Assembly (NCBI GenBank): GCA_040384765.1 | Contig: JAZKIQ010000005.1 | Location: forward strand, 358-64,357 | Length of the DNA stretch: 64,000 nucleotides | From: Patescibacteria group bacterium | GTDB lineage: Bacteria; Patescibacteriota; Minisyncoccia; Phycocordibacterales; JBBUBG01 | Direction: 5' to 3' | Part shown: in pieces, positions 1 through 64,000 of the stretch | Position numbering within the stretch: the first letter of the stretch is position 1 | Layout of the letters: the number at the start of each line of letters is the position of its first letter | The notes under the pieces: model-generated | Databases searched by the model: none | The model's input: only the letters and a program-made list of their open reading frames with translations | Told to the model about the DNA's origin: nothing | Position numbers and translations under genes: made by a program

Positions 1-96
1 ATGCTTAGAAAAATAGAAGTACTCTTGTGGTGACAGCAAGAGAATTATCCGTGACCACATAAATCGTGCCGCGAAGCGTCAATACTTAGACCAGCC

Positions 97-447
97 ATGC
101 CCAACCACCGCATCTACACCACCAGCTTCGCAAGCGTCTATCCCCTGTATGTTCATAAGGCGGAGAAAAAAGGACGTACACAAGAAGAAGTGGATGACGT
201 CATCCGCTGGCTCACCGGGTATAGCCAAAAAGAGCTGGAAACGCAGCTTAAAAAGCAGACAGACTTTGAAACCTTCTTCGCGAATGCCCCCAAACTCAAT
301 CCTTTGCGGAGCTTGATCAAAGGGGTTGTCTGCGGTGTCCGAGTAGAAGAGATAAAAGAACCAACGATGCAGGCAATACGCTATCTAGATAAACTGGTCG
401 ACGAGCTAGCCAAAGGCAAAACAATGGAAAAAATCCTGCGGAAATAG
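97..447 (+). CDS. DUF2200-family conserved hypothetical protein
   Basis: 116 aa; N-terminal [25 protein letters not shown]...WLTGY resembles DUF2200 proteins from memory. Confidence 0.45.
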
Positions 448-456
448 ACGAACTCC

Positions 457-1227
457 CTACCCCACAAATATATTTACAAAAAGAATCACGAGCAGTATGA
501 GTATCGCGAGCACAGACGCGATCACCTTCACACTTATCGCGCTGTAGGTGTGGATGATATACGCCATGATGGCTACCCAGCTTGTAGAGAGTGCGGGGCC
601 AAGCCATGAATATTTAAAAAGCCCGAAAAAGGGCAGCAGAATATTGATGCACAGACCGAAAAGAGCCCCCAGAAGCGTACCTCCTACGAGATACGCCACC
701 TGCCGCTCGAGCGCTGTGCCTCGATATCGAGCGAGCTTCTGGACGAGTATCAGGAAGCCAGCAAAAAATGGTACGCCAAAATTGAGATGGAAAAGATACC
801 CATACGGACCAAAATCCCAACCAAGGTCGACAGATGGAGCAAGGGTAACGAACGTACTTTTAACAATGAAATCAGTGCCCAGATAAAGAGGAAGCAAGCA
901 AAGCTCAAAAAGAATGACTGCCGCGACAATACGAGTGCGGGGCTTTTCCTCTTCGGGAAAGAGGTACGCAAAATAGAGAAAGAGCGGTCCCACAAGGGCG
1001 CCGATGTAGTGATTGAAACGAGAGAGAAAAAGCGCCCAATCTGAAAATCCGCTCATAAGGAGCGCTACTCCGAAAGCCCAGAGAGCAAGGGCAAACGATA
1101 CGAGGCCGTACGCGCGAGTTGAGCGCTTTTGGTGGCCCAGTGAAAGGAAAGCTCCGAAGGCCAGAAAGATAACCCCCGAGATCCAGTTGATTATTGAATA
1201 GACGGAGAGCATTACCGGTTTTGCCAC
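457..1227 (-). CDS. integral membrane protein (multi-TM; possibly stand-alone 7TM sensor-like domain)
   Basis: 256 aa, highly hydrophobic with 7-8 predicted TM segments; start overlaps murF stop (operon coupling). Confidence 0.5.
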   Translation of the reverse strand: MAKPVMLSVYSIINWISGVIFLAFGAFLSLGHQKRSTRAYGLVSFALALWAFGVALLMSGFSDWALFLSRFNHYIGALVGPLFLYFAYLFPEEEKPRTRIVAAVILFELCLLPLYLGTDFIVKSTFVTLAPSVDLGWDFGPYGYLFHLNFGVPFFAGFLILVQKLARYRGTALERQVAYLVGGTLLGALFGLCINILLPFFGLFKYSWLGPALSTSWVAIMAYIIHTYSAISVKVIASVLAILILLVILFVNIFVG

Positions 1228-2534
1228 TCTTTCTCCTGCCGCACCAACAGCTGTTCTGCCCTCTCTGGCTCGGCCATCACCTCGAGCACTGCACGCTCCA
1301 TCCGCACGTACTGTGAACCTTTCACGAGCACCAGATCACCTTTTTTAAGAAAATCCTGAAGTGCCAAACCTGCCGCACGAGAGTCGTCGTACGACTTGAT
1401 CTTTGACTCCTTCATACCTTCGGCCAGGGCCCCATCTGCAATAAACCGTGCGCGCTGCCCGACCGTAAAAAGATACTCTGCATTTCGCGCCACCTGAAAT
1501 CCAGCTGCCTTATGAGCGTCGATCGTGTATTTGCCAAGCTCCATCATGTCGCCAAGGACGGCAATCTTGCGACCTGGCATCTCAATACCGCCAAGCACCT
1601 CGAGCGCTGCCTCTACCGCCACAGGAGACGCGTTGTAGGTGTCGTCGACAATGAGCGTCTTCTTGATACCTGGAAGCAGCTTCATGCGGCCTGGCGGCCC
1701 TTCAAATGTCAAAAGAGCAGCGATGACATGCTCCGGATCAATCCCAAGCTGGGTTCCCGCGGCAAAAGCTGCGAGAGCGCCATATACTGCCTGTCTCCCT
1801 ACGCCATGGGGCAATCGCACTGCATAGCTCTGACCTTCGTACAAAACGGTAAAGATTGTCCCCGCTGGCACATCGTGCTCACCACCCTTCTCGTAGTAGA
1901 GGTGCTGCTCGCTTGCGGCAAGATCGGCTCCAGGCCCAAAACCGTATGTAAGCACCGTAGCCTCTGACCCCTCTTTCATACCGCGCACCACCTCATCGTC
2001 GTTGTTGAGCAAAAGGATCTTCCCCTTGCCAGCTGCACGCGCCAAAGAGCCTTTTTCGTCTGCAAGATCCTTAGGAGAGGGGAAAAACTCTACGTGCACA
2101 GGAAGCGCCCCGATATAGGTGATGATCGACATCTCCGGAGCAAGCCACGTAGCTACTCTCCGAATATCTCCCGGCCTATCAGCGCCCACCTCAAGCACTA
2201 ACATCTCCGGATAGTCATGGGGAAAGAGAATAAGCGAAAGGCCGTGCAAAATGTTGGCAACCCAACCAAGAGGGTTAGACCATGCATTTGGAAGGCCAAG
2301 CACAGTCAGAGGAAGCCCGATCTCACTGTTAAAACTTTTTTCGCTCTTTCGTACCTTGAAGCGACTCCCGAGCACATGAGCTACAACATCTTTTGTGGAG
2401 GTTTTTCCCACACTCCCCGTAATGGCAACTACTCGGGGCTTGTATCGAGCGAGCACCTTTTTTGATTCCCAGATCAGGATACGACTAACGATCGATTTAA
2501 GTACAGTTTTCATAGTGTAAGCACCAAGCACCAA
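1212..2534 (-). CDS. murF: UDP-N-acetylmuramoyl-tripeptide--D-alanyl-D-alanine ligase MurF (start may be internal Met at ~2513)
   Basis: Mur ligase P-loop GSVGKTSTKD, DDTYNASP motif; last gene of dcw cluster. Confidence 0.8.
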   Translation of the reverse strand: MVLGAYTMKTVLKSIVSRILIWESKKVLARYKPRVVAITGSVGKTSTKDVVAHVLGSRFKVRKSEKSFNSEIGLPLTVLGLPNAWSNPLGWVANILHGLSLILFPHDYPEMLVLEVGADRPGDIRRVATWLAPEMSIITYIGALPVHVEFFPSPKDLADEKGSLARAAGKGKILLLNNDDEVVRGMKEGSEATVLTYGFGPGADLAASEQHLYYEKGGEHDVPAGTIFTVLYEGQSYAVRLPHGVGRQAVYGALAAFAAGTQLGIDPEHVIAALLTFEGPPGRMKLLPGIKKTLIVDDTYNASPVAVEAALEVLGGIEMPGRKIAVLGDMMELGKYTIDAHKAAGFQVARNAEYLFTVGQRARFIADGALAEGMKESKIKSYDDSRAAGLALQDFLKKGDLVLVKGSQYVRMERAVLEVMAEPERAEQLLVRQEKEWQNR

Positions 2535-2624
2535 ATTCCAGAAAAATCACAATGTCAAAAATCTAATAACCAAACTTTGAGTATTGAGTCTTGGAAACTA
2601 TCTGGAATTTGGTGCTTGTGATTT
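2524..2624. repeat. family-F inverted-repeat element copy 1 (caagcaccaaattccaga arms, ~58-nt AT-rich loop) between ftsI stop and murF start
   Basis: ccaagcaccaaattccaga ... tctggaatttggtgcttgtgattt; loop homologous to copy 2. Confidence 0.6.
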
Positions 2625-2630
2625 GTCATG

Positions 2631-4352
2631 TTACCGGTCCGGTGGCACAGCGTAATACTGGATCAGAAACTTTGTAATATTCTCAAACGGTTCGGTGAGT
2701 GTTTCCGATGAATATTGTACACCCTTCGGGTAGACGATGTAGAGAAAGGTGAGGAAGCGAGCATTTTGGCTCGGAAAATAGCCAAAAAAGGAGTGCAGGT
2801 AGCGATCAGAGTAGTATCCACCCTCTTTTGGGTTCGCCATCTGTGCGGTACCCGTCTTTGCAGCTACGCTATAATGCTCCATCTTTACCTTTCCCTTTGC
2901 AAGATGAAGGTCGACCACTTCGGTAAGCATCTTTGAGATCGTGCGAGTTGTTTCCTCCTTGAGCACTCGACCTTGTATCTCTGGAGCGGTCACGCGCTCA
3001 ACACCTGCTTTGTACACAACCTTCTCAACAACATAGGGGCGCATCAGAAGCCCGCCGTTTGCGAGTGCTGCAAGCGCACGGACAATCTCGATCGGCGTTA
3101 CAGCGATCCCCTGTCCAAATGAGGCAGTGGCAAGCTCTACTTCACGAGTAGAATCAAGGTTTCTGATAAGTCCTGCAAGCTCGTTGGGAAGGTCTATCCC
3201 CGTCTTCTCTCCCAAGCCGTATCCCCTAAAATAGGTTCGAAATGCGCTTCTGCCAAGTGACTGCTCGATAAATACCGAACCAACATTGAGAGACTGGCTC
3301 AAAATCTCTTGTATAGGAATCACGCCGCGGGCCTTGCCATCAAAATTTGATATCTTTTTCCCATCGAGCTCAATAGAACCGGTGTCATTGTAGGTAGTAG
3401 AAAGCTTCACTACACCCGCATCAAGCGCAGCAGCCATGGTAAGGGGCTTTACGATCGATCCCATCTCATACACATTCTCGATAAGAGGATTTGAAAAGAC
3501 TGCTACGTCCGTCACCTTTCCAAACTCATTTGGATCAAAGGTAGGCAGTGCGGCCATACCCACGATCTTGCCAGTCTTTGGCTCGATAATCACACCACCG
3601 GCTGCATCGGCACCCCATTTCTCTCTCGCAAGTGCGAGCTGTCGCTCGAGGTAAGCCTGCACTGTCGGCTCGATCGTAAGTACGACGTCACCCTCGGGCT
3701 CAAGGTCGCCATCAACAACCGTATCCTTGAGGTTTCCAAAAAGCTCAGCAAAAAAGTTGAGCGAGAGACTGCTTGTTGAGCGAGAGAGCAGAGTTTGAAA
3801 TAACTTTTCGATACCATACCGGCCGATCGGGTATGGACCAGAATCCTTAGAAAGGCCGACAAATCCAAGCACGTGCGCGGCAAGAGCGCCCGCAGGATAC
3901 GTCCGCACATTTTCTTTAAACACCCCTACGCCGGGTACCCCAAGCACACGAACGCGCTCGGCTGTTTCCTGGGAAAGACCCTTTGCAACGAGCTCATAGA
4001 GATCGTTTTTACGAGTGGCCTTCTCAAGGAAAATATCTTTGTTGAGATCGAGGATTGTACTGAGCTGCTCGTAGAGAGCTGGAGGGTCAACGATGACAGA
4101 AGGGTTGATCGTTATCGAATAGCGAGCGCTAAGTGTAGCTGCAGAGATAAGTGCCCCATCTTTTTCCGCAAAAAGGATAGTGCCCCGATCGTACGCACCA
4201 CCAGAAGGCTGCGCATACTGCCTATCTGCAAGGGCGCGATATGCGTCACCGTGTAAAACCTGTAGGTAGAAAAGCCTCACAAACGCGACAGTAGCAAACA
4301 GAAAAAAAAGCGCGTAGATGATCTGGATACGAGTTCGGAACGAGGAACGCAT
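2631..4352 (-). CDS. ftsI: penicillin-binding protein FtsI (PBP3 transpeptidase); ORF track extends to 4487 but that N-terminus covers a repeat element
   Basis: N-terminal TM, SIVKP (SxxK), SNF, KTGTA motifs; dcw context; start chosen at MRSSFRTRIQIIY TM helix. Confidence 0.8.
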   Translation of the reverse strand: MRSSFRTRIQIIYALFFLFATVAFVRLFYLQVLHGDAYRALADRQYAQPSGGAYDRGTILFAEKDGALISAATLSARYSITINPSVIVDPPALYEQLSTILDLNKDIFLEKATRKNDLYELVAKGLSQETAERVRVLGVPGVGVFKENVRTYPAGALAAHVLGFVGLSKDSGPYPIGRYGIEKLFQTLLSRSTSSLSLNFFAELFGNLKDTVVDGDLEPEGDVVLTIEPTVQAYLERQLALAREKWGADAAGGVIIEPKTGKIVGMAALPTFDPNEFGKVTDVAVFSNPLIENVYEMGSIVKPLTMAAALDAGVVKLSTTYNDTGSIELDGKKISNFDGKARGVIPIQEILSQSLNVGSVFIEQSLGRSAFRTYFRGYGLGEKTGIDLPNELAGLIRNLDSTREVELATASFGQGIAVTPIEIVRALAALANGGLLMRPYVVEKVVYKAGVERVTAPEIQGRVLKEETTRTISKMLTEVVDLHLAKGKVKMEHYSVAAKTGTAQMANPKEGGYYSDRYLHSFFGYFPSQNARFLTFLYIVYPKGVQYSSETLTEPFENITKFLIQYYAVPPDR

Positions 4353-4381
4353 AGAGAAAGTGTAGCATTTTGGTCCGCCGT

Positions 4382-4471
4382 CAGATGTTTCCTCTGAAAA
4401 GCACGATACTTTTCTACTGAAAAGTTCTCTACTCAGCGCCTTCGCGCTTCCGTAAGGCTTTTCAGAGGAAA
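4382..4471. repeat. family-C repeat copy 1 (cctctgaaaagc/gcttttcagagg 12-bp IR) in ftsL-ftsI gap
   Basis: ~80% identical over ~85 bp to copy at 15191-15282. Confidence 0.55.
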
Positions 4472-4533
4472 CATCTTCGGCTCTCAAAATGCGCGGGAGA
4501 GGGTTGGAAATACAGACGGAAACTCAAACGATG

Positions 4534-4917
4534 TTAGAAGTTGGAGGTGAGGAGTGTTTTCTTCTCCCTTGAGGCATACGAGACTGTCGACACATCGATA
4601 AATCCAAGCTGGTGTGCTCGCTCGAGGGTGACCGTCTGGGAAAGTGCGAGGTAGCGAGATTCGAGAGCTGCAAGCTCGCCGTTTAGTCGGCGGTTCTCCT
4701 CACCAATCTTTTTTGTCTCTACAGCATTGAATACCGTTGCATTGATCAAGAGTACATACGACAGAGCTGACAAAGCGCTTGCCGCGACCAACGCCCAAAA
4801 AAGAAACGCCACCTTTTCACGCGACACTACGAGGAGTGGGTCGTGCGATCCTTTAGTTTTCGACGGGGTCATGCTCATCATGTGTGTGGGTTTTAATAAT
4901 GACTCGGAGCTTTGCAC
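4534..4917 (-). CDS. ftsL: cell division protein FtsL-like (small bitopic coiled-coil protein)
   Basis: 127 aa, single TM followed by coiled-coil region; between rsmH and ftsI; true start probably internal (overlaps rsmH end). Confidence 0.5.
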   Translation of the reverse strand: MQSSESLLKPTHMMSMTPSKTKGSHDPLLVVSREKVAFLFWALVAASALSALSYVLLINATVFNAVETKKIGEENRRLNGELAALESRYLALSQTVTLERAHQLGFIDVSTVSYASREKKTLLTSNF

Positions 4918-5848
4918 TTCTCGATCGAGGGTTTTCTTTGAGCTCGCCCTCCTCTGCTTCTAGCGGTTTCTTTGTAAAAAGTCTGCCGTACCCGGCCATC
5001 ACCTTCTTCTTAAAAAAATGCTTTACGATCCTGTCCTCGCCACTATGGAAGGAGATCACTGCGAGCCTCCCCCCAGGCCGAAGTGCATCGAACCCCTGTC
5101 CAAGCGCCTCCTCAAGAACAACAAACTCCTCATTTACTGCTATCCGCAGCGCTTGAAACGTGCGCGTTGCTGCGTGAATTTTCTGCGAGCGGTAGAAATC
5201 TGGAACGTATTTCTCTACCGCGCGCACAAGGTCTCCTGTGGTTTCTATCGTTTTTTGCCTTCGCTCTTCCACGATCCCGCGTGCAATACGACCTGAAAAT
5301 TTCTCTTCACCGTATTCACGCAAAATCTGTGCGAGCTCATCCTGGGGCCACTTGTTCACCATCTCGTAGGCAGTAAGCCCTTTTTCAATATCCATTCGAT
5401 AGGTCATGAGAAGCGGCTCATCGCGCTGAAATGAGAACCCTCTCCCTGAAAGCTCAAGCTGGTTTTGACTCCACCCGAGATCAAAGAGTGCTCCATCGAG
5501 GCCACTGATCCCCTCCTCTTCGAGCACGTCCGCCAGATGGCGAAAGTTTGACTCGCGAAGAATGAGTTTTGGCCTCGCTTTTGCAGGAATCTGTGCGAGA
5601 CGGATCTCTGCGCGGGTCACTGCATCCCGATCAGCATCAAGGCCGACAAGCGTACCTTTTTTACCAATCGCTTTTGCAATATCCTCGGCATGTCCCCCAC
5701 CGCCCAGAGTGGCATCGAGCGCGGTATCACCGGCCCGAAGCGCCAAACCACGAAGTACCTCTTGTAAAAGAACGCTCTTGTGACGGTTTTCCATCACTAC
5801 TCCGACAGCTTTTTGCTTCGTCTTTTTTTTTGATTTCTCTTTCATCAA
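4853..5848 (-). CDS. rsmH: 16S rRNA (cytosine1402-N4)-methyltransferase RsmH/MraW
   Basis: LLQEVLRGLALRAGDTALDATLGGGGHAEDI SAM-MTase signature of MraW; dcw position. Confidence 0.85.
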   Translation of the reverse strand: MMKEKSKKKTKQKAVGVVMENRHKSVLLQEVLRGLALRAGDTALDATLGGGGHAEDIAKAIGKKGTLVGLDADRDAVTRAEIRLAQIPAKARPKLILRESNFRHLADVLEEEGISGLDGALFDLGWSQNQLELSGRGFSFQRDEPLLMTYRMDIEKGLTAYEMVNKWPQDELAQILREYGEEKFSGRIARGIVEERRQKTIETTGDLVRAVEKYVPDFYRSQKIHAATRTFQALRIAVNEEFVVLEEALGQGFDALRPGGRLAVISFHSGEDRIVKHFFKKKVMAGYGRLFTKKPLEAEEGELKENPRSRSAKLRVIIKTHTHDEHDPVEN

Positions 5849-5877
5849 TCGAAGCTAAAACCATCGGAAGTCTTTTT

Positions 5878-5982
5878 AAAATCTCTCAGCTGCGAGGCGC
5901 GCTCGAGCATCGAGCGGGGCTGTACTCAGGCGTACTGCCCCGCGAGGAGGCGCAGAGCGCAACAAAGCAGATGAGGATTTTA
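5878..5982. repeat. family-D MITE-like element copy 1 (10-bp TIR taaaatcctc/gaggatttta, core gagcatcgag...gctgtac...gtactgc) in rsmH-mraZ gap
   Basis: aaaatctctcagctgcgaggcgcgctcgagcatcgagcggggctgtactcaggcgtactgccccgcgagg...caacaaagcagatgaggattttaaa. Confidence 0.55.
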
Positions 5983-5991
5983 AAAGGACGA

Positions 5992-6426
5992 CTATATAAC
6001 CCCTATCTCGCCAAGCTTCTCTGCAAGCTGATCCGCATTGGCGGCGATCTCGGCCTTGTACTTCGCCCATTCATCTGCATCCCAGATCTCTGCTCGTGGA
6101 TGGACACCCGCCACGACCACAGATTCCTTAAGGGATGCAAACTCGCGGAGAAAGTCCGGCACCAAAATACGCCCCAAGCTGTCTACTTCTGTTTCCACAG
6201 CACCGGCGAGCATGAAGCGGTTGAAGCCGCGTGTACTTGCCTGTCCCATCGAAAGCGCCGAGAGCTTCTCGAGTACCCGCTCCCACTCCTTCGGCGGATA
6301 CACAAAGAGGCACTTGTCGAGACCGTACGTAAGCACTACCTTCTTCCCAAGCTCCTTCCTGAACTTCGCAGGAAGCGCCATGCGCTTTTTGTCGTCAATT
6401 GTGTGTTTGTATTCCCCAATCAACAT
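5992..6426 (-). CDS. mraZ: transcriptional regulator MraZ
   Basis: MLIGEYKHTIDDKKRMALPAKFR...; duplicated MraZ fold; first gene of dcw cluster. Confidence 0.85.
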   Translation of the reverse strand: MLIGEYKHTIDDKKRMALPAKFRKELGKKVVLTYGLDKCLFVYPPKEWERVLEKLSALSMGQASTRGFNRFMLAGAVETEVDSLGRILVPDFLREFASLKESVVVAGVHPRAEIWDADEWAKYKAEIAANADQLAEKLGEIGVI

Positions 6427-6457
6427 AAAAATGCATGGCCAAAAATTCACCACTTTC

Positions 6458-6515
6458 TCCCACTACTCACCAAGTATACTCCACTTCATACCACAGCAAT
6501 AGGAAAGACGTGGGG
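6458..6515 (-). promoter_or_regulatory. candidate MraZ operator: GTGG(G) repeats at ~10-bp phasing immediately upstream of mraZ
   Basis: minus-strand reads GTGGtatgaaGTGGagtatacttGGTGagtaGTGGgagaaaGTGGtgaat just 5' of the mraZ ATG; MraZ boxes are phased direct repeats in other bacteria. Confidence 0.4.
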
Positions 6516-6696
6516 ATAAAGGAAAGATTACGGATGAGTTTTCCTGCCTCTCTGGTATCTCCTTTTTGCCGTCGCTGTCTGGGCGTGCTCGCCCAGCGCT
6601 GACTCTCGCGCCGTCGCGCTGCTAGACACGGCAAAAAGGAGCTACCTTCGAGTCAGAAAAATCATCTCGAGAGGAAGGATAGCAAGAGGGAGAAAA

Positions 6697-6724
6697 TTGA
6701 CTTTTACGGTAAAAATGCTATAAT
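6697..6724 (+). promoter_or_regulatory. near-consensus sigma70 promoter with extended -10 (TTGACT-N16-TGcTATAAT) (P1)
   Basis: ttgacttttacggtaaaaatgctataat directly upstream of SD ggaaggagg and ATG 6749. Confidence 0.6.
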
Positions 6725-6748
6725 TTTAGATGGAAGGAGGCCTGAAAA

Positions 6749-7198
6749 ATGGTCTTAAAAATGCCTCGAAAGAAAAGGGTGCTTTTGCTCGCAGACCCGG
6801 GACCGATGATCTGCTTGATCGACAGCCTGCTCACCATGGCACTTGGAATGGAAGTGCGGTACGTTACACTCGCAGACTGCCTCGAGGTGGAAGATGCGGA
6901 CACGGACTGCCTCGCTACGTCTCTTGAAAATCAGGGGCTGGAGATGTCGTGGATGCACCCTGATTGTCTGGTTGGACTCTACGATCTCGCGTTCATGGGG
7001 CGGAAGGAGCAGGCGTACGGTCGCGCATACAATCTGACTCGACAGCTCTTCCGAAACGTTCCGTTCCTCGTCTGCTTACCTGACTTCGAAGTAAGCATTC
7101 TGCCGCCGGACGTTCCCGACTCGCTCAACGTGGAGGATGTTACCTTGGTGGAAGCGAGACATCTCGTCGAGAAAATCAAGGAAGTAGTCCCCAAGTGA
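6749..7198 (+). CDS. hypothetical protein, GC-rich ORFan cassette (weak receiver-domain-like N-terminus?)
   Basis: 149 aa; strong SD ggaaggagg-8nt-ATG, own promoter and terminator; noticeably higher GC than flanking dcw/lysS genes; opposite strand to neighbours. Confidence 0.6.
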   Translation: MVLKMPRKKRVLLLADPGPMICLIDSLLTMALGMEVRYVTLADCLEVEDADTDCLATSLENQGLEMSWMHPDCLVGLYDLAFMGRKEQAYGRAYNLTRQLFRNVPFLVCLPDFEVSILPPDVPDSLNVEDVTLVEARHLVEKIKEVVPK

Positions 7199-7201
7199 AC
7201 A

Positions 7202-7242
7202 GGCCCCGAGGCGCGAAAGCGCTTCGGGGCTTCATATTTTTA
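7202..7242 (+). terminator. rho-independent terminator of the 6749-7198 cassette
   Basis: ggccccgaggcgc-gaaa-gcgcttcggggc followed by ttcatattttt. Confidence 0.6.
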
Positions 7243-7255
7243 ATGCTTGAAATTT

Positions 7256-8728
7256 CTAGCTCTTCGGACGCAATAACGGAAACAACTGTGTCTCGTGGGC
7301 GGACTTATCTTCGAGAAATGCAAAGAGGCGCTCGGAAACGCCAAAGCCAAACGCTGGCGGCATGCCGTGCTCCATCGCTTTTATATACTCCTCATCAAGT
7401 CGCTGCGCCTCATCATCTCCTGCTTCGCGCATCTTTTCTTGATCAAGAAATCGCTCGCGTTGATCAAGCGGATTGTTGAGCTCGCTGAACCCTTTGCCAA
7501 TCTCTGAGCCTGCAAGGATCACCTGGAAGCGCTCCACCTCATCTGGCTTGCCAGGAACACGTTTGGCGAGCGGCTCGAGAAATACAGGCACACCCACGAG
7601 AAACGCTGGTCCTGCGATCCCCTTTCTTATCGATTTCCAGAGATGGTCAATGGCTCGCGCTTTATTAGGCTCCTTCCCCAGATCGACCTTTGCTTTTTTT
7701 GCTGCCGCGATCGCCTCTTCTTCGGTGCAGGCTACTGGGTCAATACCAAAATGCTCTTTTATAGTCTCGCCGAAATGAAGCGTCTTCCACTCCGCCTCGA
7801 GATCTACTTCATGGCCGCGAATTGAAAACTGCATCTTGCCGTACACTTTTTTTGCAACATGCTGGTAGAGATCTCGAATCATCGACATCCCCTTTGTGTA
7901 GTCTGAATACGCTTCATAAAACTCGCACTGGGTATAGTCCTGGAGGTGCTCATTCGAGATACCTTCGTTGCGAAAAATACGCCCGATCTCAAACACTTTT
8001 GGAAAACCCGCTACAAGAAGGCGCTTCTGCCAAAGCTCTCCAGCCGAAATACGCAAATAAGCCTCAATATCAAGGGCATTGTGGTGGGTAACAAAAGGGC
8101 GAGCATCCGCGCCACCGGGCGTTGTCTCAATAGCTGGTGTTTCTACCTCAAGGTATCCCTTTTCGGTAAGAAACTCACGAATCGCATTCCAGAACCGCGC
8201 TTTGCGCATAAACATCTCGCGAATCTCTGGATTGAGCACCATATCGAGATGGCGCGCGCGGAGCCTAAGCTCCTTATCCTCAAGGCCGTACCAAGAGTCT
8301 GGGAGCGGGAGGAGCGACTTTGCAAGCATGCGCCACGACTCTACTTGTACACTTTTTGCTCCGCGCTTGGTGACAAGAAGTACGCCGGTAAACTCTACAA
8401 AATCTCCTGTGTCAGCAGTGGCGAGAAAAAGATCGAACAGGGCCGGGTCCATCTCGTCCTTTTTGAAATACATCTGGAGTCGCGCAATGCCTACAGGCGT
8501 CGAGCCGTCATCGAGATCCGCAAAAGCGAGCGCACCATGCTCGCGCAGAGCCATCACGCGGCCTGCAACAGTGACCTTTTTTTTATCAGCGGAAAGTGAC
8601 TCGAAATCACGAAGCGCGTCGGCAATCGAATGCGTGCGATGCGATTCGGCAGGAAAAGGGTCGATACCGCGCTCCTTGAGAAGCTCCAGCTTTTTAAGAC
8701 GTTCGTTGCGAATATCTTCGAGGGACAT
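7256..8728 (-). CDS. lysS: lysyl-tRNA synthetase (class II)
   Basis: 490 aa, OB-fold anticodon-binding N-terminus plus class II aaRS core, typical LysS length and motifs. Confidence 0.85.
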   Translation of the reverse strand: MSLEDIRNERLKKLELLKERGIDPFPAESHRTHSIADALRDFESLSADKKKVTVAGRVMALREHGALAFADLDDGSTPVGIARLQMYFKKDEMDPALFDLFLATADTGDFVEFTGVLLVTKRGAKSVQVESWRMLAKSLLPLPDSWYGLEDKELRLRARHLDMVLNPEIREMFMRKARFWNAIREFLTEKGYLEVETPAIETTPGGADARPFVTHHNALDIEAYLRISAGELWQKRLLVAGFPKVFEIGRIFRNEGISNEHLQDYTQCEFYEAYSDYTKGMSMIRDLYQHVAKKVYGKMQFSIRGHEVDLEAEWKTLHFGETIKEHFGIDPVACTEEEAIAAAKKAKVDLGKEPNKARAIDHLWKSIRKGIAGPAFLVGVPVFLEPLAKRVPGKPDEVERFQVILAGSEIGKGFSELNNPLDQRERFLDQEKMREAGDDEAQRLDEEYIKAMEHGMPPAFGFGVSERLFAFLEDKSAHETQLFPLLRPKS

Positions 8729-8764
8729 TGAGAAAGGGACTAGGGATCAGGGACAAGGGACTAG

Positions 8765-9232
8765 TTAAACTATCTCCAAAACTGAATATTTTACTTTGCC
8801 GCGAGGAGTTGCCACAGTTACACTGTCGCCCTTCTTCTTATTGAGGAGTGACCGGCCAAGAGGTGATTCATTCGAAAGCTTCTGCTGTGCAATGTCAGCC
8901 TCTTCGGATCCAACGATCAAAAAATCCTGTGTCTCTTTCTCGCCCTCTTTCTGAATAGTTACGCGAGAGCCAATGCTTACCATGCCAACTTTATGCTCCT
9001 TGGTTATTTCAGCATGCTTGAGAATAAGCTCAAGCTTTGAGATACGATCTTCGAGGGCTGCCTGGTTTTCGCGAGCCTCCTGATACTCGGCATTTTCAGA
9101 AAGGTCCCCCAGTGATTTCGCATACTCAAGCTGCTCCGCAATCTCCTTGCGCTTGGTACCTTTTAATACAGCAAGCTCCTTCGTAAGCTCTTCGTACTTC
9201 TCCTGGGAAAGGTAATGTTTCTCTTCGTTCAT
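8765..9232 (-). CDS. greA: transcription elongation factor GreA
   Basis: MNEEKHYLSQEKYEELTKEL...coiled-coil N-domain plus FKBP-like C-domain; ORF track N-terminal extension to 9280 unlikely. Confidence 0.8.
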   Translation of the reverse strand: MNEEKHYLSQEKYEELTKELAVLKGTKRKEIAEQLEYAKSLGDLSENAEYQEARENQAALEDRISKLELILKHAEITKEHKVGMVSIGSRVTIQKEGEKETQDFLIVGSEEADIAQQKLSNESPLGRSLLNKKKGDSVTVATPRGKVKYSVLEIV

Positions 9233-9375
9233 GTCGTTTATTGTTGCGACAATAGTACCATACCAGGACCCTAAACTCAATCGCAGAGAAAAGGTTAGAA
9301 ATACCTTTTACATGGACAGCTGATTGTATTTAGGATAGAAACAATCAAGACAAAAGAACGAAAGGAGTGCGTTGA

Positions 9376-9846
9376 ATGAGAGCGCTTGCAAAAGAAAACC
9401 TGCAGATCAACCTCCTCAACTATAGGAATGCTCGCCGAAAGGAGTTCGAACAGGAACTACTGAGGTTCTTTGAAGGTCCGATGTGGAATGCCTCAATCGG
9501 CCTTCTCGAAGCAACGGAGAGCTACATCGAGATTGCCACCACAGAGCACGGGAAGTGCATTCTCAGTGATCTCGGATTCTTCGTCATTCCGCTCAGTAAG
9601 ATGGAGCATGCTCGTAAGGTCACCATCTCTCAGGTCGCAGCCAACCTTGCACCCCTCGACACGAATCGCGACTGGAATCGACCCTCTCGATTCATCACCC
9701 AGATGCGTTTCAAGCTCGACGAGCTTGCTGGGACTCTGGCCCGAGCCCTGGATTCGAGCGACAAAACGGCGCAGGGGAAGAAAAGCAAAGCAAGGAAGGC
9801 CCCTCGAAACACGAACAAGCACCAACAAGTCACAAAGAAGAGGTAG
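9376..9846 (+). CDS. hypothetical protein (GC-rich ORFan, basic C-terminal tail)
   Basis: 156 aa; SD aaaggag-8nt-ATG; followed by strong terminator; no recognisable domain. Confidence 0.5.
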   Translation: MRALAKENLQINLLNYRNARRKEFEQELLRFFEGPMWNASIGLLEATESYIEIATTEHGKCILSDLGFFVIPLSKMEHARKVTISQVAANLAPLDTNRDWNRPSRFITQMRFKLDELAGTLARALDSSDKTAQGKKSKARKAPRNTNKHQQVTKKR

Positions 9847-9856
9847 CTCCCAATCC

Positions 9857-9891
9857 CCGCCGCGACGGCAACGTCGCGGCGGATCTATTTT
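9857..9891 (+). terminator. rho-independent terminator
   Basis: ccgccgcgacg-gcaa-cgtcgcggcgg then atctatttt. Confidence 0.65.
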
Positions 9892-9918
9892 AGAAACTCC
9901 CACTACCTCGCGTGAACT

Positions 9919-10012
9919 AAAATCCTCGTCTACGAGGCGGCCGGCGAGCATCGAGGCTAGTTGTACTACTAGCCAAGTGGCGGAGCCGCCAACGACGTAG
10001 ACGAGGATTTTA
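9919..10012. repeat. family-D element copy 2 (16-bp perfect terminal IR aaaatcctcgtctacg/cgtagacgaggatttt)
   Basis: shares gagcatcgaggc and gcggagccgccaac core with other copies. Confidence 0.55.
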
Positions 10013-10021
10013 GGAGCGCCA

Positions 10022-11689
10022 TTATTTAAAATACTCAGGAGTATACACCCCCATCCAATCAAGGAGCTGCCTCATCACAAACACGCCACCCACCGTGTTG
10101 TGGACTACCCCGCGCTCCATGACAACCACAAATGCGTAGTGTGGATCATCGTACGGGAAAAAGCCCTCCACCCAGGAGTTGACGCGAGCTTTCGAGGCTC
10201 CGAGCTCTGCTGTACCCGTCTTTGCGGCAATCTCTATGCCAGACAGATTGAGACCTGCCGCAGTACCTTCTGTCACCGCGAGGCGCATTCCTTCATGCAC
10301 AATGTTAAACGCCTTAGGGTCTATCGCAAGCTTTGTTGACGATGCGGTGAATCCATCCTCGCGATGCACGATCGTTGGAGTAAGCAGTAACCCTCTGTTC
10401 GCAACAGCAGCAATTGCGCGAACCATCTCGAGCGGAGTTACCGTAAGGCCGTACTGCCCAATCGATGTGTGGTATGTGTTGCCCACGTACCAGGCCTCTC
10501 CATCAAAATTTTTTGCCTTCCACTCGGGGTTTGGTATTACGCCCATTTTTTCTCCCTCGAGCTCAATACCAGTCCTATCGCCAAAGCCAAACATTTTAAA
10601 ATATTTCTCGATTCGAGAGATTCCGAGCCCTGCCTGACCCTGGAAACCTCCCCCTATTACATAAAAATAGACGTCCGAAGAGACGGCGATGGCGCGCCGC
10701 ATATCCACATATCCATGGGCCTTCCAATCTTTAAACACAGTCGCCTTGGTCTTGTCGTACGGGTTTGGGATCGAGATCTGTCCTGTCGAGAGAATTTGCT
10801 TTTCGGGGGAGATTATCTTTTCAGTAAGTGCAGCGAGAGCCATCATCGGCTTTACGACCGAGCCAGGCGCATAGAGGCCCGAAAGAGCACGGTTGAGAAG
10901 TGGGCGCTCTTTGTCATTAAGAGCTGCTGAAATGTAGTCGCTATCCTTTCCTGAAGTAAACGCATTTGCGTCGTACTCCGGATAGCTCGTGAGCGCAATG
11001 AGCTCTCCTGTACGCACGTCCATAATAATTCCAGCGCCTCCCTCAAAGCCACGGTCAACCGCCACACCCTTGATATATTCGTACAGTTTTTTCTGTACGC
11101 GTGAATCGATCGAAATCTTAAACGAGCTGCCCGGCAGAGGCGGCTGATAGATATTTTCTGAGGCGACCTCCCCCTTTGCGTTCACCTCGATGATCTTCTT
11201 TCCGGCTACGCCACGAAGCTCGCTATTGAGCACCTTTTCCGCCCCCTCTTTGCCGATATACTCTTCGGTCGAGAGATAGTGCTGTTCAGCCAGGTCTGTC
11301 TCGCCCGGGTATCCAACATAACCAAGAATATGAGCAAGCCCCTCTTCCGCTGGATAGGTCCGCTCAGGATCATTGGTAACAAGCTCGACCCCGTTGCGGT
11401 CAAGGATAAGGCCACGCTCACCAAACACAGGAATCTGCCGCAGAGTGTTCGACATGCTACGAGCTCGGTACATCTCCCCTCGCTCCACCTGCAGCGCCTC
11501 GGCTTTCCATATAAAAATACCGAACACCAGGGTAAAGATAACACCTAAGAGGTAGGGCGAGCTTTTTGCTATCGCACGCTCAAGACGCCCCTCAAACTGC
11601 TGAGTATCAAACTGCGGCAGGTTGACCGAGTCGAGAAAAATCTCGTCGGGGTCGATCTGTCCTTTTTTTTGACGGCGTCGAAAAATCAT
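10022..11689 (-). CDS. mrdA: penicillin-binding protein 2 (MrdA, elongasome transpeptidase)
   Basis: SVVKP (SxxK), KTGTAE; directly downstream of mreB-mreC-mreD. Confidence 0.75.
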   Translation of the reverse strand: MIFRRRQKKGQIDPDEIFLDSVNLPQFDTQQFEGRLERAIAKSSPYLLGVIFTLVFGIFIWKAEALQVERGEMYRARSMSNTLRQIPVFGERGLILDRNGVELVTNDPERTYPAEEGLAHILGYVGYPGETDLAEQHYLSTEEYIGKEGAEKVLNSELRGVAGKKIIEVNAKGEVASENIYQPPLPGSSFKISIDSRVQKKLYEYIKGVAVDRGFEGGAGIIMDVRTGELIALTSYPEYDANAFTSGKDSDYISAALNDKERPLLNRALSGLYAPGSVVKPMMALAALTEKIISPEKQILSTGQISIPNPYDKTKATVFKDWKAHGYVDMRRAIAVSSDVYFYVIGGGFQGQAGLGISRIEKYFKMFGFGDRTGIELEGEKMGVIPNPEWKAKNFDGEAWYVGNTYHTSIGQYGLTVTPLEMVRAIAAVANRGLLLTPTIVHREDGFTASSTKLAIDPKAFNIVHEGMRLAVTEGTAAGLNLSGIEIAAKTGTAELGASKARVNSWVEGFFPYDDPHYAFVVVMERGVVHNTVGGVFVMRQLLDWMGVYTPEYFK

Positions 11690-11961
11690 AGCCTGCGGGT
11701 TGGAGCAAATATCGTACTATAGTTCTTGAAAAGCTCGGTAACCAAGAAAAAAAGAGCAAAGATTCCTGTCGTAGTGTACTGCCCAAAAAGAGAACCCGCC
11801 ATCGGCACCCCATAGAGCGCATCCACCGCAAGGCCCCATCCAAAAAGCTCGTAGGGGTGAGATACGAGGCAGCCGTACACAAAGGCAAGAACACAGGTGA
11901 TCTGCCACGGAAGTACCGTAAAAAACCAAAGGCCAAGAAGGAAAGCGAGCGCCCTGATCAT
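11686..11961 (-). CDS. mreD: rod shape-determining protein MreD-like small membrane protein
   Basis: 91 aa, 3 TM, position between mreC and mrdA with 4-nt overlaps. Confidence 0.5.
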   Translation of the reverse strand: MIRALAFLLGLWFFTVLPWQITCVLAFVYGCLVSHPYELFGWGLAVDALYGVPMAGSLFGQYTTTGIFALFFLVTELFKNYSTIFAPTRRL

Positions 11962-12764
11962 ATTTTTTTCTTTTCAATATAGACGCGCTCGAGCGTAAAC
12001 ACATTTACCGGCATCTGAGCAAGTATTGCATTGAGGGATACATCTTTCGACTTTTCTACGCTCCCCACCACGGCACTCACCCGTGAGCCAAAGGCAGGTA
12101 CGGTGACCAGATCGCCCACCTGCACATCTGCAGAGAGCGGCACGCTCGCCCGGTACGATCCTCCGCCCGCACCAGCAATATCAATCGGCGTCTCAGACTT
12201 GCCAACAACTCCGTGAAGCTCCCTTCCGTAGGTAGAAAAAAGTTCTATTTTGGCCTGGGTACCGTACACGTTTGCGACGACGCCAAGCAGTGCGCCCGTC
12301 CCTGAGATGACCGTATCTCCCACACGTATGCCAAGGTTTGAGCCGACATCCACCAAAAAGGTATCGTAAGCGCTCGTGCCGGGCCCCGATAGTACGTTTG
12401 CGAGCACAATCTCCACATCGAGATCGCTACGGCCGAGAGCGCTTTTGAGCTCCTGATTTTCGCGAAGGATCACCTGCTCGACCGAAAGGCGCACCTGTGC
12501 CGACTCGAGCTCTTTTTTGAGCTCGGCATTTTCATCAAGAAGCTTCTGTTTGTCGGTAAACCATGCGGTTGTTCGCCCAATCCCCGGGACCACCGAGCCG
12601 AGCCGCACTAGTGGACCCGTAAGCGCAACGATGACACCGCTTGCCGCAGTTGCTCCCCAAAAGAGCAAAGCCATGCCAAAAAGCGAAAGCAAAAAACGAG
12701 AAAGAAGCGGGAGCGCATGCCATCCGTTTCCTGCTCTATTACCGGGGCGGAAGTTCATCTTCAT
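11958..12764 (-). CDS. mreC: rod shape-determining protein MreC
   Basis: N-terminal TM, coiled coil, C-terminal beta domain; downstream of mreB. Confidence 0.75.
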   Translation of the reverse strand: MKMNFRPGNRAGNGWHALPLLSRFLLSLFGMALLFWGATAASGVIVALTGPLVRLGSVVPGIGRTTAWFTDKQKLLDENAELKKELESAQVRLSVEQVILRENQELKSALGRSDLDVEIVLANVLSGPGTSAYDTFLVDVGSNLGIRVGDTVISGTGALLGVVANVYGTQAKIELFSTYGRELHGVVGKSETPIDIAGAGGGSYRASVPLSADVQVGDLVTVPAFGSRVSAVVGSVEKSKDVSLNAILAQMPVNVFTLERVYIEKKKI

Positions 12765-13797
12765 TATCGGTCAAAATATCTCTATACGCTTCAATATTTT
12801 CAAGTACCATTCCGGTGCCGCGGACAACTGCCGTGAGCGGATCTTCTGCCACATGAACAGGGATCTTTATCTCCTCTTCGAGCATATCGCGCAGGCCAGA
12901 GATGAGTGCGCCACCGCCCACGAGCACGATCCCTCGATGCATAATATCAGACAGTATTTCCGGCGGAGTAGACTCCAACACTTCGCGTACCGAGTTGATA
13001 AGCACGATCATCGAAGGCGCTATCGCTTCACGGATATCAGAGTCCGTGATCACTACCTCGCGAGGAAGGCCCGACACCAAGTCGCGCCCGCGCACTGCTG
13101 TTTCAAGGGGTGAACGACGCGGATCAATAGTGCCAATCGCAATTTTCACATCCTCTGCCGTCTTTTCACCAAGCAAAATCTTAAACTCATCTCTGAAGTA
13201 AGTAATGATATCAGCGTTGAGCTTGTCACCCGCCACCTGGATACTCCGACCAGCCACAATGCCGCCAAGAGAGATAACGGCGATATCGGTTGTGCCGCCA
13301 CCAATATCGATAATCATGCTGCCAACGGGCTCAAAAATCGGTAGCCGAATGCCAACAGCCGCAGCCATAGGCTCTTCGATAACATGTACAGCGCGGGCGC
13401 CTGAGGCAAACGCGACATCGCGCACGGCCCGGCGCTCTACATTGGTAATAGAGAGCGGCACACCAATCACCACACGCGGACGAGCAAACTTATATTTCCC
13501 AAGCGCGCGCGCCTTTTTCAAAAAATACCCCACCATCTCCTCTGTCACCTCGAAATCAGAGATCACTCCGTTGACGAGCGGCCTTATGGCTGTGACGTGT
13601 CCCGGCGTGCGACCAAGCATCTGCTTTGCCGCGCCACCCACCGCGACTACACGACCCGTTTTTTGATTGACCGCCACAACGGACGGCTCATTGATCACCA
13701 CACCGTGTCCGCGCACATACACAAGCGTGTTGGCCGTACCCAGGTCCATACCGATATCGTTTGCAAATAGATTGTAGTAGCGGTCGATTAAATTCAT
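12739..13797 (-). CDS. mreB: rod shape-determining protein MreB (actin homolog)
   Basis: DLGTANTLVYV, GGGTTDIAVISLGG actin-fold phosphate motifs. Confidence 0.85.
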   Translation of the reverse strand: MNLIDRYYNLFANDIGMDLGTANTLVYVRGHGVVINEPSVVAVNQKTGRVVAVGGAAKQMLGRTPGHVTAIRPLVNGVISDFEVTEEMVGYFLKKARALGKYKFARPRVVIGVPLSITNVERRAVRDVAFASGARAVHVIEEPMAAAVGIRLPIFEPVGSMIIDIGGGTTDIAVISLGGIVAGRSIQVAGDKLNADIITYFRDEFKILLGEKTAEDVKIAIGTIDPRRSPLETAVRGRDLVSGLPREVVITDSDIREAIAPSMIVLINSVREVLESTPPEILSDIMHRGIVLVGGGALISGLRDMLEEEIKIPVHVAEDPLTAVVRGTGMVLENIEAYRDILTDNEDELPPR

Positions 13798-13880
13798 AGG
13801 ACAGAAGGACAGAAGTAGTTGCAGGACAGAAGTAGTACTACTTCTGTCCCTCTATACTTCTGTCCTGCAACTACTTTTTA
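13797..13880. repeat. intergenic stem-loop built from GGACAGAAG direct and inverted repeats (mreB-proS gap)
   Basis: aggacagaaggacagaagtagttgcaggacagaagtagtactacttctgtccctctatacttctgtcctgcaactac then ttttta; nested perfect hairpins. Confidence 0.55.
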
Positions 13881-15122
13881 TACCTCCTTCACAAACGCTG
13901 CAGCCTCCACCATCTTTGCTTCCATCTCCGTGCGTCTCTTCCACTCTACCTGCCCTTTCTCGAGCGATTTTTCAGAGATAATAATACGGTGCGGGAGACC
14001 AATCAGGTCAGCATCTGCAAATTTCTCCCCAGCGCGCACACTGCGATCATCAAGAAGTACGGAAACGCCTTTTTTGCGCAGCTCATTTACGAGCTTGTCT
14101 GCCTCCTGTCGCACCAGATGATCTGATTCTCCACCAAAGAGCGGGAGAATATGCACTTTGTACGGTGCCACCGCTTCCGGCCACACGATGCCCTTGTGGT
14201 CGCCCAACACTTCGACAATCGTACCCATAAGCCTCCCTACCCCGATTCCATAGCAGCCCATCTGCACCGTTTTTTCCAACCCTTCGTGGTCCTTAAACGA
14301 AAGACCAAACGGCTCCGAATATTTTGTTTTTAGCTCAAAAATATTGCCCACCTCGACAGCCTTCTCCTCTTTAAACGCCACCCCTTTGCACTCAGGGCAT
14401 GTTTCAAGATCTGCACGCACCTCTTTGTTGATAGCCGTCTGACAGTTTTCGCAGATATAGATAATATCTTCGCCAGCAGGGGTAAGTGTCTGGAACTCGT
14501 GGGAATATTTCGAAAAAGTGCCGCCGGAGGCAAACGTAAGGTAGGTCATCTGGCCAATACCCACTCGATCAAAGATATTTTTGTACACTCCCTTCATCAG
14601 ATCGTAGAACTGTGCGAGATCCTCTTCGCTCGCATGAAATGAGTACTGATCTTTCATCAAAAACTCGCGCCCGCGAAGAAGGCCGCTTTTGGCCCGCAGC
14701 TCCATGCGAAACTTATTTTGAAACTGATACGTCGAGAACGGAAGGTCCTTGTACGAAGAGACAAACTCTTGCACGAGAGGCACCACCACCTCTTCGTGGG
14801 TTGGGCCGAGGGCGTACTCCTTGCCTTCGGACTCCTGCACCTTATAGAGGACGTCGAGCGAGTCCCAGCGGCCAGTCTTTTGCCAGTTCTCCTTTGGCTG
14901 AAGTGCAGGCATTGCAATCTCCTGGGAGCCGATGGCAGACATCTCTTCGCGAATGATCTTTTTGAGATTCTCGATCACCATCTGCCCCAGAGGCAGATAG
15001 GTGTACACACCCGAAAGAAGCTTGTCGATGTAGCCTGCGCGAATGAGGAGCTGAGCATTTTTCGAAACCTCATCTTTTGGAGCTTCTTTGCGGGTTTTCG
15101 TGAAGAGTTTGGATTGGAGCAT
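13878..15122 (-). CDS. proS: prolyl-tRNA synthetase (short archaeal/eukaryotic-type); ORF track extends N-terminus to 15167
   Basis: class II aaRS; MLQSKLFTKTRKEAPKDEVSKNAQLLIRAGYI matches ProS N-terminus; C-terminal zinc cluster CENCQ...CPEC. Confidence 0.75.
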   Translation of the reverse strand: MLQSKLFTKTRKEAPKDEVSKNAQLLIRAGYIDKLLSGVYTYLPLGQMVIENLKKIIREEMSAIGSQEIAMPALQPKENWQKTGRWDSLDVLYKVQESEGKEYALGPTHEEVVVPLVQEFVSSYKDLPFSTYQFQNKFRMELRAKSGLLRGREFLMKDQYSFHASEEDLAQFYDLMKGVYKNIFDRVGIGQMTYLTFASGGTFSKYSHEFQTLTPAGEDIIYICENCQTAINKEVRADLETCPECKGVAFKEEKAVEVGNIFELKTKYSEPFGLSFKDHEGLEKTVQMGCYGIGVGRLMGTIVEVLGDHKGIVWPEAVAPYKVHILPLFGGESDHLVRQEADKLVNELRKKGVSVLLDDRSVRAGEKFADADLIGLPHRIIISEKSLEKGQVEWKRRTEMEAKMVEAAAFVKEV

Positions 15123-15190
15123 GTGGTTGTTTGAATGAATGCTACAGGAGAAAAACTGCTTGGTCAAAAAATGCCCGACTCCGATATCTA

Positions 15191-15282
15191 CCTAGAAAAG
15201 CACGATAAAATTCTGTTGAATTTTTCTCTACTCCTCGCCTTCGCTCGTCCGTAAGGCTTTTCCAGGCAAATATCCTCGTCGG
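15191..15282. repeat. family-C repeat copy 2 in proS-rseP gap
   Basis: gaaaagcacgataaaattctgttgaatttttctctactcctcgccttcgctcgtccgtaaggcttttccagg. Confidence 0.55.
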
Positions 15283-15335
15283 GCAGATGCTCTCGTGATG
15301 GTTGAGGCGAGGAAGCGGTACGCTACGCGTGCAAA

Positions 15336-16442
15336 TCAGCCTCTCACCAGCTTCATGACATCTCCATAGGTGAGAATAGCCATCAGAAGAATAAGGGCGA
15401 AAAAACCCGCTGCGTTCCAAGTTGCTGAGGTGCGAGGACGGATCTCCTTTCTCCGGACTGCTTCGATAAGGATAAAAAGGAGGCGGCCGCCGTCGAGCGC
15501 AGGGAAAGGCACAAGGTTCATCACCGCAAGATTTACTGAGATCATTGCTGTCAGAGTAAGTAGGTAGACAAATCCGAGAGCGGATGCGTCACCCACCACA
15601 CCAATAAGTCCTACGGGGCCCGTTACGCCATCAAGATTTGCTTGGCCCACAAACACCGAACGTATGAGGCCAAAAAGGGCACCTGCCGTGGCCTGCAGAA
15701 GATGCGCCGTCGTGCGAGCACCTTCCACTATCGAAGAAAAGAAGCCGAGCTGAAGCGTGCCAACCGTATCCATGGCAATACCAACAGCGAGCTTATCTGG
15801 CACGATACCCACCACAGGGATAAGGTGAGCATCTCGTGGAAGTGACTCGCCGCGGCGATAGGTAAGGGTAAGCTCGCGCCCGCCTGTGGCAGCGATAAAC
15901 TGCTGAATAGCTTCTGGTGTACTCCCTTCCAGCTTGCGATCAGGGGCGCCCGAAAGAGCAACGATCTCATCCCCTGCTTGGAGGCCCGCTTTTTCTGCAG
16001 GTGAATCTGGACCCACAAAAGTAACGACCGTCTTTGCATCAAGAAGCGTACTCCCGGCTGGAGCTTGGGAGAGCGACATAGGCAGGCCCAGCATATAGCC
16101 AGAAGAGATGAGACCCCAAGCAAGGATCAGGTTGAAACAGACACCTGCAACCACAACAGCCGCCTGCTTCCATCTTGATTTTGCCGTGAAGCTATCTGCC
16201 GGGCGAGTATCCACTGCTCCCTCTTCGAGAGCATCTTCTCCGTATATACGCACAAACCCACCAAACGGTATTGCATTAAAGGAGTAGAGAGTCCCCTTCC
16301 ATGTGTATCCAAAAAGTCGTGGTGGAAATCCAAAACCAAACTCATCGACACGCATCCCAAAGAGCTTCGCCACGATAAAATGGCCAAACTCATGGGAAAC
16401 CACGAGGACACCGAGGATAATTACGAAAAGTATAATTGACAT
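15336..16442 (-). CDS. rseP: RIP site-2 zinc metalloprotease RseP
   Basis: HEFGHF zinc motif, PDZ domain, multiple TM. Confidence 0.8.
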   Translation of the reverse strand: MSIILFVIILGVLVVSHEFGHFIVAKLFGMRVDEFGFGFPPRLFGYTWKGTLYSFNAIPFGGFVRIYGEDALEEGAVDTRPADSFTAKSRWKQAAVVVAGVCFNLILAWGLISSGYMLGLPMSLSQAPAGSTLLDAKTVVTFVGPDSPAEKAGLQAGDEIVALSGAPDRKLEGSTPEAIQQFIAATGGRELTLTYRRGESLPRDAHLIPVVGIVPDKLAVGIAMDTVGTLQLGFFSSIVEGARTTAHLLQATAGALFGLIRSVFVGQANLDGVTGPVGLIGVVGDASALGFVYLLTLTAMISVNLAVMNLVPFPALDGGRLLFILIEAVRRKEIRPRTSATWNAAGFFALILLMAILTYGDVMKLVRG

Positions 16443-16449
16443 GTACTTG

Positions 16450-16510
16450 CAAGAGTTCAGACATCAGAGTTTAGAGTTCAGTCTGACTGAGCTCTGATCT
16501 CTGAACTCTG
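16450..16510. repeat. family-B palindromic 9-mer cluster copy 1 (rseP start / frr stop gap)
   Basis: caagagttcagacatcagagtttagagttcagtctgactgagctctgatctctgaactctg. Confidence 0.6.
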
Positions 16511-16525
16511 TAATCTGTACTCTTC

Positions 16526-17077
16526 TTATTCTGCTATATCTCCCTCCTTCTTCCCTGCCATGCTCTCAAGCTTCGCATTCGCTTCGTCTACATGCTTCTG
16601 AAGCGCTTCAATATCGCGAAACTTATCGTCCTCTCCTATCTCCTTCGCTTTCTCTTTGGCCGTAATGTCGTTTTTGATCACATCGCGCTCTTTGCGCACC
16701 CGCACGCGGGCCTCTTCGAGCTTTTCCTTGAGCACTTTGCCGAGCATCGTACGGCGCTCCCCAGAGAGCTCTGGAAACACCACGCGGATATTAGAGCCGT
16801 CAGACGATGTTGATACGCCAAGGTTTGCAGCCGAGATCGAAGACTCGATCTCCTTCAACATTACTTTGTCCCACGGAGAGATGACGAGCGAGCGAGAGTC
16901 ACCAAGCGCAATCGCCGCCACGTGCGAAATCTGCATTCGCGACCCGTACTGCTCTACATATACCGAATCGAGAATCGCCGGAGTGGCACGGCCCGTGCGA
17001 ATAGCCGCGAGCTCACGCGCAAACCACTCCTCGATCTCTTTTTGTTTTGCTTTAAACTGAGAAAAATTGTATGCCAT
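16526..17077 (-). CDS. frr: ribosome recycling factor
   Basis: 183 aa; full-length match to Frr. Confidence 0.85.
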   Translation of the reverse strand: MAYNFSQFKAKQKEIEEWFARELAAIRTGRATPAILDSVYVEQYGSRMQISHVAAIALGDSRSLVISPWDKVMLKEIESSISAANLGVSTSSDGSNIRVVFPELSGERRTMLGKVLKEKLEEARVRVRKERDVIKNDITAKEKAKEIGEDDKFRDIEALQKHVDEANAKLESMAGKKEGDIAE

Positions 17078-17093
17078 AGAAAATCATAGTTAC

Positions 17094-17153
17094 CAGAGAT
17101 CAGAGTTTAGAGTTCAGCCAGACTGAGCTCTGATAACTAAACTCTGAACTCTT
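17094..17153. repeat. family-B cluster copy 2 (frr-holB gap)
   Basis: cagagatcagagtttagagttcagccagactgagctctgataactaaactctgaactcttg. Confidence 0.6.
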
Positions 17154-17195
17154 GCTTGGGTCATATACTATCACGACGAACGAGGACCGGCCACC

Positions 17196-17888
17196 CTACA
17201 AAACAAGCGCAAGGTGCTCAAGGATAAGCCGCGGATTCCCTGCCGTCTCCCCTAAAAACGGCTTTACGGCAGAGATCTCTTGGAGTGCACGAACTGCTCC
17301 GGGGTTCGAGGTGAGCTTCTCCCGAAGAGCCTGCTCAAGGGCGACAAGAAATGCCCCCGCAGAACGCTTTTGCGCCTTTTTTTCGTCAGGGTCATCCGTT
17401 TTCTTTACGAGCGTCGCCAGCATTTCGAGGCGTTTTGCGGGTGCAGCGTTCAAAAAGCCGAGCGCCTTGATGCGATCTCCATCGGCAAACTCTGCTCGCG
17501 TGGACTCAAGAATAAAAAAGCGCGACAAGAGCGTCGCCAGAAAAAGATCACGCGATGGCGCAAGGATAAAAAAATGTATGCCTGGGGCCGGATCTTCAAG
17601 CGTTTTGAGAAGAGCGTTCTGCGCTTCTCGCGTGAATGCGTACGACTCCACAACGAATATTCTCTTGGTATCTTTTCGAAATGCGCCACTTCCCGCTTGC
17701 ATTCGCAAATCTCGCGACTCATCTATTCCAACACTCTCCCCCTTCCACCACGAGATATCAGGGTTACCCTCGAGCTCGCGACCGGTTGCCTCAATTAAAA
17801 AAGATCGGAGGTCGGAAGAAAGCATAGTCGTATCCCCCACGACAAGATAAGCATGATGAAGCTTTGTCGGGTCAAGCGAGGTAAACAT
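17196..17888 (-). CDS. holB: DNA polymerase III delta-prime subunit HolB-like (degenerate AAA+); ORF N-terminal extension to 18074 unlikely
   Basis: LHHAYLVVGD...LKTLEDPAPGIHFFILA clamp-loader box motifs. Confidence 0.65.
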   Translation of the reverse strand: MFTSLDPTKLHHAYLVVGDTTMLSSDLRSFLIEATGRELEGNPDISWWKGESVGIDESRDLRMQAGSGAFRKDTKRIFVVESYAFTREAQNALLKTLEDPAPGIHFFILAPSRDLFLATLLSRFFILESTRAEFADGDRIKALGFLNAAPAKRLEMLATLVKKTDDPDEKKAQKRSAGAFLVALEQALREKLTSNPGAVRALQEISAVKPFLGETAGNPRLILEHLALVL

Positions 17889-17979
17889 TCCGAAAGTATA
17901 TACGAACGGACGTTTTTTAAAAAAGAAAAAGCCGGGCATCCGAAAGGATACCCGGCAACACCCCCCCAAGACAGCACCT

Positions 17980-18294
17980 CTACGCGGACGCCAGTCCAAA
18001 AATATATCGGCCAGCGAGAGGAGGATGCGGATGCTTCTGCCAATCAACCACCCGGAGACCATTCTGCTCGGCAAACTCCGAGATCAAGGCGAGCGCTTCG
18101 GCCTCGTTCGTAACCGGGCTCCAAGCAGGCATCTTGTCCTCCTTCTTCCCGCTTGCTAAGAGCCAATACAGCTTTTCAGCTATCCTCACGAAGGCGATCA
18201 ACGTGGGAAGGCCAGGTTCAATGATGATGTACCCACGATCGCCGGGCTGGAGCACTGTCTTCTTGTCAGCAAGCACAAACTGATTAACGGACAC
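17980..18294 (-). CDS. hypothetical protein (GC-rich ORFan cassette, GTG start)
   Basis: 104 aa; SD aaaaggag-6nt-GTG; own consensus promoter P2 upstream. Confidence 0.5.
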   Translation of the reverse strand: MSVNQFVLADKKTVLQPGDRGYIIIEPGLPTLIAFVRIAEKLYWLLASGKKEDKMPAWSPVTNEAEALALISEFAEQNGLRVVDWQKHPHPPLAGRYIFGLASA

Positions 18295-18340
18295 TTGCCT
18301 CTCCTTTTCCTGCGTTGCCGGAAAACCTAACTATCTCAAA

Positions 18341-18386
18341 GTGATACAAAAAAACTATATCACTTTTTTATGAAAAGTCAACTTAA
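18341..18386 (-). promoter_or_regulatory. near-consensus promoter P2 (TTGACT-N16-TGaTATAGT) with 6-bp palindrome gtgata/tatcac at the transcription start
   Basis: minus strand reads ttgacttttcataaaaaagtgatatagtttttttgtatcac; highly similar to P1/P3/P4/P5. Confidence 0.55.
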
Positions 18387-18419
18387 ACGACACCTCCATG
18401 CTGAGACCAGAGACTAGTC

Positions 18420-18524
18420 AAAAATCTTCGAGATGCGAGGAGGTCGGCGAGCATCGAGGCGTAGCTGTACATGGGGTACTGCTAGCCGAGTAGCGGAGCC
18501 GCCGACAAAGCAGATTGAGATTTT
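18420..18524. repeat. family-D element copy 3, between promoter P2 and mreB2 stop
   Basis: aaaaatcttcgagatgcgaggaggtcggcgagcatcgaggcgtagctgtacatggggtactgctagccgagtagcggagccgccgacaaagcagattgagatttt. Confidence 0.55.
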
Positions 18525-18541
18525 GGACGGTCTCCAGAAAA

Positions 18542-19561
18542 CTAGCGCTTAGCATTAACACTCTTTTTATAAACATCGAGATGCTCCAGCGCCACTCCGG
18601 TCCCATTTGCCACACAGTAGAGCGCGTTTTCGGCAAGCACAGCCTTTACACCGGTCCTTCGGTACACAAGCTCTGGCAGGTTGCGGAGTATCGACGAGCC
18701 GCCCGTCATCACGATTCCATAGTCAATAATATCTGCAGCGAGCTCAGGGGGCGTTTCTTGGAGCACATCTTTGATCGCTTTGATCATTTCGCGAAGCTCT
18801 CCATCGATCGCTTTTACGATCTCATTGGTCGATATCTCCACCGATCGCGGAAGCCCTGTCAAAAAATCTCGCCCTTTAATAGCCGTAAACAGCTCATCTT
18901 CCACGAGCACCGCTGACCCGATACTGATCTTCACCTCTTCGGCTGTTCGCTCACCCACCGCCAAGTTGAACGTACGTTTAATATAGTCTGCAATCGCCAA
19001 GTCGATCTTCGTACCAGCGCATTTCACCGATTTGGAAGCAACGATACCTCCGAGCGAGATTACCGCCACATCGGTCGTACCTCCTCCAATATCGACAACC
19101 ATATGTCCGCGTGGCTCATAAATAGGGATACCTGCACCGATGGCGGCCAAGATCGGCTCTTTTACCACATACGCATTTTTAGCGCCCGCTCGTACAGCGG
19201 CTTCGATCACCGCACGACGCTCTGTCGAGGTGACTCCCGCCGGCACCGACACCATCACCTCTGGCTTCCAGATGTTCCAGCGAGGAAGCGCTTTGCCGAT
19301 AAAATAGCGAAGCATGGCCTCCGTCACGCGATAGTCTGCGATGACGCCATCTTTCATGGGCCTGTAGGCGATCACATGATCCGGCGTCTTGCCGATCATA
19401 TCTCTGGCCTCATTGCCCACAGCGAGCACCGTGTTGTCGAGCTCAGACACAGCCACCACCGACGGCTCGTTGAGCACAATCCCCTTGCCAGGCAAAAAGA
19501 CGAGCGTGTTTGCCGTACCCAGATCGATGCCGAGTTTGGTGGTAAAAAAAGGAAGAGCCAT
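18542..19561 (-). CDS. mreB: second MreB/Mbl-like actin homolog; ORF track start 19624 is a TTG extension
   Basis: DLGTANTLVFLPGKG, GGGTTDVAVISLGG. Confidence 0.8.
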   Translation of the reverse strand: MALPFFTTKLGIDLGTANTLVFLPGKGIVLNEPSVVAVSELDNTVLAVGNEARDMIGKTPDHVIAYRPMKDGVIADYRVTEAMLRYFIGKALPRWNIWKPEVMVSVPAGVTSTERRAVIEAAVRAGAKNAYVVKEPILAAIGAGIPIYEPRGHMVVDIGGGTTDVAVISLGGIVASKSVKCAGTKIDLAIADYIKRTFNLAVGERTAEEVKISIGSAVLVEDELFTAIKGRDFLTGLPRSVEISTNEIVKAIDGELREMIKAIKDVLQETPPELAADIIDYGIVMTGGSSILRNLPELVYRRTGVKAVLAENALYCVANGTGVALEHLDVYKKSVNAKR

Positions 19562-19615
19562 GTGTGGGGTTAGTATGCGTTGGCAAGGTTCGTTTTGCAA
19601 ACTGGCCAAAAAAGC

Positions 19616-19722
19616 AAATCCCAAGCACCAAATTCCAGATATATTTCAATATTCAAAATACAAATAACCCAAGTTTAGTATTTGAGTTTTGAGTATTTTC
19701 TGGAATTTGGTGCTTGGGATTT
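19616..19722. repeat. family-F element copy 2 with perfect 24-bp terminal inverted repeats aaatcccaagcaccaaattccaga, in divergent mreB2/priA promoter region
   Basis: perfect 24-bp TIRs; loop aaataacccaagtttagtatttgagttttgag homologous to copy 1 loop. Confidence 0.65.
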
Positions 19723-19770
19723 GAAGAAGGAAGCGCTTCTAGATGCGCCACGTCTATGCCATTATAGCCC

Positions 19771-21709
19771 CATGGAAGAAGCTACCCCGGAGGTCGAACC
19801 CGCTCCGCAAATGTTCCTTATCTCGGTCATCCCTCTCTCGCGCGAGCCGCTCAGCGAAAGCCTTTCGTATTTCAGCAAAAAAAAGCTACCTGCCGGATCG
19901 CTCGTAGAGGTACCGGTACGCAACAGACACCTCTTTGCCCTCGTCTCCTCGTGTGAGTCCGTACTCGATCTTAAATCTGCAATAAAAAACGCACCGTTTC
20001 CGATCAAAAAAATAGACACACTCAAGGAGGGACTTTTTTTTGACGCGCCGTTTCTCGAGGCAATCCGCAAGGCATCGCACTTTTTTGCCGTCTCTCCGGG
20101 CGCACTCCTGCGCACCCATATCCCTGAGGCGATCCTTGAAAACTGGGATGGTCTGGAAGCAAAGGAGATGCCGCCGCGGGGCCTCCCTGCCATATCCGAA
20201 CAGTATCTCTTGCAGGCGCCTATTACCGAACGTGAAGGGATCTATCGCGCGAAAATCCGAGAGGAGTTTGCAAAGAAGCATTCAATCCTCCTCTTGGTGC
20301 CCAGCAAGAGCGCCATCGATGATAGCGCGCTCCGGCTCTCTCGAGGGATCGAAGAGTACACGATCAAGCTCCATGGAGATCTCCCCGCCAAAGAGCTCCT
20401 TGCCAGCTGGAACAAAGCACTTTCCGAGGAGCACCCCGTGCTCGTAATCGCGACCGCACCGTACCTCGCGCTCCCGCGCCACGATATTGGCACCTACATA
20501 ATCGAGCATGAAGCAGGAGCGGGCTACCGCTCTATTGTGCGGCCCTACTACGACTCGCGAACGATCGCCGCATACCTCGCGGCCGCGCGCGGTGCCTCGA
20601 TCATCTTTGCCGACACACTTCTCTCGTTTGAAACACTCCACAAGAAGGAGCTCGGCGAAGCGCAGGCACTCGCTCCACTCAAACATCGGCTTGTCTCAAG
20701 CGGTGAGACAGCGGTGATCGACCTCAAAAAAAACAAAGAGAAAAAGGGTGACTATTTTCTTTCCGCAGAACTCCTCTCGACAATAAAAGAGACCCTTGCC
20801 CGTGAACAAAACCTCTTTTTATTTACAACACGAAAAGGGATCGCCCCGCTGACGGTGTGCAACGACTGCAGCACCACTCTCGGCTGCAGCGTGTGTGGAA
20901 GGCCACTGGTACTCTATGCACGAGAGGCAAAAAAAGAGGGCGAATCAAAGAATGTGTTTGTCTGCCATTCATGCTCAAAAGAGTACCCGACAGATACTCG
21001 CTGCGCTGTATGCGGAAGCTGGCGCTTGGCCCCGCTTGGCGTAGGAGTAGAGCGAGTGAAGGAGGCGATACGCGAGGCATTTCCTGAAGCACATATCTTC
21101 TCGGTAGACCGCGACAGCACCAAAACACACAAGCAGGCGCTTGAGGTGGCAGGGCGCTTTCAAAAATCATCCGGGGCGATCTTGATAGGCACAGAGATGG
21201 CGCTGCCGTACCTCACAGAGATTAGTGTGAGCGCTGTGGTGTCGGCAGACAACCTTTTTGCAATCCCAGATTTTCGGATCAACGAGAGGCTGATGCACAT
21301 ACTAGTCGAGATGCGCGAAAAAACTCGTGGTGCGTTTATCATACAGACCCGAAAGCCTGATCTGCGTATCTTTACTCACGCAAAGCGCGGCACTATTTTT
21401 GACTTTTATCGCGAGGAGATGGAGAACCGCAAGAAATATGACTACCCACCCTACTCTGTTTTTGTAAAAATAACGCGCACCGGAAAAAGCATGGAGGTTC
21501 ATGCAGAGATGGATACTCTTGAGATCGATCTTGCGGAGTGGAAACCCGAGGTGTTCTCAGGTTTTGCGCCGCCCCATGGTGGAGAGGAGACCATGCATGC
21601 ACTTGTGCGCCTCGAACCCTCGCTCTGGCCACACGATAGGCTGATCGCACTTTTGCGAAAGCTGCCGCCAAAGTTTTATATAGAGGTAGACCCCGAGGAG
21701 CTGTTTTAA
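19771..21709 (+). CDS. priA: primosomal protein N-prime (PriA)-like with degenerate helicase motifs; start uncertain (19682 TTG to ~19808)
   Basis: Cys4 zinc-ribbon insert CNDCSTTLGCSVCG...CHSCS...CAVCG typical of PriA; C-terminal domain conserved; no GxxxxGK[ST] Walker A, DEEH replaced by IEHE. Confidence 0.6.
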
Positions 21710-21717
21710 AAAGAAAC

Positions 21718-21754
21718 CCCGACAACCGTCACCGGTTGTCGGGGCGCTCTCAGG
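21718..21754 (-). terminator. rho-independent terminator (minus strand)
   Basis: ccccgacaaccg-tcac-cggttgtcgggg followed on minus strand by tttcttttt. Confidence 0.65.
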
Positions 21755-21787
21755 TGAGAGCTTGCTACTTGGAACTGCTTGGTCGCG

Positions 21788-22171
21788 CTAGGCAGCCCGA
21801 AGCGCGCGGAGGCGGACGTACATATCGTACTCCTGCTTCTTCACGCCCCGCCGAGGCACGACCAAGAGGTCCCACTCGCGAGAGAACTGCTGTTCTCCCA
21901 CTTTGAGCTCCGCGGCCGCGAAGGAGAGGGCCATCCCCTTCAACACCTCTTCAGGGAGAGGCTCACCATCTTCGACTTCGAGGTAGTTCGCGCTGATCCT
22001 CTCGAAGAAGGAGGCAATTTCCGGAGTGAGCTCCGGAACGATGCTCACGCTTTCCATCATCTCGTCGTGCAGGCATGGCCTCTTGTCTGCCCTGCTCGCC
22101 CGACGAGCGAGCAAGATGACGAGCATTACGAACGCACAGACGACCTGGGGCCACGAATCGATAAAGAACAA
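21788..22171 (-). CDS. hypothetical small membrane-anchored protein (GC-rich cassette); boundaries uncertain
   Basis: GC-rich region with overlapping ORFs on both strands; minus-strand terminator downstream; consensus-type promoter TTGACT-N16-TACAGT at 22219-22246 and SD gaggagg suggest TTG start ~22171 rather than ORF-track 22279. Confidence 0.35.
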   Translation of the reverse strand: MFFIDSWPQVVCAFVMLVILLARRASRADKRPCLHDEMMESVSIVPELTPEIASFFERISANYLEVEDGEPLPEEVLKGMALSFAAAELKVGEQQFSREWDLLVVPRRGVKKQEYDMYVRLRALRAA

Positions 22172-22218
22172 GGTGCCTCCTCTGCATTTTGCGCATTTCC
22201 GTCTGGAAAGCTTCCGAA

Positions 22219-22246
22219 TATACTGTAACATCTTTTGAAATAAAGT
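22219..22246 (-). promoter_or_regulatory. promoter P5 (TTGACT-N16-TACAGT) of same family as P1-P4
   Basis: minus strand ttgactttatttcaaaagatgttacagt. Confidence 0.4.
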
Positions 22247-22287
22247 CAACATATCCTGCGCGTGGATTGTGAGGCACAATTGAACAA

Positions 22288-23625
22288 ATGGCTGAGATAC
22301 GTGAAATCGTACAGGAAGGGACGCCTGTTCTTCGTGAAGTTACGAAAGAGGTTCCCCTTGAATCAATACGATCTCCAAAAATTCAAAAACTGATCGCCGA
22401 GATGAAGGCGACCGCTTCCAGGTGCGTAGATGGCGTAGCCCTCGCTGCACCACAGATCGGAGAGCCACTCCGCATTTTTGTTGTATCACCTCGTGCCTAT
22501 GCAGAAGGCGAGGATCTTTCGGAAGAGAATCTCGTCTATATCAACCCCAAAATAGTAAAGCTCTCCAAGAAAAGAGAAGAGCTCGACGAAGGATGCCTCT
22601 CTGTGCGCAATGTGTATGGCAAGATCGAGCGCTCAGAACGTGCCACGATCGTCGCATATAATGAGCACGGCGTGTCATTCGAGCGAGGTGCAGGCGGACT
22701 CCTCGCAGAGATATTTCAACACGAGATGGATCATCTCGAAGGAAAGCTTTTTATCGACTTTGCACGCGATCTGCGCATGGTGCCTCCTAAAGAGGTGCCT
22801 CGATTCGTTTTTTTTGGCACACCAGAGTTTGCGGTGCAGGTAGCAGAGGAGCTTGAGAAAAAGGAGCTGCTCCCCATACTAGTGGTTGCTGCACCTGACA
22901 AGCCGGTCGGCAGGAAGGGCGTTATCACTCCCCCACCCATGAAGGTGTGGGCAGAGAAGCGGCACATACCGTGCATCCAACCAGCAACGCTCAAAGGGAA
23001 AGAGGCGCTCGATACTCTTGTCGGGGAACAGCCCATACTGTTTGTCGTTGCCGCCTACGGCAAGATCATCCCTCAATCTATTCTTGATATCCCTTCACGC
23101 GGCACCCTAAACGTGCACCCTTCGCTTCTTCCCCGCCATCGCGGAGCAGCACCTATTCAGACAGCGATTCTTGAGGGAGACAAAGAGACAGGGGTGTGCG
23201 TAATGGTGCTTGATGCAGAGATGGATCATGGGCCAATCCTAGGATGCGAGCGACTAACGCTCGGAGAGTGGAAGCCCTCATACCCAGAGCTCGAAGAGAA
23301 GCTTGCACTTATGGGAGGTAAGCTTCTCGCGCGCCTTATCCCAAAATGGGTCAAGGCAACTATTGAGCCGAAGGAGCAAGATCATGTGAAGGCAACATTT
23401 ACAAAAAAACTTGAGACCGAAGATGCATTTGTTGAGCCAGGCGAAATAGAGAGCGAGCTTGCCGATCGCAAGATTCGCGCACTGCATCCGAGCCCAGGCG
23501 CATATACGATATTAAAAACAAAGACAGGCAAAGAGGTGCGACTCAAACTGCTACCTGGAGGCAAAGTGATTCCGGAGGGGAAAAAAGAGATGCTGTTTAG
23601 AGAGTGGAAGAGGGGCAATCTCTGA
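22288..23625 (+). CDS. def-fmt: fused peptide deformylase / methionyl-tRNA formyltransferase (Def-Fmt fusion)
   Basis: N-terminus has Def motifs GVALAAPQIG, EGCLSV, QHEMDHLEG; C-terminus has Fmt motifs FFGTPEFAV, HPSLLPRHRGAAPIQ; single uninterrupted 445-aa ORF. Confidence 0.8.
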   Translation: MAEIREIVQEGTPVLREVTKEVPLESIRSPKIQKLIAEMKATASRCVDGVALAAPQIGEPLRIFVVSPRAYAEGEDLSEENLVYINPKIVKLSKKREELDEGCLSVRNVYGKIERSERATIVAYNEHGVSFERGAGGLLAEIFQHEMDHLEGKLFIDFARDLRMVPPKEVPRFVFFGTPEFAVQVAEELEKKELLPILVVAAPDKPVGRKGVITPPPMKVWAEKRHIPCIQPATLKGKEALDTLVGEQPILFVVAAYGKIIPQSILDIPSRGTLNVHPSLLPRHRGAAPIQTAILEGDKETGVCVMVLDAEMDHGPILGCERLTLGEWKPSYPELEEKLALMGGKLLARLIPKWVKATIEPKEQDHVKATFTKKLETEDAFVEPGEIESELADRKIRALHPSPGAYTILKTKTGKEVRLKLLPGGKVIPEGKKEMLFREWKRGNL

Positions 23626-23740
23626 CCAACGTCAGAGATTGCCGGTTGGTAATCCAACCGAGACCGAAGCTGCACCCGAACGATAGTGAGGAATAAGTGC
23701 AGGTGAGAAAATCTGACACAAGAGATCAGAGCTCAGTTAG

Positions 23741-23785
23741 AAAAAAATTCAAGCCCCGGTTCGCTTGCGCGAACCGGGGCTTTCC
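23741..23785 (-). terminator. GC hairpin terminator (gccccggttcgc-ttgc-gcgaaccggggc), copy 1 of a duplicated hairpin
   Basis: on minus strand followed by ttgaattttttt; near-identical copy at 24102-24131. Confidence 0.6.
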
Positions 23786-23791
23786 GCGGGT

Positions 23792-24082
23792 CTAGGCCCG
23801 ATCGGCGTCCTCCATCTCCTGCTCATGGCTACGGAGACGCTCCGCCTTCTCCTCTTCGGCGGCCTGCTTCTGCGCGAGGATAGCGCCCACGACATCAGAC
23901 ATGTCCGAGGAGCGCAGCCTGCTGCAACAGTCTCGGTAGGCCGCCATGATCTCGTCGTGATTCTCAGGAATCTTGGTAGCGCGCAGGAGTCGCTCGAGCA
24001 TCTCGAGCTGACCCTTCGTCTGCACCATCTTGATGATCGCCACCACCGAGAGATGGAATGGCTTGAGATCTTTGGGATCCAC
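23792..24082 (-). CDS. hypothetical protein (GC-rich, GTG start with SD aaggag)
   Basis: 96 aa, acidic C-terminus; flanked by two near-identical GC hairpins. Confidence 0.5.
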   Translation of the reverse strand: MDPKDLKPFHLSVVAIIKMVQTKGQLEMLERLLRATKIPENHDEIMAAYRDCCSRLRSSDMSDVVGAILAQKQAAEEEKAERLRSHEQEMEDADRA

Positions 24083-24101
24083 GATTTTTCTCCTTGGTTT
24101 T

Positions 24102-24131
24102 CGCCCAGGTTCGCTTGCGCGAACCTGGGCG
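24102..24131. repeat. second copy of the ttcgcttgcgcgaac GC hairpin (cgcccaggttcgc-ttgc-gcgaacctgggcg)
   Basis: shares 15-nt core with hairpin at 23753-23780. Confidence 0.55.
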
Positions 24132-24146
24132 GTTGCGAACTAGTGC

Positions 24147-24530
24147 TTAGCTCAAGTGGACTTCGTAGCGATGGTGCTCGAGGCGCACGACGGAAGCGAG
24201 CAACGACTCGCAGTGAGTAGTCGCCCGTTCGACCCAGGTGAGGGTCAGGACCTCGACGCGAGACTGGCCGTCAACGAGCCTGTCTACGAGAGTTGCGAGG
24301 TCGAGAGGATGAATGCTCGAGAGCTTAAGTATCAGATCCTTAGAGCGGGTCAATATCAGGACCGTCAACGCGGCAGACCTTTCGGTGATGTCACCATTCG
24401 GCCCCCTTTCGATGTGCCTGATCTCCTTCCAGTACACCTTCGGATCAGACTCCTTGTCGTTCACGGCAAACTCTCCTGCCACCTTCAGATTCTCCAGTTT
24501 CTTCACAGGACATTCCCCTTTCGTTGCCAA
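24147..24530 (-). CDS. hypothetical protein (GC-rich; TTG start at 24530 or GTG at ~24506)
   Basis: 127 aa; upstream consensus promoter P3; forms two-gene islet with 23792-24082. Confidence 0.45.
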   Translation of the reverse strand: MATKGECPVKKLENLKVAGEFAVNDKESDPKVYWKEIRHIERGPNGDITERSAALTVLILTRSKDLILKLSSIHPLDLATLVDRLVDGQSRVEVLTLTWVERATTHCESLLASVVRLEHHRYEVHLS

Positions 24531-24567
24531 GGACTCGCAGACCTACCGGTATCTGCATCCCTTGGCG

Positions 24568-24596
24568 TGAAAGTTGCCGGTAGCTATCTAATATAA
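24568..24596 (-). promoter_or_regulatory. consensus promoter P3 (TTGACA-N17-TGcTATTAT); -35 overlaps the upstream terminator stem
   Basis: minus strand ttgacattcttcataaatagtgctattat. Confidence 0.55.
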
Positions 24597-24615
24597 TAGC
24601 ACTATTTATGAAGAA

Positions 24616-24650
24616 TGTCAAAAGCCGCCTCTGGGCGGCTTTTGACATTT
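24616..24650. terminator. bidirectional terminator (14-bp perfect stem tgtcaaaagccgcc/ggcggcttttgaca)
   Basis: perfect palindrome downstream of cyclophilin gene. Confidence 0.6.
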
Positions 24651-24668
24651 AATGAGTTGGAAATAGAG

Positions 24669-25376
24669 CTACTTCACTACTACGCTCGTGAGCAGAATAT
24701 CCGTAAGCGGTTTGTCTCCTTCTCCATGATTTACCGGAGCTGACTCGATCTTATCAACAATATCCATACCAGAAACGACACTGCCAAAAGCGGTATGCTT
24801 GCCGTCGAGCCATGGGGTTGCCGGGGCAGTGATAACAAAAAACTGCGAACCGTTTGTGTTTGGCCCCGCATTTGCCATTGCGAGCACACCACGCACAAGC
24901 GCCTCATCGCTCGTCTCGTCTGCAAACTGGTAGCCTGGGCCGCCAGTGCCCCAAGAGGCCCGCTTGCTTGAATCCTTTGAAAACGGATCTCCGCCCTGGA
25001 TCATGAACCCCTTGATCACTCGGTGAAAGCGGGTGCCATCGTAAAAATGCTCATGTGCAAGCTTGAGAAAATTTTCAACTGTCTTTGGAGCCTTATCGCG
25101 AAAGAGCTCGAGCTCGATAATGCCAAGCGAAGTGGTAAAGACAACATGAGGGCGAGCATTTGGGGTTTCCATAGGTTTTGGTGGGGTTTTTATAGCTGGA
25201 GAAGTAATAGCAGGAGCGGTATGAACTCCTGAGACAGCCGCGTCTCGAACAAATGAGTCTTGCTCTGTCGCGACTGACCGCGAAAAGAACACGAGGCCAC
25301 CTGCAGTAAAGGCTGAAAATACAATAAAAGTGATCCAGTAGGCGATATCTTTCATTAAAATAGAATACCGCATCAA
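24669..25376 (-). CDS. ppiB: membrane-anchored cyclophilin-type peptidyl-prolyl cis-trans isomerase
   Basis: N-terminal TM; FHRVIKGFMIQGGDP cyclophilin signature. Confidence 0.8.
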   Translation of the reverse strand: MMRYSILMKDIAYWITFIVFSAFTAGGLVFFSRSVATEQDSFVRDAAVSGVHTAPAITSPAIKTPPKPMETPNARPHVVFTTSLGIIELELFRDKAPKTVENFLKLAHEHFYDGTRFHRVIKGFMIQGGDPFSKDSSKRASWGTGGPGYQFADETSDEALVRGVLAMANAGPNTNGSQFFVITAPATPWLDGKHTAFGSVVSGMDIVDKIESAPVNHGEGDKPLTDILLTSVVVK

Positions 25377-25388
25377 GAGATAAGAGGC

Positions 25389-25479
25389 CAGAGTTCAGAG
25401 CTCAGTCAGAACGAAAGCGGCGCCTCGAAGAGGCGCCGCAGCCTGAACTCTGTTTACTGAACTCTAATCTCTAAACTCT
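25389..25479. repeat. family-B cluster copy 3 with embedded GC hairpin gcggcgcctc-gaa-gaggcgccgc (hpf-ppiB gap; last unit overlaps hpf stop codon)
   Basis: cagagttcagagctcagtcaga...gcctgaactctgtttactgaactctaatctctaaactct. Confidence 0.6.
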
Positions 25480-25840
25480 ACTCCCCCGTATGTATCATCT
25501 CCTTGATCGCGCGGCCCCCTTTGCGTTCAAGATCCTTCTTTTTATCGCGAAATGAGGTAACCTGCTCCTCGATCTCATCTTTCACTGCATCAATAGCCGC
25601 ATACATATCCTCTTTTTCTGCTGTCACCGTAAACTTCTTGCCATACGCGCGCAAAATAATCTCCGCCTTGAATATAACTCCGGATACGTGATGTTTCGTG
25701 GTCTTGCCGATATCCACCTGGGCAATTGCAGCATCCTCGGTTGCATCTACGATTTTGCCTACCTGGGTAAGCTTTTTTTCAACATACGAACGCAGCGCTT
25801 CTGTAAGATCAGTACCTACTGCCGTAATATTGATTTTCAT
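25478..25840 (-). CDS. hpf: ribosome hibernation promoting factor (HPF/RaiA family, short form)
   Basis: MKINITAVGTDLTEALRSYVEKKL... sigma-54 modulation protein fold. Confidence 0.8.
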   Translation of the reverse strand: MKINITAVGTDLTEALRSYVEKKLTQVGKIVDATEDAAIAQVDIGKTTKHHVSGVIFKAEIILRAYGKKFTVTAEKEDMYAAIDAVKDEIEEQVTSFRDKKKDLERKGGRAIKEMIHTGE

Positions 25841-25888
25841 GCTTTGTTTGTTATGCCTTGTAGCTACAGTGTACACCAACGAGAACAC

Positions 25889-27094
25889 CTATGATGACGA
25901 AAGAGTTGCTCTTCGTTTCCCGATGAAGAGAACAAAGAGGAGTGTGCCCGCGCACATCGCAAAAGCTCCATACCAAAGCGCAGAAGCAAATCCGTAGACT
26001 GTCCAGATTGTTCCACCAATAACTCCCGCCACAAGGCTTGAGATTCCGATGGTTGCACCGATCATCCCCTGGGCACCGCCTCGACGCTCATCCTCGACAA
26101 GCTTGGCGGCATATGAGCGCAAAATCCCATCAGTAAGCGCAGAGTAGAGGCCAAGCAACACAAACCCAAGAAGAATCGCCCACGGCTCTACAGAGAGAGC
26201 GAGTACGATGTAGGAAACGATTGCAACAGCAAAGCCCGCGAGCACCATACGGCGCTCGCCGAAGCGGTCGGAGATCTGTCCTATCGGAAAGGCAAAGAGT
26301 ACAAACGAAAGACTGTAGATAAAGTAAAAGATCGGTACAAACGAGAGATCGGGATTGATCGGTGCAATACGCAGAAGAAGAAGCGATACCGGAAGCATGC
26401 CAAGGCCGAACACAAACGTGGCAAGGAGAAGCTTCTGAAACTCCCGTGGATACGAGCGGATACTCCACGAAAGCTTTTTCGCCAGAGGACGATCAGAGGG
26501 CACGTCGTGAACAAAGAAAAACGCGAGGAGCGCGAGGATTCCCGCAATAAAACCGATAAAAAAGAGGCTGCGGTAGTTGAAAAAAAGATACGGCAACAAG
26601 AAAAACCCTACGAGAGGACCGATCGTGCTGCCAATCGTATCCATAGCTCGATGGTAGTTGAACGACTTACCGAGGTCTTCACGAGGGGCAGAGTCAACAA
26701 TGAGTGCATCGCGCGGTGCGTCGCGAAACCCTTTTCCGATCCGATCGATAATACGAAGACCAAACACCCCTGCCGCCGAAGCGGTAAACACGAGGCCTAG
26801 GCGCGTAAGCACCGAGAGCGTATATCCCGCAAACGCAAGGCTCTTTCGTTTTTTTAGATAGTCCGATAGATGGCCAGAAAAGATCTTGAGTACGCTCGAG
26901 AGAGCATCTGCAGCACCCTCGAGAAGCCCTACAAAGGCCGGCGTGGCCCCGAGCAGGGTCGTCAGGAAGACTGGCATGACCGAGTAGACCATCTCCGAAG
27001 AAAGATCGTTGAGGAGGCTAACGATGCCGAGGTAAAAGACGTTCGAATCGAGCCCGGCAATTTTTCGTTTTTGCATACGGCTAGTATCACACAA
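25889..27094 (-). CDS. MFS transporter
   Basis: 401 aa, 12 predicted TM, MFS loop motif GRLSDRFGRR-like (ISDRFGERRM). Confidence 0.7.
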   Translation of the reverse strand: MCDTSRMQKRKIAGLDSNVFYLGIVSLLNDLSSEMVYSVMPVFLTTLLGATPAFVGLLEGAADALSSVLKIFSGHLSDYLKKRKSLAFAGYTLSVLTRLGLVFTASAAGVFGLRIIDRIGKGFRDAPRDALIVDSAPREDLGKSFNYHRAMDTIGSTIGPLVGFFLLPYLFFNYRSLFFIGFIAGILALLAFFFVHDVPSDRPLAKKLSWSIRSYPREFQKLLLATFVFGLGMLPVSLLLLRIAPINPDLSFVPIFYFIYSLSFVLFAFPIGQISDRFGERRMVLAGFAVAIVSYIVLALSVEPWAILLGFVLLGLYSALTDGILRSYAAKLVEDERRGGAQGMIGATIGISSLVAGVIGGTIWTVYGFASALWYGAFAMCAGTLLFVLFIGKRRATLSSS

Positions 27095-27150
27095 AACAAG
27101 AAACCGCCGAAGCGGTCTCTTGTTGTAGCAGCGACTTAAGCATTAGCTAT

Positions 27151-27254
27151 AAACCTTTCATATGCGAGACGCAGGTGAGCATCGAGCAATGCTGTACTTA
27201 AAGGTACTGCTTTGCGAGCAAGCGGAACCTGCAACGAAGCAGATGAAGGTTTTA
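27151..27254. repeat. family-D element copy 4 (diverged TIRs aaacctttc/gaaggtttta)
   Basis: gcaggtgagcatcgagcaatgctgtacttaaaggtactgctttgcgagcaagcggaacctgcaacgaagcagatgaagg. Confidence 0.45.
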
Positions 27255-27477
27255 GCAATGCGCGGCTACTATCTAGATCGGTCTCTGGCCCTGTATCAGG
27301 CGTACCAGCACCATCACGATCGCAACAACAAGGAGCAGATGGATGAACCCTCCAAGTGTATACGAGGTGACCAGGCCAAGGAGCCACAAAACAATCAACA
27401 ATACAGCAATGGTTTCAAGCATGGTAATGAGAGAGCTTCGCCCAAAAGAACCCTCTTAGGCTAAGCGCTCCAAATAT

Positions 27478-27861
27478 CTAGCGTACGTGTACCTCGCGGC
27501 GAATATCTTCACGCGTTGCCCCGCCGGTGCCCATTCCCCACCCCACGATAATGAGAGCCACCGCGATCACAACGACCACAAGAATTACCCACGTGTTCGC
27601 AGAAAGGCCGCCGAAGGAGTCAGCATTTGTCGTGTCTGCAGGTGCCCCTGTCGTAATCTCGACAGACGTCGAAGGAAGGACCGTGCCTGTTCCCCCGGAA
27701 GGATCTGCTGGGGCTGTTACCCCAGTGCTATCACCCGTGCCACTCGTGCTCTGTGCATGAGAAAATGCCGGCACGAAAAGCGACATGGTAAAGCCAAACA
27801 GGAGCACCAGCGCAGCAAGCAGCGTAAGCGAACGTTCTCCGGAATGCGTATAGTTTGTCAT
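27478..27861 (-). CDS. secreted/membrane-anchored low-complexity (S/T/G-rich) protein
   Basis: signal peptide, ST-rich linker, C-terminal TM anchor. Confidence 0.45.
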   Translation of the reverse strand: MTNYTHSGERSLTLLAALVLLFGFTMSLFVPAFSHAQSTSGTGDSTGVTAPADPSGGTGTVLPSTSVEITTGAPADTTNADSFGGLSANTWVILVVVVIAVALIIVGWGMGTGGATREDIRREVHVR

Positions 27862-27979
27862 AATACGTTAGCGCACATCGGTGCGCATTTTCATTTCGAC
27901 CTTTCATCTCACTTCACCCACGTAGACGCGAGCATACAACCAGCTCTTACACAGCCAGGATACGAAAAGAAACGGTACG

Positions 27980-28741
27980 TTAGCGCGTGAGGAAACGAGT
28001 AAATAGAGTATTCTCGGCAAGCTGTGGCTTAAGCGTGTTCCACGGAATAGTGACCTTCTGAGCTCCGGCTGCGTAGGGCGCAACCTGATATGGATCAAAA
28101 AGAATAGTAAGGCCCTCTGCAGAAATAAGATAGCTCTTGAAATGCTCCTCCTTAGGCGCAGTGCCCATCAAAATGGTTTCGCGAAACTCCTCCCCAAGCT
28201 GTCGAAGCAGATCTCCCTTCGTGAACTGTGATAGCACCCCAAGATAGGCTGAGGTCGGGCGGAAAATAGCCTTGAGCGGAATCACCTCTGCAGTTCCCAG
28301 GTCGTAGAGCAGTGTTGTAGTGAAGGAGAAGGGATGAGCAGCACCAGCAGAGTATGCAGAATGCATAAACTCGATCGAAAGGAGGTGCTCATCTTTGTAG
28401 CGAACCTGATACGAGGTCTCAAGCTCACTTTCGAGGCCCACGAGCGCTGGGGGTCGAGGTGCTTCTGCGTCCTGCCTGAATGAAAGTGCAAGCTGATTAA
28501 TGTCACCCTGAATCTCACGATTTATCTTTTCATCGAGGGCAGGGGTAGCAAGCCCCGAGATAACGGGATACTCGATGTTAATAGCAAACCTTTTATCCGA
28601 GTCTTCTGCATGTATCTCTTTTTTCTCAATAGCAAAAGGCGCCTTTGGGGCAAGTATGCCTCCGCGAGTCGCAAAGAACCACCCACCCGCGAGAAGTGCG
28701 ACAATCAAAAGTAGCCAACCAAAAAGGGATTTTTTAGACAT
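27980..28741 (-). CDS. DUF3298/DUF4163 (RsiV/PdaC-like) membrane-anchored protein
   Basis: N-terminal TM; C-terminal ILFDPYQVAPYAAGAQKVTIPW matches the DUF3298 signature. Confidence 0.5.
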   Translation of the reverse strand: MSKKSLFGWLLLIVALLAGGWFFATRGGILAPKAPFAIEKKEIHAEDSDKRFAINIEYPVISGLATPALDEKINREIQGDINQLALSFRQDAEAPRPPALVGLESELETSYQVRYKDEHLLSIEFMHSAYSAGAAHPFSFTTTLLYDLGTAEVIPLKAIFRPTSAYLGVLSQFTKGDLLRQLGEEFRETILMGTAPKEEHFKSYLISAEGLTILFDPYQVAPYAAGAQKVTIPWNTLKPQLAENTLFTRFLTR

Positions 28742-28749
28742 TGGGTTGA

Positions 28750-29820
28750 TTAGCAGAGTAGCATGGCGTCGCCAAATGAGAAGAATCTATACTTTTCATC
28801 CACCGCAACCTCGTATAGCTCACGAACAGATCTTTTTGCATTTTTATCTTTGAGAAAGGCGTCGACAAGAAGCATGAGGGATGATTTGGGAAGATGAAAG
28901 TTGGTTATCAGATGATCCGCCACCACAAAACGATACGGATCTCGGATAAATATATCCGTGCTCCCCGGCCCAGCGCGAAGCAGTGCTCCCCCGCTCGCGG
29001 CCACCGCAGCGCTTTCAAGGGTACGGGTTGTGGTAGTGCCTACCGCGACGATAGCCACGCCCTCGCGTTTTGCTGCTTCGATCTTCTCTTTTGCTTGCAT
29101 GGGGATGGTGTACTCCTCCCGGAAAAGTGTCCGGGTATCATACTGCTCTTTGGTGAATGGAGAAAATGTTCCCAAGCCGACATGCAAAAAGAGTGTCGCA
29201 ACATCAACACCTTTACCTGCAAGCGAGGAGAGAAGTTCGGGAGTGAAATGGAGAGATGCAGTTGGAGCTGCTACCGATCCAGCTTCATTCGCAAACACTG
29301 TCTGATATCGAATGCGTAGCTCCTCTTCGGAGAGGCCCGAGCTGCCAAGATATTTAGGAAGAGGAGTAACCCCCTCACCCTCCAGTAGCGAAAACAGCTC
29401 TTCGCGAGAAAAATCAAAGCCAAACGTAAATATTTTTTCGTCTTGGCGGAGCACCAGGATGGCAGCGCCGTTTGTAAAGAAAAGCTTCTGGCCCGGGTTC
29501 ACCCTCCGGTCAACCAGGGCACGGATCTCCCCCGGCACTAGAGCGCCTTCATTAAGGAGGAAGAGCACCTCTACCCCTCCGCCAGTTTCTTTGCGAAGCA
29601 GTACGCGCGCTGGCACCACTTTAGTACGGTTCATTACGAGGAGACTCTTTTTGGGAAGAAAAAGAGCGAGGCGATCAAAGGTAGTATGAGTGACCTCGTC
29701 GGTTGCCGTGTTGTACACAAAAAGCCGCGAACTGTCCCTTTGGGCGAGGGGCGTTCGAGCGATAAGCTCGTCCGGAAGAGTGTAGGCAAACTGTTCGAGA
29801 AGCGGTTCCATAGATTCCAA
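28750..29820 (-). CDS. queA: S-adenosylmethionine:tRNA ribosyltransferase-isomerase QueA
   Basis: FAYTLPDELIARTPLAQRDSSRL N-terminus and full length. Confidence 0.8.
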   Translation of the reverse strand: MESMEPLLEQFAYTLPDELIARTPLAQRDSSRLFVYNTATDEVTHTTFDRLALFLPKKSLLVMNRTKVVPARVLLRKETGGGVEVLFLLNEGALVPGEIRALVDRRVNPGQKLFFTNGAAILVLRQDEKIFTFGFDFSREELFSLLEGEGVTPLPKYLGSSGLSEEELRIRYQTVFANEAGSVAAPTASLHFTPELLSSLAGKGVDVATLFLHVGLGTFSPFTKEQYDTRTLFREEYTIPMQAKEKIEAAKREGVAIVAVGTTTTRTLESAAVAASGGALLRAGPGSTDIFIRDPYRFVVADHLITNFHLPKSSLMLLVDAFLKDKNAKRSVRELYEVAVDEKYRFFSFGDAMLLC

Positions 29821-29877
29821 AATGTAACCACGAAAACGGGCTTCTGCCCAGAGAGCCGAGCATGATATGCTTTCCCC

Positions 29878-30351
29878 ATGTCATTCCCAAAAATCGACTC
29901 GAAAGCCCCCTCCTTTTCTCTCACCGATCAAGCAGGTGCTCCGCACACCCTAGCCGACTATGCTGGAAAATGGGTTCTCATCTATTTTTACCCCAAGGAC
30001 AACACTCCGGGCTGCACTGTTGAGGCGCTCGCTTTCGAGAGCAAGCTCCCCGATTTTACAAAGTACAACTGCGTGATACTCGGTGTATCGATAGATTCAG
30101 AGGCAGCCCACAAAAAGTTTTGTGAAAAGCAGAACCTTACCTTTACCCTCCTCTCCGACGTAGACAAAAAAATGGTCCACGCATATGGCGTATGGGACAA
30201 GAAAAAGTTTATGGGCCGCGAATATATGGGCATTCTGCGCACCTCTTTCTTGGTCAATCCTCTCGGCATCATTGCAAAGGTGTACGAAAACGTAAAACCG
30301 CCCGTGCATGCGAATGAGGTGCTGAACGATCTCTCAGCTCTTTCAAAATAA
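29878..30351 (+). CDS. bcp: peroxiredoxin Bcp (thiol peroxidase)
   Basis: YFYPKDNTPGCT active site. Confidence 0.85.
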   Translation: MSFPKIDSKAPSFSLTDQAGAPHTLADYAGKWVLIYFYPKDNTPGCTVEALAFESKLPDFTKYNCVILGVSIDSEAAHKKFCEKQNLTFTLLSDVDKKMVHAYGVWDKKKFMGREYMGILRTSFLVNPLGIIAKVYENVKPPVHANEVLNDLSALSK

Positions 30352-30368
30352 GTACGCCGGAAAAAGAA

Positions 30369-30414
30369 AACCCGCCTGCACTGCACGGATTTTCCGTGCA
30401 GTGCAGGCGGGTTG
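30369..30414. terminator. bidirectional terminator, 20-bp perfect stem
   Basis: aacccgcctgcactgcacgg-attttc-ccgtgcagtgcaggcgggtt; T-run on minus strand. Confidence 0.65.
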
Positions 30415-30418
30415 TTAG

Positions 30419-31012
30419 CTACCACGCCGCCATAAGCGTGCGCGCGATTGCGCCCATGTCGCTCCGGCCGCCGCAGTTGGAGGTCAGGATCGGATAGGTC
30501 ACGACCTTATCCGCAACGAGTGCCGCGAGTTGGCGTTCCTTTTCGCGGTGGTCGCAGTCGCACGCGAGCACTGCGACTTCGCACTTGGGGAGCTTTTCGC
30601 GGTACTCCCGGACGCAATCGATTGCGCTCTCGAATGCCGAGAGGCCTGCGTACGCGACCACCAGCACATTTTCGCCACCTGTTGCGAGAGGCAGATCCTT
30701 CTGAACCTCAGCACACACTTCGCGCTGATAGCCAGCGGCATCTGCACGCATAGAGTCGATGGTAGCGTCGGCCAGCTTGTGATCACCGACCGAGTGAGCA
30801 TGCGCGAGCAGAATTGCCCCGCCGAGGCTCGGAAACGCACCTCCGGCGTGCACCTTAACCGTGAGCCCTTCCGGCGTCCCCGGCACGATGCCATCTTCGA
30901 AGCCGCCCACCGTGTTGTACGTGACGAAGAGTGCTTCGAGAACCGGCTTGTGGGCAACCGCAATCTGCGGCAACACGACATTCACGAACTCTGCGAGCTT
31001 AATCCAGTTCAT
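30419..31012 (-). CDS. hypothetical protein, GC-rich cassette (~62% GC)
   Basis: 197 aa; SD gggaggg-7nt-ATG; own promoter P4 and terminator; no confident family. Confidence 0.55.
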   Translation of the reverse strand: MNWIKLAEFVNVVLPQIAVAHKPVLEALFVTYNTVGGFEDGIVPGTPEGLTVKVHAGGAFPSLGGAILLAHAHSVGDHKLADATIDSMRADAAGYQREVCAEVQKDLPLATGGENVLVVAYAGLSAFESAIDCVREYREKLPKCEVAVLACDCDHREKERQLAALVADKVVTYPILTSNCGGRSDMGAIARTLMAAW

Positions 31013-31053
31013 GGAAACACCCTCCCGGGCTAGAGCACTCTTATGTTATATGG

Positions 31054-31082
31054 AGAACCGTACTTTTTTATTATAACACATA
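31054..31082 (-). promoter_or_regulatory. consensus promoter P4 (TTGCTT-N17-TGtTATAAT)
   Basis: minus strand ttgcttttaacataaatatgtgttataat. Confidence 0.5.
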
Positions 31083-31119
31083 TTTATGTTAAAAGCAAGA
31101 ATACCTCTTGCCACAACCT

Positions 31120-31160
31120 GAGCAAGAAAAAAGACCCCTTACGGGGTCTTTTTTCTTGCT
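31120..31160. terminator. bidirectional terminator aagaaaaaagacccc-ttac-ggggtcttttttctt
   Basis: perfect 15-bp stem with A/T runs on both sides. Confidence 0.65.
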
Positions 31161-31412
31161 TTCCACGAGCATCCGCGTGAGACAATAAAGTCTCTTTTCT
31201 CCTGGACCGGGCTTTACCGTTGCGGGAACAGCGAGGGAAACACTCCCTACTTCACAGGTGAACCGCGTGTAATTACAGATGAGACCTTACCATGCAAGCA
31301 CCTTGTGTCAAGGCCAATGCCACTCCAAAGCTCATGCGGTAACTCCTTTTTTCTGATCCGTCTAAAGCATTGAAAGGTCGACGGACAACTGGCCTTTTCA
31401 TGGCCCACACAT

Positions 31413-31607
31413 ATGTGGCAGCAATGGGCAAACATGCTCATGGGCCTCTGGGTTATCGTTTCGGGGTATCTCGGATTTACCCCTGATGTGATGGCAACCA
31501 ACGTCACCATCTCGGGTGTCCTTATTTCAGGTTTTGCATTGTGGGGAGCCCTTGAACACCAGAGGATGAGCGACGGCCAATATGGCCGCAGAGAACGGCA
31601 CGCATAG
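31413..31607 (+). CDS. small 2-TM membrane protein (SPW-repeat-like)
   Basis: 64 aa; two hydrophobic hairpins GLWVIVSGYLGF / ISGVLISGFALWGAL; followed by hairpin at ~31625-31655. Confidence 0.35.
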   Translation: MWQQWANMLMGLWVIVSGYLGFTPDVMATNVTISGVLISGFALWGALEHQRMSDGQYGRRERHA

Positions 31608-31664
31608 CCATAGAAAAATATAAAAAAGGAACCCGGCCGCGACGAATTCGCAGCCGGGTTTCTG

Positions 31665-32138
31665 CTATCTGAATGGATTCGGAATCGGTGCACGCCAGAG
31701 AGATCTTCTGCGCACCGTTCGCCATGGATAGAAAAGTCGCGCCATCACCACCTCTCCGCGCAGGAGAAGCTGACGCTGTATTCCGAAGAGCTGGATCGCA
31801 AGAAGCGTATACAGCCGGATCATTGCAGGCGAGTAACTGTGCGGCACAATGAGCGGCACCACTCCCTTAGGTCGTGTCATAAGCCGCTCCGCCTCGTACA
31901 AGCGAATACGAGTTTGCTTGACCTGAATTCGCAGCGTCGAACCATCACGCAGATACATAACGGCATCTGTTTTTTCGTGATAGTCCTCATGCTTGGTCGC
32001 CCGTCGGACGTACGCAAGCCACGGAGGATAGTAGCGCGGATTCGACCACGCAGAGACAAACAGCTCCTCCGAAATGCGTCCGTTTCGGTTGCCAACTACT
32101 CCATCAACAGCACTCAAGAAAGAGACCTCCTTAAACAA
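31665..32138 (-). CDS. hypothetical protein divergent from lexA (candidate SOS-regulated gene)
   Basis: 157 aa; shares the LexA-box-containing intergenic region with lexA. Confidence 0.4.
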   Translation of the reverse strand: MFKEVSFLSAVDGVVGNRNGRISEELFVSAWSNPRYYPPWLAYVRRATKHEDYHEKTDAVMYLRDGSTLRIQVKQTRIRLYEAERLMTRPKGVVPLIVPHSYSPAMIRLYTLLAIQLFGIQRQLLLRGEVVMARLFYPWRTVRRRSLWRAPIPNPFR

Positions 32139-32212
32139 GAACCCCCGCAGGGACTATACCGAGGAGTTGTGGCGCGAGCAAGAAAAAGAGTTTTCCACCG
32201 TCTGCGCTTGCA

Positions 32213-32230
32213 TGTGTACGATCGTACACA
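32213..32230. promoter_or_regulatory. putative LexA operator: perfect 18-bp palindrome TGTGTACGATCGTACACA (GTAC-N4-GTAC type)
   Basis: perfect palindrome 13-30 nt upstream of lexA ATG in the divergent region. Confidence 0.6.
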
Positions 32231-32242
32231 CATACTAGATGC

Positions 32243-32812
32243 ATGAGCATAAAACATACCATCGACCGAATCCGTACTTTTTATGATAGCCGAAAGCGCA
32301 TGCCTTCCGTTTCAGAGCTTGCAAAGCTGTTTGGCTACACCTCAAAGACCGCAGCCGCACGCCTTATCTCAAAGCTCATATTGGAAGCGGGATTTGAGAA
32401 AGATAAGGAGGGCAAGCTGCTCCCGCCTGATGACTGGGGCGAAATCATGATGCTTGGGTATGTTGAAGCAGGCTTCCCCTCCCCGGCCGAAGAGGAGCTC
32501 ATCGACACCATGTCGATCGACGAATATCTGATACAGCACCGCGAACGTACCTTCATCCTCACCGTAAAAGGTGACTCAATGAAAGATGCAGGTATCATGC
32601 CAGGCGACCTGGTGCTCGTAGAGCGTGGACTTGAGCCCAAAGATGGACAGATTGTAATCGCAAGTGTAGATGGCCAGTGGACAATGAAATATTTTAGAAA
32701 ACGAAGAGCGAGTGTCCTCCTTGAGCCAGCCAATGCTCGCTACAAGCCGATCGTTCCGAATGAATCTCTAGAAATTGGAGCGGTTGTCAAAGGCGTCATC
32801 CGAAAATATTAA
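32243..32812 (+). CDS. lexA: LexA repressor (S24 peptidase)
   Basis: N-terminal wHTH, Ala-Gly cleavage region, KGDSM Ser and MKYFRKR Lys dyad. Confidence 0.85.
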   Translation: MSIKHTIDRIRTFYDSRKRMPSVSELAKLFGYTSKTAAARLISKLILEAGFEKDKEGKLLPPDDWGEIMMLGYVEAGFPSPAEEELIDTMSIDEYLIQHRERTFILTVKGDSMKDAGIMPGDLVLVERGLEPKDGQIVIASVDGQWTMKYFRKRRASVLLEPANARYKPIVPNESLEIGAVVKGVIRKY

Positions 32813-32919
32813 AAAATGCATCGCGAGGCCCTACGAGCGATTCCACTTCCCCAACCACACCCACCCCAACGAGCAGATAAGAGAAATTCGCTTTCCGGTA
32901 GTTCTTTAAGAAAAGCTTG

Positions 32920-33045
32920 CGCAGTCGTCCGCAGCCGGTGCGGGGCATTTTTAAGTGTCGCTCAGCAGAGCAATGCCCCGACCGGACGACGAAAACCAGA
33001 ATAATTTTCCGCTGGGAAAATTATTCTGGTTTTCGAAAAGAATCT
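32920..33045 (+). other. two adjacent long stem-loops between lexA and dinB
   Basis: hairpin 1: gtcgtccgcagccggtgcggggcatt ... aatgccccgaccggacgac; hairpin 2: perfect 23-bp stem cgaaaaccagaataattttcc-gctg-ggaaaattattctggttttcg. Confidence 0.5.
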
Positions 33046-33066
33046 ACCGAAAAGCGACCGAAACCC

Positions 33067-34392
33067 ATGTTCCAACGATACAACGAACCCATTGAAATCA
33101 GCTCGTTCCCTCGCGCCATTATCCACATCGACGGCGACGCCTTTTTCGCTTCCTGCGAACAGTCGAAAGACCCTTCGCTCCGAGGAAAAGTAGTGGTCAC
33201 TGGCAAAGAGCGCGGGATCGTAGGATCTGTATCGTACGAGGGCAAAGCGCTTGGCATATCCCGCTCGATGCCCCTCTTTGAAGTACGGAAAAGATTCCCT
33301 CAAGCGATTATTCTCCAGTCGGACTACGAAACGTACTCCCTGCTCTCACACCGTTTTTTCTCTATCGTTCGAAGATACACACCCGTAGTCGAGGAGTACG
33401 GCATTGATGAGTGTTTTGCCGACCTCACTGGCATGCGAGGGCCACTTCACAAATCGTATACACAGATTCTCGATACGATTCAAAAAGAGCTCGCGCTCGA
33501 GCTTGGATGCACCTTTTCGATCGGTATGTCTGTAAATAAGGTGCTCGCAAAAGTCGGCTCAAAATGGAAGAAGCCTTCCGGCACGACGCTCATTCCAGGC
33601 CGCGATATCAAAACATTTCTGCGAGACCTTCCTGTACAGAAGATCTGGGGTATTGGGTTTGCCACAACAGCGCACCTCGAAAAACTTGGGGTACGCACTT
33701 CGCTCGAGCTAGCAGAGAAGCCACGCGAGTGGGTTGAGCGCCACTTTTCAAAACCAATGGTCGCCTTGTGGCGTGAACTAAACGGAGAGTATGTCATGGA
33801 GCTTAATCGAGAAGAGAATAGTGCTCCAAAATCGATTCAGAAATTCAAAACCTTCACGCCACCCTCGTCTGACTTTGATTTTGTTTTTTCACAAATCTCC
33901 AAAAATATCGAAAATGCCTGCATCAAAGCGCGCCGCTACGGGCTCGCCTCTCCCCGCATGCAACTGGTGTTACGCGAGCAGAACTTTCGCATGTACGGTA
34001 TCGACATCACCTTTTCCCGAAAAACAGCCTATCCCAACGAAATAGTTGTTCTTGCAAAAGAGGCGCTCCTTAAAATCTGGCGCCCCAAAGTGAGCTACCG
34101 GCAAACAGGGGTAACGCTCATCCTCCTTGAAGATGCTGCCCTCGAACAACCCGACCTTTTTGGTGAATCGCTCCGCACAGAAAAAATGGAACGAATTTTT
34201 GAAAAAGTAGACGCGCTCCAAGAGAGATACGGAAAACATACGGTGTATCTCGCCTCCTCAGAAAAAGCGCACCGTTTCTTTGTGCACGGAGGGGCTCGAG
34301 GAGACAGCGCGCTACGAAGGGGCGCCGAACTCATTGGAGCAACCAAACGGCAACATCTGGGAATACCGATCTTCCTTGGCGAAATACAGTAA
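33067..34392 (+). CDS. dinB: DNA polymerase IV (Y-family, DinB); ORF-track start 32917 is an extension
   Basis: IIHIDGDAFFASCEQ catalytic motif, SxGxS thumb, little-finger domain. Confidence 0.8.
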   Translation: MFQRYNEPIEISSFPRAIIHIDGDAFFASCEQSKDPSLRGKVVVTGKERGIVGSVSYEGKALGISRSMPLFEVRKRFPQAIILQSDYETYSLLSHRFFSIVRRYTPVVEEYGIDECFADLTGMRGPLHKSYTQILDTIQKELALELGCTFSIGMSVNKVLAKVGSKWKKPSGTTLIPGRDIKTFLRDLPVQKIWGIGFATTAHLEKLGVRTSLELAEKPREWVERHFSKPMVALWRELNGEYVMELNREENSAPKSIQKFKTFTPPSSDFDFVFSQISKNIENACIKARRYGLASPRMQLVLREQNFRMYGIDITFSRKTAYPNEIVVLAKEALLKIWRPKVSYRQTGVTLILLEDAALEQPDLFGESLRTEKMERIFEKVDALQERYGKHTVYLASSEKAHRFFVHGGARGDSALRRGAELIGATKRQHLGIPIFLGEIQ

Positions 34393-34394
34393 GG

Positions 34395-37187
34395 CTACTT
34401 CACCTCTACGACAAACGGAGCCACAACTATCTCCCCCTTGCTTTGGAACTCTGCGTACAGTTGGTAAAAACCTGGCTCTGGAAAGACGAGATCTGTCTCG
34501 ACGGAAGGACCGAATAGTTTTGGCAGGTCTCCTCCATGATGACTCCCCCCTCCAAACATACGTTGATACAGGGAAGGTGATGGCGTGCCGTGCGTATGGA
34601 TAAACTGATCAAACTCTTCCGAAGCGATCGTTATATGTGCGGCGGCCCCAAGGTATGGTTCAAGGTTAAAGAGAGGTGCACCCTCGCGTGCGAGAGCAAA
34701 TTTGATATGACTCTTTTTCCCCGCAATAAGCTCGCCATGGTCGAGCTCGACCTCTACACCACCAGTCGCACGAACCACAGTCTGACTTTCATGTGAAAGT
34801 GCCCTACGATCTTCACCAATCTGCACCGGATAGTGGTCAACATACGGAGTACCGTGATGCAGATAGCTGTATCCAATAAGATATCGGCCGGAGCGAGGAA
34901 ATTCGTACGAAAGAGTATACTCACCCTCTTTCGTAGGAGCATCTTCGGAGTGAAGGTGTGCAAATGAGACTCCGTCCTCTGCAATAACCGAAACATGAAG
35001 AGTCTTTTCATGCGAGATCTCAAGCCCGGAGATCGGATTTTTATCCGCACCTTGGAAGCGAATTAATATTTGAGAAGGGGCGCCCGGAATCGCACCATCG
35101 ACTCGCACAGAACTTTGTGGCCGAGGAGCACTCAAAAAATATTCGTACTCCGACTGATCAGCAAAATGGTAGGTAGAGATCCCCTCTCCCACCATGCAGC
35201 CGTACACCGCACGTGAGTTTATCGCAACACCAGCACGCATTGGAGCCGCTACATGCCAGTAGTGTCTATTTTTTTCACACGATCGATGAAAAGGTGTATC
35301 TGCAACAAGAAAACCTACGATGAACACGAGACCCGCAAAGATACCAACCCCAAGGAGCGACCGGAAAAGATGTCTCGCCGTAAGATCAGGAAGAAGCACA
35401 GACTCCCGCGGCAGCCCTTCTACAAAGAGAAGGTGTTTTCGAGCAACAGTGAATACGAGCAAGATTCCCGCAATCGCCACAAGAAGCACTCCTTCAAAGA
35501 GACCTCCGTTGTGCGCAAAGTGTGAGGGGAGGCGCATAAAGTCGCGCGGTGCATTGAGGGCAAACTGGGCAGTTGCATCGTATCCATCCTTTTGGGACTG
35601 GGAGACAAATGCAAACCAATGCCCTCCGGGCGTAAAGCTCACCTCAGGAAATACGTATCGATTTTCTGATCTCTTCTCGAGGGCCACGAGAATCGGCCCA
35701 ATACCCTCCTCTCTATTCTGGAGAAGCACAGTAGGCTCCCCCATAAGCACCACGCCACTCTTTGGCACGAGCCGAAGGAGCACCTGGCCATCTTCATACG
35801 GATCTGCAGAGAGCGTAAGCTCTACTCCAGAACTTACGATTTTTTCATAATACGCGGAGCGAGCGTGAAGCGGCGGGGTTGTAATAATAAGGATACTGGT
35901 GAGATAGAGCACAAAAAGCCCCGTAAAGAACTCAAGGGCAAGGATGTAGTTGTCGGTTTCTCGATCAAAAAAAGAGATAATTGCTTCCCCGACCGCACCA
36001 AGCATCCGCGGCAGCGTCACAATCTGGCCGTAGGCGCGAAAAAAGAAAAGTGCACCTGCGACAAGCGAAAGCTGGAGAAAGAGCACCCCCCAGTCAGTCC
36101 CTGCAATATGTTCAAACCCTTTGAGATGCAGCCAGATAATATAGGTACCTGTTGTCCCTCCAACCAAAAGTGAGATGAGCGCGAGCTTTGAAAATGCCAC
36201 ATATGCCCCCTTTTTTTGCGTACTCCTGTGAAAAAGGAACAGATACGCGATCACTCCTCCGACCCACAGATCTTTAAAGAGAAGGTGTACCCAATTTACA
36301 ACAATGGAAAAAGCAGGATAGATCTCTGAGGCGGCAGCATGGCTAATATGTGCTCGCAAAAATGCCATTGCGAGGACGAGTAAAGCAAGAATGAGGATTC
36401 TTGGTGAACGTTTTTGCATTAAGAGATCTCGAGAAACCCCTGCAAACAGAGCAAGGAACATAAGAGCGAGCACCCCCCGTACTATCGAGCTCATGCCTGC
36501 AGCTGTAGCGGCAAATATACGAGCGTTATCGAGAAATGTGCCGCTCGAAAGGAGGGAGAGGTCTCGCGTTTTAAGCACGAGATACGCAACCGTCCCTGCA
36601 AGAACGAGCGCGACTGCAACATATACAAATCGCCGCACCCGCTCCCTCGGAATGGTGCTGAAAAAATCTTCCTTTTTCCAGATACCGAGCAAGATAAACC
36701 CAAGGAGCGCCACGAGCATTGCTTGTCCAACAAGCTCAAGCCAGAGCGTAAACGCCTCGAGGCGAGTGCTGGAATGCACAATCTCAAAACCAGAGCCAAG
36801 ATAGGCTCCACTACTTGTAGCCGCTGTACCTACGAGAAGCGAGTATGCGCCCTTTGTAAAATGGCCGTCATCGCGGGACACCACCTCCCATGAGATGGTG
36901 TACGCACCCTCCTCCTCAAATGGAAATGGCGCCACGAGCTCCCGAGGCTCTGCCCCATCTACTCTTGAAACAAGCTCCGTGCTCTTCTCCACTCCTCTCG
37001 GGTAAACGAAGATGGAGCTTGCACCCGACTCCACCTTTTCACTAAAGGTGATACTCAGCTCTTCGGGGGCAGTTGTGAGTCGCGCACCGGCAGCAGGAGC
37101 AAAGCGCACCGGTGTGGCATGAGCCTCCGCAAAAAACGGAACCGCGGAGAAAAGAAACCCAAAAAAAAGAAGAATTATTTTGTTCAT
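34395..37187 (-). CDS. copper resistance CopC-CopD fusion membrane protein with additional C-terminal periplasmic domains (YcnJ-like)
   Basis: N-terminal CopC fold (HATPVRFAPAAGARLTTAPEELSITFSEKVE), ~8 TM CopD domain, C-terminal domains with FxHxH segments. Confidence 0.65.
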   Translation of the reverse strand: MNKIILLFFGFLFSAVPFFAEAHATPVRFAPAAGARLTTAPEELSITFSEKVESGASSIFVYPRGVEKSTELVSRVDGAEPRELVAPFPFEEEGAYTISWEVVSRDDGHFTKGAYSLLVGTAATSSGAYLGSGFEIVHSSTRLEAFTLWLELVGQAMLVALLGFILLGIWKKEDFFSTIPRERVRRFVYVAVALVLAGTVAYLVLKTRDLSLLSSGTFLDNARIFAATAAGMSSIVRGVLALMFLALFAGVSRDLLMQKRSPRILILALLVLAMAFLRAHISHAAASEIYPAFSIVVNWVHLLFKDLWVGGVIAYLFLFHRSTQKKGAYVAFSKLALISLLVGGTTGTYIIWLHLKGFEHIAGTDWGVLFLQLSLVAGALFFFRAYGQIVTLPRMLGAVGEAIISFFDRETDNYILALEFFTGLFVLYLTSILIITTPPLHARSAYYEKIVSSGVELTLSADPYEDGQVLLRLVPKSGVVLMGEPTVLLQNREEGIGPILVALEKRSENRYVFPEVSFTPGGHWFAFVSQSQKDGYDATAQFALNAPRDFMRLPSHFAHNGGLFEGVLLVAIAGILLVFTVARKHLLFVEGLPRESVLLPDLTARHLFRSLLGVGIFAGLVFIVGFLVADTPFHRSCEKNRHYWHVAAPMRAGVAINSRAVYGCMVGEGISTYHFADQSEYEYFLSAPRPQSSVRVDGAIPGAPSQILIRFQGADKNPISGLEISHEKTLHVSVIAEDGVSFAHLHSEDAPTKEGEYTLSYEFPRSGRYLIGYSYLHHGTPYVDHYPVQIGEDRRALSHESQTVVRATGGVEVELDHGELIAGKKSHIKFALAREGAPLFNLEPYLGAAAHITIASEEFDQFIHTHGTPSPSLYQRMFGGGSHHGGDLPKLFGPSVETDLVFPEPGFYQLYAEFQSKGEIVVAPFVVEVK

Positions 37188-37243
37188 ATAGATAGGTACC
37201 TCCACACAAGGTTGAACCTTGTGTGGAGCAACGTACCTACATG

Positions 37244-37918
37244 TTACCCATTTCGTCGTCTCGCCGATAGCCCAAAGCCTACACCAAGCGCTCCAAGAAG
37301 AAGCCCTGCGTAGGTGTGCGAGGCAGGAGCGCCTTGCTTGGAGATCTCAAGAGCAGACGGAACGGTCTCAGGAAAGGTAAGGTCGGTCTTTGCTCGAGGG
37401 CACCCAAACGACCCCGCCTGGAATGTACGCGTTACGCTTGCAGAAACTGTCTTTGGGGTGCGATCCTCGCCCGATTTTGCCTCGCCAGCTGCGGCACAAG
37501 GAAAGGTGAAGTCAAACGGCGTGGCATCGATCGTACCAAACACTCGATAGGCGTAGGTTGTCTGTACCGTAGGGATAAAAGGCGCCTTGTACGCACCTGC
37601 CTCTCCATGCACAGGCGAGAGATCAAAGGTCTTCTTCTTTGCACCAGCTGCAATCTCAACCTTGAGGGTTTTCTCGAGACCCGTCACCGGGGTAGCTTTA
37701 AGAGATGCTGAGTCCTCTGGTTTCGCGGGATCGGCAAGCTTTATGCGAAGATCAACACCAGTCTTATCATCTACCACCACAGGCTCAGCAAGAGAGCCGA
37801 TTACAAACAGATACTGTTTACCATTTATCTCAAACACCTGTCGCTCATGCGCAGATGCGATAGTTGGCGAAAGCAAGCAAACAGCAAGAAGAACCGGGAT
37901 GAACAGTTGTTTTTTCAT
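37244..37918 (-). CDS. YcnI-like (DUF1775) copper-binding protein, C-terminal TM anchor
   Basis: signal peptide cleaved to expose N-terminal His (ASA|HERQ); adjacent to CopCD as in B. subtilis ycnJ-ycnI. Confidence 0.45.
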   Translation of the reverse strand: MKKQLFIPVLLAVCLLSPTIASAHERQVFEINGKQYLFVIGSLAEPVVVDDKTGVDLRIKLADPAKPEDSASLKATPVTGLEKTLKVEIAAGAKKKTFDLSPVHGEAGAYKAPFIPTVQTTYAYRVFGTIDATPFDFTFPCAAAGEAKSGEDRTPKTVSASVTRTFQAGSFGCPRAKTDLTFPETVPSALEISKQGAPASHTYAGLLLGALGVGFGLSARRRNG

Positions 37919-37962
37919 ATAGAGATTCAGGTTATTAAGAGTCAGCCTACAAAAAAGGGACT

Positions 37963-38304
37963 CTAGAAACGCTTGGAATGTACGATCCCTTGAGACAAGG
38001 CAAAGGCAAGTGGGGGCCGCAAAAGAGGAGCTCGGGGAGCGTCCTGGGAGATCAGTGGGGCGTACGCAACATTTACGAGCCGAACGTGGACAAGAGACAC
38101 TGCAGCAAAAAGGATCGCAGCGAGCATGACAACAAACCACAGCTTCTTATCCCCCATATGGAAGTATGCTTCGATGCCTACCTCGGGCGCTGCATGAAAA
38201 TGCTCGTGATCTACGACAGCAGAGTGGAACGAAAAAAGGAGAAGCGTTGAAAACGCAACGTACAAACTGACTGGAATCTTGAATATTCTAGGAAGTCGAA
38301 ACAT
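37963..38304 (-). CDS. small His-rich membrane protein (VVDHEHFHAAPE motif); boundaries uncertain
   Basis: two TM segments flanking a His-rich loop; sits between fur and ycnI-like genes. Confidence 0.3.
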   Translation of the reverse strand: MFRLPRIFKIPVSLYVAFSTLLLFSFHSAVVDHEHFHAAPEVGIEAYFHMGDKKLWFVVMLAAILFAAVSLVHVRLVNVAYAPLISQDAPRAPLLRPPLAFALSQGIVHSKRF

Positions 38305-38734
38305 CGCAGCGTGTACAGATCCCAAACAGCTCAGAGGCATGATCTTCAATTCGAGCAAACTGCTTTGATTTTTTGAGCGCTTTTTTAGAAAAGGCTGCGA
38401 ATTCGCATCCATCATACTCCTCGGTGACACCGCACCTAGTACAGACCAGATGATGGTGATGCGTACGCTCATGTGCCCACTCGTAGTGCGCATGCCCATG
38501 GCGAAGATCTACCTGTCGAACAAAACCGGCTTTCTCAAAGGCGAAAAGAGTGCGATAGAGTGTCACCACGTCCGCCTTTTTACCGCCAAATGCCCGCTCA
38601 ATACCCTGAATACTCATCGGCTTCGCTTCCCGGGAAAGAAGTGCGGCAAGGCGAAGGCGAGCTGGAGTCGCCCTATATCCACTCTTTCGCATGAGCAGTT
38701 TGAGATCACCTTCTAGTACCGCAGCCTTTGACAT
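38288..38734 (-). CDS. fur: Fur-family metalloregulator (Fur/Zur/PerR)
   Basis: wHTH plus HHHHLVCTRCG...CxxC metal sites. Confidence 0.8.
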   Translation of the reverse strand: MSKAAVLEGDLKLLMRKSGYRATPARLRLAALLSREAKPMSIQGIERAFGGKKADVVTLYRTLFAFEKAGFVRQVDLRHGHAHYEWAHERTHHHHLVCTRCGVTEEYDGCEFAAFSKKALKKSKQFARIEDHASELFGICTRCDVSTS

Positions 38735-38771
38735 ATCGACATACTAACATCTGCTATTCGGTATATCAAAC

Positions 38772-38839
38772 GCAAATATATTGCATTTACTTGACTCGCG
38801 AGAAGTAACTCTATATACTCATATGCAACTAATTTGCAT
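38772..38839. promoter_or_regulatory. candidate Fur-family operators: GCAA-N5-TTGC (38772-38784) and ATGCAA-N5-TTGCAT (38823-38839) in divergent fur / ATPase promoter
   Basis: two related palindromic boxes overlapping AT-rich -10-like elements. Confidence 0.35.
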
Positions 38840-38850
38840 CTATATAAATC

Positions 38851-39801
38851 ATGAGAATCGCATTCGTTGGAAAAGGGGGAAGCGGGAAGAGCACGCTCTG
38901 TGCGCTCTTTATTCAATCTCTTCTTGCGAAAAAGTCACCCCTTTTGGCGATAGATGCAGATATTAATATGCATATGTCAGAGCTGCTCGGTATCGAGACC
39001 CCCTCTATCCCCCTTTCGCTCCCCGATCGAGCGATATCTATTCGGACATACTTAAAAGGCACCAATGATCGAATCTCAAAACTTTCCCAGTTCGTAAAAA
39101 CGACCCCTCCCGGAAAAGGCTCGAGCATCATCTCACTCTCAAAAAACGATCCCTTTCTCATCACCTATACCGACCAGTTTTCTCTCAATGCCTACTACGC
39201 TCGAGTTGGTTCATATACAGAAGATGATATTGGAGCGACGTGCTACCATGGGCACCTTTCGATATTTGAAAATATCCTGACCCATAGCATTTTGGGCGAA
39301 AATGAATGGCTCGTTGCTGATATGGTGGCGGGAGTAGACGCCTTTTCAAACTCACTCCACGGACAGTTTGACCTGCTTGTTCTCGTGACCGAGCCCTCAC
39401 CAGAGGGTATTGCCGTATTTGACCAGTTTAAAACACTTGCCCAGAAAGCGGGCGTTTGGGACCGAGTAGTTGTCGTCGGAAACAAGCTTGAAAACTCGGA
39501 AGACTACGCATATCTCAAAGAAAGGATAGGCGCAAAAATGCTCGGCAGTGCCACTCGAAGCATGGCGATCAAATCTACTCGTCAAAAAGGGCTTCCCTTA
39601 CGAGGAATAGCTCTTGATCCATCTACAGAAGATGTCCTAACAAAAGTGGAGGAGCAAGCCCTTGTGAACTACCTTTCCCCTATTCTGCGGCTTCGAAAAA
39701 TAGAGGAGCTCCATCGTGCCTTTTCCCGTGTCGATTGGGTGACTGAAACACATGGAGATATTTCCGGCCAGATTGATCCTGATTTCGCGCTTCTCTCATG
39801 A
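38851..39801 (+). CDS. MinD/ParA-superfamily P-loop ATPase, CooC-like (metal-centre assembly type)
   Basis: deviant Walker A IAFVGKGGSGKST, DADINMHM motif. Confidence 0.55.
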   Translation: MRIAFVGKGGSGKSTLCALFIQSLLAKKSPLLAIDADINMHMSELLGIETPSIPLSLPDRAISIRTYLKGTNDRISKLSQFVKTTPPGKGSSIISLSKNDPFLITYTDQFSLNAYYARVGSYTEDDIGATCYHGHLSIFENILTHSILGENEWLVADMVAGVDAFSNSLHGQFDLLVLVTEPSPEGIAVFDQFKTLAQKAGVWDRVVVVGNKLENSEDYAYLKERIGAKMLGSATRSMAIKSTRQKGLPLRGIALDPSTEDVLTKVEEQALVNYLSPILRLRKIEELHRAFSRVDWVTETHGDISGQIDPDFALLS

Positions 39802-40952
39802 CCGACCCGCTTACCATCACAGGCATACATCTCAAAAAGAAGGGGTTCGATACTCTACCCGCTTTTTCTTTCACACCAAACGACCCTCAAGCGATGAACA
39901 TAACGCTCTTCACCAACTGTTGCATCTACGATACCCCAGCTGGACATAATGAAAGTGACACCAAATCGTACTACAAACCTACCGGGAGAAAACATCTCGT
40001 AAACATTACCGCTCGAGCAGCACTTTTACTGACCGAAAAGGGAGCGCGAGTTATTGTGCATCTGCCAGAGGGCGTGGGCAACCGAGTACGCGAACTGTTC
40101 TCCCTGCACCCGAACGCGAGCGCAATCACCTTTATCGAGGGAGACCTTGCATCCCTCTCATTTGTAGGCGAGCTATACAGCGCTCTCCGAGAAATAGCGC
40201 GCAAGCAACCCGTTGGACAGCTCTCTATCTGCCTGTACGACTCTTTTGCAGCCGGCCGCAAAAAGCCGTTTGCACCGATGATAGAAGAATCCTTGGAAGA
40301 TGTTACCCGCTGTGCCGTCACTCGTCTCGCTGTTTTTACGACCCTCAGCGATCTGTCACATGATCTGCTCCTGAACAAAGGTCTCCTCGAGCTCCGCCTG
40401 GTGGTACCTACGGCTCTTGCTGCTCGGCGAGCATCAGCACACCTCTTTACAGACACTGTACACAAAGTCCTCTCTACGACCGCATTGCGCACTCTTGCCT
40501 ATGAACTGTCGCACTATACAGGCAAAAATGCGGTGATCGTGGAGCTAATGCCAGGCATCGTCGACACCGGCATGTATGACGACCAAGAGGTGATCCGAAC
40601 AGTACAGGAAGAGGCGGCTCTTGATGGATTTCCTTTTGCGTACCCAAACGAAACGCTTCCCATGCTTTCACCAGACGAGATCGCAGAAGTGATCGTGCTC
40701 TATCTATCTACATCTGTCGGCAAAAAACCGAAAGCAGATTCTCGTCTGGAAAATCTGACAACGGCGGGCAGATCCCAAATGGAGGTAGCACAGCTTCTCC
40801 AAAAGAGCTTCTCGCAAGAAGGACCGTCCCTTTGGGTGGAAAAACTACTTCCCGACTATTGCTACGTGCCGGAGGCTACGTGGGGAACATTTCCCCCGCT
40901 TCGGTACGGATATATACCGATACCCCTTACTCCAAAAGGGCAGCTTTTCTAG
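39798..40952 (+). CDS. hypothetical protein translationally coupled (ATGA overlap) to CooC-like ATPase
   Basis: 384 aa; weak SDR-like C-terminal segment VELMPGIVDTGMY. Confidence 0.45.
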   Translation: MTDPLTITGIHLKKKGFDTLPAFSFTPNDPQAMNITLFTNCCIYDTPAGHNESDTKSYYKPTGRKHLVNITARAALLLTEKGARVIVHLPEGVGNRVRELFSLHPNASAITFIEGDLASLSFVGELYSALREIARKQPVGQLSICLYDSFAAGRKKPFAPMIEESLEDVTRCAVTRLAVFTTLSDLSHDLLLNKGLLELRLVVPTALAARRASAHLFTDTVHKVLSTTALRTLAYELSHYTGKNAVIVELMPGIVDTGMYDDQEVIRTVQEEAALDGFPFAYPNETLPMLSPDEIAEVIVLYLSTSVGKKPKADSRLENLTTAGRSQMEVAQLLQKSFSQEGPSLWVEKLLPDYCYVPEATWGTFPPLRYGYIPIPLTPKGQLF

Positions 40953-40962
40953 AGGTCAAATG

Positions 40963-42804
40963 TTAGTTTAGCTTTTGCTTTTCCCACAGCGTAAAGAATC
41001 GGCCGCGACGGGCATACAGCTCTTCAAAGCTTCCCTCCTCAAGAATAGTGCCGTTTTCAAACACAATAATTCGATCCATCTCTTTGATAGTAGAAAGGCG
41101 ATGCGCGATAACAACAGCAGTCACCTTTTCAAAAAAGCGGTGAAGCGAATCTTGAATGCGCTGTTCACTCTCGATATCAAGATGCGACGTTGCCTCGTCG
41201 AGGAGCAAGATCTCGGGCTCCTTGAACACAGCCCTCGCAAGCCCAAGCCGCTGACGCTCGCCACCCGAAAGCTTCACCCCTTTTTCGCCAATAAGCGTAT
41301 CCGGCCCAAGAGGAAGCTTGTGAAGAAAATCGGTGACATGCGCAATATCGAGCGATCTCTTAAAGAGGGCGCCGTCTTGCTCCTTTGCCATATTTGAAAT
41401 AACCACATTGTCGTGAAGGGATAGATTGAACACCTCCGTCTCTTGCAACACTGCAGCAACCCGCTCGAAATAGGAAAGTTTGCTTATCCGGCGGAGAGGA
41501 ACATCATCGATAAGAATATCCCCCGTATAGTTTTCGTACTCCTTGAGGAGAAGCTTGAAAAGCGTGGATTTCCCCGCGCCAGAAAGCCCGACAATACCCA
41601 CCTTTTCACCCCGTCGAAGTGTGAAGGATACTCCGGACAGAACAGGCTGCTTGTTGTATGAAAATGAAAGATTTCGAAGCTCGATCGCGTGCCACTCTTT
41701 TGGGAAACGACGCTTGCCACGATCGTTCTCTATGCCGACCGGTTCGTCGAGAAGCTCCTTTAGCCGAGCAATCGATGCTTTTGCGATAACAATCTCCTGG
41801 CTTATATTCGCCAAGTTTTCGATGGCACTCCAAAAATATGAATAGTACCCATAGTAGAGCACGAGGAAGCCAACCGTTTGCTGTCCCTTGGTAATCTGCC
41901 ACACAATATAGGCCGCAGAAGCAACGCGAAACCCTTGCCCCCAGATATTCTTTGTAAGGCTCGCCGTTTGAAACCACCACATGCGCTCTTCGATTTTTAT
42001 GCGAAGGTCAGATGATTTTTCCCGAATTCGCCGCATAAGCCACGGCCCCATGGACATCACCTTCACGCTACGCATATTGCCAATCGATTCAAAGAGAAGA
42101 CCGCTCATCTCCTCCTGGGCCTCGTTCACAATACGCGCACGATCTGCGGCTCGCTTGGTAAAGTAGCTCGCGATTATGGCATACGAAATAGTAAAAAGGG
42201 CGATCGAAAGAGTGAGCGGCAGATCAAATTGGGAAAGGACAAACAAAATACCGACGGAGTTTACTCCAATGGAGATGATGTTTACGATCCAGATACGCAG
42301 TATCTGGTAGATAGACTCGCCACCACGCTCAATGCGCTTGAGCTTGTTTCCCGTATTTTCGCGCTCATGCCACGCGATATCGAGCCGAAACAGCTTCCCT
42401 ATTGCCTCCTCCTGCACCTTCAGATACACACGCTCAGCAATGGCAAAGCCGTGCATCTGGGAGATATATATCGACAGATGTCTCCATATCGACACAACCA
42501 CCCACAACGAAACAATAGTGAAGATCACGCGGGTATCTGCACCCAGGGTATACGCACCGAGCAGGGTTACGAGCTGTGAGAGCGCATACGCAGGGTAGAG
42601 CCATGAGATCTCGGAAAGAAGCCGGATGATGGTCACTCCGAGAAAGTCGATCTTATGTTCACCCAGAAAACCGAGCATGTCACGAGCAAGAGCCCTATTT
42701 GAATAGGGCGCAGCCTTTTCTCGGGCCATCTTGTCAGAGGGCAGATCAGAATGGAGAAAGCTCATCAGTTTTAGTATACCAAATGACCTAAAGGGGAAAT
42801 TCAA
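40963..42804 (-). CDS. ABC exporter, fused permease/ATPase (MsbA-like)
   Basis: 6 TM plus Walker A GLSGAGKST, signature LSGGERQRLGLARA, Walker B ILLLDEATS. Confidence 0.85.
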   Translation of the reverse strand: MNFPFRSFGILKLMSFLHSDLPSDKMAREKAAPYSNRALARDMLGFLGEHKIDFLGVTIIRLLSEISWLYPAYALSQLVTLLGAYTLGADTRVIFTIVSLWVVVSIWRHLSIYISQMHGFAIAERVYLKVQEEAIGKLFRLDIAWHERENTGNKLKRIERGGESIYQILRIWIVNIISIGVNSVGILFVLSQFDLPLTLSIALFTISYAIIASYFTKRAADRARIVNEAQEEMSGLLFESIGNMRSVKVMSMGPWLMRRIREKSSDLRIKIEERMWWFQTASLTKNIWGQGFRVASAAYIVWQITKGQQTVGFLVLYYGYYSYFWSAIENLANISQEIVIAKASIARLKELLDEPVGIENDRGKRRFPKEWHAIELRNLSFSYNKQPVLSGVSFTLRRGEKVGIVGLSGAGKSTLFKLLLKEYENYTGDILIDDVPLRRISKLSYFERVAAVLQETEVFNLSLHDNVVISNMAKEQDGALFKRSLDIAHVTDFLHKLPLGPDTLIGEKGVKLSGGERQRLGLARAVFKEPEILLLDEATSHLDIESEQRIQDSLHRFFEKVTAVVIAHRLSTIKEMDRIIVFENGTILEEGSFEELYARRGRFFTLWEKQKLN

Positions 42805-43279
42805 GGGTCATGCTCCCCTCATGCGGAAGCGAATTCCATTCACCCAAGAGCTCACGCATTCGGTTTTGCACTTTTTCAATAAGCTGCTCGGTGCACCATG
42901 CAGGAACTACCTCACCTTTTGCACTGGCAATATTAGAGAGGACAGCAATCGCATCCTTGGCAGAGGCTCCACCGCGCACAACACCAGTCAGTACTCCTAC
43001 CACCATTTCAGTAGTGCCTGCTTCGGTACTGGAAGCCAGGAATATCTTTTCGGGAGAAGGATCTTCCATCCTCATTGAAAGTTCTTTAAGGGCTTTTCCT
43101 GCTGCAAGAGAGCCCCAAAATGAGTTTCTTAGATCGGCGAGAGTTTCTACGCAATAGTGGAGGAAGTCGTGAAAAAGAAACGTTTTTGTATTGAGGACAG
43201 CTTGTTCTCTCGTACCATTTTCCCGAACGAGCTCCAGCGTATGTTCCTCATACCGAAGCTTTGTAAGCTTGATCTTCAT
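42788..43279 (-). CDS. hypothetical protein; start ATG directly abuts family-A repeat arm
   Basis: ~163 aa from MKIKLTKL; ORF-track start 43303 reads through the repeat arm. Confidence 0.45.
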   Translation of the reverse strand: MKIKLTKLRYEEHTLELVRENGTREQAVLNTKTFLFHDFLHYCVETLADLRNSFWGSLAAGKALKELSMRMEDPSPEKIFLASSTEAGTTEMVVGVLTGVVRGGASAKDAIAVLSNIASAKGEVVPAWCTEQLIEKVQNRMRELLGEWNSLPHEGSMTLEFPL

Positions 43280-43384
43280 CCCGTTAGAAATTTTAGTTAG
43301 CAAAGATCACTCTATCCACAAAACAGTGATAATGGAATAAATGGTTAAACAATGAAGTACTCTTTCTATTTCTAACGGGACTCA
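43277..43384. repeat. family-A inverted-repeat element copy 1
   Basis: catcccgttagaaat ... atttctaacgggactcat; left arm supplies/abuts ATG of gene 42788-43279. Confidence 0.6.
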
Positions 43385-43468
43385 TCCCGAGAGAATAGCA
43401 CAGCACATTAGACAAAAGAAAAACCGCGAGCACTAGTGCTCGCGGCCAACCAAAAAACTAACTATGAA

Positions 43469-44413
43469 TTACGCTTCACGCACCTTGGGAACTACGACGA
43501 GCCGGCCGAGGGGCATTTCACCTCGATGGTATGCATGGAGTGCGTTCCACTCCTTGCAGCGCTCGTTGAGCCACCCGTGCACTTCATCCGGGCCCGGCAT
43601 CTCGGCGAACGGAATCTCCTTCATGTGAAGAAAGATCGACGCTCCGATCAGGTTAGGGGCCTGTTTGTAGGAGTGGAGGTCGACATTCGGGATGAAAGCC
43701 GACATCACCACCCGCACGTTAAGGCCTGCCTCCTTGGCCTTCCTGAGCTCCTCGAGCACTCCTATGAGCGCGCCTGCCCTGGGTACGCTCGTATAGCGCA
43801 TCCAGTCAGAGATCCCCGGGATCTTCTTCGCGTACTCCACCAGATCCCTTTTGTGGCGACCTGGCTTCCACCGCTGATCTGGGAACAACACAATTCCAGA
43901 GCCGGGCCGGATCTTTCCCTTGATCCACCGCTCGATCCAGCTGCGGGTTTTTTCAGTGCTTGCGCGACTCACGGGTACCGCGGCACCAAGTGCGAGCAGT
44001 GTCCATGAGAGGAATGGATTGAGCACGAGGAGCGCGCTCTTAATCACTACGACCATGTCTCGGGTGAGATAGGTCGTCATGAAATATCCGTACGTCGGGA
44101 TGAGCATCTCCGGCGGATGCGGACCCAGGAGAAGCAGCACATCGCGCTCCCCTGCTGGCGCCACCACATCACCACACAGGTACAGCTTGGCCCCACATAT
44201 CCCCTCGACTGAGGTTTTATGTGAAAGGCGGCAGAATGAGCTGATCACCGACCGAAGCGGACTCGACCCACTGCCAGCGTTCCCGGTAACCGGCGAACGG
44301 AACAAGCACCACGCGATGAACAGAGCTCCTCCAAGAGTGCCGTAGAGACCGTGCACCGCAAGAAGGAAGAAAACCACTCCGAGCGCGAAGTATCCTCGGA
44401 CGTACCGAAGCAT
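43469..44413 (-). CDS. membrane acyltransferase (LPLAT/PlsC-like)
   Basis: N-terminal TM; IVLFPDQRWKPG resembles the acyltransferase FPEGTR motif; GC-rich, strong SD ggaggtg. Confidence 0.4.
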   Translation of the reverse strand: MLRYVRGYFALGVVFFLLAVHGLYGTLGGALFIAWCLFRSPVTGNAGSGSSPLRSVISSFCRLSHKTSVEGICGAKLYLCGDVVAPAGERDVLLLLGPHPPEMLIPTYGYFMTTYLTRDMVVVIKSALLVLNPFLSWTLLALGAAVPVSRASTEKTRSWIERWIKGKIRPGSGIVLFPDQRWKPGRHKRDLVEYAKKIPGISDWMRYTSVPRAGALIGVLEELRKAKEAGLNVRVVMSAFIPNVDLHSYKQAPNLIGASIFLHMKEIPFAEMPGPDEVHGWLNERCKEWNALHAYHRGEMPLGRLVVVPKVREA

Positions 44414-44478
44414 GCGACCACCTCCAAAAACATTAGAACATACTTTTCATAAAGTATCAAGCGGCTCGCAATATCTTC

Positions 44479-44901
44479 CTACCGCTTTTTGACCTCAAAC
44501 ATAAACCGATACTGCACCATTGGCACCTCGACTCCGGCACGTTTCTCGCCGGGCTCCACGCGAAGAAATGTAATCGTCTCAGCTTCTGTCGTGATACTTT
44601 CGCCGAGCTTAAACACCACGACACTCTTGCCTAGTCCGCTTTCAAGATCTGCCTCCACGCGCACCGTGCCAGCCTGAATGCACTGTACATCCATTGGGCA
44701 GCGGCTATCTTCGAGCAGCTTACGCGGCACGATACGCACGCCGAGCGCGCGTGCCTCCTCATCGATCGAAGCAGAAAACTCAACCTTCTTTTCGCACGAT
44801 GAGTCCTTGCAAGCGTCACCCTGCATACCCACCCATGTCGCTCCTCCAAGGATAATGAGCAGGGCCGCCGCTCCTGCTACAAGCGATGTTTTATTGTTCA
44901 T
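44479..44901 (-). CDS. secreted hypothetical protein (signal peptide, paired Cys)
   Basis: MNNKTSLVAGAAALLIILGG signal peptide. Confidence 0.45.
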   Translation of the reverse strand: MNNKTSLVAGAAALLIILGGATWVGMQGDACKDSSCEKKVEFSASIDEEARALGVRIVPRKLLEDSRCPMDVQCIQAGTVRVEADLESGLGKSVVVFKLGESITTEAETITFLRVEPGEKRAGVEVPMVQYRFMFEVKKR

Positions 44902-45007
44902 AGAGATGACTCTACCACACGAACTGGCCCGATCGCGCAAAAGAAAAACCGTCTAAACGCGTCACACAACATAGGTCGGGATACACAACCAATGCACTTA
45001 ATCTTAT

Positions 45008-45214
45008 ATGCAAAGCGAAACAAACCAACAGTACGTAGAAAAATATATTTCAGGGGTCGGCTTTCCAGCAACAAAGGAGCGAATTGTATCGCATGCCAAA
45101 AGCCAGGATGCTCCACAAAACGTGGTCGATGCACTTGAAAAAATAGACAACCGAGAGTACGGAGGTCCGGTAGACCTCGCAGGAGAGATCAGCAGCAAGA
45201 CGGACGTACAGTAG
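45008..45214 (+). CDS. DUF2795 small protein
   Basis: YISGVGFPATKERIVSHAKSQDAPQNVVDALEKIDNREYGGPVDL matches DUF2795 pattern. Confidence 0.55.
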   Translation: MQSETNQQYVEKYISGVGFPATKERIVSHAKSQDAPQNVVDALEKIDNREYGGPVDLAGEISSKTDVQ

Positions 45215-45217
45215 TTG

Positions 45218-46288
45218 CTAGAGGCGCTCTTCAACAAGGGGCGCCGGAGCGTCAACTCGCTCAATTACAAACTTCACCCTACCCAAGCGCTGGCCGCGAA
45301 GGGTCTCGATATTCACCCGCCATTCTCCAGAGCTCGCGTTTGATTTCCACGAATACCCTCGATATCCATAGTCCTGACCTCCGATAATCGGAAACTGAAC
45401 ACGGCTCTCGAGAACCCAACTGCGAGTGGTCTCGTCGTATCGCTCCCAGCGATGCACGATAGAGGTACCGAAATGTGTGGGGGCAAAAACTGCCGAGAAT
45501 ATATAGGGCGATTCTATCGCAGTGAGATGCAGGACTGGCCTTCGCCATGCGAGAAACCATGGATACTCTTCACGCTCCACACGATATCCGCCCTGCACAC
45601 GTGCAACCGAGTGGTATGCGCCAACATCGTGAAGTGCGAGCGGCAAGGGTGGAATAAGGTTGGCAAAGTAAAGAACGTTGAGCAGAACAAAGAGAGAAAC
45701 AAGCGTAATGCCAAGGCGTGTCTTTCGTGTCCTCACTCGCTCGGGAACAAACGAATCGAGGAACCTAACAAATAGATACGTGACCACAAGCGCGAGCATT
45801 CCAGAGAGTACGAATATCTGATCGCTCATCTTTCCCACAAGAATCGGTATGTAGAAAATGAGGAAAAGAAAAAGAGCGAGGAAGAAGAAATTTATCTGAA
45901 GAAGAAGACGCGTGTAATGTTTTTTTGCAAACTCATTTGAAATAAGGAGTGCGAGCAGCGCCAAAAGAAACGGCCAGCTTTGGGCTATCGAGCCGCTATG
46001 GAAGTAGTAAAGAAAAAAGCGCCCAAACAGACCTCCAAAGGAAAACTGCATGGCAATGAAGAGCCACGCGTATGTCTCGCGCCCAAAAAACTTGACCCGC
46101 CCCTCTTCATAGAGATTGATAATAAAAATCCCAAAGGCTACGATCGCCAGATACGTAAAGAGGAGGACGTGATTTATGAAGAGGTCGATTCGAACAAGCG
46201 TAATCGAATCGAAAAGGAAACCAAGCAGTATCGAGCCGGCAGAGATTCGACGCTCGTACTGTTCATAGAACTCACGGACGCGACGCAT
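45218..46288 (-). CDS. polytopic membrane protein, unknown function
   Basis: 356 aa, ~8 TM. Confidence 0.5.
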   Translation of the reverse strand: MRRVREFYEQYERRISAGSILLGFLFDSITLVRIDLFINHVLLFTYLAIVAFGIFIINLYEEGRVKFFGRETYAWLFIAMQFSFGGLFGRFFLYYFHSGSIAQSWPFLLALLALLISNEFAKKHYTRLLLQINFFFLALFLFLIFYIPILVGKMSDQIFVLSGMLALVVTYLFVRFLDSFVPERVRTRKTRLGITLVSLFVLLNVLYFANLIPPLPLALHDVGAYHSVARVQGGYRVEREEYPWFLAWRRPVLHLTAIESPYIFSAVFAPTHFGTSIVHRWERYDETTRSWVLESRVQFPIIGGQDYGYRGYSWKSNASSGEWRVNIETLRGQRLGRVKFVIERVDAPAPLVEERL

Positions 46289-46307
46289 GTACCTAGCATA
46301 TCACGAG

Positions 46308-46410
46308 CAAGAGCTCAGTTGTCAGAGTTCAGAGTTCAGCCAAACAAAAGAGCGACGCCCTACGGGCGTCGCTCTTTTACTAAACTCTGAACTCTAATCT
46401 CTGAGCTCTG
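46308..46410. repeat. family-B cluster copy 4 with embedded terminator-like hairpin agagcgacgccc-tac-gggcgtcgctct-tttt
   Basis: caagagctcagttgtcagagttcagagttcagcc...ttttactaaactctgaactctaatctctgagctctg. Confidence 0.6.
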
Positions 46411-46413
46411 GCA

Positions 46414-47757
46414 CTAAAACACCGTGACCGTGGAGTTTACGCTACCGTTGGTAAAGCCAAAGGGGGCTGTGGCATTGAACAGTATTGGGAACGTCCCACG
46501 CTGGTTGTACGTGTGGGTAAACGTAAGAGTCTGTACCCCTGGGTTTGATACTGTTTGCACCGAAGAAAAAGTCGAAGAGAAGCCACTCTGCAGCTCATCA
46601 CCCCAGCGCGCCAAAAGAGTGATCTGTCCTCCTGTCGTGTTGTTTACCGTAACGGTCCAGGTGCCCGTAGAGCCAAGGGCGAGCGAGCTTGGGCCGTTTA
46701 CGCTTGTGATAAGGCCGCCAAAGGTCTGGTTGAACTGCTGGTTAGACTGACCACCAAAAAACGGACTGTTTGTCGTGAGGACAAATGGGAGTGAGTTGCT
46801 CCGCACGCCGCTGGTGCCACTTGAAACTGAAATGTCGTACGAACCGGGAGCAATAAGCTGAGAGCTACAGTTGAATGAGCAGTTGCTTGGGAAGAAGGTT
46901 GCGGGTACACGAAACGAGAGCGTTGTACCGTTCGAAGAGCTGAGCTGCTGATCCGTGATCGAGATCCCCCCAAACTGCACGATGTTTCCTGAAGGCGCAA
47001 ACCCCGAGCCCACAATCGTGACGATCTGCCCTGCTGTTCCCGAACTGTTCGAAAGCGAGGTGATCGTAGGAGTGCTGTTATATCCGTAGTACGGATAGTT
47101 CTGGCTATACTGATTTTGACCAGAGTACTGGTATGCGCTGTTGTAGCTATTGGTGTAGGTGTATGGATACGTGTACTGAGAGCCATACTGGTTGTATCCG
47201 TACAGGTTGTTTGGGTACTGACCAGTGTACTGATACGCACCGCTCGAGTACGGATTGTTTCCGTACGGCTGGTACATCCAGTTCTGATAGTCATTCTGAT
47301 ACGAGTTGTATGCACCGTATGTCGAACATGCTGCAGCTATCGCAGAGCGTGTCTGTGGGCCCACGGTGCCTGTTGGCGTAATGCCATTGCGAGACTGATA
47401 GATTGCTACCGCCGACTGTGTGTTCACATCGTAATATCCACTTACCACAAGATTTCCTACACCAAGGTTCTGAGCGAGGAGAAATGACTGGAGGCTTGTT
47501 ACGCTCGAGTCGCCAAAAGCAGAATCGGTTGAACCAAGCGAGAGATCACGCGAGACGGTAGGACACGAAGAACCATAAGGGCCGTTATTGTACGGGGAGT
47601 ACCCAGAGTACTGAGTACCGTACCCATACTGCGGATAGTAGCCATAAAACTGAGCAAGCACAGCACTACTTCCCAAGATCACAGCTCCAAGGGCCAAAAA
47701 CAGCTGAAATACAGGGTTTTTAAGGACATTTTTAGTCATTATAGTTAGTTTGGTCAA
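46414..47757 (-). CDS. secreted peptidoglycan-binding-domain protein with long Y/N/Q/S/G-rich low-complexity region
   Basis: signal peptide; PG_binding_1-like LQSFLLAQNLGVGNLVVSGYYDVNTQSAVAIYQSRNGITPTGTVGPQTRSAI; prion-like Y/N/Q repeats. Confidence 0.55.
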   Translation of the reverse strand: MTKLTIMTKNVLKNPVFQLFLALGAVILGSSAVLAQFYGYYPQYGYGTQYSGYSPYNNGPYGSSCPTVSRDLSLGSTDSAFGDSSVTSLQSFLLAQNLGVGNLVVSGYYDVNTQSAVAIYQSRNGITPTGTVGPQTRSAIAAACSTYGAYNSYQNDYQNWMYQPYGNNPYSSGAYQYTGQYPNNLYGYNQYGSQYTYPYTYTNSYNSAYQYSGQNQYSQNYPYYGYNSTPTITSLSNSSGTAGQIVTIVGSGFAPSGNIVQFGGISITDQQLSSSNGTTLSFRVPATFFPSNCSFNCSSQLIAPGSYDISVSSGTSGVRSNSLPFVLTTNSPFFGGQSNQQFNQTFGGLITSVNGPSSLALGSTGTWTVTVNNTTGGQITLLARWGDELQSGFSSTFSSVQTVSNPGVQTLTFTHTYNQRGTFPILFNATAPFGFTNGSVNSTVTVF

Positions 47758-47822
47758 AATGGCTTATTTTGCAAGGAGGTAAAAAATAAGATAACAGAGG
47801 TACGAAATGTCAATATTCTTCC

Positions 47823-48092
47823 TCAGAGAAGAACAGCCTCATCGACAAGCACCGTGAGGACGTTTGCGGTATCCATATGAAGAAAACCGCCCGCAATACT
47901 GAAGGTTTTTGGTTCTCCACTTTGGGTCTCGAGCTCAGCTGTTCCAGCTACAAGCACGGTCGCAAAAGGACGGTGGTGGTTGAGCACCGTCACCTCTCCT
48001 AGCTCGGTTTTTACCGTAAAGCGCTTTGCTTCACCTTCGTATTCAACGCCTTTTAAAGAGATAACTTTCGTGTGCATAGAGGCTTTTAGCAT
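47823..48092 (-). CDS. atpC: ATP synthase F1 epsilon subunit (short)
   Basis: beta-sandwich epsilon N-domain; last gene of atp operon. Confidence 0.7.
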   Translation of the reverse strand: MLKASMHTKVISLKGVEYEGEAKRFTVKTELGEVTVLNHHRPFATVLVAGTAELETQSGEPKTFSIAGGFLHMDTANVLTVLVDEAVLL

Positions 48093-48107
48093 TCGACTTT
48101 TACCTTT

Positions 48108-49612
<1,505 letters not shown>

Positions 49613-49613
<1 letters not shown>

Positions 49614-50560
49614 TACTGGTTTACGATCGCTGATGATATCTCGGTCATCTCCTTAGTAATTCCTGCCTGTCTCGCTTTGTTAAAAAGAAGGAGAAGTCCC
49701 TCGCCAAGCTCGCTTGCATTGTCCGAGGCGCTTTTCATGGCAACTCGTCTGGCAGAATGCTCACTTGCGTTTGCCTCAAGCAAGAGCTGGTAGAGCTGCA
49801 TGGAGACCAGATGCGGCATGAGCACAGCAATGAGTCGCTCAGGGCTTGGTTCAAAAATATACTCTTCCTGCGAAAGCGGGGGCTCTTCTTCTACTTTTGC
49901 ACGCAACTCTGCAAAACGGCCGTGCTCGGGTACGAGCTCGGCAATCGTATCGTGGATAGTATCGATATGGAGCGGAAGGAGCTCACGGACAAGAGGCTCT
50001 TGCCTAAGAGTGGTCCGAAAATGAGTGGAGACAACCACCACGCGATCCCATCGACCATCTGTATACCCCTCGCTTATGAGGTCCGCAATCGGCTTTGATT
50101 CAAGCGGGGTCACATAGTCGCCAAACCCTTCGAAAGAGCCGACGATCTCGAGACCCTTTTTTGCACCATACGAAAACGCCTTCTTTCCCACCAGAGCAAG
50201 CTTGTAGGTGTGCCCCGCCGTCTGCGCATGAATATCCTTTGCAAGAAACGCATCGGCGGCCCTCATGAGCTGCGAATTGAATGCTCCCGCAAGCCCGCGA
50301 TCTGACACCATCACCACCAGAAGAGTTGTTCGAACAGCCCTTCCAGCAACAAAAGGCGCACTCGCCAAAATATTACCGGGAGTGTGCAGAAGAAGCTCTC
50401 TCAAAATAGAAAGCGCAGCAAATCCGTAGACGCGAGAGCGCAACGCCACCTCTTGGCTCTTGCGCATCTTCGTCGCCGAGACCACCTCCATTGCCTTGGT
50501 GATCTGACCGATATTTTTTACGGCGTTTCGCCGCGCTTTTATATTCTGGAGGGATTCCAT
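49613..50560 (-). CDS. atpG: ATP synthase F1 gamma subunit
   Basis: 315 aa, conserved N- and C-terminal coiled-coil helices. Confidence 0.85.
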
Positions 50561-50562
50561 AG

Positions 50563-52092
50563 CTACTTGCGGATCGAACGATACGAGTCGATTGCTTTTT
50601 TCAGCGCACCCTCAGTTGTCTCATCAAGTGCCCCAGACGACCGGAGAGGCTCCACAACATCACTATCATGGCGCGCGCCAACATATTCAATGAGACCCTT
50701 CTGAAACGCACGCACCTCTTCCTTCGGGATATCGTCGAGATATCCATTGAGCGCGGCGTACAGCTCGACCACTTCGAAGTAAAACGGAAGCGGGTCGCCA
50801 TCCACCTGCTTCAACACCTCGGTCAAAAGCTCACCGCGCGAGATGCGCTTGCGGGTGTGTTCATCGAGGTCAGAGGCAAACTGCACAAACGCGGCAAGCT
50901 CTCGAAACTGTGCGAGCTCAAGGCGCAGCCGACCAGCCACCTTTTTCATCGCCTTGGTTTGGGCCGCCGAACCTACGCGCGAGACCGAAAGTCCTACGTT
51001 GATAGCTGGACGAATACCCTGATGGAAAAGGGCATCCTCAAGATAGATCTGACCGTCAGTGATCGAGATAACGTTGGTCGGAATATATGCGGACACATCT
51101 CCAAGCTTCGTTTCGATGATAGGCAAGGCGGTGAGTGATCCTCCTCCACGCTCACGGTCGAGCTTTGCCGCACGCTCGAGCAACCGAGAGTGAAGATAGA
51201 AAATATCTCCCGGATACGCCTCGCGGCCCGGACTTCTTCGAAGAAGGAGCGAGAGTTCGCGATAGCTGTCGGCATGCTTTGAAAGGTCGTCGTACACAAT
51301 GAGCGCATCCTTTCCGTTGTACATAAAATACTCTCCGATTGCTGCCCCAGCGAAAGGTGCAAGGTACTGGAGCGACGCACTTGCAGAGGCTGGCGCGGAT
51401 ACAACTACGGTGTATTCAAGCGCGCCCGCGCGCTCAAGATCACTCACAATCTTTGCGATTTTTGAGTTCTTCTGCCCCACCGCAACATATACGCAATACA
51501 CCTGGGGTCGGCCGGGGTCAGCCTTCTGGTTCAAAATAAAATCAAGCGCTACGGCAGTTTTTCCGGTCTGTCGGTCGCCGATGATGAGCTCACGTTGTCC
51601 GCGACCCACAGGGATCATGGCGTCGATCGCCTTTACTCCTGAATGAAGCGGCACTTTTACACTCTCGCGAGATACTACGTTTGGCGCAGCTCGCTCAAGC
51701 GGATAGCGCTCTCCTTTACCCTCTGCAAAAAGGACACCTTTGCCATCAAGCGGAAGGCCAAGCGGCGACACCACGCGCCCAAGAAGCTCCATGCCCACAG
51801 GAACCGAAAGGACCTCCTTTGTACCGCTCACCCGGTCCCCGACCGAGACGCCGCTCGCATCGCCAAGGATAATGGAACCGATGAACTGTTCTTCGAGGGA
51901 AAAGGCGATTGCAGGTACCGCACCTGAAGCGGTTTCAATAGAGAGAAGCTCTTGCGAAAGTGCTTCGGAAAGGCCCGAGATTTTCGCAATTCCATCGCCC
52001 ACCTCTACCACCGTACCCACCGAGCGAAGCGCCGGGTCATCTTTAAACTCAGCTATCTCGCGCTTAATTTTCTGGATAATTTCGTATGACAT
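50563..52092 (-). CDS. atpA: ATP synthase F1 alpha subunit
   Basis: GDRQTGKT Walker A. Confidence 0.9.
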   Translation of the reverse strand: MSYEIIQKIKREIAEFKDDPALRSVGTVVEVGDGIAKISGLSEALSQELLSIETASGAVPAIAFSLEEQFIGSIILGDASGVSVGDRVSGTKEVLSVPVGMELLGRVVSPLGLPLDGKGVLFAEGKGERYPLERAAPNVVSRESVKVPLHSGVKAIDAMIPVGRGQRELIIGDRQTGKTAVALDFILNQKADPGRPQVYCVYVAVGQKNSKIAKIVSDLERAGALEYTVVVSAPASASASLQYLAPFAGAAIGEYFMYNGKDALIVYDDLSKHADSYRELSLLLRRSPGREAYPGDIFYLHSRLLERAAKLDRERGGGSLTALPIIETKLGDVSAYIPTNVISITDGQIYLEDALFHQGIRPAINVGLSVSRVGSAAQTKAMKKVAGRLRLELAQFRELAAFVQFASDLDEHTRKRISRGELLTEVLKQVDGDPLPFYFEVVELYAALNGYLDDIPKEEVRAFQKGLIEYVGARHDSDVVEPLRSSGALDETTEGALKKAIDSYRSIRK

Positions 52093-52104
52093 CCGGTACT
52101 GTTT

Positions 52105-52488
52105 CTAATTTCTAGAACTAAACAACCGCTTGAGCTTTCCTCGAAGAGAAAGGTCGAGTTCACTGCCCCCGTCAATCGTGATACGAACTCCTGCAATCAA
52201 CTCTGGCGCAACTCGTGTCTCGATGACATCTTTTTCGTTGAGACGTTTTGCAAGTTCGCTGATCGTTTCTGCACGCGGTGCCCGTGCAAACTCCAGGAGG
52301 ACAACACGACCCCCTTCACGGCGAGCCAGAGTCCGCTCTGCAAGAGAAAGAATGCTGTCTGATCTCTCGGTATCGCCATTGCGGCGAACAAGCTCGGCAA
52401 ATCGCCTCGCAATCGCTTCAGTGTCACCCTTTGTCTCTGACAGAACCTCGACAAGCGCATCGGCGTAAGCTTGGGCAGAATATTTCAT
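52105..52488 (-). CDS. atpH: ATP synthase delta (OSCP) subunit, truncated form (127 aa)
   Basis: YAQAYADALVEV N-terminus; position between atpF and atpA. Confidence 0.7.
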   Translation of the reverse strand: MKYSAQAYADALVEVLSETKGDTEAIARRFAELVRRNGDTERSDSILSLAERTLARREGGRVVLLEFARAPRAETISELAKRLNEKDVIETRVAPELIAGVRITIDGGSELDLSLRGKLKRLFSSRN

Positions 52489-52573
52489 CCCGTTAGAAAT
52501 TTAAGCTCTTAAACAACCATCGACATTCGATGTTTAGCGCTTTATGTAGCTGTGTATTTCTAACGGGATTCAT
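52486..52573. repeat. family-A inverted-repeat element copy 2 (atttctaacggga arms) spanning atpF stop to atpH ATG
   Basis: catcccgttagaaat ... atttctaacgggattcat; left arm contains atpH start codon. Confidence 0.6.
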
Positions 52574-52576
52574 ATA

Positions 52577-53077
52577 TTATTTCTTCCCAAGCTCTCGCAT
52601 TGCTTCCGCAATCAAAGCCTCATCAACCAACGACGGGCTAAGCGAAACTGTCTTTTCAAAGAGCGCTCGAACGAAGGTTGCTGCCTCTTCCTCAACATCG
52701 TCCATCACCTCTTTGCGCTCACGCAGCGCAATCAGTTTTGCCTCCTCTACGATACCGTCGGCCTTCGCCTGCATAAGTGTACGTACTTTCTCGCCCTCTG
52801 TGCGAGCCTCTTCCTCAGCTTTCTGGATCATTCGCAAAGCCTCTCCTTCTGCTTCCGCAATTTTGAGAGCTTTTTGCTTTTCCGAATCCGACAGATTACG
52901 CTCTGCGTGCTTTGCATCGAGTAATCCCTTTGAAATCGTCTGCTCACGCTCTGCTACCAAAGCAAGGAGAGGCTTGTAGAGAGCAAAGTAGAGCACCACG
53001 AGCACCACCAAAAAGTTCACCCCATGAGCAAGGAGAGCGGGTCCGTTGATACCTAAGTTGGTGAAGAGTTCTGACAT
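52577..53077 (-). CDS. atpF: ATP synthase Fo b subunit
   Basis: N-terminal TM plus long charged helix. Confidence 0.8.
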   Translation of the reverse strand: MSELFTNLGINGPALLAHGVNFLVVLVVLYFALYKPLLALVAEREQTISKGLLDAKHAERNLSDSEKQKALKIAEAEGEALRMIQKAEEEARTEGEKVRTLMQAKADGIVEEAKLIALRERKEVMDDVEEEAATFVRALFEKTVSLSPSLVDEALIAEAMRELGKK

Positions 53078-53080
53078 GAG

Positions 53081-53163
53081 CAGAGAACAGAGTTCAGTTA
53101 TCAGAGTTCAGAGTTCAGTCAAACTGAGCTCTTGCCTCTAAACTCAAAACTCTGAGTGAACTC
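53081..53163. repeat. family-B palindromic 9-mer cluster (agagttcag/ctgaactct units) filling atpE-atpF gap
   Basis: cagagaacagagttcagttatcagagttcagagttcagtcaaactgagctcttgcctctaaactcaaaactctgagtgaactcc. Confidence 0.6.
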
Positions 53164-53164
53164 C

Positions 53165-53392
53165 TTAGACGAACTTCAATATAAGTGCAACCACCAAAGA
53201 GTAGATAGCAATCGCTTCCGCAAACGCAAGCGAGAGCACCATTGCTGTCTGGATCTTAGAAGCTGCTTCCGGGTTTCGGCCAATAGCCTCTGCGGCTGTT
53301 GTACCAATACGCCCAATCATAAGCGCAGGAGTGATAGTACCTGCTACGATAACCGAACCGATTACAACCATCTTTGCCATTTCTGAATCCAT
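53165..53392 (-). CDS. atpE: ATP synthase Fo c subunit
   Basis: two TM hairpin with conserved carboxylate ([10 protein letters not shown]). Confidence 0.85.
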
Positions 53393-53429
53393 AGCGTTTT
53401 CTCAAAACTATCTATTAAATAACTCACAC

Positions 53430-54254
53430 CTAATGTGCATGCTCCTCGCCCCCGTGCTCCTCTGAGTTCATCGCAAGGAACACCGTAGTGAGCATCGCAA
53501 ATATGAACGCCTGGATAAACCCAACAAACACCTCGAGGAGCATGAAGGGCAATGGCACGAAATACGGTGCCAAGAACGACACAATGATAAGCAGCACCTC
53601 TCCGGCAAACACGTTGCCAAAGAGGCGGAACGAAAACGACACTATCTTAACAAACTCTGACACAACTTCAAGGAGGCCCACAAAAAAGTGAATGGGATCG
53701 CTAAAGTTGAAAAACTTACCCGCATGCTTTTTAAAACCGAGAGCAACAGCTGAAAAGAGATGGATCAGGAATACAGCGATGACGGCAAGAGCGATTGTGA
53801 AGTTAAGATCGGAGGTCGGCGCTCGAAAAAGTGGATGATGTCCAAACTTAAGCGGCCCCGTGATCGGAAACAGCCCGAGCCAGTTTGAAAAAAGGACAAA
53901 GAGAAAGATCGTTGCAACAAGCGGGAGATAGCGCTCGGACCTCTTGCGATCGCCAAGCACCGGGTCCATTGTTGAAAGGATCCCCTCAAAAACGATCTCT
54001 GCGACACCCTGCAGCTTTCCAGGAATAGTCCGGAGATGTACCTGTACAAGCCTACCAAGCGTAATAAGAAGGATCGACGTCACGAGCCCGAGAGCCATCG
54101 AGTTGGTTACCGCAAAATCCCCGATATGAAAAAGCTCCTCGGCCTTGATCGAGATAGGCTCCATGCCGCCCTCTGCACTCTCATGAGCAGCTTCTTCTGT
54201 TCCAAGGATCTCATGCTCGGACGAGACGTTTTCAGTGTATTCGGAAGTGGCCAT
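53430..54254 (-). CDS. atpB: ATP synthase Fo a subunit
   Basis: 5 TM with conserved Arg helix (LSFSFRLFGNVFAGE). Confidence 0.85.
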   Translation of the reverse strand: MATSEYTENVSSEHEILGTEEAAHESAEGGMEPISIKAEELFHIGDFAVTNSMALGLVTSILLITLGRLVQVHLRTIPGKLQGVAEIVFEGILSTMDPVLGDRKRSERYLPLVATIFLFVLFSNWLGLFPITGPLKFGHHPLFRAPTSDLNFTIALAVIAVFLIHLFSAVALGFKKHAGKFFNFSDPIHFFVGLLEVVSEFVKIVSFSFRLFGNVFAGEVLLIIVSFLAPYFVPLPFMLLEVFVGFIQAFIFAMLTTVFLAMNSEEHGGEEHAH

Positions 54255-54352
54255 CAGTACTGTGACACTATCACGCGAGAGGAGGTAGGAGCAAATTGCA
54301 TGTTTTTCGCATCATGTGCTATTTTTTGAAATGTCAGTTAACTACAACAACC

Positions 54353-54853
54353 ATGAGCCAGGAACAATTTGAGAAAAACGAACAGTCAAAGTCTGAGTTA
54401 AAACTCCTAAAAAAGATCGAGGTATCGCAAGAGCACTATAAAGCCGACGCAGCAACTGTCACCTGTATTGACGACCGCTTTACGGACTCCGTTGAAGCCG
54501 TAAAAAAAGAGATGGGTTGGGACCGCGTCGATTCAGTAAAGTGGGCAGGTGGAGCTGCTGAAATCGCAAAAGGCTCGCTCGAAGGAAAGGCCGCTCTGGG
54601 CCAGATCGAAAAATCTATCAATCTCCACGACACGAAAGAGATTGTGCTTACCATGCACGAAGACTGTGGTGCATGCAAAGGTGTAATGCCCGAAGACCAC
54701 AAAGGCGCGCTCGGGTTCATGCAGGAAGAGCTTGAAAAAGCTGGCATGGTTGTACAGAAATTCTTGGCTGAAAAGGGAAAATCCCGCCCTATTCGACTTC
54801 TTGCATACGGTCTTGACGGGGTTTACGAGGTTGATCTCCCCCAGGTTCAATAA
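54353..54853 (+). CDS. hypothetical protein with CxDDR ... HEDCGAC motifs (possible minimal beta-carbonic-anhydrase-like metal site)
   Basis: 167 aa from MSQEQF; Cys-Asp-Arg and His-x-x-Cys spacing resembles beta-CA zinc ligands; weak. Confidence 0.35.
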   Translation: MSQEQFEKNEQSKSELKLLKKIEVSQEHYKADAATVTCIDDRFTDSVEAVKKEMGWDRVDSVKWAGGAAEIAKGSLEGKAALGQIEKSINLHDTKEIVLTMHEDCGACKGVMPEDHKGALGFMQEELEKAGMVVQKFLAEKGKSRPIRLLAYGLDGVYEVDLPQVQ

Positions 54854-54954
54854 CCCGAGGAACCAACTCCGCCGGATTTATCTGATATATAAAAGCCGGG
54901 GCGTTTCCACACTGGTTTGTGTGGTCGCTCCGGCTTTTGCGCGTAGTCCTTGGG

Positions 54955-55572
54955 CTACGTGTTGAGGCGGGACCTCTCGATCTCCCCGCTCTTGCTCTTG
55001 TTGTCAGAGTCGATGTAGTACGGCTTGATCTTCTTCTCCGCGCAGAACTGTTCCCAGTTCTTCTTGTTGAAGAAGTACGTCTTCATCTTGCCGCCACTGT
55101 AATCGATGTGCACGAACGGTCGCACTTCGACCTTGGGATGGTGCTCCTTGAGCCACATCTTGAGCCGCAGCTTCCCGGCGTAGCCGACCTGCACCATCTC
55201 GATAATCGAGAGGCCGGCTCTTCGCGCCATTCCGCACGGTCCGTGGAAGCCAACTGCGATGATCTCGAGCTCCTTGATGCTGATCCCCCCGCCGATCTCG
55301 GCGAGAGTTTCGCGCTGGGTCGCCTCAGTAAACGAAACGGGCGAACCATCCGCGAGGATCAGAGAACCGCCAAACCTAGAGAGGTCCTGGGTCGGTCCGA
55401 AGAACTTCTTGTGGTGTTCGCTGATGTCGGGCATGCGTTCCATGTCCCGGCAGTTAAACAAACCGCACTTCTTCTCCGACGGGATCCTGTGCCCGTCGAT
55501 CTTGTCGAACACCCGCCTTTCCTTCAGCTCTTCGATAACCTTCAACTCAGTTCGTGACAGATCTGTAGACAC
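54955..55572 (-). CDS. hypothetical protein (GC-rich cassette, GTG start, SD gaaggaggg)
   Basis: 205 aa; higher GC than neighbours. Confidence 0.5.
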   Translation of the reverse strand: MSTDLSRTELKVIEELKERRVFDKIDGHRIPSEKKCGLFNCRDMERMPDISEHHKKFFGPTQDLSRFGGSLILADGSPVSFTEATQRETLAEIGGGISIKELEIIAVGFHGPCGMARRAGLSIIEMVQVGYAGKLRLKMWLKEHHPKVEVRPFVHIDYSGGKMKTYFFNKKNWEQFCAEKKIKPYYIDSDNKSKSGEIERSRLNT

Positions 55573-55732
55573 CTGGAAAACCCTCCTTCACCGCTTTAAA
55601 GGCGATAAAGTCTGGCTCTCCCCCCTAAAGAGCACATTTGGAACCGTACTCTCTCCATGGTATTCCGCAATAAAATCCCGTCAAGCGCGAGCTTTGCATA
55701 AGCCATTTTTAGGTACATAAGGAGAGGCAGCC

Positions 55733-56773
55733 CTACGGCAACTTCTGCTCTTTCCGTATCGCAAAATAGACGTCAACGAGTGCAAAGAGGAGCACGAGAA
55801 CGAGCGGACCAAACAAAAATCCAATCGGGCCAAAATAGCTCAAGCCGCCGAAGGCCGAAAGAAGGAGCAGGAACGGATGCAGCTCGACATCCTTTTCGAG
55901 CAGTTTCGGCCCAAGCAAGTTGTCAGCAAGCCCGACCCCAACAACTCCCCACACAGCGAGCGCCACCGCAGGTGCAGTTTCACCAAATGCAAACAAAGCG
56001 ACGACCGCAGGCGCTATCACGAGGCCTGCACCCACCGCAGGAATGAGCGCAGCGATCGCAGCAACAGTTCCCCACAAGACGGGGCTCGAAACACCAAAAA
56101 GAGCAAAGCCTACGCCCGTGAGAACTCCTTGGAGGAGGGCGATGATCAGCTTCCCCTTCACCACAGCGTTGATAGCCGAAGTGAGCTTGGCGCCTATAGC
56201 ATAGTCATGGACATTTTGAAGGGGGCTCGCATCGGCAACTCTCCGTCGAAGCGCATCTCCATCCTTAAAGAGATAGTAGAGCGCTACGAGAAAGATAAAG
56301 ATACCAATGAATACACGCGCAGCTCCAGAAACGAAGCTTCCGAAATGGAGCACTACCCAGCTTGCACCCGCTTTTGCATATTGCCCCAGATCCAAAGTGG
56401 TATCTGCGGGCAGTGAAATGTACTGAGAGAGCCACCCGCGCACGGTATCAACGAGTGACGCAAGCGTTTGCGCTCCGCCCCCAGACTCAAGCGATGAGGA
56501 GAGATCGCTCGCCTCTTTGAAAATCTGTACTCCAATAGCAATGAGCGGAAGCACCACGATAACAAGCACGCATAGCGTTGAGAGGAATGCGGCAACGCCT
56601 TTTTTACCCGGAGCATACGAAACGATCTTCTTATGCAAAGGTTCAAATACCACCGCAAAAATAATCGCGAGAATCAGTGCGTATAAAAACGGCCTGAGCA
56701 TCGAGAGGAATAGCAAGAGCACGCCAACGAGAAGCGCGAGGAGAAAATACTGCTCAGATTTTTGGTGATGCAT
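55733..56773 (-). CDS. AI-2E family transporter (PerM/YdiK/TqsA, UPF0118)
   Basis: 8 TM; C-terminal SAFGGLSYFGPIGFLFGPLVLVLL signature. Confidence 0.75.
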   Translation of the reverse strand: MHHQKSEQYFLLALLVGVLLLFLSMLRPFLYALILAIIFAVVFEPLHKKIVSYAPGKKGVAAFLSTLCVLVIVVLPLIAIGVQIFKEASDLSSSLESGGGAQTLASLVDTVRGWLSQYISLPADTTLDLGQYAKAGASWVVLHFGSFVSGAARVFIGIFIFLVALYYLFKDGDALRRRVADASPLQNVHDYAIGAKLTSAINAVVKGKLIIALLQGVLTGVGFALFGVSSPVLWGTVAAIAALIPAVGAGLVIAPAVVALFAFGETAPAVALAVWGVVGVGLADNLLGPKLLEKDVELHPFLLLLSAFGGLSYFGPIGFLFGPLVLVLLFALVDVYFAIRKEQKLP

Positions 56774-56810
56774 TGGGAGAGAAAAAAATTACGCCTGCTT
56801 TTACCTCATA

Positions 56811-57980
56811 CTACTCTCTCGCAAACCGATACACTACCCCCGTGCGATCATCCGTAACATAAAGCGTGCCTCCGGGCTCAATAAGGAGATCTACCGGACG
56901 GCCACGGACAACCCCATCTGCCATAAAGCCGCTTATGAAATCCGTCGGGCCACCGAGAAGCTTCCCCTTGGGATCAAGGTCGAAGCGAACAACCTTGTAT
57001 CCTGTTGGTACAGATCGGTTCCACGAACCGTGGTACGCAACGAGCAGGTCGTGCCAGTACTCCTCTGGCCACCCCTCTTCGGGAATAAACGCAAGCCCAA
57101 GCGGTGCAGAGTGAGCCTGGAGGTCGATCTGGCTTGGAATCGCCTCTTTGGCAAAACTCGGCATCACCCCAGACCGGAACTTTTCATCAAAAATATTGTT
57201 GCCATAAAACCAGGGCCACCCGTACCAGCCTCCCTCCTTCAAAATATTGACCTCGTCTGGTGGGATATCATCTCCGAGAAGATCCCGCCCCATCTCTGTC
57301 GCCCACAGATCACCTGTCACTGGATGCAAGGCCATAAATACGCTGTTGCGCAAGCCGGTAGCATAAAGGTCGAGCTTCTTCGTGGCAAGATCGAGAGAGT
57401 ACACAACAGCACGGTCAGTCTCCTCGCACACGTTGCACGATGAGCCCACAGAGATAAGCAGGGTTTTGTTGTCAGGTGAAAGGTGGAGCGACCGCGTCGA
57501 GTGGCCACCGCCCGACGGAAGCGTAGCAAGTTTCTCTGGTCGAGAAGCTACATGTTCTTGTGCGTCGTACTCATATCCGCGCACAGCGTCCTCTTCTGCC
57601 ACATACAAAGTGCAGTTTTCTTCTCCTTCACACACAAACACAATGCCGTGGGGCCCGTTTAGGTCCTCAAGCACCAAAAATGTTTTGTCCGCCTTTCCAT
57701 CAGCATCTGTATCGACGACGGTGACAATCTTGCCTTCGCCAGGCAGGCTCACGGCGAGCCCACCACCCGGATCATGCACAACATCTCGCGCTCCGGGAAG
57801 ATTTTCTGCATAGAGTGAGATCTTGAACCCTTCTGGTACTGTATAGGGCAACTCGCTTCCAGGCTCGAGCGGCGGCGTTGTTAGGAGGAGAGGGACCACG
57901 CCACTCAAAAACCCTCGGATGCTCCACAGAAGGACGAGCACGAGGAGAAGCAAGCCAAGTAAAAGGAATCTCTTTTTCAT
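56811..57980 (-). CDS. secreted PQQ-dependent sugar dehydrogenase-like beta-propeller (GSDH/YliI family)
   Basis: signal peptide; GWPWFYG, HGSWNRS motifs. Confidence 0.5.
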   Translation of the reverse strand: MKKRFLLLGLLLLVLVLLWSIRGFLSGVVPLLLTTPPLEPGSELPYTVPEGFKISLYAENLPGARDVVHDPGGGLAVSLPGEGKIVTVVDTDADGKADKTFLVLEDLNGPHGIVFVCEGEENCTLYVAEEDAVRGYEYDAQEHVASRPEKLATLPSGGGHSTRSLHLSPDNKTLLISVGSSCNVCEETDRAVVYSLDLATKKLDLYATGLRNSVFMALHPVTGDLWATEMGRDLLGDDIPPDEVNILKEGGWYGWPWFYGNNIFDEKFRSGVMPSFAKEAIPSQIDLQAHSAPLGLAFIPEEGWPEEYWHDLLVAYHGSWNRSVPTGYKVVRFDLDPKGKLLGGPTDFISGFMADGVVRGRPVDLLIEPGGTLYVTDDRTGVVYRFARE

Positions 57981-57992
57981 CTTCGTTTTATA

Positions 57993-58580
57993 TTAGAGCC
58001 CCGATAAAGCTGCCTGCCAAGCTTGGATTGCGGGAATAGGGTGTAGGAGCATTACCATATTCAGAATCAGATTGTCGCGAATAAAGTAGAGCAGGAGGAG
58101 CTCGAGCACAATGACCACTCCAAGTGACCATCTCCAGGACAGTTTTGAAACAATATAAAACCCGAGCATCATCGCAAAAATATCTCCTACCGTATTGAAT
58201 ACACTATCTCCGTAATAGTTGAGCGAAATGGTAGCAGCCCTGTACCGCTCAATTACAAACGCGCTATTTTCCAGAATCTCCCAAAGCGCCTCCAAAGCAA
58301 CGGCAACAACAAACCTTTTGCGAAGCGGGATCTTTCGAGCAAAAAGCCACAGAAGAAAAAAGAGTGCTACGCCATGCGTGATGTGCGTAAACGAATAGGG
58401 GTCAAAGAGCTGCTGAGAATTTTCGGCGCTCACTACCGCAGCTGTCCAGATCTTAATGCTGCCACATTCACAAAATGGCACTCTGCCCTGCCAGAGAAGC
58501 ATGCCGATGGTTATGAGGAAAAGAGCAGCTATCGCAAAAGCCATCTTTCTCTTTGAGAGCTCGTTTGAGAGGAGGTTCAT
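57993..58580 (-). CDS. DUF2585/UPF0314 membrane protein
   Basis: WTAAVVSAENSQQLFDPYSFTHITHG signature; ATG abuts family-A arm. Confidence 0.5.
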   Translation of the reverse strand: MNLLSNELSKRKMAFAIAALFLITIGMLLWQGRVPFCECGSIKIWTAAVVSAENSQQLFDPYSFTHITHGVALFFLLWLFARKIPLRKRFVVAVALEALWEILENSAFVIERYRAATISLNYYGDSVFNTVGDIFAMMLGFYIVSKLSWRWSLGVVIVLELLLLYFIRDNLILNMVMLLHPIPAIQAWQAALSGL

Positions 58581-58684
58581 CCCGTTAGAAATTCAAGTCC
58601 TTATAACTTTTTATAATCCAAAACAGCGACTATCTATATTGGATGATGTGCAGGTTATTCCACGCTATTTCTAACGGGACTTAT
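58578..58684. repeat. family-A inverted-repeat element copy 3, spanning stop of upstream gene to ATG of DUF2585 gene
   Basis: catcccgttagaaat ... atttctaacgggacttat; right arm overlaps stop codon 58681-58683. Confidence 0.6.
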
Positions 58685-59229
58685 CGTATCCCGGTGTCGC
58701 AAAAAACCGGAGCCTGCGTAATGGCACCAAGACTCACTTTGATTGGTTGGCTACTTGCGCACCGGGGAAGAATATTCGCACTTGCTTCCCCACGTATCTC
58801 GTAAGTACCAGGAGGAAGCAGTACTTTGAATGCACCGGCGGAGTCAGCAGAAAAGCTGCTCACAACCTTCCCGTCTGTTGCGACGGCCACAAGCTTTGCT
58901 GCATAGGGCTTATCGGCGCACTTAGGGTCAGGCGGGTCGCGCAACACCGGGCATGTTGGGCCAAGAATCACGGTCCCCACAATCCCTGTTTCGGTCTTCG
59001 TACCAGGAGGCACGACGACGACAGTAGAAGTGGCGACTGCAGGGCAAGCTGCAAATTCACAATGTGGCCCAGTGCGACCCACAGCGGAACCATCAGGGCA
59101 GATTTTTGCTTCAAGAGTGCACGCAACGCCTCCGGGTGACTCTGGTGTCTTACCAGCAAAAAGAAGGAGGCCGGAGGCAACCAAAAAAAGACCCAAAATA
59201 GAGAGTGACTGTTTGTTCATACTGTTCAT
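58681..59229 (-). CDS. secreted Cys-rich hypothetical protein (start at MNSMNK; ORF-track extension to 59457 overlaps DUF167 gene and is rejected)
   Basis: signal peptide LSILGLFLVASGLLLFAG, 10 Cys. Confidence 0.45.
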   Translation of the reverse strand: MNSMNKQSLSILGLFLVASGLLLFAGKTPESPGGVACTLEAKICPDGSAVGRTGPHCEFAACPAVATSTVVVVPPGTKTETGIVGTVILGPTCPVLRDPPDPKCADKPYAAKLVAVATDGKVVSSFSADSAGAFKVLLPPGTYEIRGEASANILPRCASSQPIKVSLGAITQAPVFCDTGIR

Positions 59230-59268
59230 AGTAGCAAAGATCACAGAGGAGCGTGGTACGATTTTTGT

Positions 59269-59487
59269 ATGTACATTAGGGTGAATGTGATAACGGGTGC
59301 CAAGAAGGAATCTTTCCAAGCGGCGGGAGAGAATCGTTTTGACGTAGCGGTAAAAGAAAAACCGGAGCGGAACTTGGCCAACAAACGCGTGCTCGAGCTC
59401 GTCGCCATACATTTTGACGTAAAGCCAAAAGAAGTCCGAATCATAAATGGCCATCACTCCCCTTCCAAAATGCTATCGGTGCGCTAG
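59269..59487 (+). CDS. DUF167 (YggU/UPF0235) small protein
   Basis: VAVKEKPERNLANKRVLELVAIHFDVKPKEVRIINGHHSPSKMLSV matches DUF167 signature. Confidence 0.55.
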   Translation: MYIRVNVITGAKKESFQAAGENRFDVAVKEKPERNLANKRVLELVAIHFDVKPKEVRIINGHHSPSKMLSVR

Positions 59488-59497
59488 ACTACTTTAC

Positions 59498-60106
59498 ATG
59501 AAAAAAGCATCATTATCTCTCGCAGCAGCCGGCCTGCTTATCTTTGCACAAGGAGCTCTTGCCCAAACAACTAAAGCCACCCCGAATACACAAGCACTCT
59601 GTATAAAGGACGCAAACGACAGCACATCAAAAACCCTCAAGGAGGCCACAGCCGCACACGCTCTTGCTGTCAAAAAGGCAAATGAGGAGTTTGCAAAAGC
59701 AAAAAAAGAGGTAGCACTTCGAAAGGAGGCTTCTCTCAAGCTCTGCAAAATGCCAAAGCCAGCTGTGGAAAAAAAGCCAGCTGCTGCGGTAGCTCAAAAG
59801 AAAGAAACTCCTCCTGTAGTCATTGCCCCTAAAGCCCCTACCCCAGTGACTGTCGCTATCGGAATTAGGGAGTTTGCATTTTCAGAGGACAAAATACGCA
59901 TCAAAAAAGGGACAACAGTCACCTGGACCAATAATGAGGTGATGAACATGAGCCACTCCATCGAATCAGACATTCCTGGCAAGTTTACAAGCCCGCTCCT
60001 TGCAAGAGGAGAAAGCTTCTCCTACACCTTTAATTCCGTTGGGCTTGTCTCCTACCACTGTGGACCGCACCAGTACATGACCGGCGAGATTATGGTTACC
60101 GAGTAG
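59498..60106 (+). CDS. secreted cupredoxin (type-1 blue copper protein, plastocyanin/amicyanin-like)
   Basis: signal peptide; copper ligands H...YHCGPHQYM. Confidence 0.75.
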   Translation: MKKASLSLAAAGLLIFAQGALAQTTKATPNTQALCIKDANDSTSKTLKEATAAHALAVKKANEEFAKAKKEVALRKEASLKLCKMPKPAVEKKPAAAVAQKKETPPVVIAPKAPTPVTVAIGIREFAFSEDKIRIKKGTTVTWTNNEVMNMSHSIESDIPGKFTSPLLARGESFSYTFNSVGLVSYHCGPHQYMTGEIMVTE

Positions 60107-60128
60107 CGACATATCGAAAACAAAAAAT

Positions 60129-60158
60129 CCCCGCTTCGGCGGGGATTTTTTGTTTAGC
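60129..60158. terminator. bidirectional terminator aaaaaatccccgc-ttcg-gcggggatttttt
   Basis: perfect 13-bp stem flanked by A and T runs. Confidence 0.7.
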
Positions 60159-60175
60159 TAATTCCTGCGCTAAGC

Positions 60176-60358
60176 CTACATCATCGGCATCTTGCTTTTC
60201 CAAAGCATGCCGCCACCAATCACGAGGCAGATAACACCAAAGATGACATGGTACATATGCTCCACATACGAAGCGCCCACGGATACATGCACGCTGTGGG
60301 GAAGAAACGCAAAGAATGCTCCTACCAGAACCAACGCCCATGAAATGATCTTTTTCAT
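60176..60358 (-). CDS. possible small 2-TM membrane protein
   Basis: 60 aa, two hydrophobic helices; no SD, weak support. Confidence 0.25.
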   Translation of the reverse strand: MKKIISWALVLVGAFFAFLPHSVHVSVGASYVEHMYHVIFGVICLVIGGGMLWKSKMPMM

Positions 60359-60372
60359 ATACTCAGTATACT

Positions 60373-60684
60373 CTAGAGCCGTGCGATGGCGAGACCATAC
60401 TCATCATCCGTAGCCTCCGGACCCACGAGCTCGGGAAACGGGTGCTTTTGCCAATACGGCAAGTGGTTCATATTTCTCCGGGTAAGGCGCTCGGCGAGTG
60501 CGCGGTCTCCGTCGGTCGCCGCCTGGGCAAAATAGGCAATCCCTCCTTCAAAAACCTCCTGAGGCGTTTTTATCTTTCCATTCTCGGAATCGTACTTGCA
60601 CACCGGGCCATCCGGGGTTTCAAGACCGATATCTCCCGAGTGCTCTCCTTCAAACGGCATTCCACATGTGATACATGATGTCAT
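60373..60684 (-). CDS. hypothetical zinc-ribbon-like protein
   Basis: 103 aa, CITCG...CKYD cysteine pairs. Confidence 0.4.
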   Translation of the reverse strand: MTSCITCGMPFEGEHSGDIGLETPDGPVCKYDSENGKIKTPQEVFEGGIAYFAQAATDGDRALAERLTRRNMNHLPYWQKHPFPELVGPEATDDEYGLAIARL

Positions 60685-60720
60685 CTCTCTCTAAATAGTT
60701 TTTAAATAGTTGACTAGCTA

Positions 60721-61200
60721 CTAGCTAATACAGATCTCACGAAGCTTAGGATACTTTTTCAAGAAGGACAATCGTGAACACCACTCCTCAAGACCCCATA
60801 CTCGGCCAGCGTGAAATGTTGCGAGTACAAAGAGAGCAGCGCTATAGATAACATGTTGATCTACAAGGAGCGAGTGCGCATTTGGAAAAGGAAAATCGAG
60901 TGCAGTCAGATAATAAAGGGTCATAAGAAGCACGCCGAGCATCGAGGAAAGCCGCACTGCTATCCCGAGCAAGAGAGCGACACCAAGGAGCGTAAGGCCC
61001 CATGCATTGAGAAAGTTGGTCACCGGGATAACGCTTGGGCTTGCGAACCATGCAAAAAGCGCCGGAAAAGATTTTGCTCCCGCGAGGTACCCTGCAGCCG
61101 ACCAGGACGAATCGAGTACCTTTGTGATACCTGCATAGAAAAACATCCACCCGAGCGTTATGCGCAAAGCGAAGAGAGCGTACTTTTGTGAGGAGTTCAT
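60721..61200 (-). CDS. DoxX-family membrane protein (ORF-track N-extension to 61497 rejected)
   Basis: YALFALRITLGWMFFYAGITKV DoxX signature, 4 TM. Confidence 0.55.
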   Translation of the reverse strand: MNSSQKYALFALRITLGWMFFYAGITKVLDSSWSAAGYLAGAKSFPALFAWFASPSVIPVTNFLNAWGLTLLGVALLLGIAVRLSSMLGVLLMTLYYLTALDFPFPNAHSLLVDQHVIYSAALFVLATFHAGRVWGLEEWCSRLSFLKKYPKLREICIS

Positions 61201-61291
61201 AGCATCAGTGTAAGCCTTCTCGAAAGAAGAACCAACGACCTTTTCCACAAACAGGAGTTGGAGTAGTATCACAAAAGACGAAAGGGGCGAC

Positions 61292-61615
61292 ATGAAACGG
61301 ATTAGGCCCGAGAGAACCGCAAGAGGAATCGTCTTTGGAACCGAAGAAGATCTCTTCTCGTGTACTGCCTGCTCAACTGCAATACAGCTGGGAGCATACG
61401 GGGTAGCGGTGGTCATAGACGAGATCGAGTATCCACTCCCGGCTCCCAATATCGTATGCCCAGCCTGCGGCGAAGCACTCAGCGAGGTACCGGCCACCTA
61501 CGCCACGCTCAAGGAAGCCTCGGAGCGAGTATGCGAGGTTATGGACCAGCTCGAGGATGAAGAAACGATCGAGATCGCTGAGCCTGTCGAGATACGAAAG
61601 GATCTCGCAAACTAA
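61292..61615 (+). CDS. hypothetical CxxC...CxxC zinc-finger protein
   Basis: 107 aa, CTACS...CPACG; followed by terminator 61621-61656. Confidence 0.45.
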   Translation: MKRIRPERTARGIVFGTEEDLFSCTACSTAIQLGAYGVAVVIDEIEYPLPAPNIVCPACGEALSEVPATYATLKEASERVCEVMDQLEDEETIEIAEPVEIRKDLAN

Positions 61616-61620
61616 ACGCA

Positions 61621-61656
61621 AAACCCTCCCAGAGCCAACGGCTCGGGAGGGTTTGT
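61621..61656 (+). terminator. rho-independent terminator
   Basis: ccctcccagagcc-aacg-gctcgggaggg then tttgtt. Confidence 0.55.
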
Positions 61657-61706
61657 TCCTTAAGACACCCTCGTCCCTCTGTATCTGTATACGTATACAA
61701 AACGAA

Positions 61707-61741
61707 AGGGCCCGTCGCGTCATTGCTGACGCGCGGGCCCT
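61707..61741 (-). terminator. rho-independent terminator (minus strand)
   Basis: agggcccgtcgcgtca-ttgc-tgacgcgcgggccct; minus strand followed by tttcgttttgtat. Confidence 0.6.
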
Positions 61742-61743
61742 GC

Positions 61744-62037
61744 CTAAGTTTCGGTATAGCTCTCTTCGATCACCGGCTCCATTCCAGCTTCGGCAAGCTC
61801 GGCCTGTGCATCAGCAGCCACATGACGGCTGAAGATACTACAGACTATGCGTCCATTGCGGATCGTTACCGAGAGCAAAACCCTGCTGAGCGGCACCATC
61901 ATGACGGAGACCCAGATCTTCCGGGACTCAATCAGGTGATGTGTACCGTCGCGAACAGTGACCGAGAGGTCGCTGCCAAACCGAGGCTGGCAACGAACCC
62001 TGATCTTCTCAAGAACTGTAGGCACCAACATGACCAT
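61744..62037 (-). CDS. hypothetical protein
   Basis: 97 aa with own terminator. Confidence 0.4.
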   Translation of the reverse strand: MVMLVPTVLEKIRVRCQPRFGSDLSVTVRDGTHHLIESRKIWVSVMMVPLSRVLLSVTIRNGRIVCSIFSRHVAADAQAELAEAGMEPVIEESYTET

Positions 62038-62100
62038 GCATGCCTCCTTTCTTCACCGTATACAGTAACACTTAATATCTTGAAAGTCAACACCTCTCCT

Positions 62101-62592
62101 CTACCCTTTGTATGCATGCTCGAGTCCTGCAATATCGATCTTCTTCATCCCGAGCATCGCCTGCATCACCCGATCAGCCCTCTCTTTGTCCGGATCGTTG
62201 AGTAGCTCCGAGAGCTGCACTGGAATGATCTGCCAGGAAAACCCATATCGATCAGCAAGCCATCCACACTGCTGGGCTGCAGGGTCGCCGCCCGCCGAGA
62301 GCTTGCTCCAGTAGAGATCCACCTCTTCTTGAGTCTGGCACTCAACATGAAACGAGACTGCCCCCGTTGGCTTGAAAACAGGACCTCCATCAAGCGCCAT
62401 AAAACGCTGACCAAACAGCTCGAACACTGCCGTGAGCACTTTACCCTCCATCCCTTTCATGGGTTCAGGCAATGGACCCTCTGGGTATCGCTGTATACTC
62501 TCGATCTTTGAATCAGGGAAAATAGACGTGTAGAAATTGAGTGCCTCCTCACACTCGGTGTTAAACCACAAAAACGGCGTTATTTTTTGCAT
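62101..62592 (-). CDS. PhnB-like VOC-family protein (3-demethylubiquinone-9 3-methyltransferase-like domain, PF06983)
   Basis: ITPFLWFNTECEEALNFY ... CGWLADRYGFSWQI signatures. Confidence 0.6.
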   Translation of the reverse strand: MQKITPFLWFNTECEEALNFYTSIFPDSKIESIQRYPEGPLPEPMKGMEGKVLTAVFELFGQRFMALDGGPVFKPTGAVSFHVECQTQEEVDLYWSKLSAGGDPAAQQCGWLADRYGFSWQIIPVQLSELLNDPDKERADRVMQAMLGMKKIDIAGLEHAYKG

Positions 62593-62640
62593 AGTAGATG
62601 ATATTCTTCTCAGTGTATCCCCTCGAGGACGTACGACTCC

Positions 62641-63057
62641 TTGTTTTTAAACTCTCACATGATATCACTTCTCTTTGCAATACCGCTCTACTTTTACCAT
62701 CATCTTGGCACAATAGGCGGCCGGGAAAAATACGAGGGCTTTTGGGCTTCGGTATACGCTCTCGCTTCATTCGTACTTATCGCGAGCAAGCCTTCACACT
62801 TTCTTCTTTTTAGAATGGTGAGTGTGTACCGCGGTGGCCTCACTACCACCTCTCTATCGACAGAAGAGCTTCTCAACGAGTCGATCCACTATATTTCCGC
62901 ATCACCAATACAAGCGATGACTGTCTCGATAGTTCTCGGATTCATCTTTTATGGCACGACCCACTTCAGTCGCCGTTTCCACGGAGTAGCCTGCTACGGG
63001 GTGTATGTAGCAGGGATCATTGTTGCAAACCTCCTCTGCTATCTGACTCTTGTCTAG
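62641..63057 (+). CDS. membrane protein, unknown function
   Basis: 138 aa, 4 TM. Confidence 0.4.
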   Translation: MFLNSHMISLLFAIPLYFYHHLGTIGGREKYEGFWASVYALASFVLIASKPSHFLLFRMVSVYRGGLTTTSLSTEELLNESIHYISASPIQAMTVSIVLGFIFYGTTHFSRRFHGVACYGVYVAGIIVANLLCYLTLV

Positions 63058-63144
63058 TCACTCTCTACGCTAGGCAATAAAGTTATCCACCTTCCTGCTC
63101 GGCATTACATAGTAATAGCAGAGTGTGGTTGTTACAGTGAGGCT

Positions 63145-63504
63145 ATGGACACCACCGGCCCTTTTTCTCCCCTGACAAAAACTCTCCCCTGGGGCAGTTT
63201 TGATCAGTTTGTACACGAGACTCCCTGTACGGTAAAAATACTCACCATAAACCCCGGAGAGGCCCTCAGCCTCCAGAGGCACAAAAAACGCGACGAGTTT
63301 TGGCACGTGCTCGAAGGAGAAGGCACCCTCCAGATAGGAGACGAAATGATCGCAATCGAGAAAGGAACGAATCATTTTATCTCTCGCAATAGCCTTCACC
63401 GAGTATCCGCAAAGAGCGATGCGGTAAAAATTCTCGAAATATCGCTTGGAGAATTCGACGAAAGCGACATAGAACGACTCGAGGACAAGTACGGACGCAT
63501 TTAG
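63145..63504 (+). CDS. cupin-domain protein (mannose-6-phosphate isomerase C-terminal-like)
   Basis: INPGEALSLQRHKKRDEFWHVLEGEGTLQIGDE cupin motifs 1 and 2. Confidence 0.6.
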   Translation: MDTTGPFSPLTKTLPWGSFDQFVHETPCTVKILTINPGEALSLQRHKKRDEFWHVLEGEGTLQIGDEMIAIEKGTNHFISRNSLHRVSAKSDAVKILEISLGEFDESDIERLEDKYGRI

Positions 63505-63515
63505 TTCCTTCGGGA

Positions 63516-64000
63516 ATGTACGAGTACACCCTTAATCATCAGCCCGACTGGAGTTTCGCAGCCATTTTGGTACTTGCGCTCTTTGTGGTGAGTCTTTTCC
63601 GCTATGCCGGAAAAAGTGCGGGTCCCGGCAAGCATCCCCCTTTCAAACTTGTTCGATTCAAGCACAATCCCGTACTCGACCCAGTACAGAAAGAGGCGTG
63701 GGAGCAGATTGGCTCATTCAACCCTGCGGCATTTGTCGACAACGAAGGAATCGTCCATCTTTTCTACCGAGCAGTCGGAAGCGACGGACTCTCTCGCATA
63801 GGATACGCTTCAAGCGAAGACGGCGTGACATTCTCTGACCGCTCCACCTACCCCATACATGTTCCTACCCGAGAGCTTGGTTTGCCTCCTGCCTCACTCG
63901 CGTACGAAGATCGAAGATACGATACAATTAAATACAGCTCGGGCGGAGGATGGGGCGGATGCGAAGACCCGCGCGTTGTACAGATCGGAGACAGAGTATA
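63516..64000 (+). CDS. GH130-family glycoside phosphorylase/hydrolase (formerly DUF377), 3-prime partial at window edge
   Basis: NPVLDP...FNPAAFVDNEGIVHLFYRAVGSDGLSRIGYASSEDGVTF...GCEDPRVV signature; not in ORF track because it runs off the window. Confidence 0.55.
   Translation, partial: MYEYTLNHQPDWSFAAILVLALFVVSLFRYAGKSAGPGKHPPFKLVRFKHNPVLDPVQKEAWEQIGSFNPAAFVDNEGIVHLFYRAVGSDGLSRIGYASSEDGVTFSDRSTYPIHVPTRELGLPPASLAYEDRRYDTIKYSSGGGWGGCEDPRVVQIGDRV

Follow-up and report, generated by a model that had tools for sequence, protein, structure and literature searches.

Paired, inverted arrays of the heptad AGAGNTN in the intergenic gaps of a Patescibacteria group bacterium: a widely scattered new member of the heptamer-repeat class

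The window analysed here, a 64-kb stretch of DNA, carries clusters of a short unit and of its inverse in five intergenic gaps, and the question raised is whether such clusters are mobile repeats, iterated sites for a protein or structures selected in operon transcripts. All five sites proposed by a sequence-only reading are present where it placed them. The pattern AGAGYTYAG matches 26 times on both strands of the window against 2.74 expected (sd 1.8; maximum of 8 in 100 shuffles), and the shuffles rule out a chance or low-complexity origin of the copies; 25 of the 26 matches lie in the five elements, the last (at 23728) lies in a half element, and none lies in coding regions, so that the intergenic enrichment expected of the 9-mer is borne out. 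A two-unit pattern, AGAGNTNAGAGNT, with at most one mismatch was found 27 times where 5.2 were expected, with 22 of the matches inside the five elements and the half element, and the loci that share the unit in the 64 kb number six, all outside coding sequence.

We show that the unit is not the 9-nt palindrome first described but a 7-nt tandem repeat, AGAGNTN, with copy spacings of 7 and 14 nt. TRF reports period-7 arrays in four of the five elements (1, 3, 4 and 5), and in element 2 the 7-nt register was read straight from the sequence. The 9-mers overlap by 2 nt because each consists of a heptad and the first 2 nt of the next heptad, and CTGAACTCT is merely the reverse complement of the AGAG-side unit. 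The elements follow the plan (AGAGNTN)3–5, then a 5-nt loop or an intrinsic-terminator-like hairpin, then (NANCTCT)3–6, with 3–6 heptads per arm and with the two arms unlike in heptad number and variant order. Degenerate heptads (AGACATC, AGTTGTC, AGAGATA, CTGTAAT and others) extend the arrays in register; the arrays had been located correctly, but they are longer than noted and the sixth, half element had been missed. The window elements have at least three head-to-tail 7-nt units, by which we define the heptad class, and two opposite-strand arrays that converge and lie close together, by which we define an inverted pair. Predicted folding of the five elements (−26 to −75 kcal/mol; z −2.2 to −11.2) gives a stable hairpin on either strand. 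The features are the following.

Element 1, 16452–16523 (unstranded): left arm AGAGTTC AGACATC AGAGTTT AGAGTTC; loop AG-TCTGA-CT; right arm of 5–6 heptads, GAGCTCT GATCTCT GAACTCT GTAATCT GTACTCT; frr stop codon (16526–16528) on one side, M50-peptidase gene ATG (16442) on the other; RNA fold −30.9 kcal/mol, z −3.3.
Element 2, 17095–17152 (unstranded): AGAGATC AGAGTTT AGAGTTC; AG-CCAGA-CT; GAGCTCT GATAACT AAACTCT GAACTCT; stop codon of the DNA_pol3_delta2-domain gene (17196) and frr ATG (17077); fold −26.4 kcal/mol, z −3.7.
Half element, 23721–23737 (plus strand): AGAGATC AGAGCTC AG, then TTAGA, a left arm alone without a right arm; an unrelated terminator at 23751–23782, and convergent genes on either side.
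Element 3, 25376–25479 (unstranded): left arm of four heptads, TCAGA, central hairpin, right arm of five heptads; right end overlapping the stop codon of the S30AE-family gene (25478–25480), left end 2 nt from the first in-frame PPIase ATG (25373); fold −59.6 kcal/mol, z −6.2.
Central stem-loop of element 3, 25417–25439 (minus strand): GCGGCGCCUC-UUC-GAGGCGCCGC, then UUUCGUU; GC-rich, 10 pairs, 9 of them G–C.
Element 4, 46310–46409 (unstranded): AGAGCTC AGTTGTC AGAGTTC AGAGTTC; AG-CCAAA; terminator-like hairpin; CTAAACT CTGAACT CTAATCT CTGAGCT CT; 4 nt after the PG-binding gene stop codon (46414) and 21 nt before the DUF2914 ATG (46288); fold −74.5 kcal/mol, z −11.2.
Central hairpin of element 4, 46345–46379 (unstranded): AAAAGAGCGACGCCC-TAC-GGGCGTCGCTCTTTT; A-tract, stem and T-tract.
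Element 5, 53082–53153 (unstranded): AGAGAAC AGAGTTC AGTTATC AGAGTTC AGAGTTC; AG-TCAAA-CT; GAGCTCT TGCCTCT AAACTCA AAACTCT; atpE stop codon (53165) on one side and atpF ATG (53077) on the other, in the ATP synthase operon; fold −31.2 kcal/mol, z −2.2.

As the sequence-only reading had it, all five elements lie between co-directional minus-strand genes. The gene order around elements 1 and 2 is DNA_pol3_delta2-domain gene (holB-like), frr, M50-peptidase gene (rseP-like); element 3 separates an S30AE-family gene (hpf-like) from a cyclophilin PPIase gene, element 4 a PG-binding protein gene from a DUF2914 gene, and element 5 atpE from atpF. The elements occupy the intergenic space from the upstream stop codon up to 2–21 nt before the next ATG (a gap put earlier at 5–35 nt, which rightly placed them close to the ATG), and contact with the upstream stop codon, described before for two copies, was found for four of the five, which overlap it or lie at most 4 nt away. 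The extra GC-rich hairpin seen at the centre of two copies is confirmed for elements 3 and 4, and in both a G+C-rich stem is followed by a U-tract on the gene strand, the sequence form of an intrinsic terminator. On the minus strand of element 4 (46379–46345), a 15-pair stem followed by UUUUGUUU was detected, with a UUUGUUU tail. Judged by sequence, the element 3 hairpin is terminator-like for the minus-strand genes, and that of element 4 has the form of a bidirectional intrinsic terminator.

Four of the window copies have a non-repeat core (GACTGAGCTCT) in common: YCWRACTGAGCTCT occurs in elements 1, 2 and 5 and in the reverse complement of element 3, with an invariant 11-mer, ACTGAGCTCT, preceded by R, and in the shared core the innermost heptads differ asymmetrically, T against C. 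Since four copies carry this same non-repeat core, we argue for descent from one sequence and against independent origin. Sharing is limited to this core of 11–16 nt; centres and arm lengths vary. We rejected the idea that the asymmetric core always faces the same way with respect to the genes, since element 3 is inverted compared with elements 1, 2 and 5; the Clostridiales CTATTATC motif is symmetric.

Within about 76 kb from four syntenic relatives (loci L117, L118, L120, L121/L122, L202), whose frr identity to the window is 73–85%, neither an AGAGNTN array nor any convincing array of period 7 was found. Presence varies among related genomes, the orthologous gaps of L117, L118, L120, L121 and L202 being empty of elements; these gaps measure 0–21 nt overall, the hpf–PPIase gap, about 100 nt long in the window, being 0–3 nt, and the frr–rseP gap being 8 or 21 nt or occupied by a different palindrome. 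No strain variation was seen: L001, the sole other contig of the window's species, is identical. We conclude, on this comparison of sequences, that the family was gained in the window's lineage after its split from these relatives.

The same architecture and unit were found at at least 115 loci in about 50 assemblies from at least 11 phyla. The distribution is patchy, particular genomes hold many copies, and unit 'dialects' are specific to whole genomes; among the carriers is a cultured one, Aliivibrio sp. S4MY1 (L019). With genes called crudely as longest ORFs, 49 elements are co-directional in intergenic class, 17 convergent and 14 divergent, and of 90 edges that face a stop codon, 41 are within 10 nt of it; some elements separate neighbouring tRNA genes. 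Among the 1090 tandem arrays in element-bearing loci, 427 have period 7, and unrelated heptads (TTGGTCA, AAACAGG, GGCATCA, GATTGCC and others) build the same palindromes in element-bearing genomes. The retrieved loci, a sample selected for such an arrangement, hold 205 AGAG-type arrays, of which 153 are accompanied by an inverted array no more than 120 nt away. The repeat strings were not found in the literature searched. We hold that the elements are a widely scattered new member of the heptamer-repeat class, and not a regulatory site conserved among relatives.

The two arms behave as independent arrays. Mirroring of variant order between them was not found (permutation p 0.88), and this lack of mirror symmetry counts against palindrome-templated copying; the orthologous loci L011 and L036 differ in right-arm length, 4 heptads against 2. 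In the same pair the arms differ at about 2 of 45 nt and the centre at 8 of 20, and the remaining spacer is strongly diverged; this points to constrained arms, which a functional reading would also accommodate. Constraint on particular positions of the heptad was rejected, positions 1–4 and 6 (70–78% conserved) differing only modestly from positions 5 and 7 when measured on unfiltered neighbouring heptads. A universal arm polarity (G-rich 5′ arm) was also rejected; the near self-complementary AGAGCTT/AAGCTCT family commonly has the opposite order, and polarity is therefore family-specific.

The transposase for which a search had been advised is not encoded in the 64-kb window, whose approximately 64 ORFs include no transposase, RAYT, Y1_Tnp, recombinase or IS, and no target-site duplication is visible at the five copies (flanks CA..TC, CC..TG, AG..AC, CA..GG and GC..). 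When 714 ORFs from 115 loci centred on elements were clustered all against all, no gene family proved to recur beside the elements; generic families alone emerged (SDR, epimerase, histidine kinase, radical SAM, FtsX), and a cis partner gene was rejected. An S24 peptidase and Y-family polymerase block (32135–34389) seemed missing from L117, and homologues adjoin elements in L021, L112 and L182; yet contig k141_121009, from a relative without heptads, carries that block in synteny (74% identity), and we therefore rejected the block as the cause. Viral contigs (IMG/VR) gave 0 matches, so that the elements do not appear phage-borne and a phage origin was rejected. A search of the whole window against Rfam gave 0 matches at the gathering threshold, the elements giving sub-threshold hairpin-like matches only, and no known RNA family, tRNA or tmRNA was found to account for them. 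The Ocean-VII RNA motif (RF03092) has a consensus, UGAGUAUCAGGGAUCAGAGA, that resembles AUCAGRG heptads and that the arms match weakly, but the window arms score 16–17.5 bits against a gathering score of 53.5 and the elements are not members.

The explanation that we favour, at about even confidence, is that the copies are a dispersed, non-autonomous REP/MITE-like family with arms of tandem heptanucleotide repeats, which spread and then underwent 7-nt slippage. In its favour count the anatomy of the copies with its statistics, the stable hairpins on both strands, the recent gain, the common core, folding without strand preference, as a DNA-level symmetry would give, the independent arms, the presence in every intergenic class, the generic architecture, the patchy distribution and, as a parallel in the literature, the inverted pairs of GGGAATC arrays in Xanthomonas (PMC4692102). 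Copies would have spread at the DNA level, via a trans-acting enzyme or recombination; their arms would then have lengthened or shortened by 7-nt slippage, and copies may have survived only where they fit precisely into the space from one stop codon to the following start. In such a tightly packed, Shine–Dalgarno-poor genome, the folded stem could return stop and start codons to proximity, so that translational coupling would be little disturbed. Going by the predicted folds, stems of 26–75 kcal/mol in mRNA should be 3′-end barriers or processing sites. The copies are not near-identical, unlike usual young MITEs, and selfish spread alone does not account for the recurrence of one unit in many phyla; both points weigh against the favoured explanation, as do the lack of a mobility gene in the 64-kb window, of a recurring neighbour family and of target duplication.

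We suggest more tentatively that a trans-acting factor working in a 7-nt register, and acquired by horizontal transfer, may use AGAG.T. heptad palindromes as its substrate or binding array or generate them as its product; a nuclease or transposase, a repeat-adding polymerase and an oligomeric binding protein are candidates for it. If true, this would explain why the same unit and arm polarity occur in particular genomes of at least 11 phyla, why sister genomes have no elements and why heptamer repeats recur across unrelated bacteria, and it would add a new class to the mobile or self-propagating repeat systems.

That the units are iterated protein-binding sites, as the sequence-only reading had allowed, is a possibility that we regard as doubtful. 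An oligomeric protein would bind DNA or RNA at the heptads in a 7-nt register, with the omega repressor and HutP as models, and the inverted arrays would be functional operators or RNA platforms. The arms of L011/L036 are far better conserved than their centre and adjacent spacer, in keeping with such sites, although stem pairing by itself would also slow arm evolution; the AGAG.T. unit is present in at least 11 phyla. Extended AGAGTTY arrays with the CTCT arm first are nearly absent from a much larger metagenome collection, and in the retrieved loci, a biased sample, that order was found 0 times against 37 for the opposite one; transcripts ending inside elements 3 or 4 would leave the 5′ arm single-stranded. 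The binding-site reading is nevertheless weakened because several unrelated heptads share the architecture in the same genomes, so that one specific protein cannot explain the class, and because close relatives with the same genes have no sites, which argues against core regulation. Further, no candidate gene lies nearby, and the sites are found in every intergenic class, some of them between tRNA genes.

We think it unlikely that the elements are RNA structures selected in operon transcripts, whether as terminators or attenuators, RNase III sites or 3′-exonuclease barriers, which could for example raise the output of atpE (c subunit) or frr relative to neighbouring cistrons. The REP between malE and malF is a model for such a cistron-specific change in output. 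Strong predicted stems, a position straight after stop codons, canonical gene-oriented terminator forms in two copies, a copy behind atpE in the atp operon and the occurrence of some elements between tRNA genes would all agree with this, but the transcribed strand is favoured neither in stability nor in G–U pairs. Of 35 co-directional contexts, 18 have the more stable fold on the sense strand and 17 on the antisense strand, and there is no G–U excess on the sense strand (52 vs 48 of 1055 pairs; Wilcoxon p 0.86), so that neither mark by which we would recognize a structured RNA was found. Moreover, divergent gene pairs also carry elements, the orthologous sites in relatives (gaps of 0–21 nt) are not conserved, and no Rfam family was found at threshold.

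Improbable, finally, is a purely local mutational by-product, in which a polymerase that slips preferentially by 7 nt (proposed by Mrazek, as cited in PMC4679880) would expand the bases of pre-existing hairpins on both sides with no dispersal between loci: the predominance of period 7 among tandem arrays, the unequal and unmirrored arms, the differing heptad number of orthologues, the terminator-like centres of elements 3 and 4 and the half element beside a terminator fit it, but one unit at five loci, a non-repeat core with the same asymmetry at four, the unit 'dialects' of whole genomes and the relatives' tiny spacers, which offer no hairpin to seed expansion, do not.

The proposed resemblance to REP/BIME or RUP elements holds in that the copies are dispersed, intergenic, hairpin-forming and missing from relatives, but the family is not a member of those groups. 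REP/BIME/REPIN elements are likewise short intergenic palindromes, often in inverted pairs, high-copy and genome-specific, after stop codons or inside operons, and REP elements can stabilize upstream mRNA. A REP is, however, a single imperfect palindrome of 20–40 nt with a GTAG/CGTC head and a cognate RAYT gene, whereas the arms of the window elements start with AGAG, consist of tandem 7-mers and have no GTAG/CGTC tag; there is no single conserved palindrome, no RAYT or transposase in the window and no target duplication. Bacterial MITEs (RUP, Correia/NEMIS, BOX) are also small, non-coding, bounded by inverted repeats, dispersed and variably present between relatives, and some carry terminators; the window elements differ in having no target duplication, conserved internal module or parent IS in the window, in arm length that varies in 7-nt steps and in copies that are not near-identical. 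The omega repressor of inc18 plasmids reads WATCACW heptads and HutP reads UAG-N4 repeats. Their sites, too, are contiguous 7-nt units, direct and inverted, bound by an oligomeric protein and dependent on orientation, but they are single regulatory loci with a known protein and no central loop, and are not dispersed genome-wide. For annotation, such arrays should be taken neither for regulatory sites conserved by descent nor for CRISPR-like or REP elements.

Since the arms are tandem heptanucleotide repeats, we place the family in the long simple sequence repeat (STRR) class, in inverted-pair form. Heptanucleotide repeats have been noted as the commonest bacterial long simple repeats since 2007 and in cyanobacteria since 1990. 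The family adds a clear instance of recent gain that can be set against sister genomes free of heptads, evidence that one unit and architecture occur in many phyla, including CPR bacteria with tiny genomes, evidence that the class conserves the palindromic arrangement and 7-nt period and not the unit sequence, and a cultured carrier, Aliivibrio sp. S4MY1; together, these four make the heptamer-repeat question testable. In Xanthomonas, GGGAATC heptamers form intergenic tandem arrays at about 200 sites per genome, with 70–75 convergent opposite-strand pairs that are potential stem-loops or cruciforms; array length differs between related strains, the type (single or inverted pair) is kept, and 83% of sites are conserved between two species (Rehm et al., 2015, PMC4692102). 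These share with the window elements the inverted pairing of intergenic heptamer arrays. Their G-rich unit was studied as a G-quadruplex former, whereas AGAGTTY cannot form G4; their sites are largely conserved between species, whereas those of the window are missing from relatives; and a cross-phylum distribution is not reported there (PMC4692102). Cyanobacterial STRRs and further long simple repeats of heptanucleotides (Mrazek, 2007, as summarized in PMC4679880), including the Nostoc heptamers (bioRxiv 10.1101/2022.06.06.494920), are similarly intergenic 7-nt tandems with many loci per genome built on one unit, patchy in phylogenetic distribution and often beside start codons, but they are mostly described as direct arrays and differ in unit sequence, whereas the window, from a CPR/Patescibacteria host, pairs its arrays with inverted copies. 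TAACTGA direct repeats of Beggiatoaceae, Cyanobacteria and Bacteroidetes stand a few nucleotides before start codons where the intergenic sequence has no Shine–Dalgarno motif, among them those of ribosomal and other essential operons, and horizontal spread was suspected (MacGregor, 2015, PMC4679880). Although nearly all direct (1 indirect repeat in 170 sets), of another unit and without hairpin architecture, TAACTGA is, like the heptad described here, a heptamer that occurs in unrelated phyla.

All five repeat clusters reported in the sequence-only reading are present in the window as described, and they are best interpreted as a family of dispersed, non-autonomous repeats that belongs, in inverted-pair form, to the heptanucleotide tandem-repeat class. 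On both strands of the window AGAGYTYAG has 26 matches against 2.74 expected (maximum 8 in dinucleotide shuffles), 25 of them in the five gaps, one in a half element and none inside coding sequence, where that reading had advised looking; a two-unit pattern with one mismatch allowed gives 27 matches against 5.2 expected. The repeats are real and statistically solid, and the sole point misdescribed was the unit length, which is not 9 nt: AGAGYTYAG is spaced by 7 or 14 nt and TRF arrays have period 7. The elements, with flanking genes in transcriptional order, are as follows.

16452-16523, minus-strand genes: element 1, between frr and the M50-peptidase (rseP-like) gene
17095-17152, minus-strand genes: element 2, between the DNA_pol3_delta2-domain (holB-like) gene and frr
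23721-23737: half element, beside an unrelated terminator
25376-25479, minus-strand genes: element 3, between the S30AE-family (hpf-like) and cyclophilin PPIase genes
46310-46409, minus-strand genes: element 4, between the peptidoglycan-binding protein gene and DUF2914
53082-53153, minus-strand genes: element 5, between atpE and atpF, within the ATP synthase operon

Read in a 7-nt register, each element comprises a left arm (3–5 heptads AGAGNTN, with degenerate members including AGACATC, AGTTGTC and AGAGATA), a centre, and a right arm (3–6 inverted heptads NANCTCT). Three elements have a 5-nt loop as their centre (TCTGA, CCAGA, TCAAA); in the remaining two a loop is joined by a G+C-rich stem-loop that leads into a U-tract on the gene strand and resembles a terminator. 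All five are predicted to form a long hairpin (−30.9, −26.4, −59.6, −74.5 and −31.2 kcal/mol for elements 1 to 5; z-scores −2.2 to −11.2). The elements, one of which borders frr on each side, fill their intergenic gaps, overlap the upstream stop codon or lie within 4 nt of it in four of the five cases, and end 2–21 nt from the downstream ATG. The short stop-to-start spacers of relatives (0–21 nt), together with the rarity of Shine–Dalgarno-like sequences upstream of all gene starts in the window, suggest that this Patescibacteria MAG relies on translational coupling. We infer that stop–start insertions are tolerated because the folded stem rejoins both codons in a genome dependent on tight coupling, and that the stems may act on mRNA as 3′-end barriers or processing sites; the two elements with G+C-rich centres appear to embed terminators.

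In about 76 kb of syntenic relatives (L117, L118, L120, L121/L122 and L202; frr 73–85% identical) there are no AGAGNTN arrays and no convincing period-7 arrays. Their frr–rseP gap is 8 nt, 21 nt or a different palindrome with core CTCGCGCCGTCGCGCTGC, and their hpf–PPIase gap is 0–3 nt; the family is therefore a recent gain. It would have spread from a common sequence, with arm length changing in 7-nt steps. Elements 1, 2 and 5, and element 3 when reverse-complemented, have a core in common, YCWRACTGAGCTCT, its invariant part being the 11-mer ACTGAGCTCT preceded by R; element 3 is this core with a terminator inserted and the orientation reversed. Loop bases form part of the core, as does a T/C asymmetry between its innermost heptads, features that mere repetition cannot generate. 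In an orthologous pair from other genomes (L011/L036; flanks 92% identical), about 2 of 45 arm nucleotides and two whole heptads differ, as do 8 of 20 nt in the centre, and the adjoining spacer has strongly diverged. The elements showed neither a target duplication nor a parent element nor a partner gene, and no transposase, RAYT or recombinase gene is encoded within the 64-kb window.

The CTCGCGCCGTCGCGCTGC core also marks inverted-repeat elements at window 6539-6661, L117 10540-10760 and L121 1050-1235. It occupies the frr–rseP spacer in two relatives where the window has element 1, so that palindromic elements have landed in this spacer more than once. Separately, a pair of genes for an S24 peptidase (UmuD/LexA-like) and a Y-family DNA polymerase, in a reduced CPR genome (window 32135-34389; L202 9350-11326), has a syntenic counterpart in one relative and is absent from the corresponding site in L117; it was tested as a cause of the repeats and rejected.

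Scanning a single genome of each GTDB species for AGAGYTYAGAGYTYAG, a 5–35 nt gap and CTRARCTCT gave at least 115 loci, where by our own estimate about 2 would be expected by chance in 596 Gb of uniform composition. The 80 loci listed among these come from about 50 assemblies of Bacteroidota, Gemmatimonadota, Acidobacteriota, Bacillota, Pseudomonadota (including an Aliivibrio isolate), Campylobacterota, Chloroflexota, Planctomycetota, Actinomycetota, Calditrichia, Victivallaceae, Patescibacteria and Saccharibacteria, and the arm–centre–inverted-arm architecture is identical at every one. Some genomes carry many copies with their own unit variant (AGAGCTC/AGAGGTC, AGAGTTN or AGAGTTT/AGTTATT); the viral contigs searched for the heptad palindrome gave no match. 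Period 7 accounts for 427 of the 1090 tandem arrays in the element-bearing loci. Since unrelated heptads there (TTGGTCA, AGGCTCG, AAACAGG, AATGCAA, GGAATGA, GATTGCC, AGCGCAA, GGCATCA) build identical (unit)n–centre–(rc unit)n palindromes, the constant traits of the class are the 7-nt period and the palindromic layout; sequence is not conserved.

Among these loci, a Blastocatellia MAG (L007, 4087-4213) holds a palindromic array (TTGGTCA)n ... (TGACCAA)n, whose unit matches a heptamer of the classical cyanobacterial STRR set; this would be a further instance of a single heptad in distant phyla. Three Bacteroidia MAG loci (L002, L009, L057) have AGAGTTT-type palindromic arrays directly between tRNA genes.

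The alternative that the heptads are protein-binding sites keeps some weight, considering that the arms are conserved, that the AGAG-type unit recurs across phyla and that the arrangement has polarity, but the many unrelated heptad units and the absence of the elements from close relatives argue against it. As to polarity, the opposite arm arrangement occurs 79 times in a much larger metagenome set, nearly always as members of the AGAGCTT/AAGCTCT family, which is almost self-complementary, or as an unrelated REP-like palindrome, and extended AGAGTTY arrays of opposite polarity are almost absent from that set. Another perfect palindrome of REP-like type, AAAAGAGCTCTGAGCTCTTTTT-CCGCNGCGG-AAAAAGAGCTCAGAGCTCTTTT, is found immediately 3′ of stop codons at many loci of one soil organism (L126, L135, L137 and about 20 further metagenome loci).

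Returning to a dispersed repeat family, the gaps holding elements (49 co-directional, 17 convergent, 14 divergent) approximate the proportions of available intergenic regions, and the elements are therefore not confined to the positions of terminators or promoters; of 90 stop-facing edges, 41 lie no more than 10 nt from the stop codon. The better-folding strand was sense in 18 and antisense in 17 of 35 co-directional contexts, and G-U pairs numbered 52 versus 48 of 1055 (p 0.86), comparisons that show no sign of selection at the transcript level; the symmetry is Watson–Crick, as expected for a DNA-level origin. The two arms are unequal in length, the order of heptad variants is not mirrored between them beyond unit similarity (p 0.88), and they behave as independent arrays.

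The window holds further palindromes and arrays:

2519-2627: family A, a second palindromic family, arms of AAGCACC heptads plus AAATTCCAGA, AT-rich centre; ends at the Mur ligase ATG (2513)
19615-19723: family A, second copy; ends at the start of the 19679 ORF
8734-8761: four AAGGGAC-type heptads in a direct array, lacking an inverted partner and lying 6 nt before a class II aminoacyl-tRNA synthetase ATG (8728)
13798-13876: palindrome of the 8-nt unit AGGACAGA plus AGTAGT, spanning the entire gap from a tRNA synthetase stop (13878) to the mreB ATG (13797)
43280-43400, minus: family C inverted repeat TCCCGTTAGAAAT ... ATTTCTAACGGGA, right arm joined directly to the start codon (ATG) for an unknown 171-aa protein
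52489-52609, minus: family C, likewise at atpH
58581-58701, minus: family C, likewise at DUF2585
49492-49613: 25-nt inverted repeats around a 72-nt centre between atpG and atpD, another palindromic insert within the ATP synthase operon

Rfam and tRNA searches of the window were negative. Weak, sub-threshold matches to the Rfam Ocean-VII motif (RF03092) lie at 16481-16509, 17087-17123 and 46385-46417 (16–17.5 bits versus a gathering score of 53.5); because its consensus resembles AUCAGRG heptads, this published 'RNA motif' may itself belong to the heptad-repeat class.

Finally, the elements differ from REP/REPIN sequences in having neither the GTAG/CGTC head nor, within the 64-kb window, the RAYT partner, and from MITEs in having neither target duplication nor a conserved body. 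Among long simple repeats, heptamers are the most numerous (Mrazek 2007, as cited in PMC4679880). In three phyla, direct repeats of TAACTGA precede start codons (PMC4679880), and the AAGGGAC-type array of the window resembles these 'repeats in place of a ribosome-binding site'. Xanthomonas GGGAATC arrays form 70–75 convergent inverted pairs (PMC4692102), and Nostoc heptamers have modest expression effects (bioRxiv 10.1101/2022.06.06.494920); none of these sources mentions the AGAGNTN unit. The elements are thus an addition to a kind of heptamer repeat already known but without explanation, and, with their recent gain and their spread across phyla, they open the origin of heptamer repeats to testing.

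What the first reader, a model, noticed from the sequence alone, without database searches (positions are those of the whole stretch)
22288..23625. Def-Fmt translational fusion
A single 445-aa ORF contains a complete peptide deformylase (GVALAAPQIG, EGCLSV, QHEMDHLEG metal-binding motifs) followed without a stop by a complete methionyl-tRNA formyltransferase (FFGTPEFAV, HPSLLPRHRGAAPIQ). In most bacteria def and fmt are adjacent but separate genes. A fusion couples formylation and deformylation in one polypeptide. It is uncommon and may be lineage-diagnostic.
Basis: seen in the sequence. Interest (0 to 1): 0.6.

Follow-up and report, generated by a model that had tools for sequence, protein, structure and literature searches.

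The report
Fused deformylase–formyltransferase gene, real
One gene in this uncultured Patescibacteria genome encodes both the enzyme that adds the formyl group to the starter methionine and the enzyme that later removes it; the fusion is genuine, but the same kind has been described and shown to work in Exiguobacterium, and it has arisen several times in this bacterial group, so it is a modest curiosity.

Summary
Window 22288..23625 (+) is one 445-aa ORF with a peptide deformylase (Def, aa 1-164), an 8-residue Pro-rich linker, and a methionyl-tRNA formyltransferase (Fmt, aa 173-445). Both halves pass curated family thresholds and keep all catalytic residues.

It is not an assembly artefact. 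Two 65-66% identical proteins from independent assemblies have a gap-free junction at the DNA level, with many synonymous changes. At least 177 fused homologues were retrieved, all in the order Def then Fmt.

The organism is a Patescibacteria (CPR) bacterium, and the identical protein is already in NCBI. The closest unfused relatives have the same synteny, with def overlapping fmt by 14-17 nt in another frame. The fusion therefore most likely arose by a small indel or stop loss in a translationally coupled gene pair.

The fusion is patchy, not lineage-defining. Only 4 of the 120 nearest Fmt relatives are fused. A tree gives at least four well-supported fused clades in Patescibacteria, separate from the Exiguobacterium fusions.

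A Def-Fmt fusion was reported in Exiguobacterium in 2025 and complemented an E. coli def-fmt deletion. UniRef labels such proteins "Multifunctional fusion protein".

Verdict: real, a new member of a known kind, low to moderate interest.

The parts
22288..23625 (+). Whole def-fmt fusion ORF (445 aa plus TGA stop)
   Evidence: Identical to P0001, named by NCBI 'MAG: methionyl-tRNA formyltransferase [Patescibacteria group bacterium]', on a 179-kb contig.
22288..22779 (+). Peptide deformylase module, aa 1-164. It ends in a short beta-strand (aa 160-164) instead of an E. coli-type C-terminal helix.
   Evidence: Pfam PF01327 at aa 4-161, E 2e-42. TIGR00079 scores 121.4, above 103.95. AF2 secondary structure. 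Foldseek matches PDF structures with TMt 0.77-0.82.
22432..22455 (+). Def motif I, G49-V-A-L-A-A-P-Q56. Gln56 is the catalytic Gln. Ala51 replaces the canonical second Gly.
   Evidence: A51, A53, P55 and Q56 are invariant in 38 fused homologues. Motif definition from PMC12690207.
22588..22602 (+). Def motif II, E101-G-C-L-S105. Cys103 is a metal ligand.
   Evidence: Invariant in alignments A1 and A2.
22720..22734 (+). Def motif III, H145-E-M-D-H149. The two His are metal ligands and Glu146 is the catalytic Glu.
   Evidence: H145, E146, D148 and H149 are invariant.
22780..22803 (+). Junction/linker, aa 165-172 (V-P-P-K-E-V-P-R). It is homologous to the short '..D-x-P-P..' tail of unfused Patescibacteria Def proteins.
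   Evidence: Collinear and gap-free in L081 and L082, with synonymous differences and no conserved internal start codon. Tails of unfused Def proteins. pLDDT about 81 here.
22804..23352 (+). Fmt N-terminal catalytic (formyltransferase, Rossmann-type) domain, aa 173-355
   Evidence: PF00551 at aa 172-347, E 2.7e-33. TIGR00460 above cutoff. Aligned to E. coli, B. anthracis and Coxiella Fmt structures.
22894..22944 (+). Fmt insertion loop 1 (P203-D-K-P-V-G-R209 ... K219). R209 aligns with E. coli Arg42.
   Evidence: phmmer alignment to 1fmt/2fmt. The role of this loop in reading the initiator tRNA is from my own knowledge of the 2FMT complex and was not tested here.
23110..23118 (+). Fmt catalytic Asn275 and His277 (E. 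coli Asn108 and His110), at the start of the HPSLLPRHRG motif
   Evidence: Alignment to 1fmt. Invariant in A1 and A2.
23224..23226 (+). Fmt catalytic Asp313 (E. coli Asp146)
23353..23622 (+). Fmt inter-domain linker plus a reduced C-terminal domain, aa 356-445. This clade lacks a roughly 13-residue beta-hairpin present in relatives.
   Evidence: PF02911 scores only 16.5 bits, below 21.1. Gap in A1 columns about 545-570. AF2 strands 406-410, 416-422 and 426-429 and helix 437-444. Foldseek aligns about 305 columns to 314-residue Fmt chains.
19682..21709 (+). Upstream PriA-like gene (context). It belongs to the conserved order priA-like, def, fmt, PPIase, hibernation factor.
   Evidence: Weak PriA_3primeBD hit. 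Same order in L081-L084.

Best explanation
This is a genuine bifunctional protein. The N-terminal module is a metal-dependent peptide deformylase. The C-terminal module is a 10-formyl-tetrahydrofolate-dependent methionyl-tRNA(fMet) formyltransferase. They are joined by an 8-residue Pro-rich linker.

Shown:
- Both modules are intact and conserved, and the reading frame runs through the junction in independent assemblies.
- The nearest unfused relatives carry def and fmt in the same synteny, overlapping by 14-17 nt in different frames.

Inferred:
- The fusion arose when a small indel or stop loss merged a translationally coupled def/fmt pair. This has happened repeatedly in Patescibacteria.
- The two modules act independently on their normal substrates: Met-tRNAfMet before initiation, and the nascent fMet-peptide at the ribosome exit. 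No channelling occurs.
- The benefit, if any, is genome compaction and obligatory 1:1 co-expression. Because Def is always the upstream half, a truncating mutation in def also removes Fmt. That avoids the harmful 'formylation without deformylation' state.
For: - Domain calls are above curated cutoffs.
- Catalytic residues are invariant in 38 fused homologues: Def Q56, C103, H145, E146, H149; Fmt N275, H277, D313. R209 (E. coli R42) is nearly invariant in the 10-sequence alignment.
- The AF2 model has pLDDT 93.8 and pTM 0.72, with two folded modules. Foldseek matches Fmt structures (TMt 0.76-0.78) and PDF structures (TMt 0.77-0.82).
- P0002 (JGI) and P0003 (ENA), 65-66% identical, share the synteny and an indel-free junction with many synonymous changes.
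- All 177 fused homologues retrieved are Def then Fmt.
- The nearest unfused relatives, L083 and L084, have def overlapping fmt by 14 and 17 nt (ATGA...TAA). Sixteen other Patescibacteria loci have abutting or overlapping pairs with the same short Def tail.
- The Fmt-domain tree gives the window clade 94/100 with an unfused sister in 94 of 100 replicates. Other fused clades have 96-100% support.
- An Exiguobacterium Def-Fmt fusion restores growth of E. coli delta-def-fmt, so a fused polypeptide can carry both activities (PMC12690207).
- def is essential only while formylation is active (PMC6815462, abstract listed, and PMC12690207 introduction). This underlies the fail-safe argument.
Against: - No enzymatic or expression data exist for this protein.
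- Def motif I has Ala in place of the canonical second Gly. Ala is invariant in this group and its effect is unknown.
- The Fmt C-terminal domain is shortened, so tRNA binding could differ.
- The selective-advantage part is pure inference. A patchy distribution with many unfused sisters fits a nearly neutral event equally well.
- The NJ tree on 276 columns is coarse. The exact number of independent fusions, as opposed to secondary splits, is uncertain.
- Only 64 kb of the genome was seen. A second def, the initiator tRNA and the formyl-folate supply could not be checked.
Confidence: 0.85

Rival explanations
1. Assembly or sequencing artefact. Two separate, overlapping genes (def and fmt) were merged by an indel error in the MAG, hiding the def stop codon.
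For: Close relatives do have def and fmt overlapping by 14-17 nt in different frames, so one erroneous base could fuse them. A T8 homopolymer lies at 22807-22814, just after the junction. The source is a metagenome-assembled genome.
Against: P0002 and P0003 come from different projects (JGI, ENA) and have the same fused frame. Their junction aligns codon for codon without gaps and carries many synonymous substitutions. The protein alignment is collinear through the T8 run (R-F-V-F-F-G-T-P). More than 170 fused homologues come from many assemblies.
Confidence: 0.03
2. The ORF is fused, but two separate proteins are made: Fmt is translated from an internal start, or the polypeptide is cleaved at the Pro-rich linker. 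The fusion would then be only a gene-structure quirk.
For: In-frame ATG (M164) and GTG (V170) codons lie in the linker, and an AAAGAGG stretch precedes the GTG. Unfused relatives start Fmt 3-12 residues before the FFG motif.
Against: Neither candidate start is conserved in the two closest fused relatives: M164 becomes Y or T, and GTG becomes ACT or GCT. The GAGG abuts the GTG with no spacer. Nothing in the sequence points to a cleavage site, but that was not tested.
Confidence: 0.07
3. One half is a degenerate pseudo-enzyme, for example an inactive Def because of the motif I Gly-to-Ala change, or an Fmt crippled by its short C-terminal domain. A second stand-alone gene elsewhere in the genome would supply the activity, as Exiguobacterium has a second PDF.
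For: Ala51 departs from both the classical and the updated motif I. The PF02911 match is below threshold. All Exiguobacterium genomes with the fusion also have a second PDF (PMC12690207). Only 64 kb of the genome could be inspected.
Against: All metal ligands and catalytic residues of both halves are invariant across fused proteins that are only 40-66% identical to the window protein. This indicates purifying selection on both active sites. Both halves pass the equivalog cutoffs. No second def or fmt lies in the window. PMC12690207 notes that exact motif conservation is not required for PDF activity.
Confidence: 0.05

Closest known systems
Exiguobacterium Def-Fmt fusion (e.g. WP_021067074.1 = P0296, 461 aa; reported in Mol Biol Evol 2025, PMC12690207)
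   Same: It is a single ORF in the order Def then Fmt, with a short linker directly after the 'LF-x-D' end of the Def core. All catalytic motifs of both halves are kept. [quoted passage not shown]
   Different: It is only 35% identical overall. It has a full-length Fmt C-terminal domain and the canonical G-V-G-V-A-A-P-Q motif I. It falls in a separate clade of the Fmt tree and comes from a different phylum, Bacillota, so the fusion event was independent.
Other Patescibacteria Def-Fmt fusions (Zambryskibacteria, Nealsonbacteria and others; UniRef 'Multifunctional fusion protein', e.g. A0A2G9YSK9)
   Same: They share the architecture, the '..D-x-P-P..' linker, Ala in motif I and the compact Fmt C-terminal domain ending '..PEGKKEM..F.RGN'.
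   Different: They are 39-48% identical, no closer than unfused Fmt proteins of the same group, which are 45-54% identical over the Fmt domain. They form separate, well-supported clades. The largest clade (60 members) has lost about 30 residues that include Fmt loop 1, which the window protein keeps.
Canonical def-fmt operon (E. coli type) and the overlapping def/fmt pairs of Patescibacteria
   Same: The gene order is the same and so are the two enzymes. The nearest relatives also share the synteny priA-like, def, fmt, PPIase, HPF.
   Different: These are two polypeptides. E. coli Def ends in a C-terminal helix that docks on the ribosome near uL22 (PMC12690207). The window protein has no such helix. 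Its Def C-terminus runs straight into Fmt.

Membership tests
Peptide deformylase (PF01327 / TIGR00079) | Profile match above the curated threshold | tested here: met
   PF01327 scores 144.9 bits against 22.8. TIGR00079 scores 121.4 against 103.95.
Peptide deformylase (PF01327 / TIGR00079) | Metal ligands Cys (motif II, EGCLS) and two His (motif III, HExxH), plus catalytic Glu and Gln | tested here: met
   C103, H145, H149, E146 and Q56 are present and invariant in 38 homologues.
Peptide deformylase (PF01327 / TIGR00079) | Motif I as G-phi-G-phi-A-A-x-Q (updated form: phi-G-phi-A-A-x-Q) | tested here: inconclusive
   The window has G-V-A-L-A-A-P-Q, with Ala51 in place of the second Gly. Ala is invariant in all 38 aligned Patescibacteria fusions. 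PMC12690207 states that exact motif conservation is not essential for activity.
Peptide deformylase (PF01327 / TIGR00079) | PDF fold | tested here: met
   AF2 model with pLDDT 93.8. Foldseek matches AtPDF1A and Leptospira PDF with TMt 0.77-0.82.
Peptide deformylase (PF01327 / TIGR00079) | Deformylase activity on fMet-peptides | not testable with these tools
   Needs an enzyme assay or complementation.
Methionyl-tRNA formyltransferase (TIGR00460) | Equivalog profile above the curated cutoff, better than other formyltransferase families | tested here: met
   TIGR00460 scores 209.3 against 201.5. ArnA, PurN and PurU models score far below their cutoffs. The margin is small because only profile positions 2-242 of 315 are matched.
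Methionyl-tRNA formyltransferase (TIGR00460) | Catalytic Asn-His-Asp triad and the SLLPxxRG motif | tested here: met
   N275, H277 and D313 align with E. coli N108, H110 and D146 and are invariant.
Methionyl-tRNA formyltransferase (TIGR00460) | Insertion loop 1 with the Arg42 equivalent (reads the initiator tRNA acceptor end) | tested here: met
   P203-DKPVGR209...K219 aligns with E. coli residues 36-52. The function of the loop is from established knowledge of 2FMT and was not tested here.
Methionyl-tRNA formyltransferase (TIGR00460) | C-terminal tRNA-binding beta-barrel domain (PF02911) | tested here: inconclusive
   PF02911 scores 16.5 bits, below 21.1. The sequence alignment to E. coli stops at 239 of 314. 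The model still has three strands and a helix there, and Foldseek aligns about 305 columns to whole Fmt chains. The domain is present but reduced.
Def-Fmt bifunctional fusion (as described for Exiguobacterium) | Both domains in one uninterrupted ORF, Def N-terminal | tested here: met
   Frame continuity is confirmed in independent assemblies.
Def-Fmt bifunctional fusion (as described for Exiguobacterium) | Common descent with the Exiguobacterium fusion | tested here: not met
   Identity is 35%. The two lie in separate clades of the Fmt tree, and the sister of the window clade is unfused. They share a kind of architecture, not a fusion event.
Def-Fmt bifunctional fusion (as described for Exiguobacterium) | Both activities supplied by the single polypeptide in vivo | not testable with these tools
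   Shown only for the Exiguobacterium protein (PMC12690207).

The most novel reading that the evidence does not exclude
The fusion could be mechanistically meaningful rather than mere compaction. The Def module has no ribosome-docking C-terminal helix, and its C-terminus is occupied by Fmt. The fused enzyme might therefore bind the CPR ribosome in a new way, for example through the basic tRNA-binding C-domain of Fmt. It might also act as a selected genetic fail-safe that makes Fmt expression strictly dependent on translation of an intact Def. Repeated, always Def-first fusion in small-genome Patescibacteria would then reflect selection, not drift.
Probability: 0.1. Interest if true: 0.5.

Novelty: new member of a known kind. 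Interest (0 to 1): 0.3.

Why it matters
Practically, the gene is under-annotated. NCBI names it only 'methionyl-tRNA formyltransferase', and relatives only 'peptide deformylase'. Pathway inventories of CPR genomes can therefore wrongly score def or fmt as missing.

Biologically, it adds a clean example of how overlapping, translationally coupled genes turn into a bifunctional protein in streamlined genomes. It also shows that the Def-Fmt fusion recently noted as an oddity of Exiguobacterium is recurrent in Patescibacteria.

It does not open a long-standing question. Its main follow-up value is as a natural test of whether Def needs its own C-terminal ribosome anchor.

Tried and rejected
- Second def or fmt copy in the window: phmmer of each half against all six-frame ORFs of at least 60 aa hit only the fusion ORF.
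- Structured RNA or tRNA near the gene: 0 tRNAs and 0 Rfam matches at gathering score in the whole 64 kb.
- Internal promoter or terminator splitting the ORF: only weak consensus matches, close to the shuffle expectation for promoters. The strong hairpins at 21716-21745 and 23751-23782 lie outside the ORF and read as minus-strand terminators.
- Internal start for a separate Fmt: the candidate codons are not conserved in L081 and L082.
- Solved structure of a fused protein: none. Every PDB match by sequence or fold covers one module only.
- Literature on Patescibacteria or Parcubacteria Def-Fmt fusions: no paper found in the searchable library. Only the Exiguobacterium report turned up.
- GTDB genome scan as a census of fusions: the scan stopped at its 600-stretch limit, and tblastn joined neighbouring def and fmt. 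'Coverage' therefore did not distinguish fused from unfused genes, and I had to re-derive ORFs. The result is a sample only: 1 fused among 17 Patescibacteria-type loci.
- Inter-domain geometry (distance between active sites): model coordinates are not exposed to the scripting tool, so only pTM 0.72 can be quoted.

Full report
**1. Observation**

- Pfam places Pep_deformylase on aa 4-161 (E 2e-42) and Formyl_trans_N on aa 172-347 (E 2.7e-33). The Formyl_trans_C match at aa 388-414 is sub-threshold (16.5 against 21.1 bits).
- NCBIfam equivalog models pass their cutoffs for both halves. TIGR00079 scores 121.4 against 103.95. TIGR00460 fmt scores 209.3 against 201.5 but covers only profile positions 2-242 of 315.
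- The two alternative frames each contain 17 stops across the ORF.

The one nuance is that the C-terminal domain of Fmt is reduced.

**2. Is it an artefact?**

No.

- A search of 5.8 billion proteins returns an identical NCBI entry, P0001, named 'MAG: methionyl-tRNA formyltransferase [Patescibacteria group bacterium]', on a 179-kb contig.
- 119 of the best 120 hits carry both PF01327 and PF00551. They are 39-66% identical, 377-498 aa long, and come from NCBI, JGI, ENA and Logan assemblies.
- I fetched the DNA of the two closest relatives, P0003 (L081, ENA, 331-kb contig) and P0002 (L082, JGI). Both share the local gene order: mreB (-), priA-like (+), def-fmt (+), cyclophilin PPIase (-), hibernation factor (-).
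- From QHExDH to FFGTP the three genes align codon for codon with no gaps. They differ at many synonymous third positions, and none has an in-frame stop.

This pattern is what purifying selection on a continuous coding frame produces. An indel error in one assembly would not produce it.

**3. Anatomy**

An alignment of 38 fused proteins (A1) shows the invariant residues of both halves.

- Def: A51, A53, P55 and Q56 (motif I), E101-G-C-L-S105 (motif II), and H145, E146, D148 and H149 (motif III).
- Fmt: N275, H277, S279-L-L-P282, R285-G286 and D313.

phmmer alignment to E. coli Fmt (1fmt/2fmt) equates N275, H277 and D313 with the catalytic N108, H110 and D146, and R209 with R42 of insertion loop 1.

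That alignment ends at E. coli residue 239 of 314. The window protein has 37 more residues where E. coli has 75. Compared with other Patescibacteria proteins, the window clade also lacks a hairpin of about 13 residues (A1 columns about 545-570).

AlphaFold2 with A1 gives pLDDT 93.8 and pTM 0.72.

- After the HExxH helix (aa 137-150), Def ends in a short strand (aa 160-164).
- Eight residues, V165-PPKEVP-R172, lead straight into the first strand of Fmt (aa 173-177).
- There is no C-terminal Def helix of the kind that anchors E. coli PDF to the ribosome near uL22 (that role is described in PMC12690207).

Foldseek against the PDB matches complete Fmt structures (4iqf, 2fmt, 5uai; TMt 0.76-0.78, about 305 aligned columns) and PDFs (1zxz, 4je6, 1y6h; TMt 0.76-0.82). 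No chain covers both modules.

One departure from the textbook: motif I reads G-V-A-L-A-A-P-Q. Ala replaces the second Gly in all 38 aligned fusions (motif definitions).

**4. Origin**

A sample of GTDB genomes, re-analysed at the ORF level, shows one fused locus, L001 (a Zambryskibacteria MAG).

Sixteen other Patescibacteria-type loci have def and fmt as separate genes that abut or overlap. Examples are TAATG in L011, ATGTAAAATG in L036, and an fmt ATG inside the last def codons in L034. Their Def proteins end with the same short tail ('..FIDKAxxxxDxPPxx*') that forms the linker of the fused proteins.

I then queried with the Fmt half alone. Only 4 of the best 120 hits are fused (P0001, P0002, P0003, P0005). 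The others are stand-alone Fmt proteins of 278-328 aa at 45-54% identity, named Vogelbacteria, Lloydbacteria, Niyogibacteria, Paceibacterota or Parcubacteria.

Two of these, P0141 (L083) and P0137 (L084), lie in the same synteny as the window gene. Their def overlaps fmt by 14 and 17 nt in a different frame.

A small indel or loss of the def stop in such a pair is therefore enough to create the fusion. This step is inferred, not observed.

**5. Distribution**

I built a neighbour-joining tree of the Fmt domain (466 sequences, 160 fused, 276 columns, 100 bootstraps).

- It recovers {window, P0002, P0003} in 94 of 100 replicates.
- The sister of that clade contains no fused protein in 94 of 100 replicates.
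- Other fused clades of 60, 25 and 6 members have 96, 100 and 100% support.

The fusion has thus been gained, or less likely lost, several times within Patescibacteria. The exact count is uncertain: 30-48 separate clusters per replicate, which is certainly inflated by noise.

Outside the group, cluster look-up identifies P0296 as the Exiguobacterium fusion (461 aa). P0281 is a Nealsonbacteria fusion, and UniRef names both 'Multifunctional fusion protein'. P0344 is a fused protein from a Bacillota MAG.

In the exhaustive search of 50%-identity representatives, about 34 of the best 150 clusters span both domains. All 177 fused proteins in hand have the order Def then Fmt.

**6. What is known**

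[quoted passage not shown] - They also note that these genomes carry a second PDF.

That survey does not mention Patescibacteria. I found no paper in the searchable library that describes the fusion in that group.

The window protein is 35% identical to the Exiguobacterium fusion and lies in a different clade. The architecture is the same kind, but the fusion event was independent.

**7. Mechanism**

*Best-supported reading.* Two autonomous catalytic modules sit on one chain. Fmt formylates Met-tRNAfMet. Def later removes the formyl group from the nascent chain.

The two reactions are separated by initiation and by synthesis of the first tens of residues. Direct channelling is therefore not expected (established knowledge; inference).

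*What the fusion does guarantee* is equimolar, simultaneous synthesis. Loss of Def is harmful only while formylation is active (PMC6815462, abstract listed; PMC12690207 introduction). An always Def-first fusion also means that any truncating mutation in def abolishes Fmt too.

Whether that was selected, or the fusion is a nearly neutral by-product of overlapping genes in compact genomes, cannot be decided from these data. The patchy distribution is compatible with both.

*Rivals.*
- Assembly artefact: rejected.
- Internal initiation or cleavage giving two proteins: possible but unsupported, because no start codon is conserved in the junction.
- One inactive half: unlikely, given the invariant active-site residues across fused proteins that are only about 40-66% identical to the window protein.

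**8. Verdict**

'Lineage-diagnostic' holds only for a shallow three-member clade.

The kind is already known, experimentally validated elsewhere, and labelled by automated annotation. This is a new member of a known kind. My analysis adds a likely origin from an overlapping gene pair and the recurrence of the fusion in Patescibacteria.

Interest is low to moderate (0.3).

Noticed in passing
Related proteins P0030, P0036, P0037, P0045, P0076, P0084, P0091 and others; locus L001 3851-5311: The largest fused clade (60 members, bootstrap 96/100, Zambryskibacteria-like) lacks about 30 residues of Fmt. The FFG-to-YGKI spacing is 50 instead of about 81. The missing stretch includes the 'PDKPxGR....TPxPVK' insertion loop that aligns with the E. 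coli Arg42 region thought to read the initiator tRNA. The Asn/His/Asp catalytic residues are kept. How these enzymes select their tRNA is unclear.
   Followed up: partly
window 22432-22455; alignment A1: Def motif I is G-V-A-[L/I]-A-A-P-Q in all 38 aligned Patescibacteria fusions. Ala replaces the second Gly of the canonical motif. The Exiguobacterium and other non-CPR fusions keep Gly.
   Followed up: partly
window 19682-21709 (+): This 675-aa PriA-like protein, with Cys-rich zinc-finger-like stretches, gives only a sub-threshold PriA_3primeBD match (21.4 against 22.7 bits) and no helicase-domain Pfam hit. The homologous gene in relatives L081 and L083 shows the same single hit.
   Followed up: no
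window 21788-22279 (-): A 163-aa ORF with no Pfam match fills the 580-bp gap between the priA-like gene and def-fmt. A terminator-like hairpin lies at 21716-21745 on the minus strand. A small unannotated minus-strand gene is also called at this position in L081 and L084, but not in L082 or L083.
   Followed up: no
window 1-64000: The whole 64-kb window has no tRNA gene and no Rfam family at gathering score. GC is about 51% throughout, with negative GC skew in every 4-kb bin.
   Followed up: no
window 23751-23782: A strong 14-bp GC-rich hairpin sits 126 nt downstream of the def-fmt stop. Its T-run is on the minus strand, so it reads as the terminator of the convergent small gene 23792-24082 (-). 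It may serve both directions.
   Followed up: no
Protein P0400 (Exiguobacterium mexicanum, 304 aa) in the cluster of P0296: A stand-alone Fmt annotation sits inside the 90%-identity cluster of 461-aa Exiguobacterium fusions. It could be a different start-site call or a real split in that strain.
   Followed up: no
Loci L083 2466-3885 and L084 2457-3870: In the nearest unfused relatives, def and fmt overlap by 14 and 17 nt (ATGA...TAA), and in L084 a GAGGAGG lies inside the end of def. This is a textbook translational-coupling layout.
   Followed up: yes

Follow-up and report, generated by a model that had tools for sequence, protein, structure and literature searches.

Between a gene for a Def-Fmt fusion protein and ppiB, which encodes a cyclophilin-type PPIase, the contig of this Patescibacteria group bacterium carries a GC-rich islet of two small genes, A and B. 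The islet appears to be a self-contained accessory transcription unit that holds two lineage-restricted orphans in a variable slot extending from fmt to hpf/ppiB. On balance we interpret it as a moron-like accessory cassette resembling the PeSLs of T4-type phages, in which the hairpins serve as transcription signals and also as recombination anchors. Patescibacteria (CPR) have small genomes that are rich in genes of unknown function, and the acquisition and turnover of their accessory genes are poorly understood.

We analyzed the islet within a 64,000-nt stretch of the contig, hereafter the window, and compared it with the only related contig, L009, a 2.8-kb scaffold (contig JAWVHE010033640.1, assembly GCA_040384005.1) found via a cluster listing. 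All comparisons refer to this single genome pair, and as the relative is represented by one short scaffold the evidence from comparison is thin.

Table 1 Features of the islet and its borders, in order along the minus strand and with positions in the window.
Feature	Position	Strand	Properties
Composite terminator/promoter stem-loop	24614..24649	-	perfect 16-bp inverted repeat AAUGUCAAAAGCCGCC / GGCGGCUUUUGACAUU, 4-nt loop
Sigma-70-type promoter	24586..24621	-	-35 TTGACA 24621-24616; extended -10 TGcTATTAT 24601-24593; TTAGAT 24591-24586
Structured 5' leader of A	24507..24585	-	hairpins P1 and P2
Gene A	24147..24506	-	119 aa, GTG start; NCBI V4674_02580
H2 intercistronic stem-loop	24102..24131	-	13-bp stem, GCAA (GNRA) loop on the transcript, no U tract
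Recently exchanged tract	23800..24131	-	332 nt, 2 differences from L009 (99.4% identical); background divergence 14-17%
B ribosome-binding site	24080..24095	-	AAGGAG 24095-24090, 7-nt spacer, GTG 24082-24080; identical in L009
Gene B	23792..24082	-	96 aa, GTG start; NCBI V4674_02575
H1 and T tract, predicted operon intrinsic terminator	23741..23782	-	14-bp stem, GCAA loop, tail GAAUUUUUUU
Half-copy of a REP-like palindromic repeat native to this genome	23719..23747	.	AGAGATCAGAGCTCAGTTAGAA; adjoins the H1 T tract

The islet carries its own predicted transcription signals

Read along the minus strand, the islet consists of a terminator/promoter hairpin, an 80-nt leader, gene A, hairpin H2, a ribosome-binding site (SD), gene B and hairpin H1 with its T tract. 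A predicted promoter and a predicted factor-independent terminator of its own are both present at the level of sequence. The co-oriented genes A and B stand under a single promoter of the form TTGACA-17-TATTAT (24621->24593), which matches the consensus at 11 of 12 positions and additionally has the TG of an extended -10. Sites of this quality occur twice in the 64 kb of the window, where 0.045 would be expected. The -35 hexamer sits inside the 3' arm of the 16-bp stem at 24614-24649, in agreement with the original prediction of a consensus promoter embedded in the stem of the upstream terminator. This stem-loop folds with -31.4 kcal/mol (z = -8.7), is present as a single copy in the window and had no match in viral contigs.

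From its sequence, the 24614-24649 hairpin is the predicted terminator of ppiB. It had been described as a bidirectional terminator, and its sequence is indeed symmetrical, but only ppiB runs into it. Because the -35 element lies in the 3' arm of this terminator, transcription arriving from the ppiB side would be stopped and new transcription begun within about 40 nt. The predicted transcript would start at the extended -10 promoter, run through the 80-nt leader, A, H2 and B, the latter having its own strong SD, and end at H1 and the U tract.

Both minus-strand reading frames named in the original prediction are present, and the AAGGAG, 7-nt spacer and GTG of gene B can be read directly from the sequence as described. 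The start of A had to be revised. The longer ORF 24147-24530 (127 aa, TTG) is open on the minus strand, but its TTG at 24530 is not conserved in L009, whereas the GTG at 24506 and the upstream AAAGGGG are. The NCBI call also gives 119 aa, and A most likely starts at GTG 24506.

The GC-rich character of the islet was borne out. Its GC content of 58.3% corresponds to the 99.5th percentile of 780-nt windows, compared with 51.3% for the whole window, and GC3 reaches 0.73 in A and 0.78 in B against 0.547 +/- 0.060 for the ORFs of the window (+3.1 SD and +3.9 SD, respectively). Together with homologs confined to the islet contig and L009, the GC3 excess fits an origin from a foreign source or a shared pool, while the elevation could also be explicable by something besides foreign origin.

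The wider neighborhood is made up of housekeeping genes (RRF, MreB, Def-Fmt, cyclophilin, HPF, MFS, QueA), and no integrase, transposase or other recombinase was found among the ORFs within +/-7 kb of the islet. Distant relatives retain def/fmt facing hpf with differing cargo between them, ranging from none to several genes. The islet is absent from these relatives, in which fmt and hpf are adjacent or the slot is otherwise filled. The synteny check proposed earlier gave two answers: the islet is present in the same slot of L009, and the distant relatives carry other cargo between def/fmt and hpf.

Two near-identical hairpins differ in their predicted roles

H1 (23753-23780) and H2 (24103-24130) are identical at 26 of 28 nt; the remaining two positions make up a single compensatory change from C:G to A:T. 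Both fold stably, H1 with -30.6 kcal/mol and H2 with -30.3 kcal/mol (z = -6.7), their z-scores lying between -5 and -7. The 18-nt hairpin core occurs exactly twice in the 64 kb, where chance would give 0.06 occurrences, and the repeat period is 350 nt. As H2 lies between A and B and H1 follows B, the repeat brackets gene B only. The original description of a duplicated hairpin therefore stands for the near-identical pair itself but not for the bracketing of both genes.

H1 has a T7 tail according to the terminator scan and belongs to a CCCCG...CGGGG style of terminator with a GNRA loop. Neither strand of H2 carries a T tract, and for this reason H2 is not a terminator; a transcript lacking the U tract should continue past it. 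Its sequence and position suggest that H2 most likely acts as an intercistronic stem-loop, either as a barrier to 3' exonucleases or by marking where the transcript is processed; the levels of A and B would thereby become independent of each other. Intercistronic palindromes of the REP/BIME type stabilize the upstream mRNA, for example at malE-malF in E. coli. Like these, H2 is stable, GC-rich and intercistronic, lies 3' of the first cistron and has no U tract. Unlike these, it is outside the genome's own dispersed palindromic repeat family (AGAGTTCAGAG...), with H1 as its sole other copy.

A search for the core beside other cargo, which had been suggested as a check, returned no further copies in the 64-kb window and only chance-level matches in the metagenome and viral collections. 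Matches on L007 and L008 (metagenome scan) and on L010 and L011 (viral scan) were rejected as convergent or due to chance. These contigs have 63-73% GC, and relatives of A or B are missing from them. Among their hairpins, one is an ordinary terminator and both viral ones are without a T tract.

Genes A and B are orphans shared with a single contig

Searches of A and B against Pfam, NCBIfam, PADLOC and PHROGs at E <= 10 gave noise only, the best family matches being DUF1655 with E = 0.11 and PHROGs entries with E between 0.05 and 0.2. A PDB sequence search returned only E > 0.5 for both proteins, and no DNA-binding domain was detected in either. In a word-indexed search of 5.8 billion proteins A and B each retrieved only themselves, and their sole relatives across these proteins are encoded on L009. 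An exhaustive HMMER search for A in 1.84 billion representatives yielded A itself and no real homolog. The additional hit in this search, P0003 (1426 aa, five identical repeats; E = 4e-5), is spurious, since one weak 36-residue match was summed five times. Searches for A and B in phages and plasmids (tblastn) and in viral contigs (scans) were empty or at chance level, as was a blastn search of the islet against phages.

Despite 28.7% amino acid identity and saturated dS, A and its L009 counterpart A' (dN/dS about 0.25) share the motifs MK(K/R), PKxY, TRSKDLxL, HPxD, RVxVxT, LASxV and a C-terminal YEVHLS. In the YEVHLS tail five synonymous differences leave the peptide unchanged. That these motifs were kept through saturated synonymous change, together with the compensatory pairs in the leader described below, argues that A is a real gene. 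A profile built from A and A' found no third member, and the single-sequence AlphaFold2 model of A is poor (pLDDT 44). A may be a hypervariable orphan component in which a handful of polar motifs are invariant.

B is almost unchanged between the two contigs, with 94 of 96 residues identical (97.9%); with no more than 4 changes to go by, its dN/dS is little informative. The protein is acidic, and the single-sequence AlphaFold2 model contains four helices (pLDDT 64). The original prediction had proposed Foldseek for both proteins; with this model of B no fold match was obtained, nothing in PDB and BFVD falling below E = 0.8. Going by the model, B may be a conserved acidic all-helical orphan protein. 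A strong SD, the GC1/2/3 pattern and an ORF that is intact on both contigs indicate that B, too, is a real gene, with weaker support than for A.

A predicted RNA structure in the leader of gene A is supported by compensatory changes

In the leader, hairpin P1 is formed by 24560-24566 and 24526-24532, and hairpin P2 by 24552-24556 and 24537-24541. Loop nucleotides 24543-24549 (CCGGUAG) are complementary to an invariant CUACCGG (24577-24583), and UUUCAC (24567-24572) is complementary to the start-codon region. In the two-sequence alignment with L009, five pairs changed on both sides with all cells paired, whereas slid controls gave 0-1. An Rfam scan returned no family at threshold. Its best match, isrJ, scored 27 bits where the gathering score is 37, and was rejected because it simply spans the terminator. 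A 21-nt stretch of the leader is matched on L012 and L013, which are copies of a single viral contig; this match is expected by chance and shows no further similarity.

In one genome pair, exchange and replacement junctions lie at or near the hairpins

In L009, too, the islet sits between fmt and ppiB. As evidence against its reading, the original prediction had named homologs in the same context with ordinary GC together with a hairpin core that recurs nowhere else, and the outcome is mixed: one relative does carry homologs at the same place, yet their GC is equally high, and the core has no further copy in the 64-kb window or, above chance level, in public collections. The genes in and around the slot differ strongly in their divergence between the two contigs. 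While dS is 0.85 for fmt and 0.72 for ppiB, it is 0.016 for B, so that synonymous divergence is about 50-fold lower in B, whereas that of A is at least as high as in the flanking genes. The low divergence extends over the recently exchanged tract, defined as columns 101-432 of alignment A2, whose two differences fall in the H2 stem (24120) and at a synonymous site (24059). It starts at 24131, at most 3 nt away from the outer H2 edge. On the right, the tract stops in the final codons of B, about 20 nt short of H1, and the stretch from the B stop codon to H1 has diverged from L009 and includes a 9-nt indel. As the right end is not in H1, a clean hairpin-to-hairpin transfer of a cassette is not seen.

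Two further rearrangements distinguish the contigs. L009 contains an extra gene, X (254 aa), between two diverged copies of the terminator/promoter module. Stem, loop and flanks all differ between the copies, and at the second one a degenerate remnant of the ppiB 3' end persists; the copies are therefore not a collapsed assembly repeat. In addition, A has been replaced between the module and leader on one side and its 3' end and H2 on the other, the ends being conserved and the interior divergent. The junctions of X gain or loss, of the A-allele replacement and of the H2-B exchange all lie at or beside the conserved stem-loops and the promoter module, which in this genome pair are islands of identity between cargo that otherwise cannot be aligned. 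Cassette boundaries or a recombination footprint had been proposed for the hairpins. The position of X between modules, the tract edge at H2 and the replacement of A (29% identity) lend real support to this idea, though not in the geometry claimed for it.

Several features recur in other units of the window. Terminators with a CCCCG...CGGGG stem and a GNRA loop occur there only after three GC3-rich units without Pfam matches, and in L009 they occur after X and after B. The two best promoters of the 64 kb both precede GC3-rich orphan units, and a TGCTAnnAT..TTAGAT signature is common to the islet promoter, the promoter of an orphan cassette at 6716 and the X promoter of L009. The encoded proteins are not related: BLASTP showed no mutual similarity among A, B, X and the remaining GC3-rich orphans of the window.

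Alternative explanations

L009 is short, has a 10-N gap and possibly contains a foreign piece inside X, and for these reasons some of the mosaic may stem from a chimeric assembly. Next to the gap there is a PAS-like antisense fragment. These features lend some weight to the best of the alternatives, which we nevertheless consider unlikely, namely an immobile lineage-specific operon with a duplicated terminator, in which GC3 reflects codon or expression bias and the mosaic is an artifact of assembly or strain mixing. The presence of only two hairpin copies and of the islet at the same place in both genomes is also compatible with such an operon, and orphan genes are common in Patescibacteria. 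It does not account for two module copies that differ from each other, one of them with a decayed ppiB 3' end, nor for differences within the near-identical tract or for an A that has diverged at least as far as its flanks next to a B that has hardly changed. Moreover, one terminator style is common to three separate GC3-rich orphan units, two of which also have a promoter signature in common with X.

The original prediction considered the pair compatible with a toxin-antitoxin module. As a type II toxin-antitoxin or toxin-immunity pair, in which one protein poisons the cell or a competitor and its partner neutralizes it by direct binding, A and B would make a poor candidate. The islet has in common with such modules that two small genes (119 and 96 aa) are predicted to be co-transcribed, here in an accessory unit of atypical GC. 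B is acidic and helical in its model, A might have an active site made up of its invariant polar residues (TRSKD, H66, D69, R83 and the YEVH tail), and one hypervariable partner is common in conflict systems. However, none of the toxin, antitoxin or defense models in the four family collections was matched at E <= 10, and an antitoxin DNA-binding domain was not detected in A or B. The spacing of the genes fits such a module less clearly: they are co-oriented under one promoter yet neither overlap nor abut, being separated by a structured spacer of 64 nt that holds the GC-rich H2 (-30 kcal/mol). Finally, A and B do not co-vary, being 29% and 98% identical between the contigs, which is hard to square with a specific neutralizing interface. 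The assignment was not upheld.

It is very improbable that the hairpins are attC-like sites of integron-type cassettes, recognized by a dedicated recombinase, with A and B as promoterless cassettes read from one promoter. A near-identical palindrome does follow each gene, there is a single upstream promoter, the repeat brackets B exactly, and the left junction of the exchanged tract coincides with the H2 edge. Yet attC sites are imperfect palindromes with the core sites RYYYAAC and GTTRRRY, whereas the stems found here are perfect over 13-14 bp, have no extrahelical bases, and carry arms (GGTTCGC/GCGAACC) that do not fit these core sites. The missing integrase or recombinase within +/-7 kb, the right junction outside H1, and a hairpin that flanks no other cargo in the window and matches metagenome and viral sequences at chance level speak against it as well.

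Least credible is a non-coding minus strand, the real product being either two ORFs of 151 and 146 aa on the plus strand or a non-coding RNA: long ORFs on both strands, very stable RNA structures and a structured leader would suit it, but the minus strand carries the promoter, the terminator and the ribosome-binding sites of both genes, the minus frames show GC3 > GC1 > GC2, the motifs of A and A' are kept through synonymous change (dN/dS 0.25), the plus-strand translations are Leu/Arg-rich as is typical of shadow ORFs, and Rfam gave no family at threshold.

Relation to phage modules and wider implications

The accessory cassette that we favor has its closest parallels in phages. PeSLs (promoter-early stem-loops), regulatory cassettes of T4-type phages, combine a strong sigma-70-like promoter with a stable stem-loop terminator that may overlap the -35 element (Arbiol et al. 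2010, PMC2839356; Comeau et al. 2014, PMC4122927). They lie directly upstream of ORFans in variable regions, their copies are found at the junctions of indels and replacements, and there are about 50 per phage genome (PMC2839356; PMC4122927). Similarly, the -35 element of the islet promoter is within a stem-loop, the module is directly upstream of ORFans, including X in L009, and, in one genome pair, indel and replacement junctions are found at module copies. The islet differs from PeSLs in that it is located between housekeeping genes of a Patescibacteria chromosome and not in a hyperplastic region of a phage. Its module is present in one copy in the 64-kb window and in two in L009, as opposed to about 50 per phage genome. 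A second repeated hairpin without promoter (H1/H2) is also present. Promoter and terminator activity and the formation of mini-circles further characterize PeSLs; the promoter and terminator of the islet module are predictions from sequence.

A moron is an independent promoter-gene-terminator unit of atypical GC in a phage (Cumby et al. 2012, PMC3594210). The islet resembles it in having a predicted promoter and terminator of its own, in a GC content unlike that of its neighbors, in its absence from distant relatives and in its position between genes that are adjacent or differently separated in these relatives. In contrast to a moron, it lies outside a phage or prophage, no phage similarity was found, and it comprises two genes and an internal hairpin.

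We infer, weakly, that A and B probably have an accessory function related to conflict. A broader reading combines these observations and is put forward as a tentative possibility. According to it, Patescibacteria chromosomes would hold PeSL-like mobile modules, composed of a strong promoter joined to a terminator hairpin and of CCCCG...CGGGG GNRA terminators, by which orphans from a shared pool of higher GC are inserted, swapped and exchanged between species at housekeeping junctions without a dedicated recombinase. A and B would then be a new conflict-related pair, A being a hypervariable specificity or target protein under a previously undescribed structured leader RNA and B a conserved partner that recently swept across lineages.

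If the cassette reading is correct, regulatory stem-loop/promoter modules would provide portable homology for the shuffling of orphan genes in a bacterial chromosome, a mechanism so far documented for T4-type phages. The accessory gene pool, which is probably conflict-related, could then be recognized by a simple sequence signature: an extended -10 promoter close to consensus, an ORFan rich in GC3 and a GNRA terminator with a CCCCG stem. If the pattern fails, the islet would be one more orphan operon with a duplicated terminator. The locus also offers three objects for study: a hypervariable motif-bearing protein, a conserved and recently transferred partner, and a leader RNA with compensatory changes.

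Finally, the REP-like half-copy next to the H1 T tract marks the native edge of the slot. Full palindromic copies of this repeat are found on either side of the hpf terminator, at 25374-25480.

Anatomy of the islet

The minus-strand islet between the Def-Fmt gene and ppiB encodes two proteins, A and B, entered at NCBI as V4674_02580 and V4674_02575 from a Patescibacteria MAG, and it is predicted to carry every signal of an autonomous transcription unit. Its predicted promoter, P3, combines a -35 TTGACA inside the 3' arm of the terminator stem-loop following ppiB with a 17-nt spacer and an extended -10 TGcTATTAT. With 11/12 matches plus TG, its quality is reached at two sites in 64 kb against 0.045 expected under a first-order Markov model. 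The more likely start of gene A is GTG 24506 (119 aa) rather than TTG 24530, because the GTG and an AAAGGGG motif, but not the TTG, are kept in the related contig L009, and 119 aa is the NCBI call.

The hairpins H1 and H2 agree at 26 of 28 positions, and the remaining two pair with each other, as C:G in one hairpin and A:T in the other. Their 18-nt core has no other occurrence in the window (0.06 expected). H1 together with GAATTTTTTT forms a predicted textbook intrinsic terminator, while H2, devoid of a T tract on either strand, is not a terminator. Re-examination of the sequence thus leaves the originally described genes, promoter, Shine-Dalgarno sequence and twin hairpins standing as real features that exceed chance expectation, except that the duplicated hairpins enclose gene B alone and do not flank the gene pair.

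Coordinates of the islet features and of related elements in the window
Feature	Position	Strand	Details
ppiB (cyclophilin, Pfam PF00160)	end at 24669	minus	
Terminator stem-loop	24614-24649	minus	perfect 16-bp stem; -31.4 kcal/mol, z = -8.7
Leader of gene A	24507-24586	minus	80 nt, between promoter and A
Leader helix P1	24560-24566 with 24526-24532		
Leader helix P2	24552-24556 with 24537-24541		
Hairpin H2	24102-24131	minus	15 nt past A stop; 13-bp stem, GCAA loop, -30.3 kcal/mol
Gene B RBS		minus	AAAACC, AAGGAG, 7 nt, then GTG; directly after H2
Gene B	23792-24082	minus	96 aa, GTG start
Hairpin H1	23751-23782	minus	10 nt past B stop; 14-bp stem, GCAA loop, -30.6 kcal/mol
CCCCG-type terminator	7204-7229		after ORF 6749-7198, GC3 0.67
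CCCCG-type terminator	21717-21744		after ORF 21788-22279, GC3 0.73
CCCCG-type terminator	H1		after gene B
Palindrome family	16430-16540, 17070-17160, 23719-23747 (half copy), 25374-25480, 46300-46410, 53075-53170		

The islet has a GC content of 58.3% compared with 51.3% for the window (99.5th percentile among 780-nt windows), and GC3 is 0.73 in A and 0.78 in B versus 0.547 +/- 0.060 for the window's ORFs. The minus-strand frames follow the order GC3 > GC1 > GC2, in agreement with minus-strand coding; the long plus-strand ORFs over the islet have Leu/Arg-rich translations typical of shadow ORFs.

Proteins A and B and their variable slot

Neither protein could be assigned to a family. Models from Pfam, NCBIfam, PADLOC and PHROGs gave no match even at E <= 10, PDB sequences gave none, and a search of 5.8 billion proteins returned only the queries themselves. 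Exhaustive HMMER with A against 1.84 billion representatives recovered A itself and one repeat protein, a spurious match, and searches of phages, plasmids and viral contigs were empty. Single-sequence AlphaFold2 models were weak. In that of A (pLDDT 44) the N-terminal half contains strands and the C-terminal half helices; that of B (pLDDT 64) has four helices, the last long and highly charged. Foldseek with the B model found nothing.

Housekeeping genes make up the surroundings within +/-7 kb: those for RRF, MreB, a pol III delta'-like protein, the Def-Fmt fusion, cyclophilin, HPF, QueA, a DUF3298/PdaC protein, an MFS transporter and a 675-aa protein without Pfam match. No integrase or transposase is among them. 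In distant relatives with Def-Fmt 36-41% identical, def/fmt faces hpf as in the window. Hpf directly follows fmt in contig L001, one 345-aa ORF intervenes in L002 and several in L003, none of them resembling A, B or ppiB. Since the cargo differs among these three contigs and the window, the fmt-hpf interval is a variable slot. Just past fmt, L003 has another small gene pair (3411-4053, minus; 120 aa and 90 aa), a further two-gene slot filler whose 120-aa protein has a DTGFTG motif that is retropepsin-like by eye. A single 445-aa ORF of the window (22288-23625, plus; Pfam PF01327 and PF00551) joins peptide deformylase to methionyl-tRNA formyltransferase, while in at least two distant relatives (L002 6001-7378, L003 1873-3404) fmt has a separate ORF entry that begins after def.

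Comparison with a related genome reveals a mosaic

The 90% cluster of B has a second member, P0004, encoded on L009 (2794 bp, assembly GCA_040384005.1). This contig covers the same slot of a related genome, bounded by the 3' ends of ppiB and fmt; the comparison rests on this single short scaffold, which has a 10-N gap inside its extra gene, X. The C-termini of fmt and ppiB are 95% and 88% identical in amino acids, with dS of 0.85 and 0.72. B, by contrast, is 97.9% identical (98.6% at the nucleotide level; dS 0.016), whereas A and its counterpart A' share 28.7% identity with two indels and saturated dS (dN/dS about 0.25). Base-by-base alignment delimits a near-identical tract of 332 nt (window 24131 to 23800, two differences) that starts within 3 nt of the H2 outer edge and stops at the first base of B codon 95, with identity falling to roughly 50-70% on both sides.

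A and A' have in common the motifs MK(K/R), PKxY, TRSKDLxL, HPxD, RVxVxT, LASxV and a C-terminal YEVHLS; five synonymous differences lie in the last six codons. Motif retention despite synonymous change argues that A is a real gene selected at specific positions and that its alleles date back at least to the divergence of the two genomes. The original prediction considered a toxin-antitoxin module. This is unsupported: no family model matches, and the contrast of a hypervariable A with a B that is nearly invariant and has spread recently points to an accessory role, perhaps a conflict-related one, rather than a co-evolving pair.

Gene X (L009 402-1166, 254 aa) is absent from the window, has its own CCCCG-stem terminator and contains two RNA-polymerase-alpha-CTD-like helix-hairpin-helix regions (PF03118, second E = 3.7e-8). 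A copy of the terminator/promoter module lies on either side of it, at L009 294-331 and 1253-1290. The loops, inner stems and flanks of the two copies all differ. Ahead of the second come a decayed version of roughly the final 27 nt of ppiB (17/27 matches) and the spacer also found in the window, CTCTATTT(C/T)CAAC. This pattern is the expected trace of a recombinational insertion that duplicated the ppiB end and the module, and not of a collapsed assembly repeat. Beside the gap, the opposite strand of X (about 602-830) encodes a PAS-like motif (DGIITSWNPAAERMYG...), suggesting a scaffolding chimera or foreign fill-in.

The H1 stems are identical between the window and L009 (2096-2127), while the 4-nt loop on the coding strand changes from GCAA to TCGC (reverse complement GCGA, one change), which looks like a small stem-mediated inversion. 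The H1-fmt spacer of L009 is unrelated to the window's and holds a long palindrome (2209-2283) 78% similar to window 4390-4463, suggesting a second dispersed palindromic repeat family.

On these comparisons the locus is a recombination mosaic whose cargo is restricted to this lineage, and the junctions of both X gain or loss and the H2-B exchange map at or beside conserved stem-loop and promoter elements. The cassette or recombination footprint proposed originally gains partial support, in modified form. The geometry first proposed does not hold: the hairpins bracket only B, and the right end of the exchanged tract lies outside H1. Homologs in the same context were found in one relative, L009. 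The recurrence of the hairpin that a cassette reading predicts was not seen: the window holds no further copies, and external H1/H2-like hairpins, in unrelated high-GC contigs, are chance or convergent.

The leader of gene A shows compensatory changes

Nearly all window-versus-L009 substitutions in the leader fall within helices P1 and P2, and its unpaired segments are invariant. Both partners have changed in five base pairs, including four neighbouring ones in P1, and pairing is kept in every case; partner-slid controls gave 0-1 such pairs. Though from two sequences only, this pattern is suggestive of selection for RNA structure and hard to explain otherwise. The loop CCGGUAG is the exact complement of an invariant CUACCGG 28 nt upstream, and UUUCAC complements the start-codon region GUGAA(A/G). 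The obvious reading is that A would be controlled at the level of translation. No Rfam family matches the leader. Twenty consecutive nt of its invariant 5' part (GCTACCGGCAACTTTCACG) recur in two near-identical IMG/VR contigs (L012 3536-3556, L013 6257-6277), a chance-level match with no further similarity.

A probable family of units with shared regulatory ends

Only three sites in the window carry a terminator of the pattern (A/G)GCCCCG-stem-GNRA-stem-CGGGGC(TT), each after a GC3-rich ORF without Pfam family, and in L009 such terminators stand after X and after B. The only other 11/12 + TG promoter of the window, at 6697, precedes the 6749 ORF and has in common with P3 and the X promoter the signature TGCTAnnAT, 1-4 nt, TTAGAT; across the window this last hexamer appears only five times. 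Unrelated cargo proteins combined with a shared terminator form and promoter signature point to a family of autonomous units with common regulatory ends and orphan cargo.

We propose that the ppiB terminator hairpin would insulate the islet and the embedded promoter restart transcription. H2, a C(GCAA)G tetraloop on the transcript with no U tract, may act as an intercistronic stem-loop uncoupling the amounts of A and B, and H1 would end transcription. Exchanges would resolve at the conserved 28-38-nt elements because only these are similar enough for homologous recombination, the cargo having diverged beyond alignment. Recombination at conserved promoter/stem-loop elements is described for the promoter-early stem-loop (PeSL) cassettes of T4-type phages (PMC2839356; PMC4122927), whose behavior the mosaic junctions of the islet match. 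The whole islet also fits the description of a moron, an autonomous accessory phage unit (PMC3594210), except that it is not in a phage. It is best read as a moron-like, PeSL-like cassette, here in a Patescibacteria chromosome, and its main value lies in a testable signature and mosaic rather than an assigned function.

GC3-rich ORFs (0.67-0.73) without Pfam or PHROG family lie at 6697-7232 (plus), 21717-22279, 30369-31012 and 43422-44413 (all three minus). A predicted hairpin terminator lies downstream of every one, and the first two also have their own predicted promoter. Long intergenic palindromes specific to this genome consist of AGAGTTCAGAG(C/T)TCAG units and their complements. The copies at 25374-25480 (after hpf) and 46300-46410 each enclose a GC-rich terminator hairpin, and the half copy, one arm only, adjoins H1.
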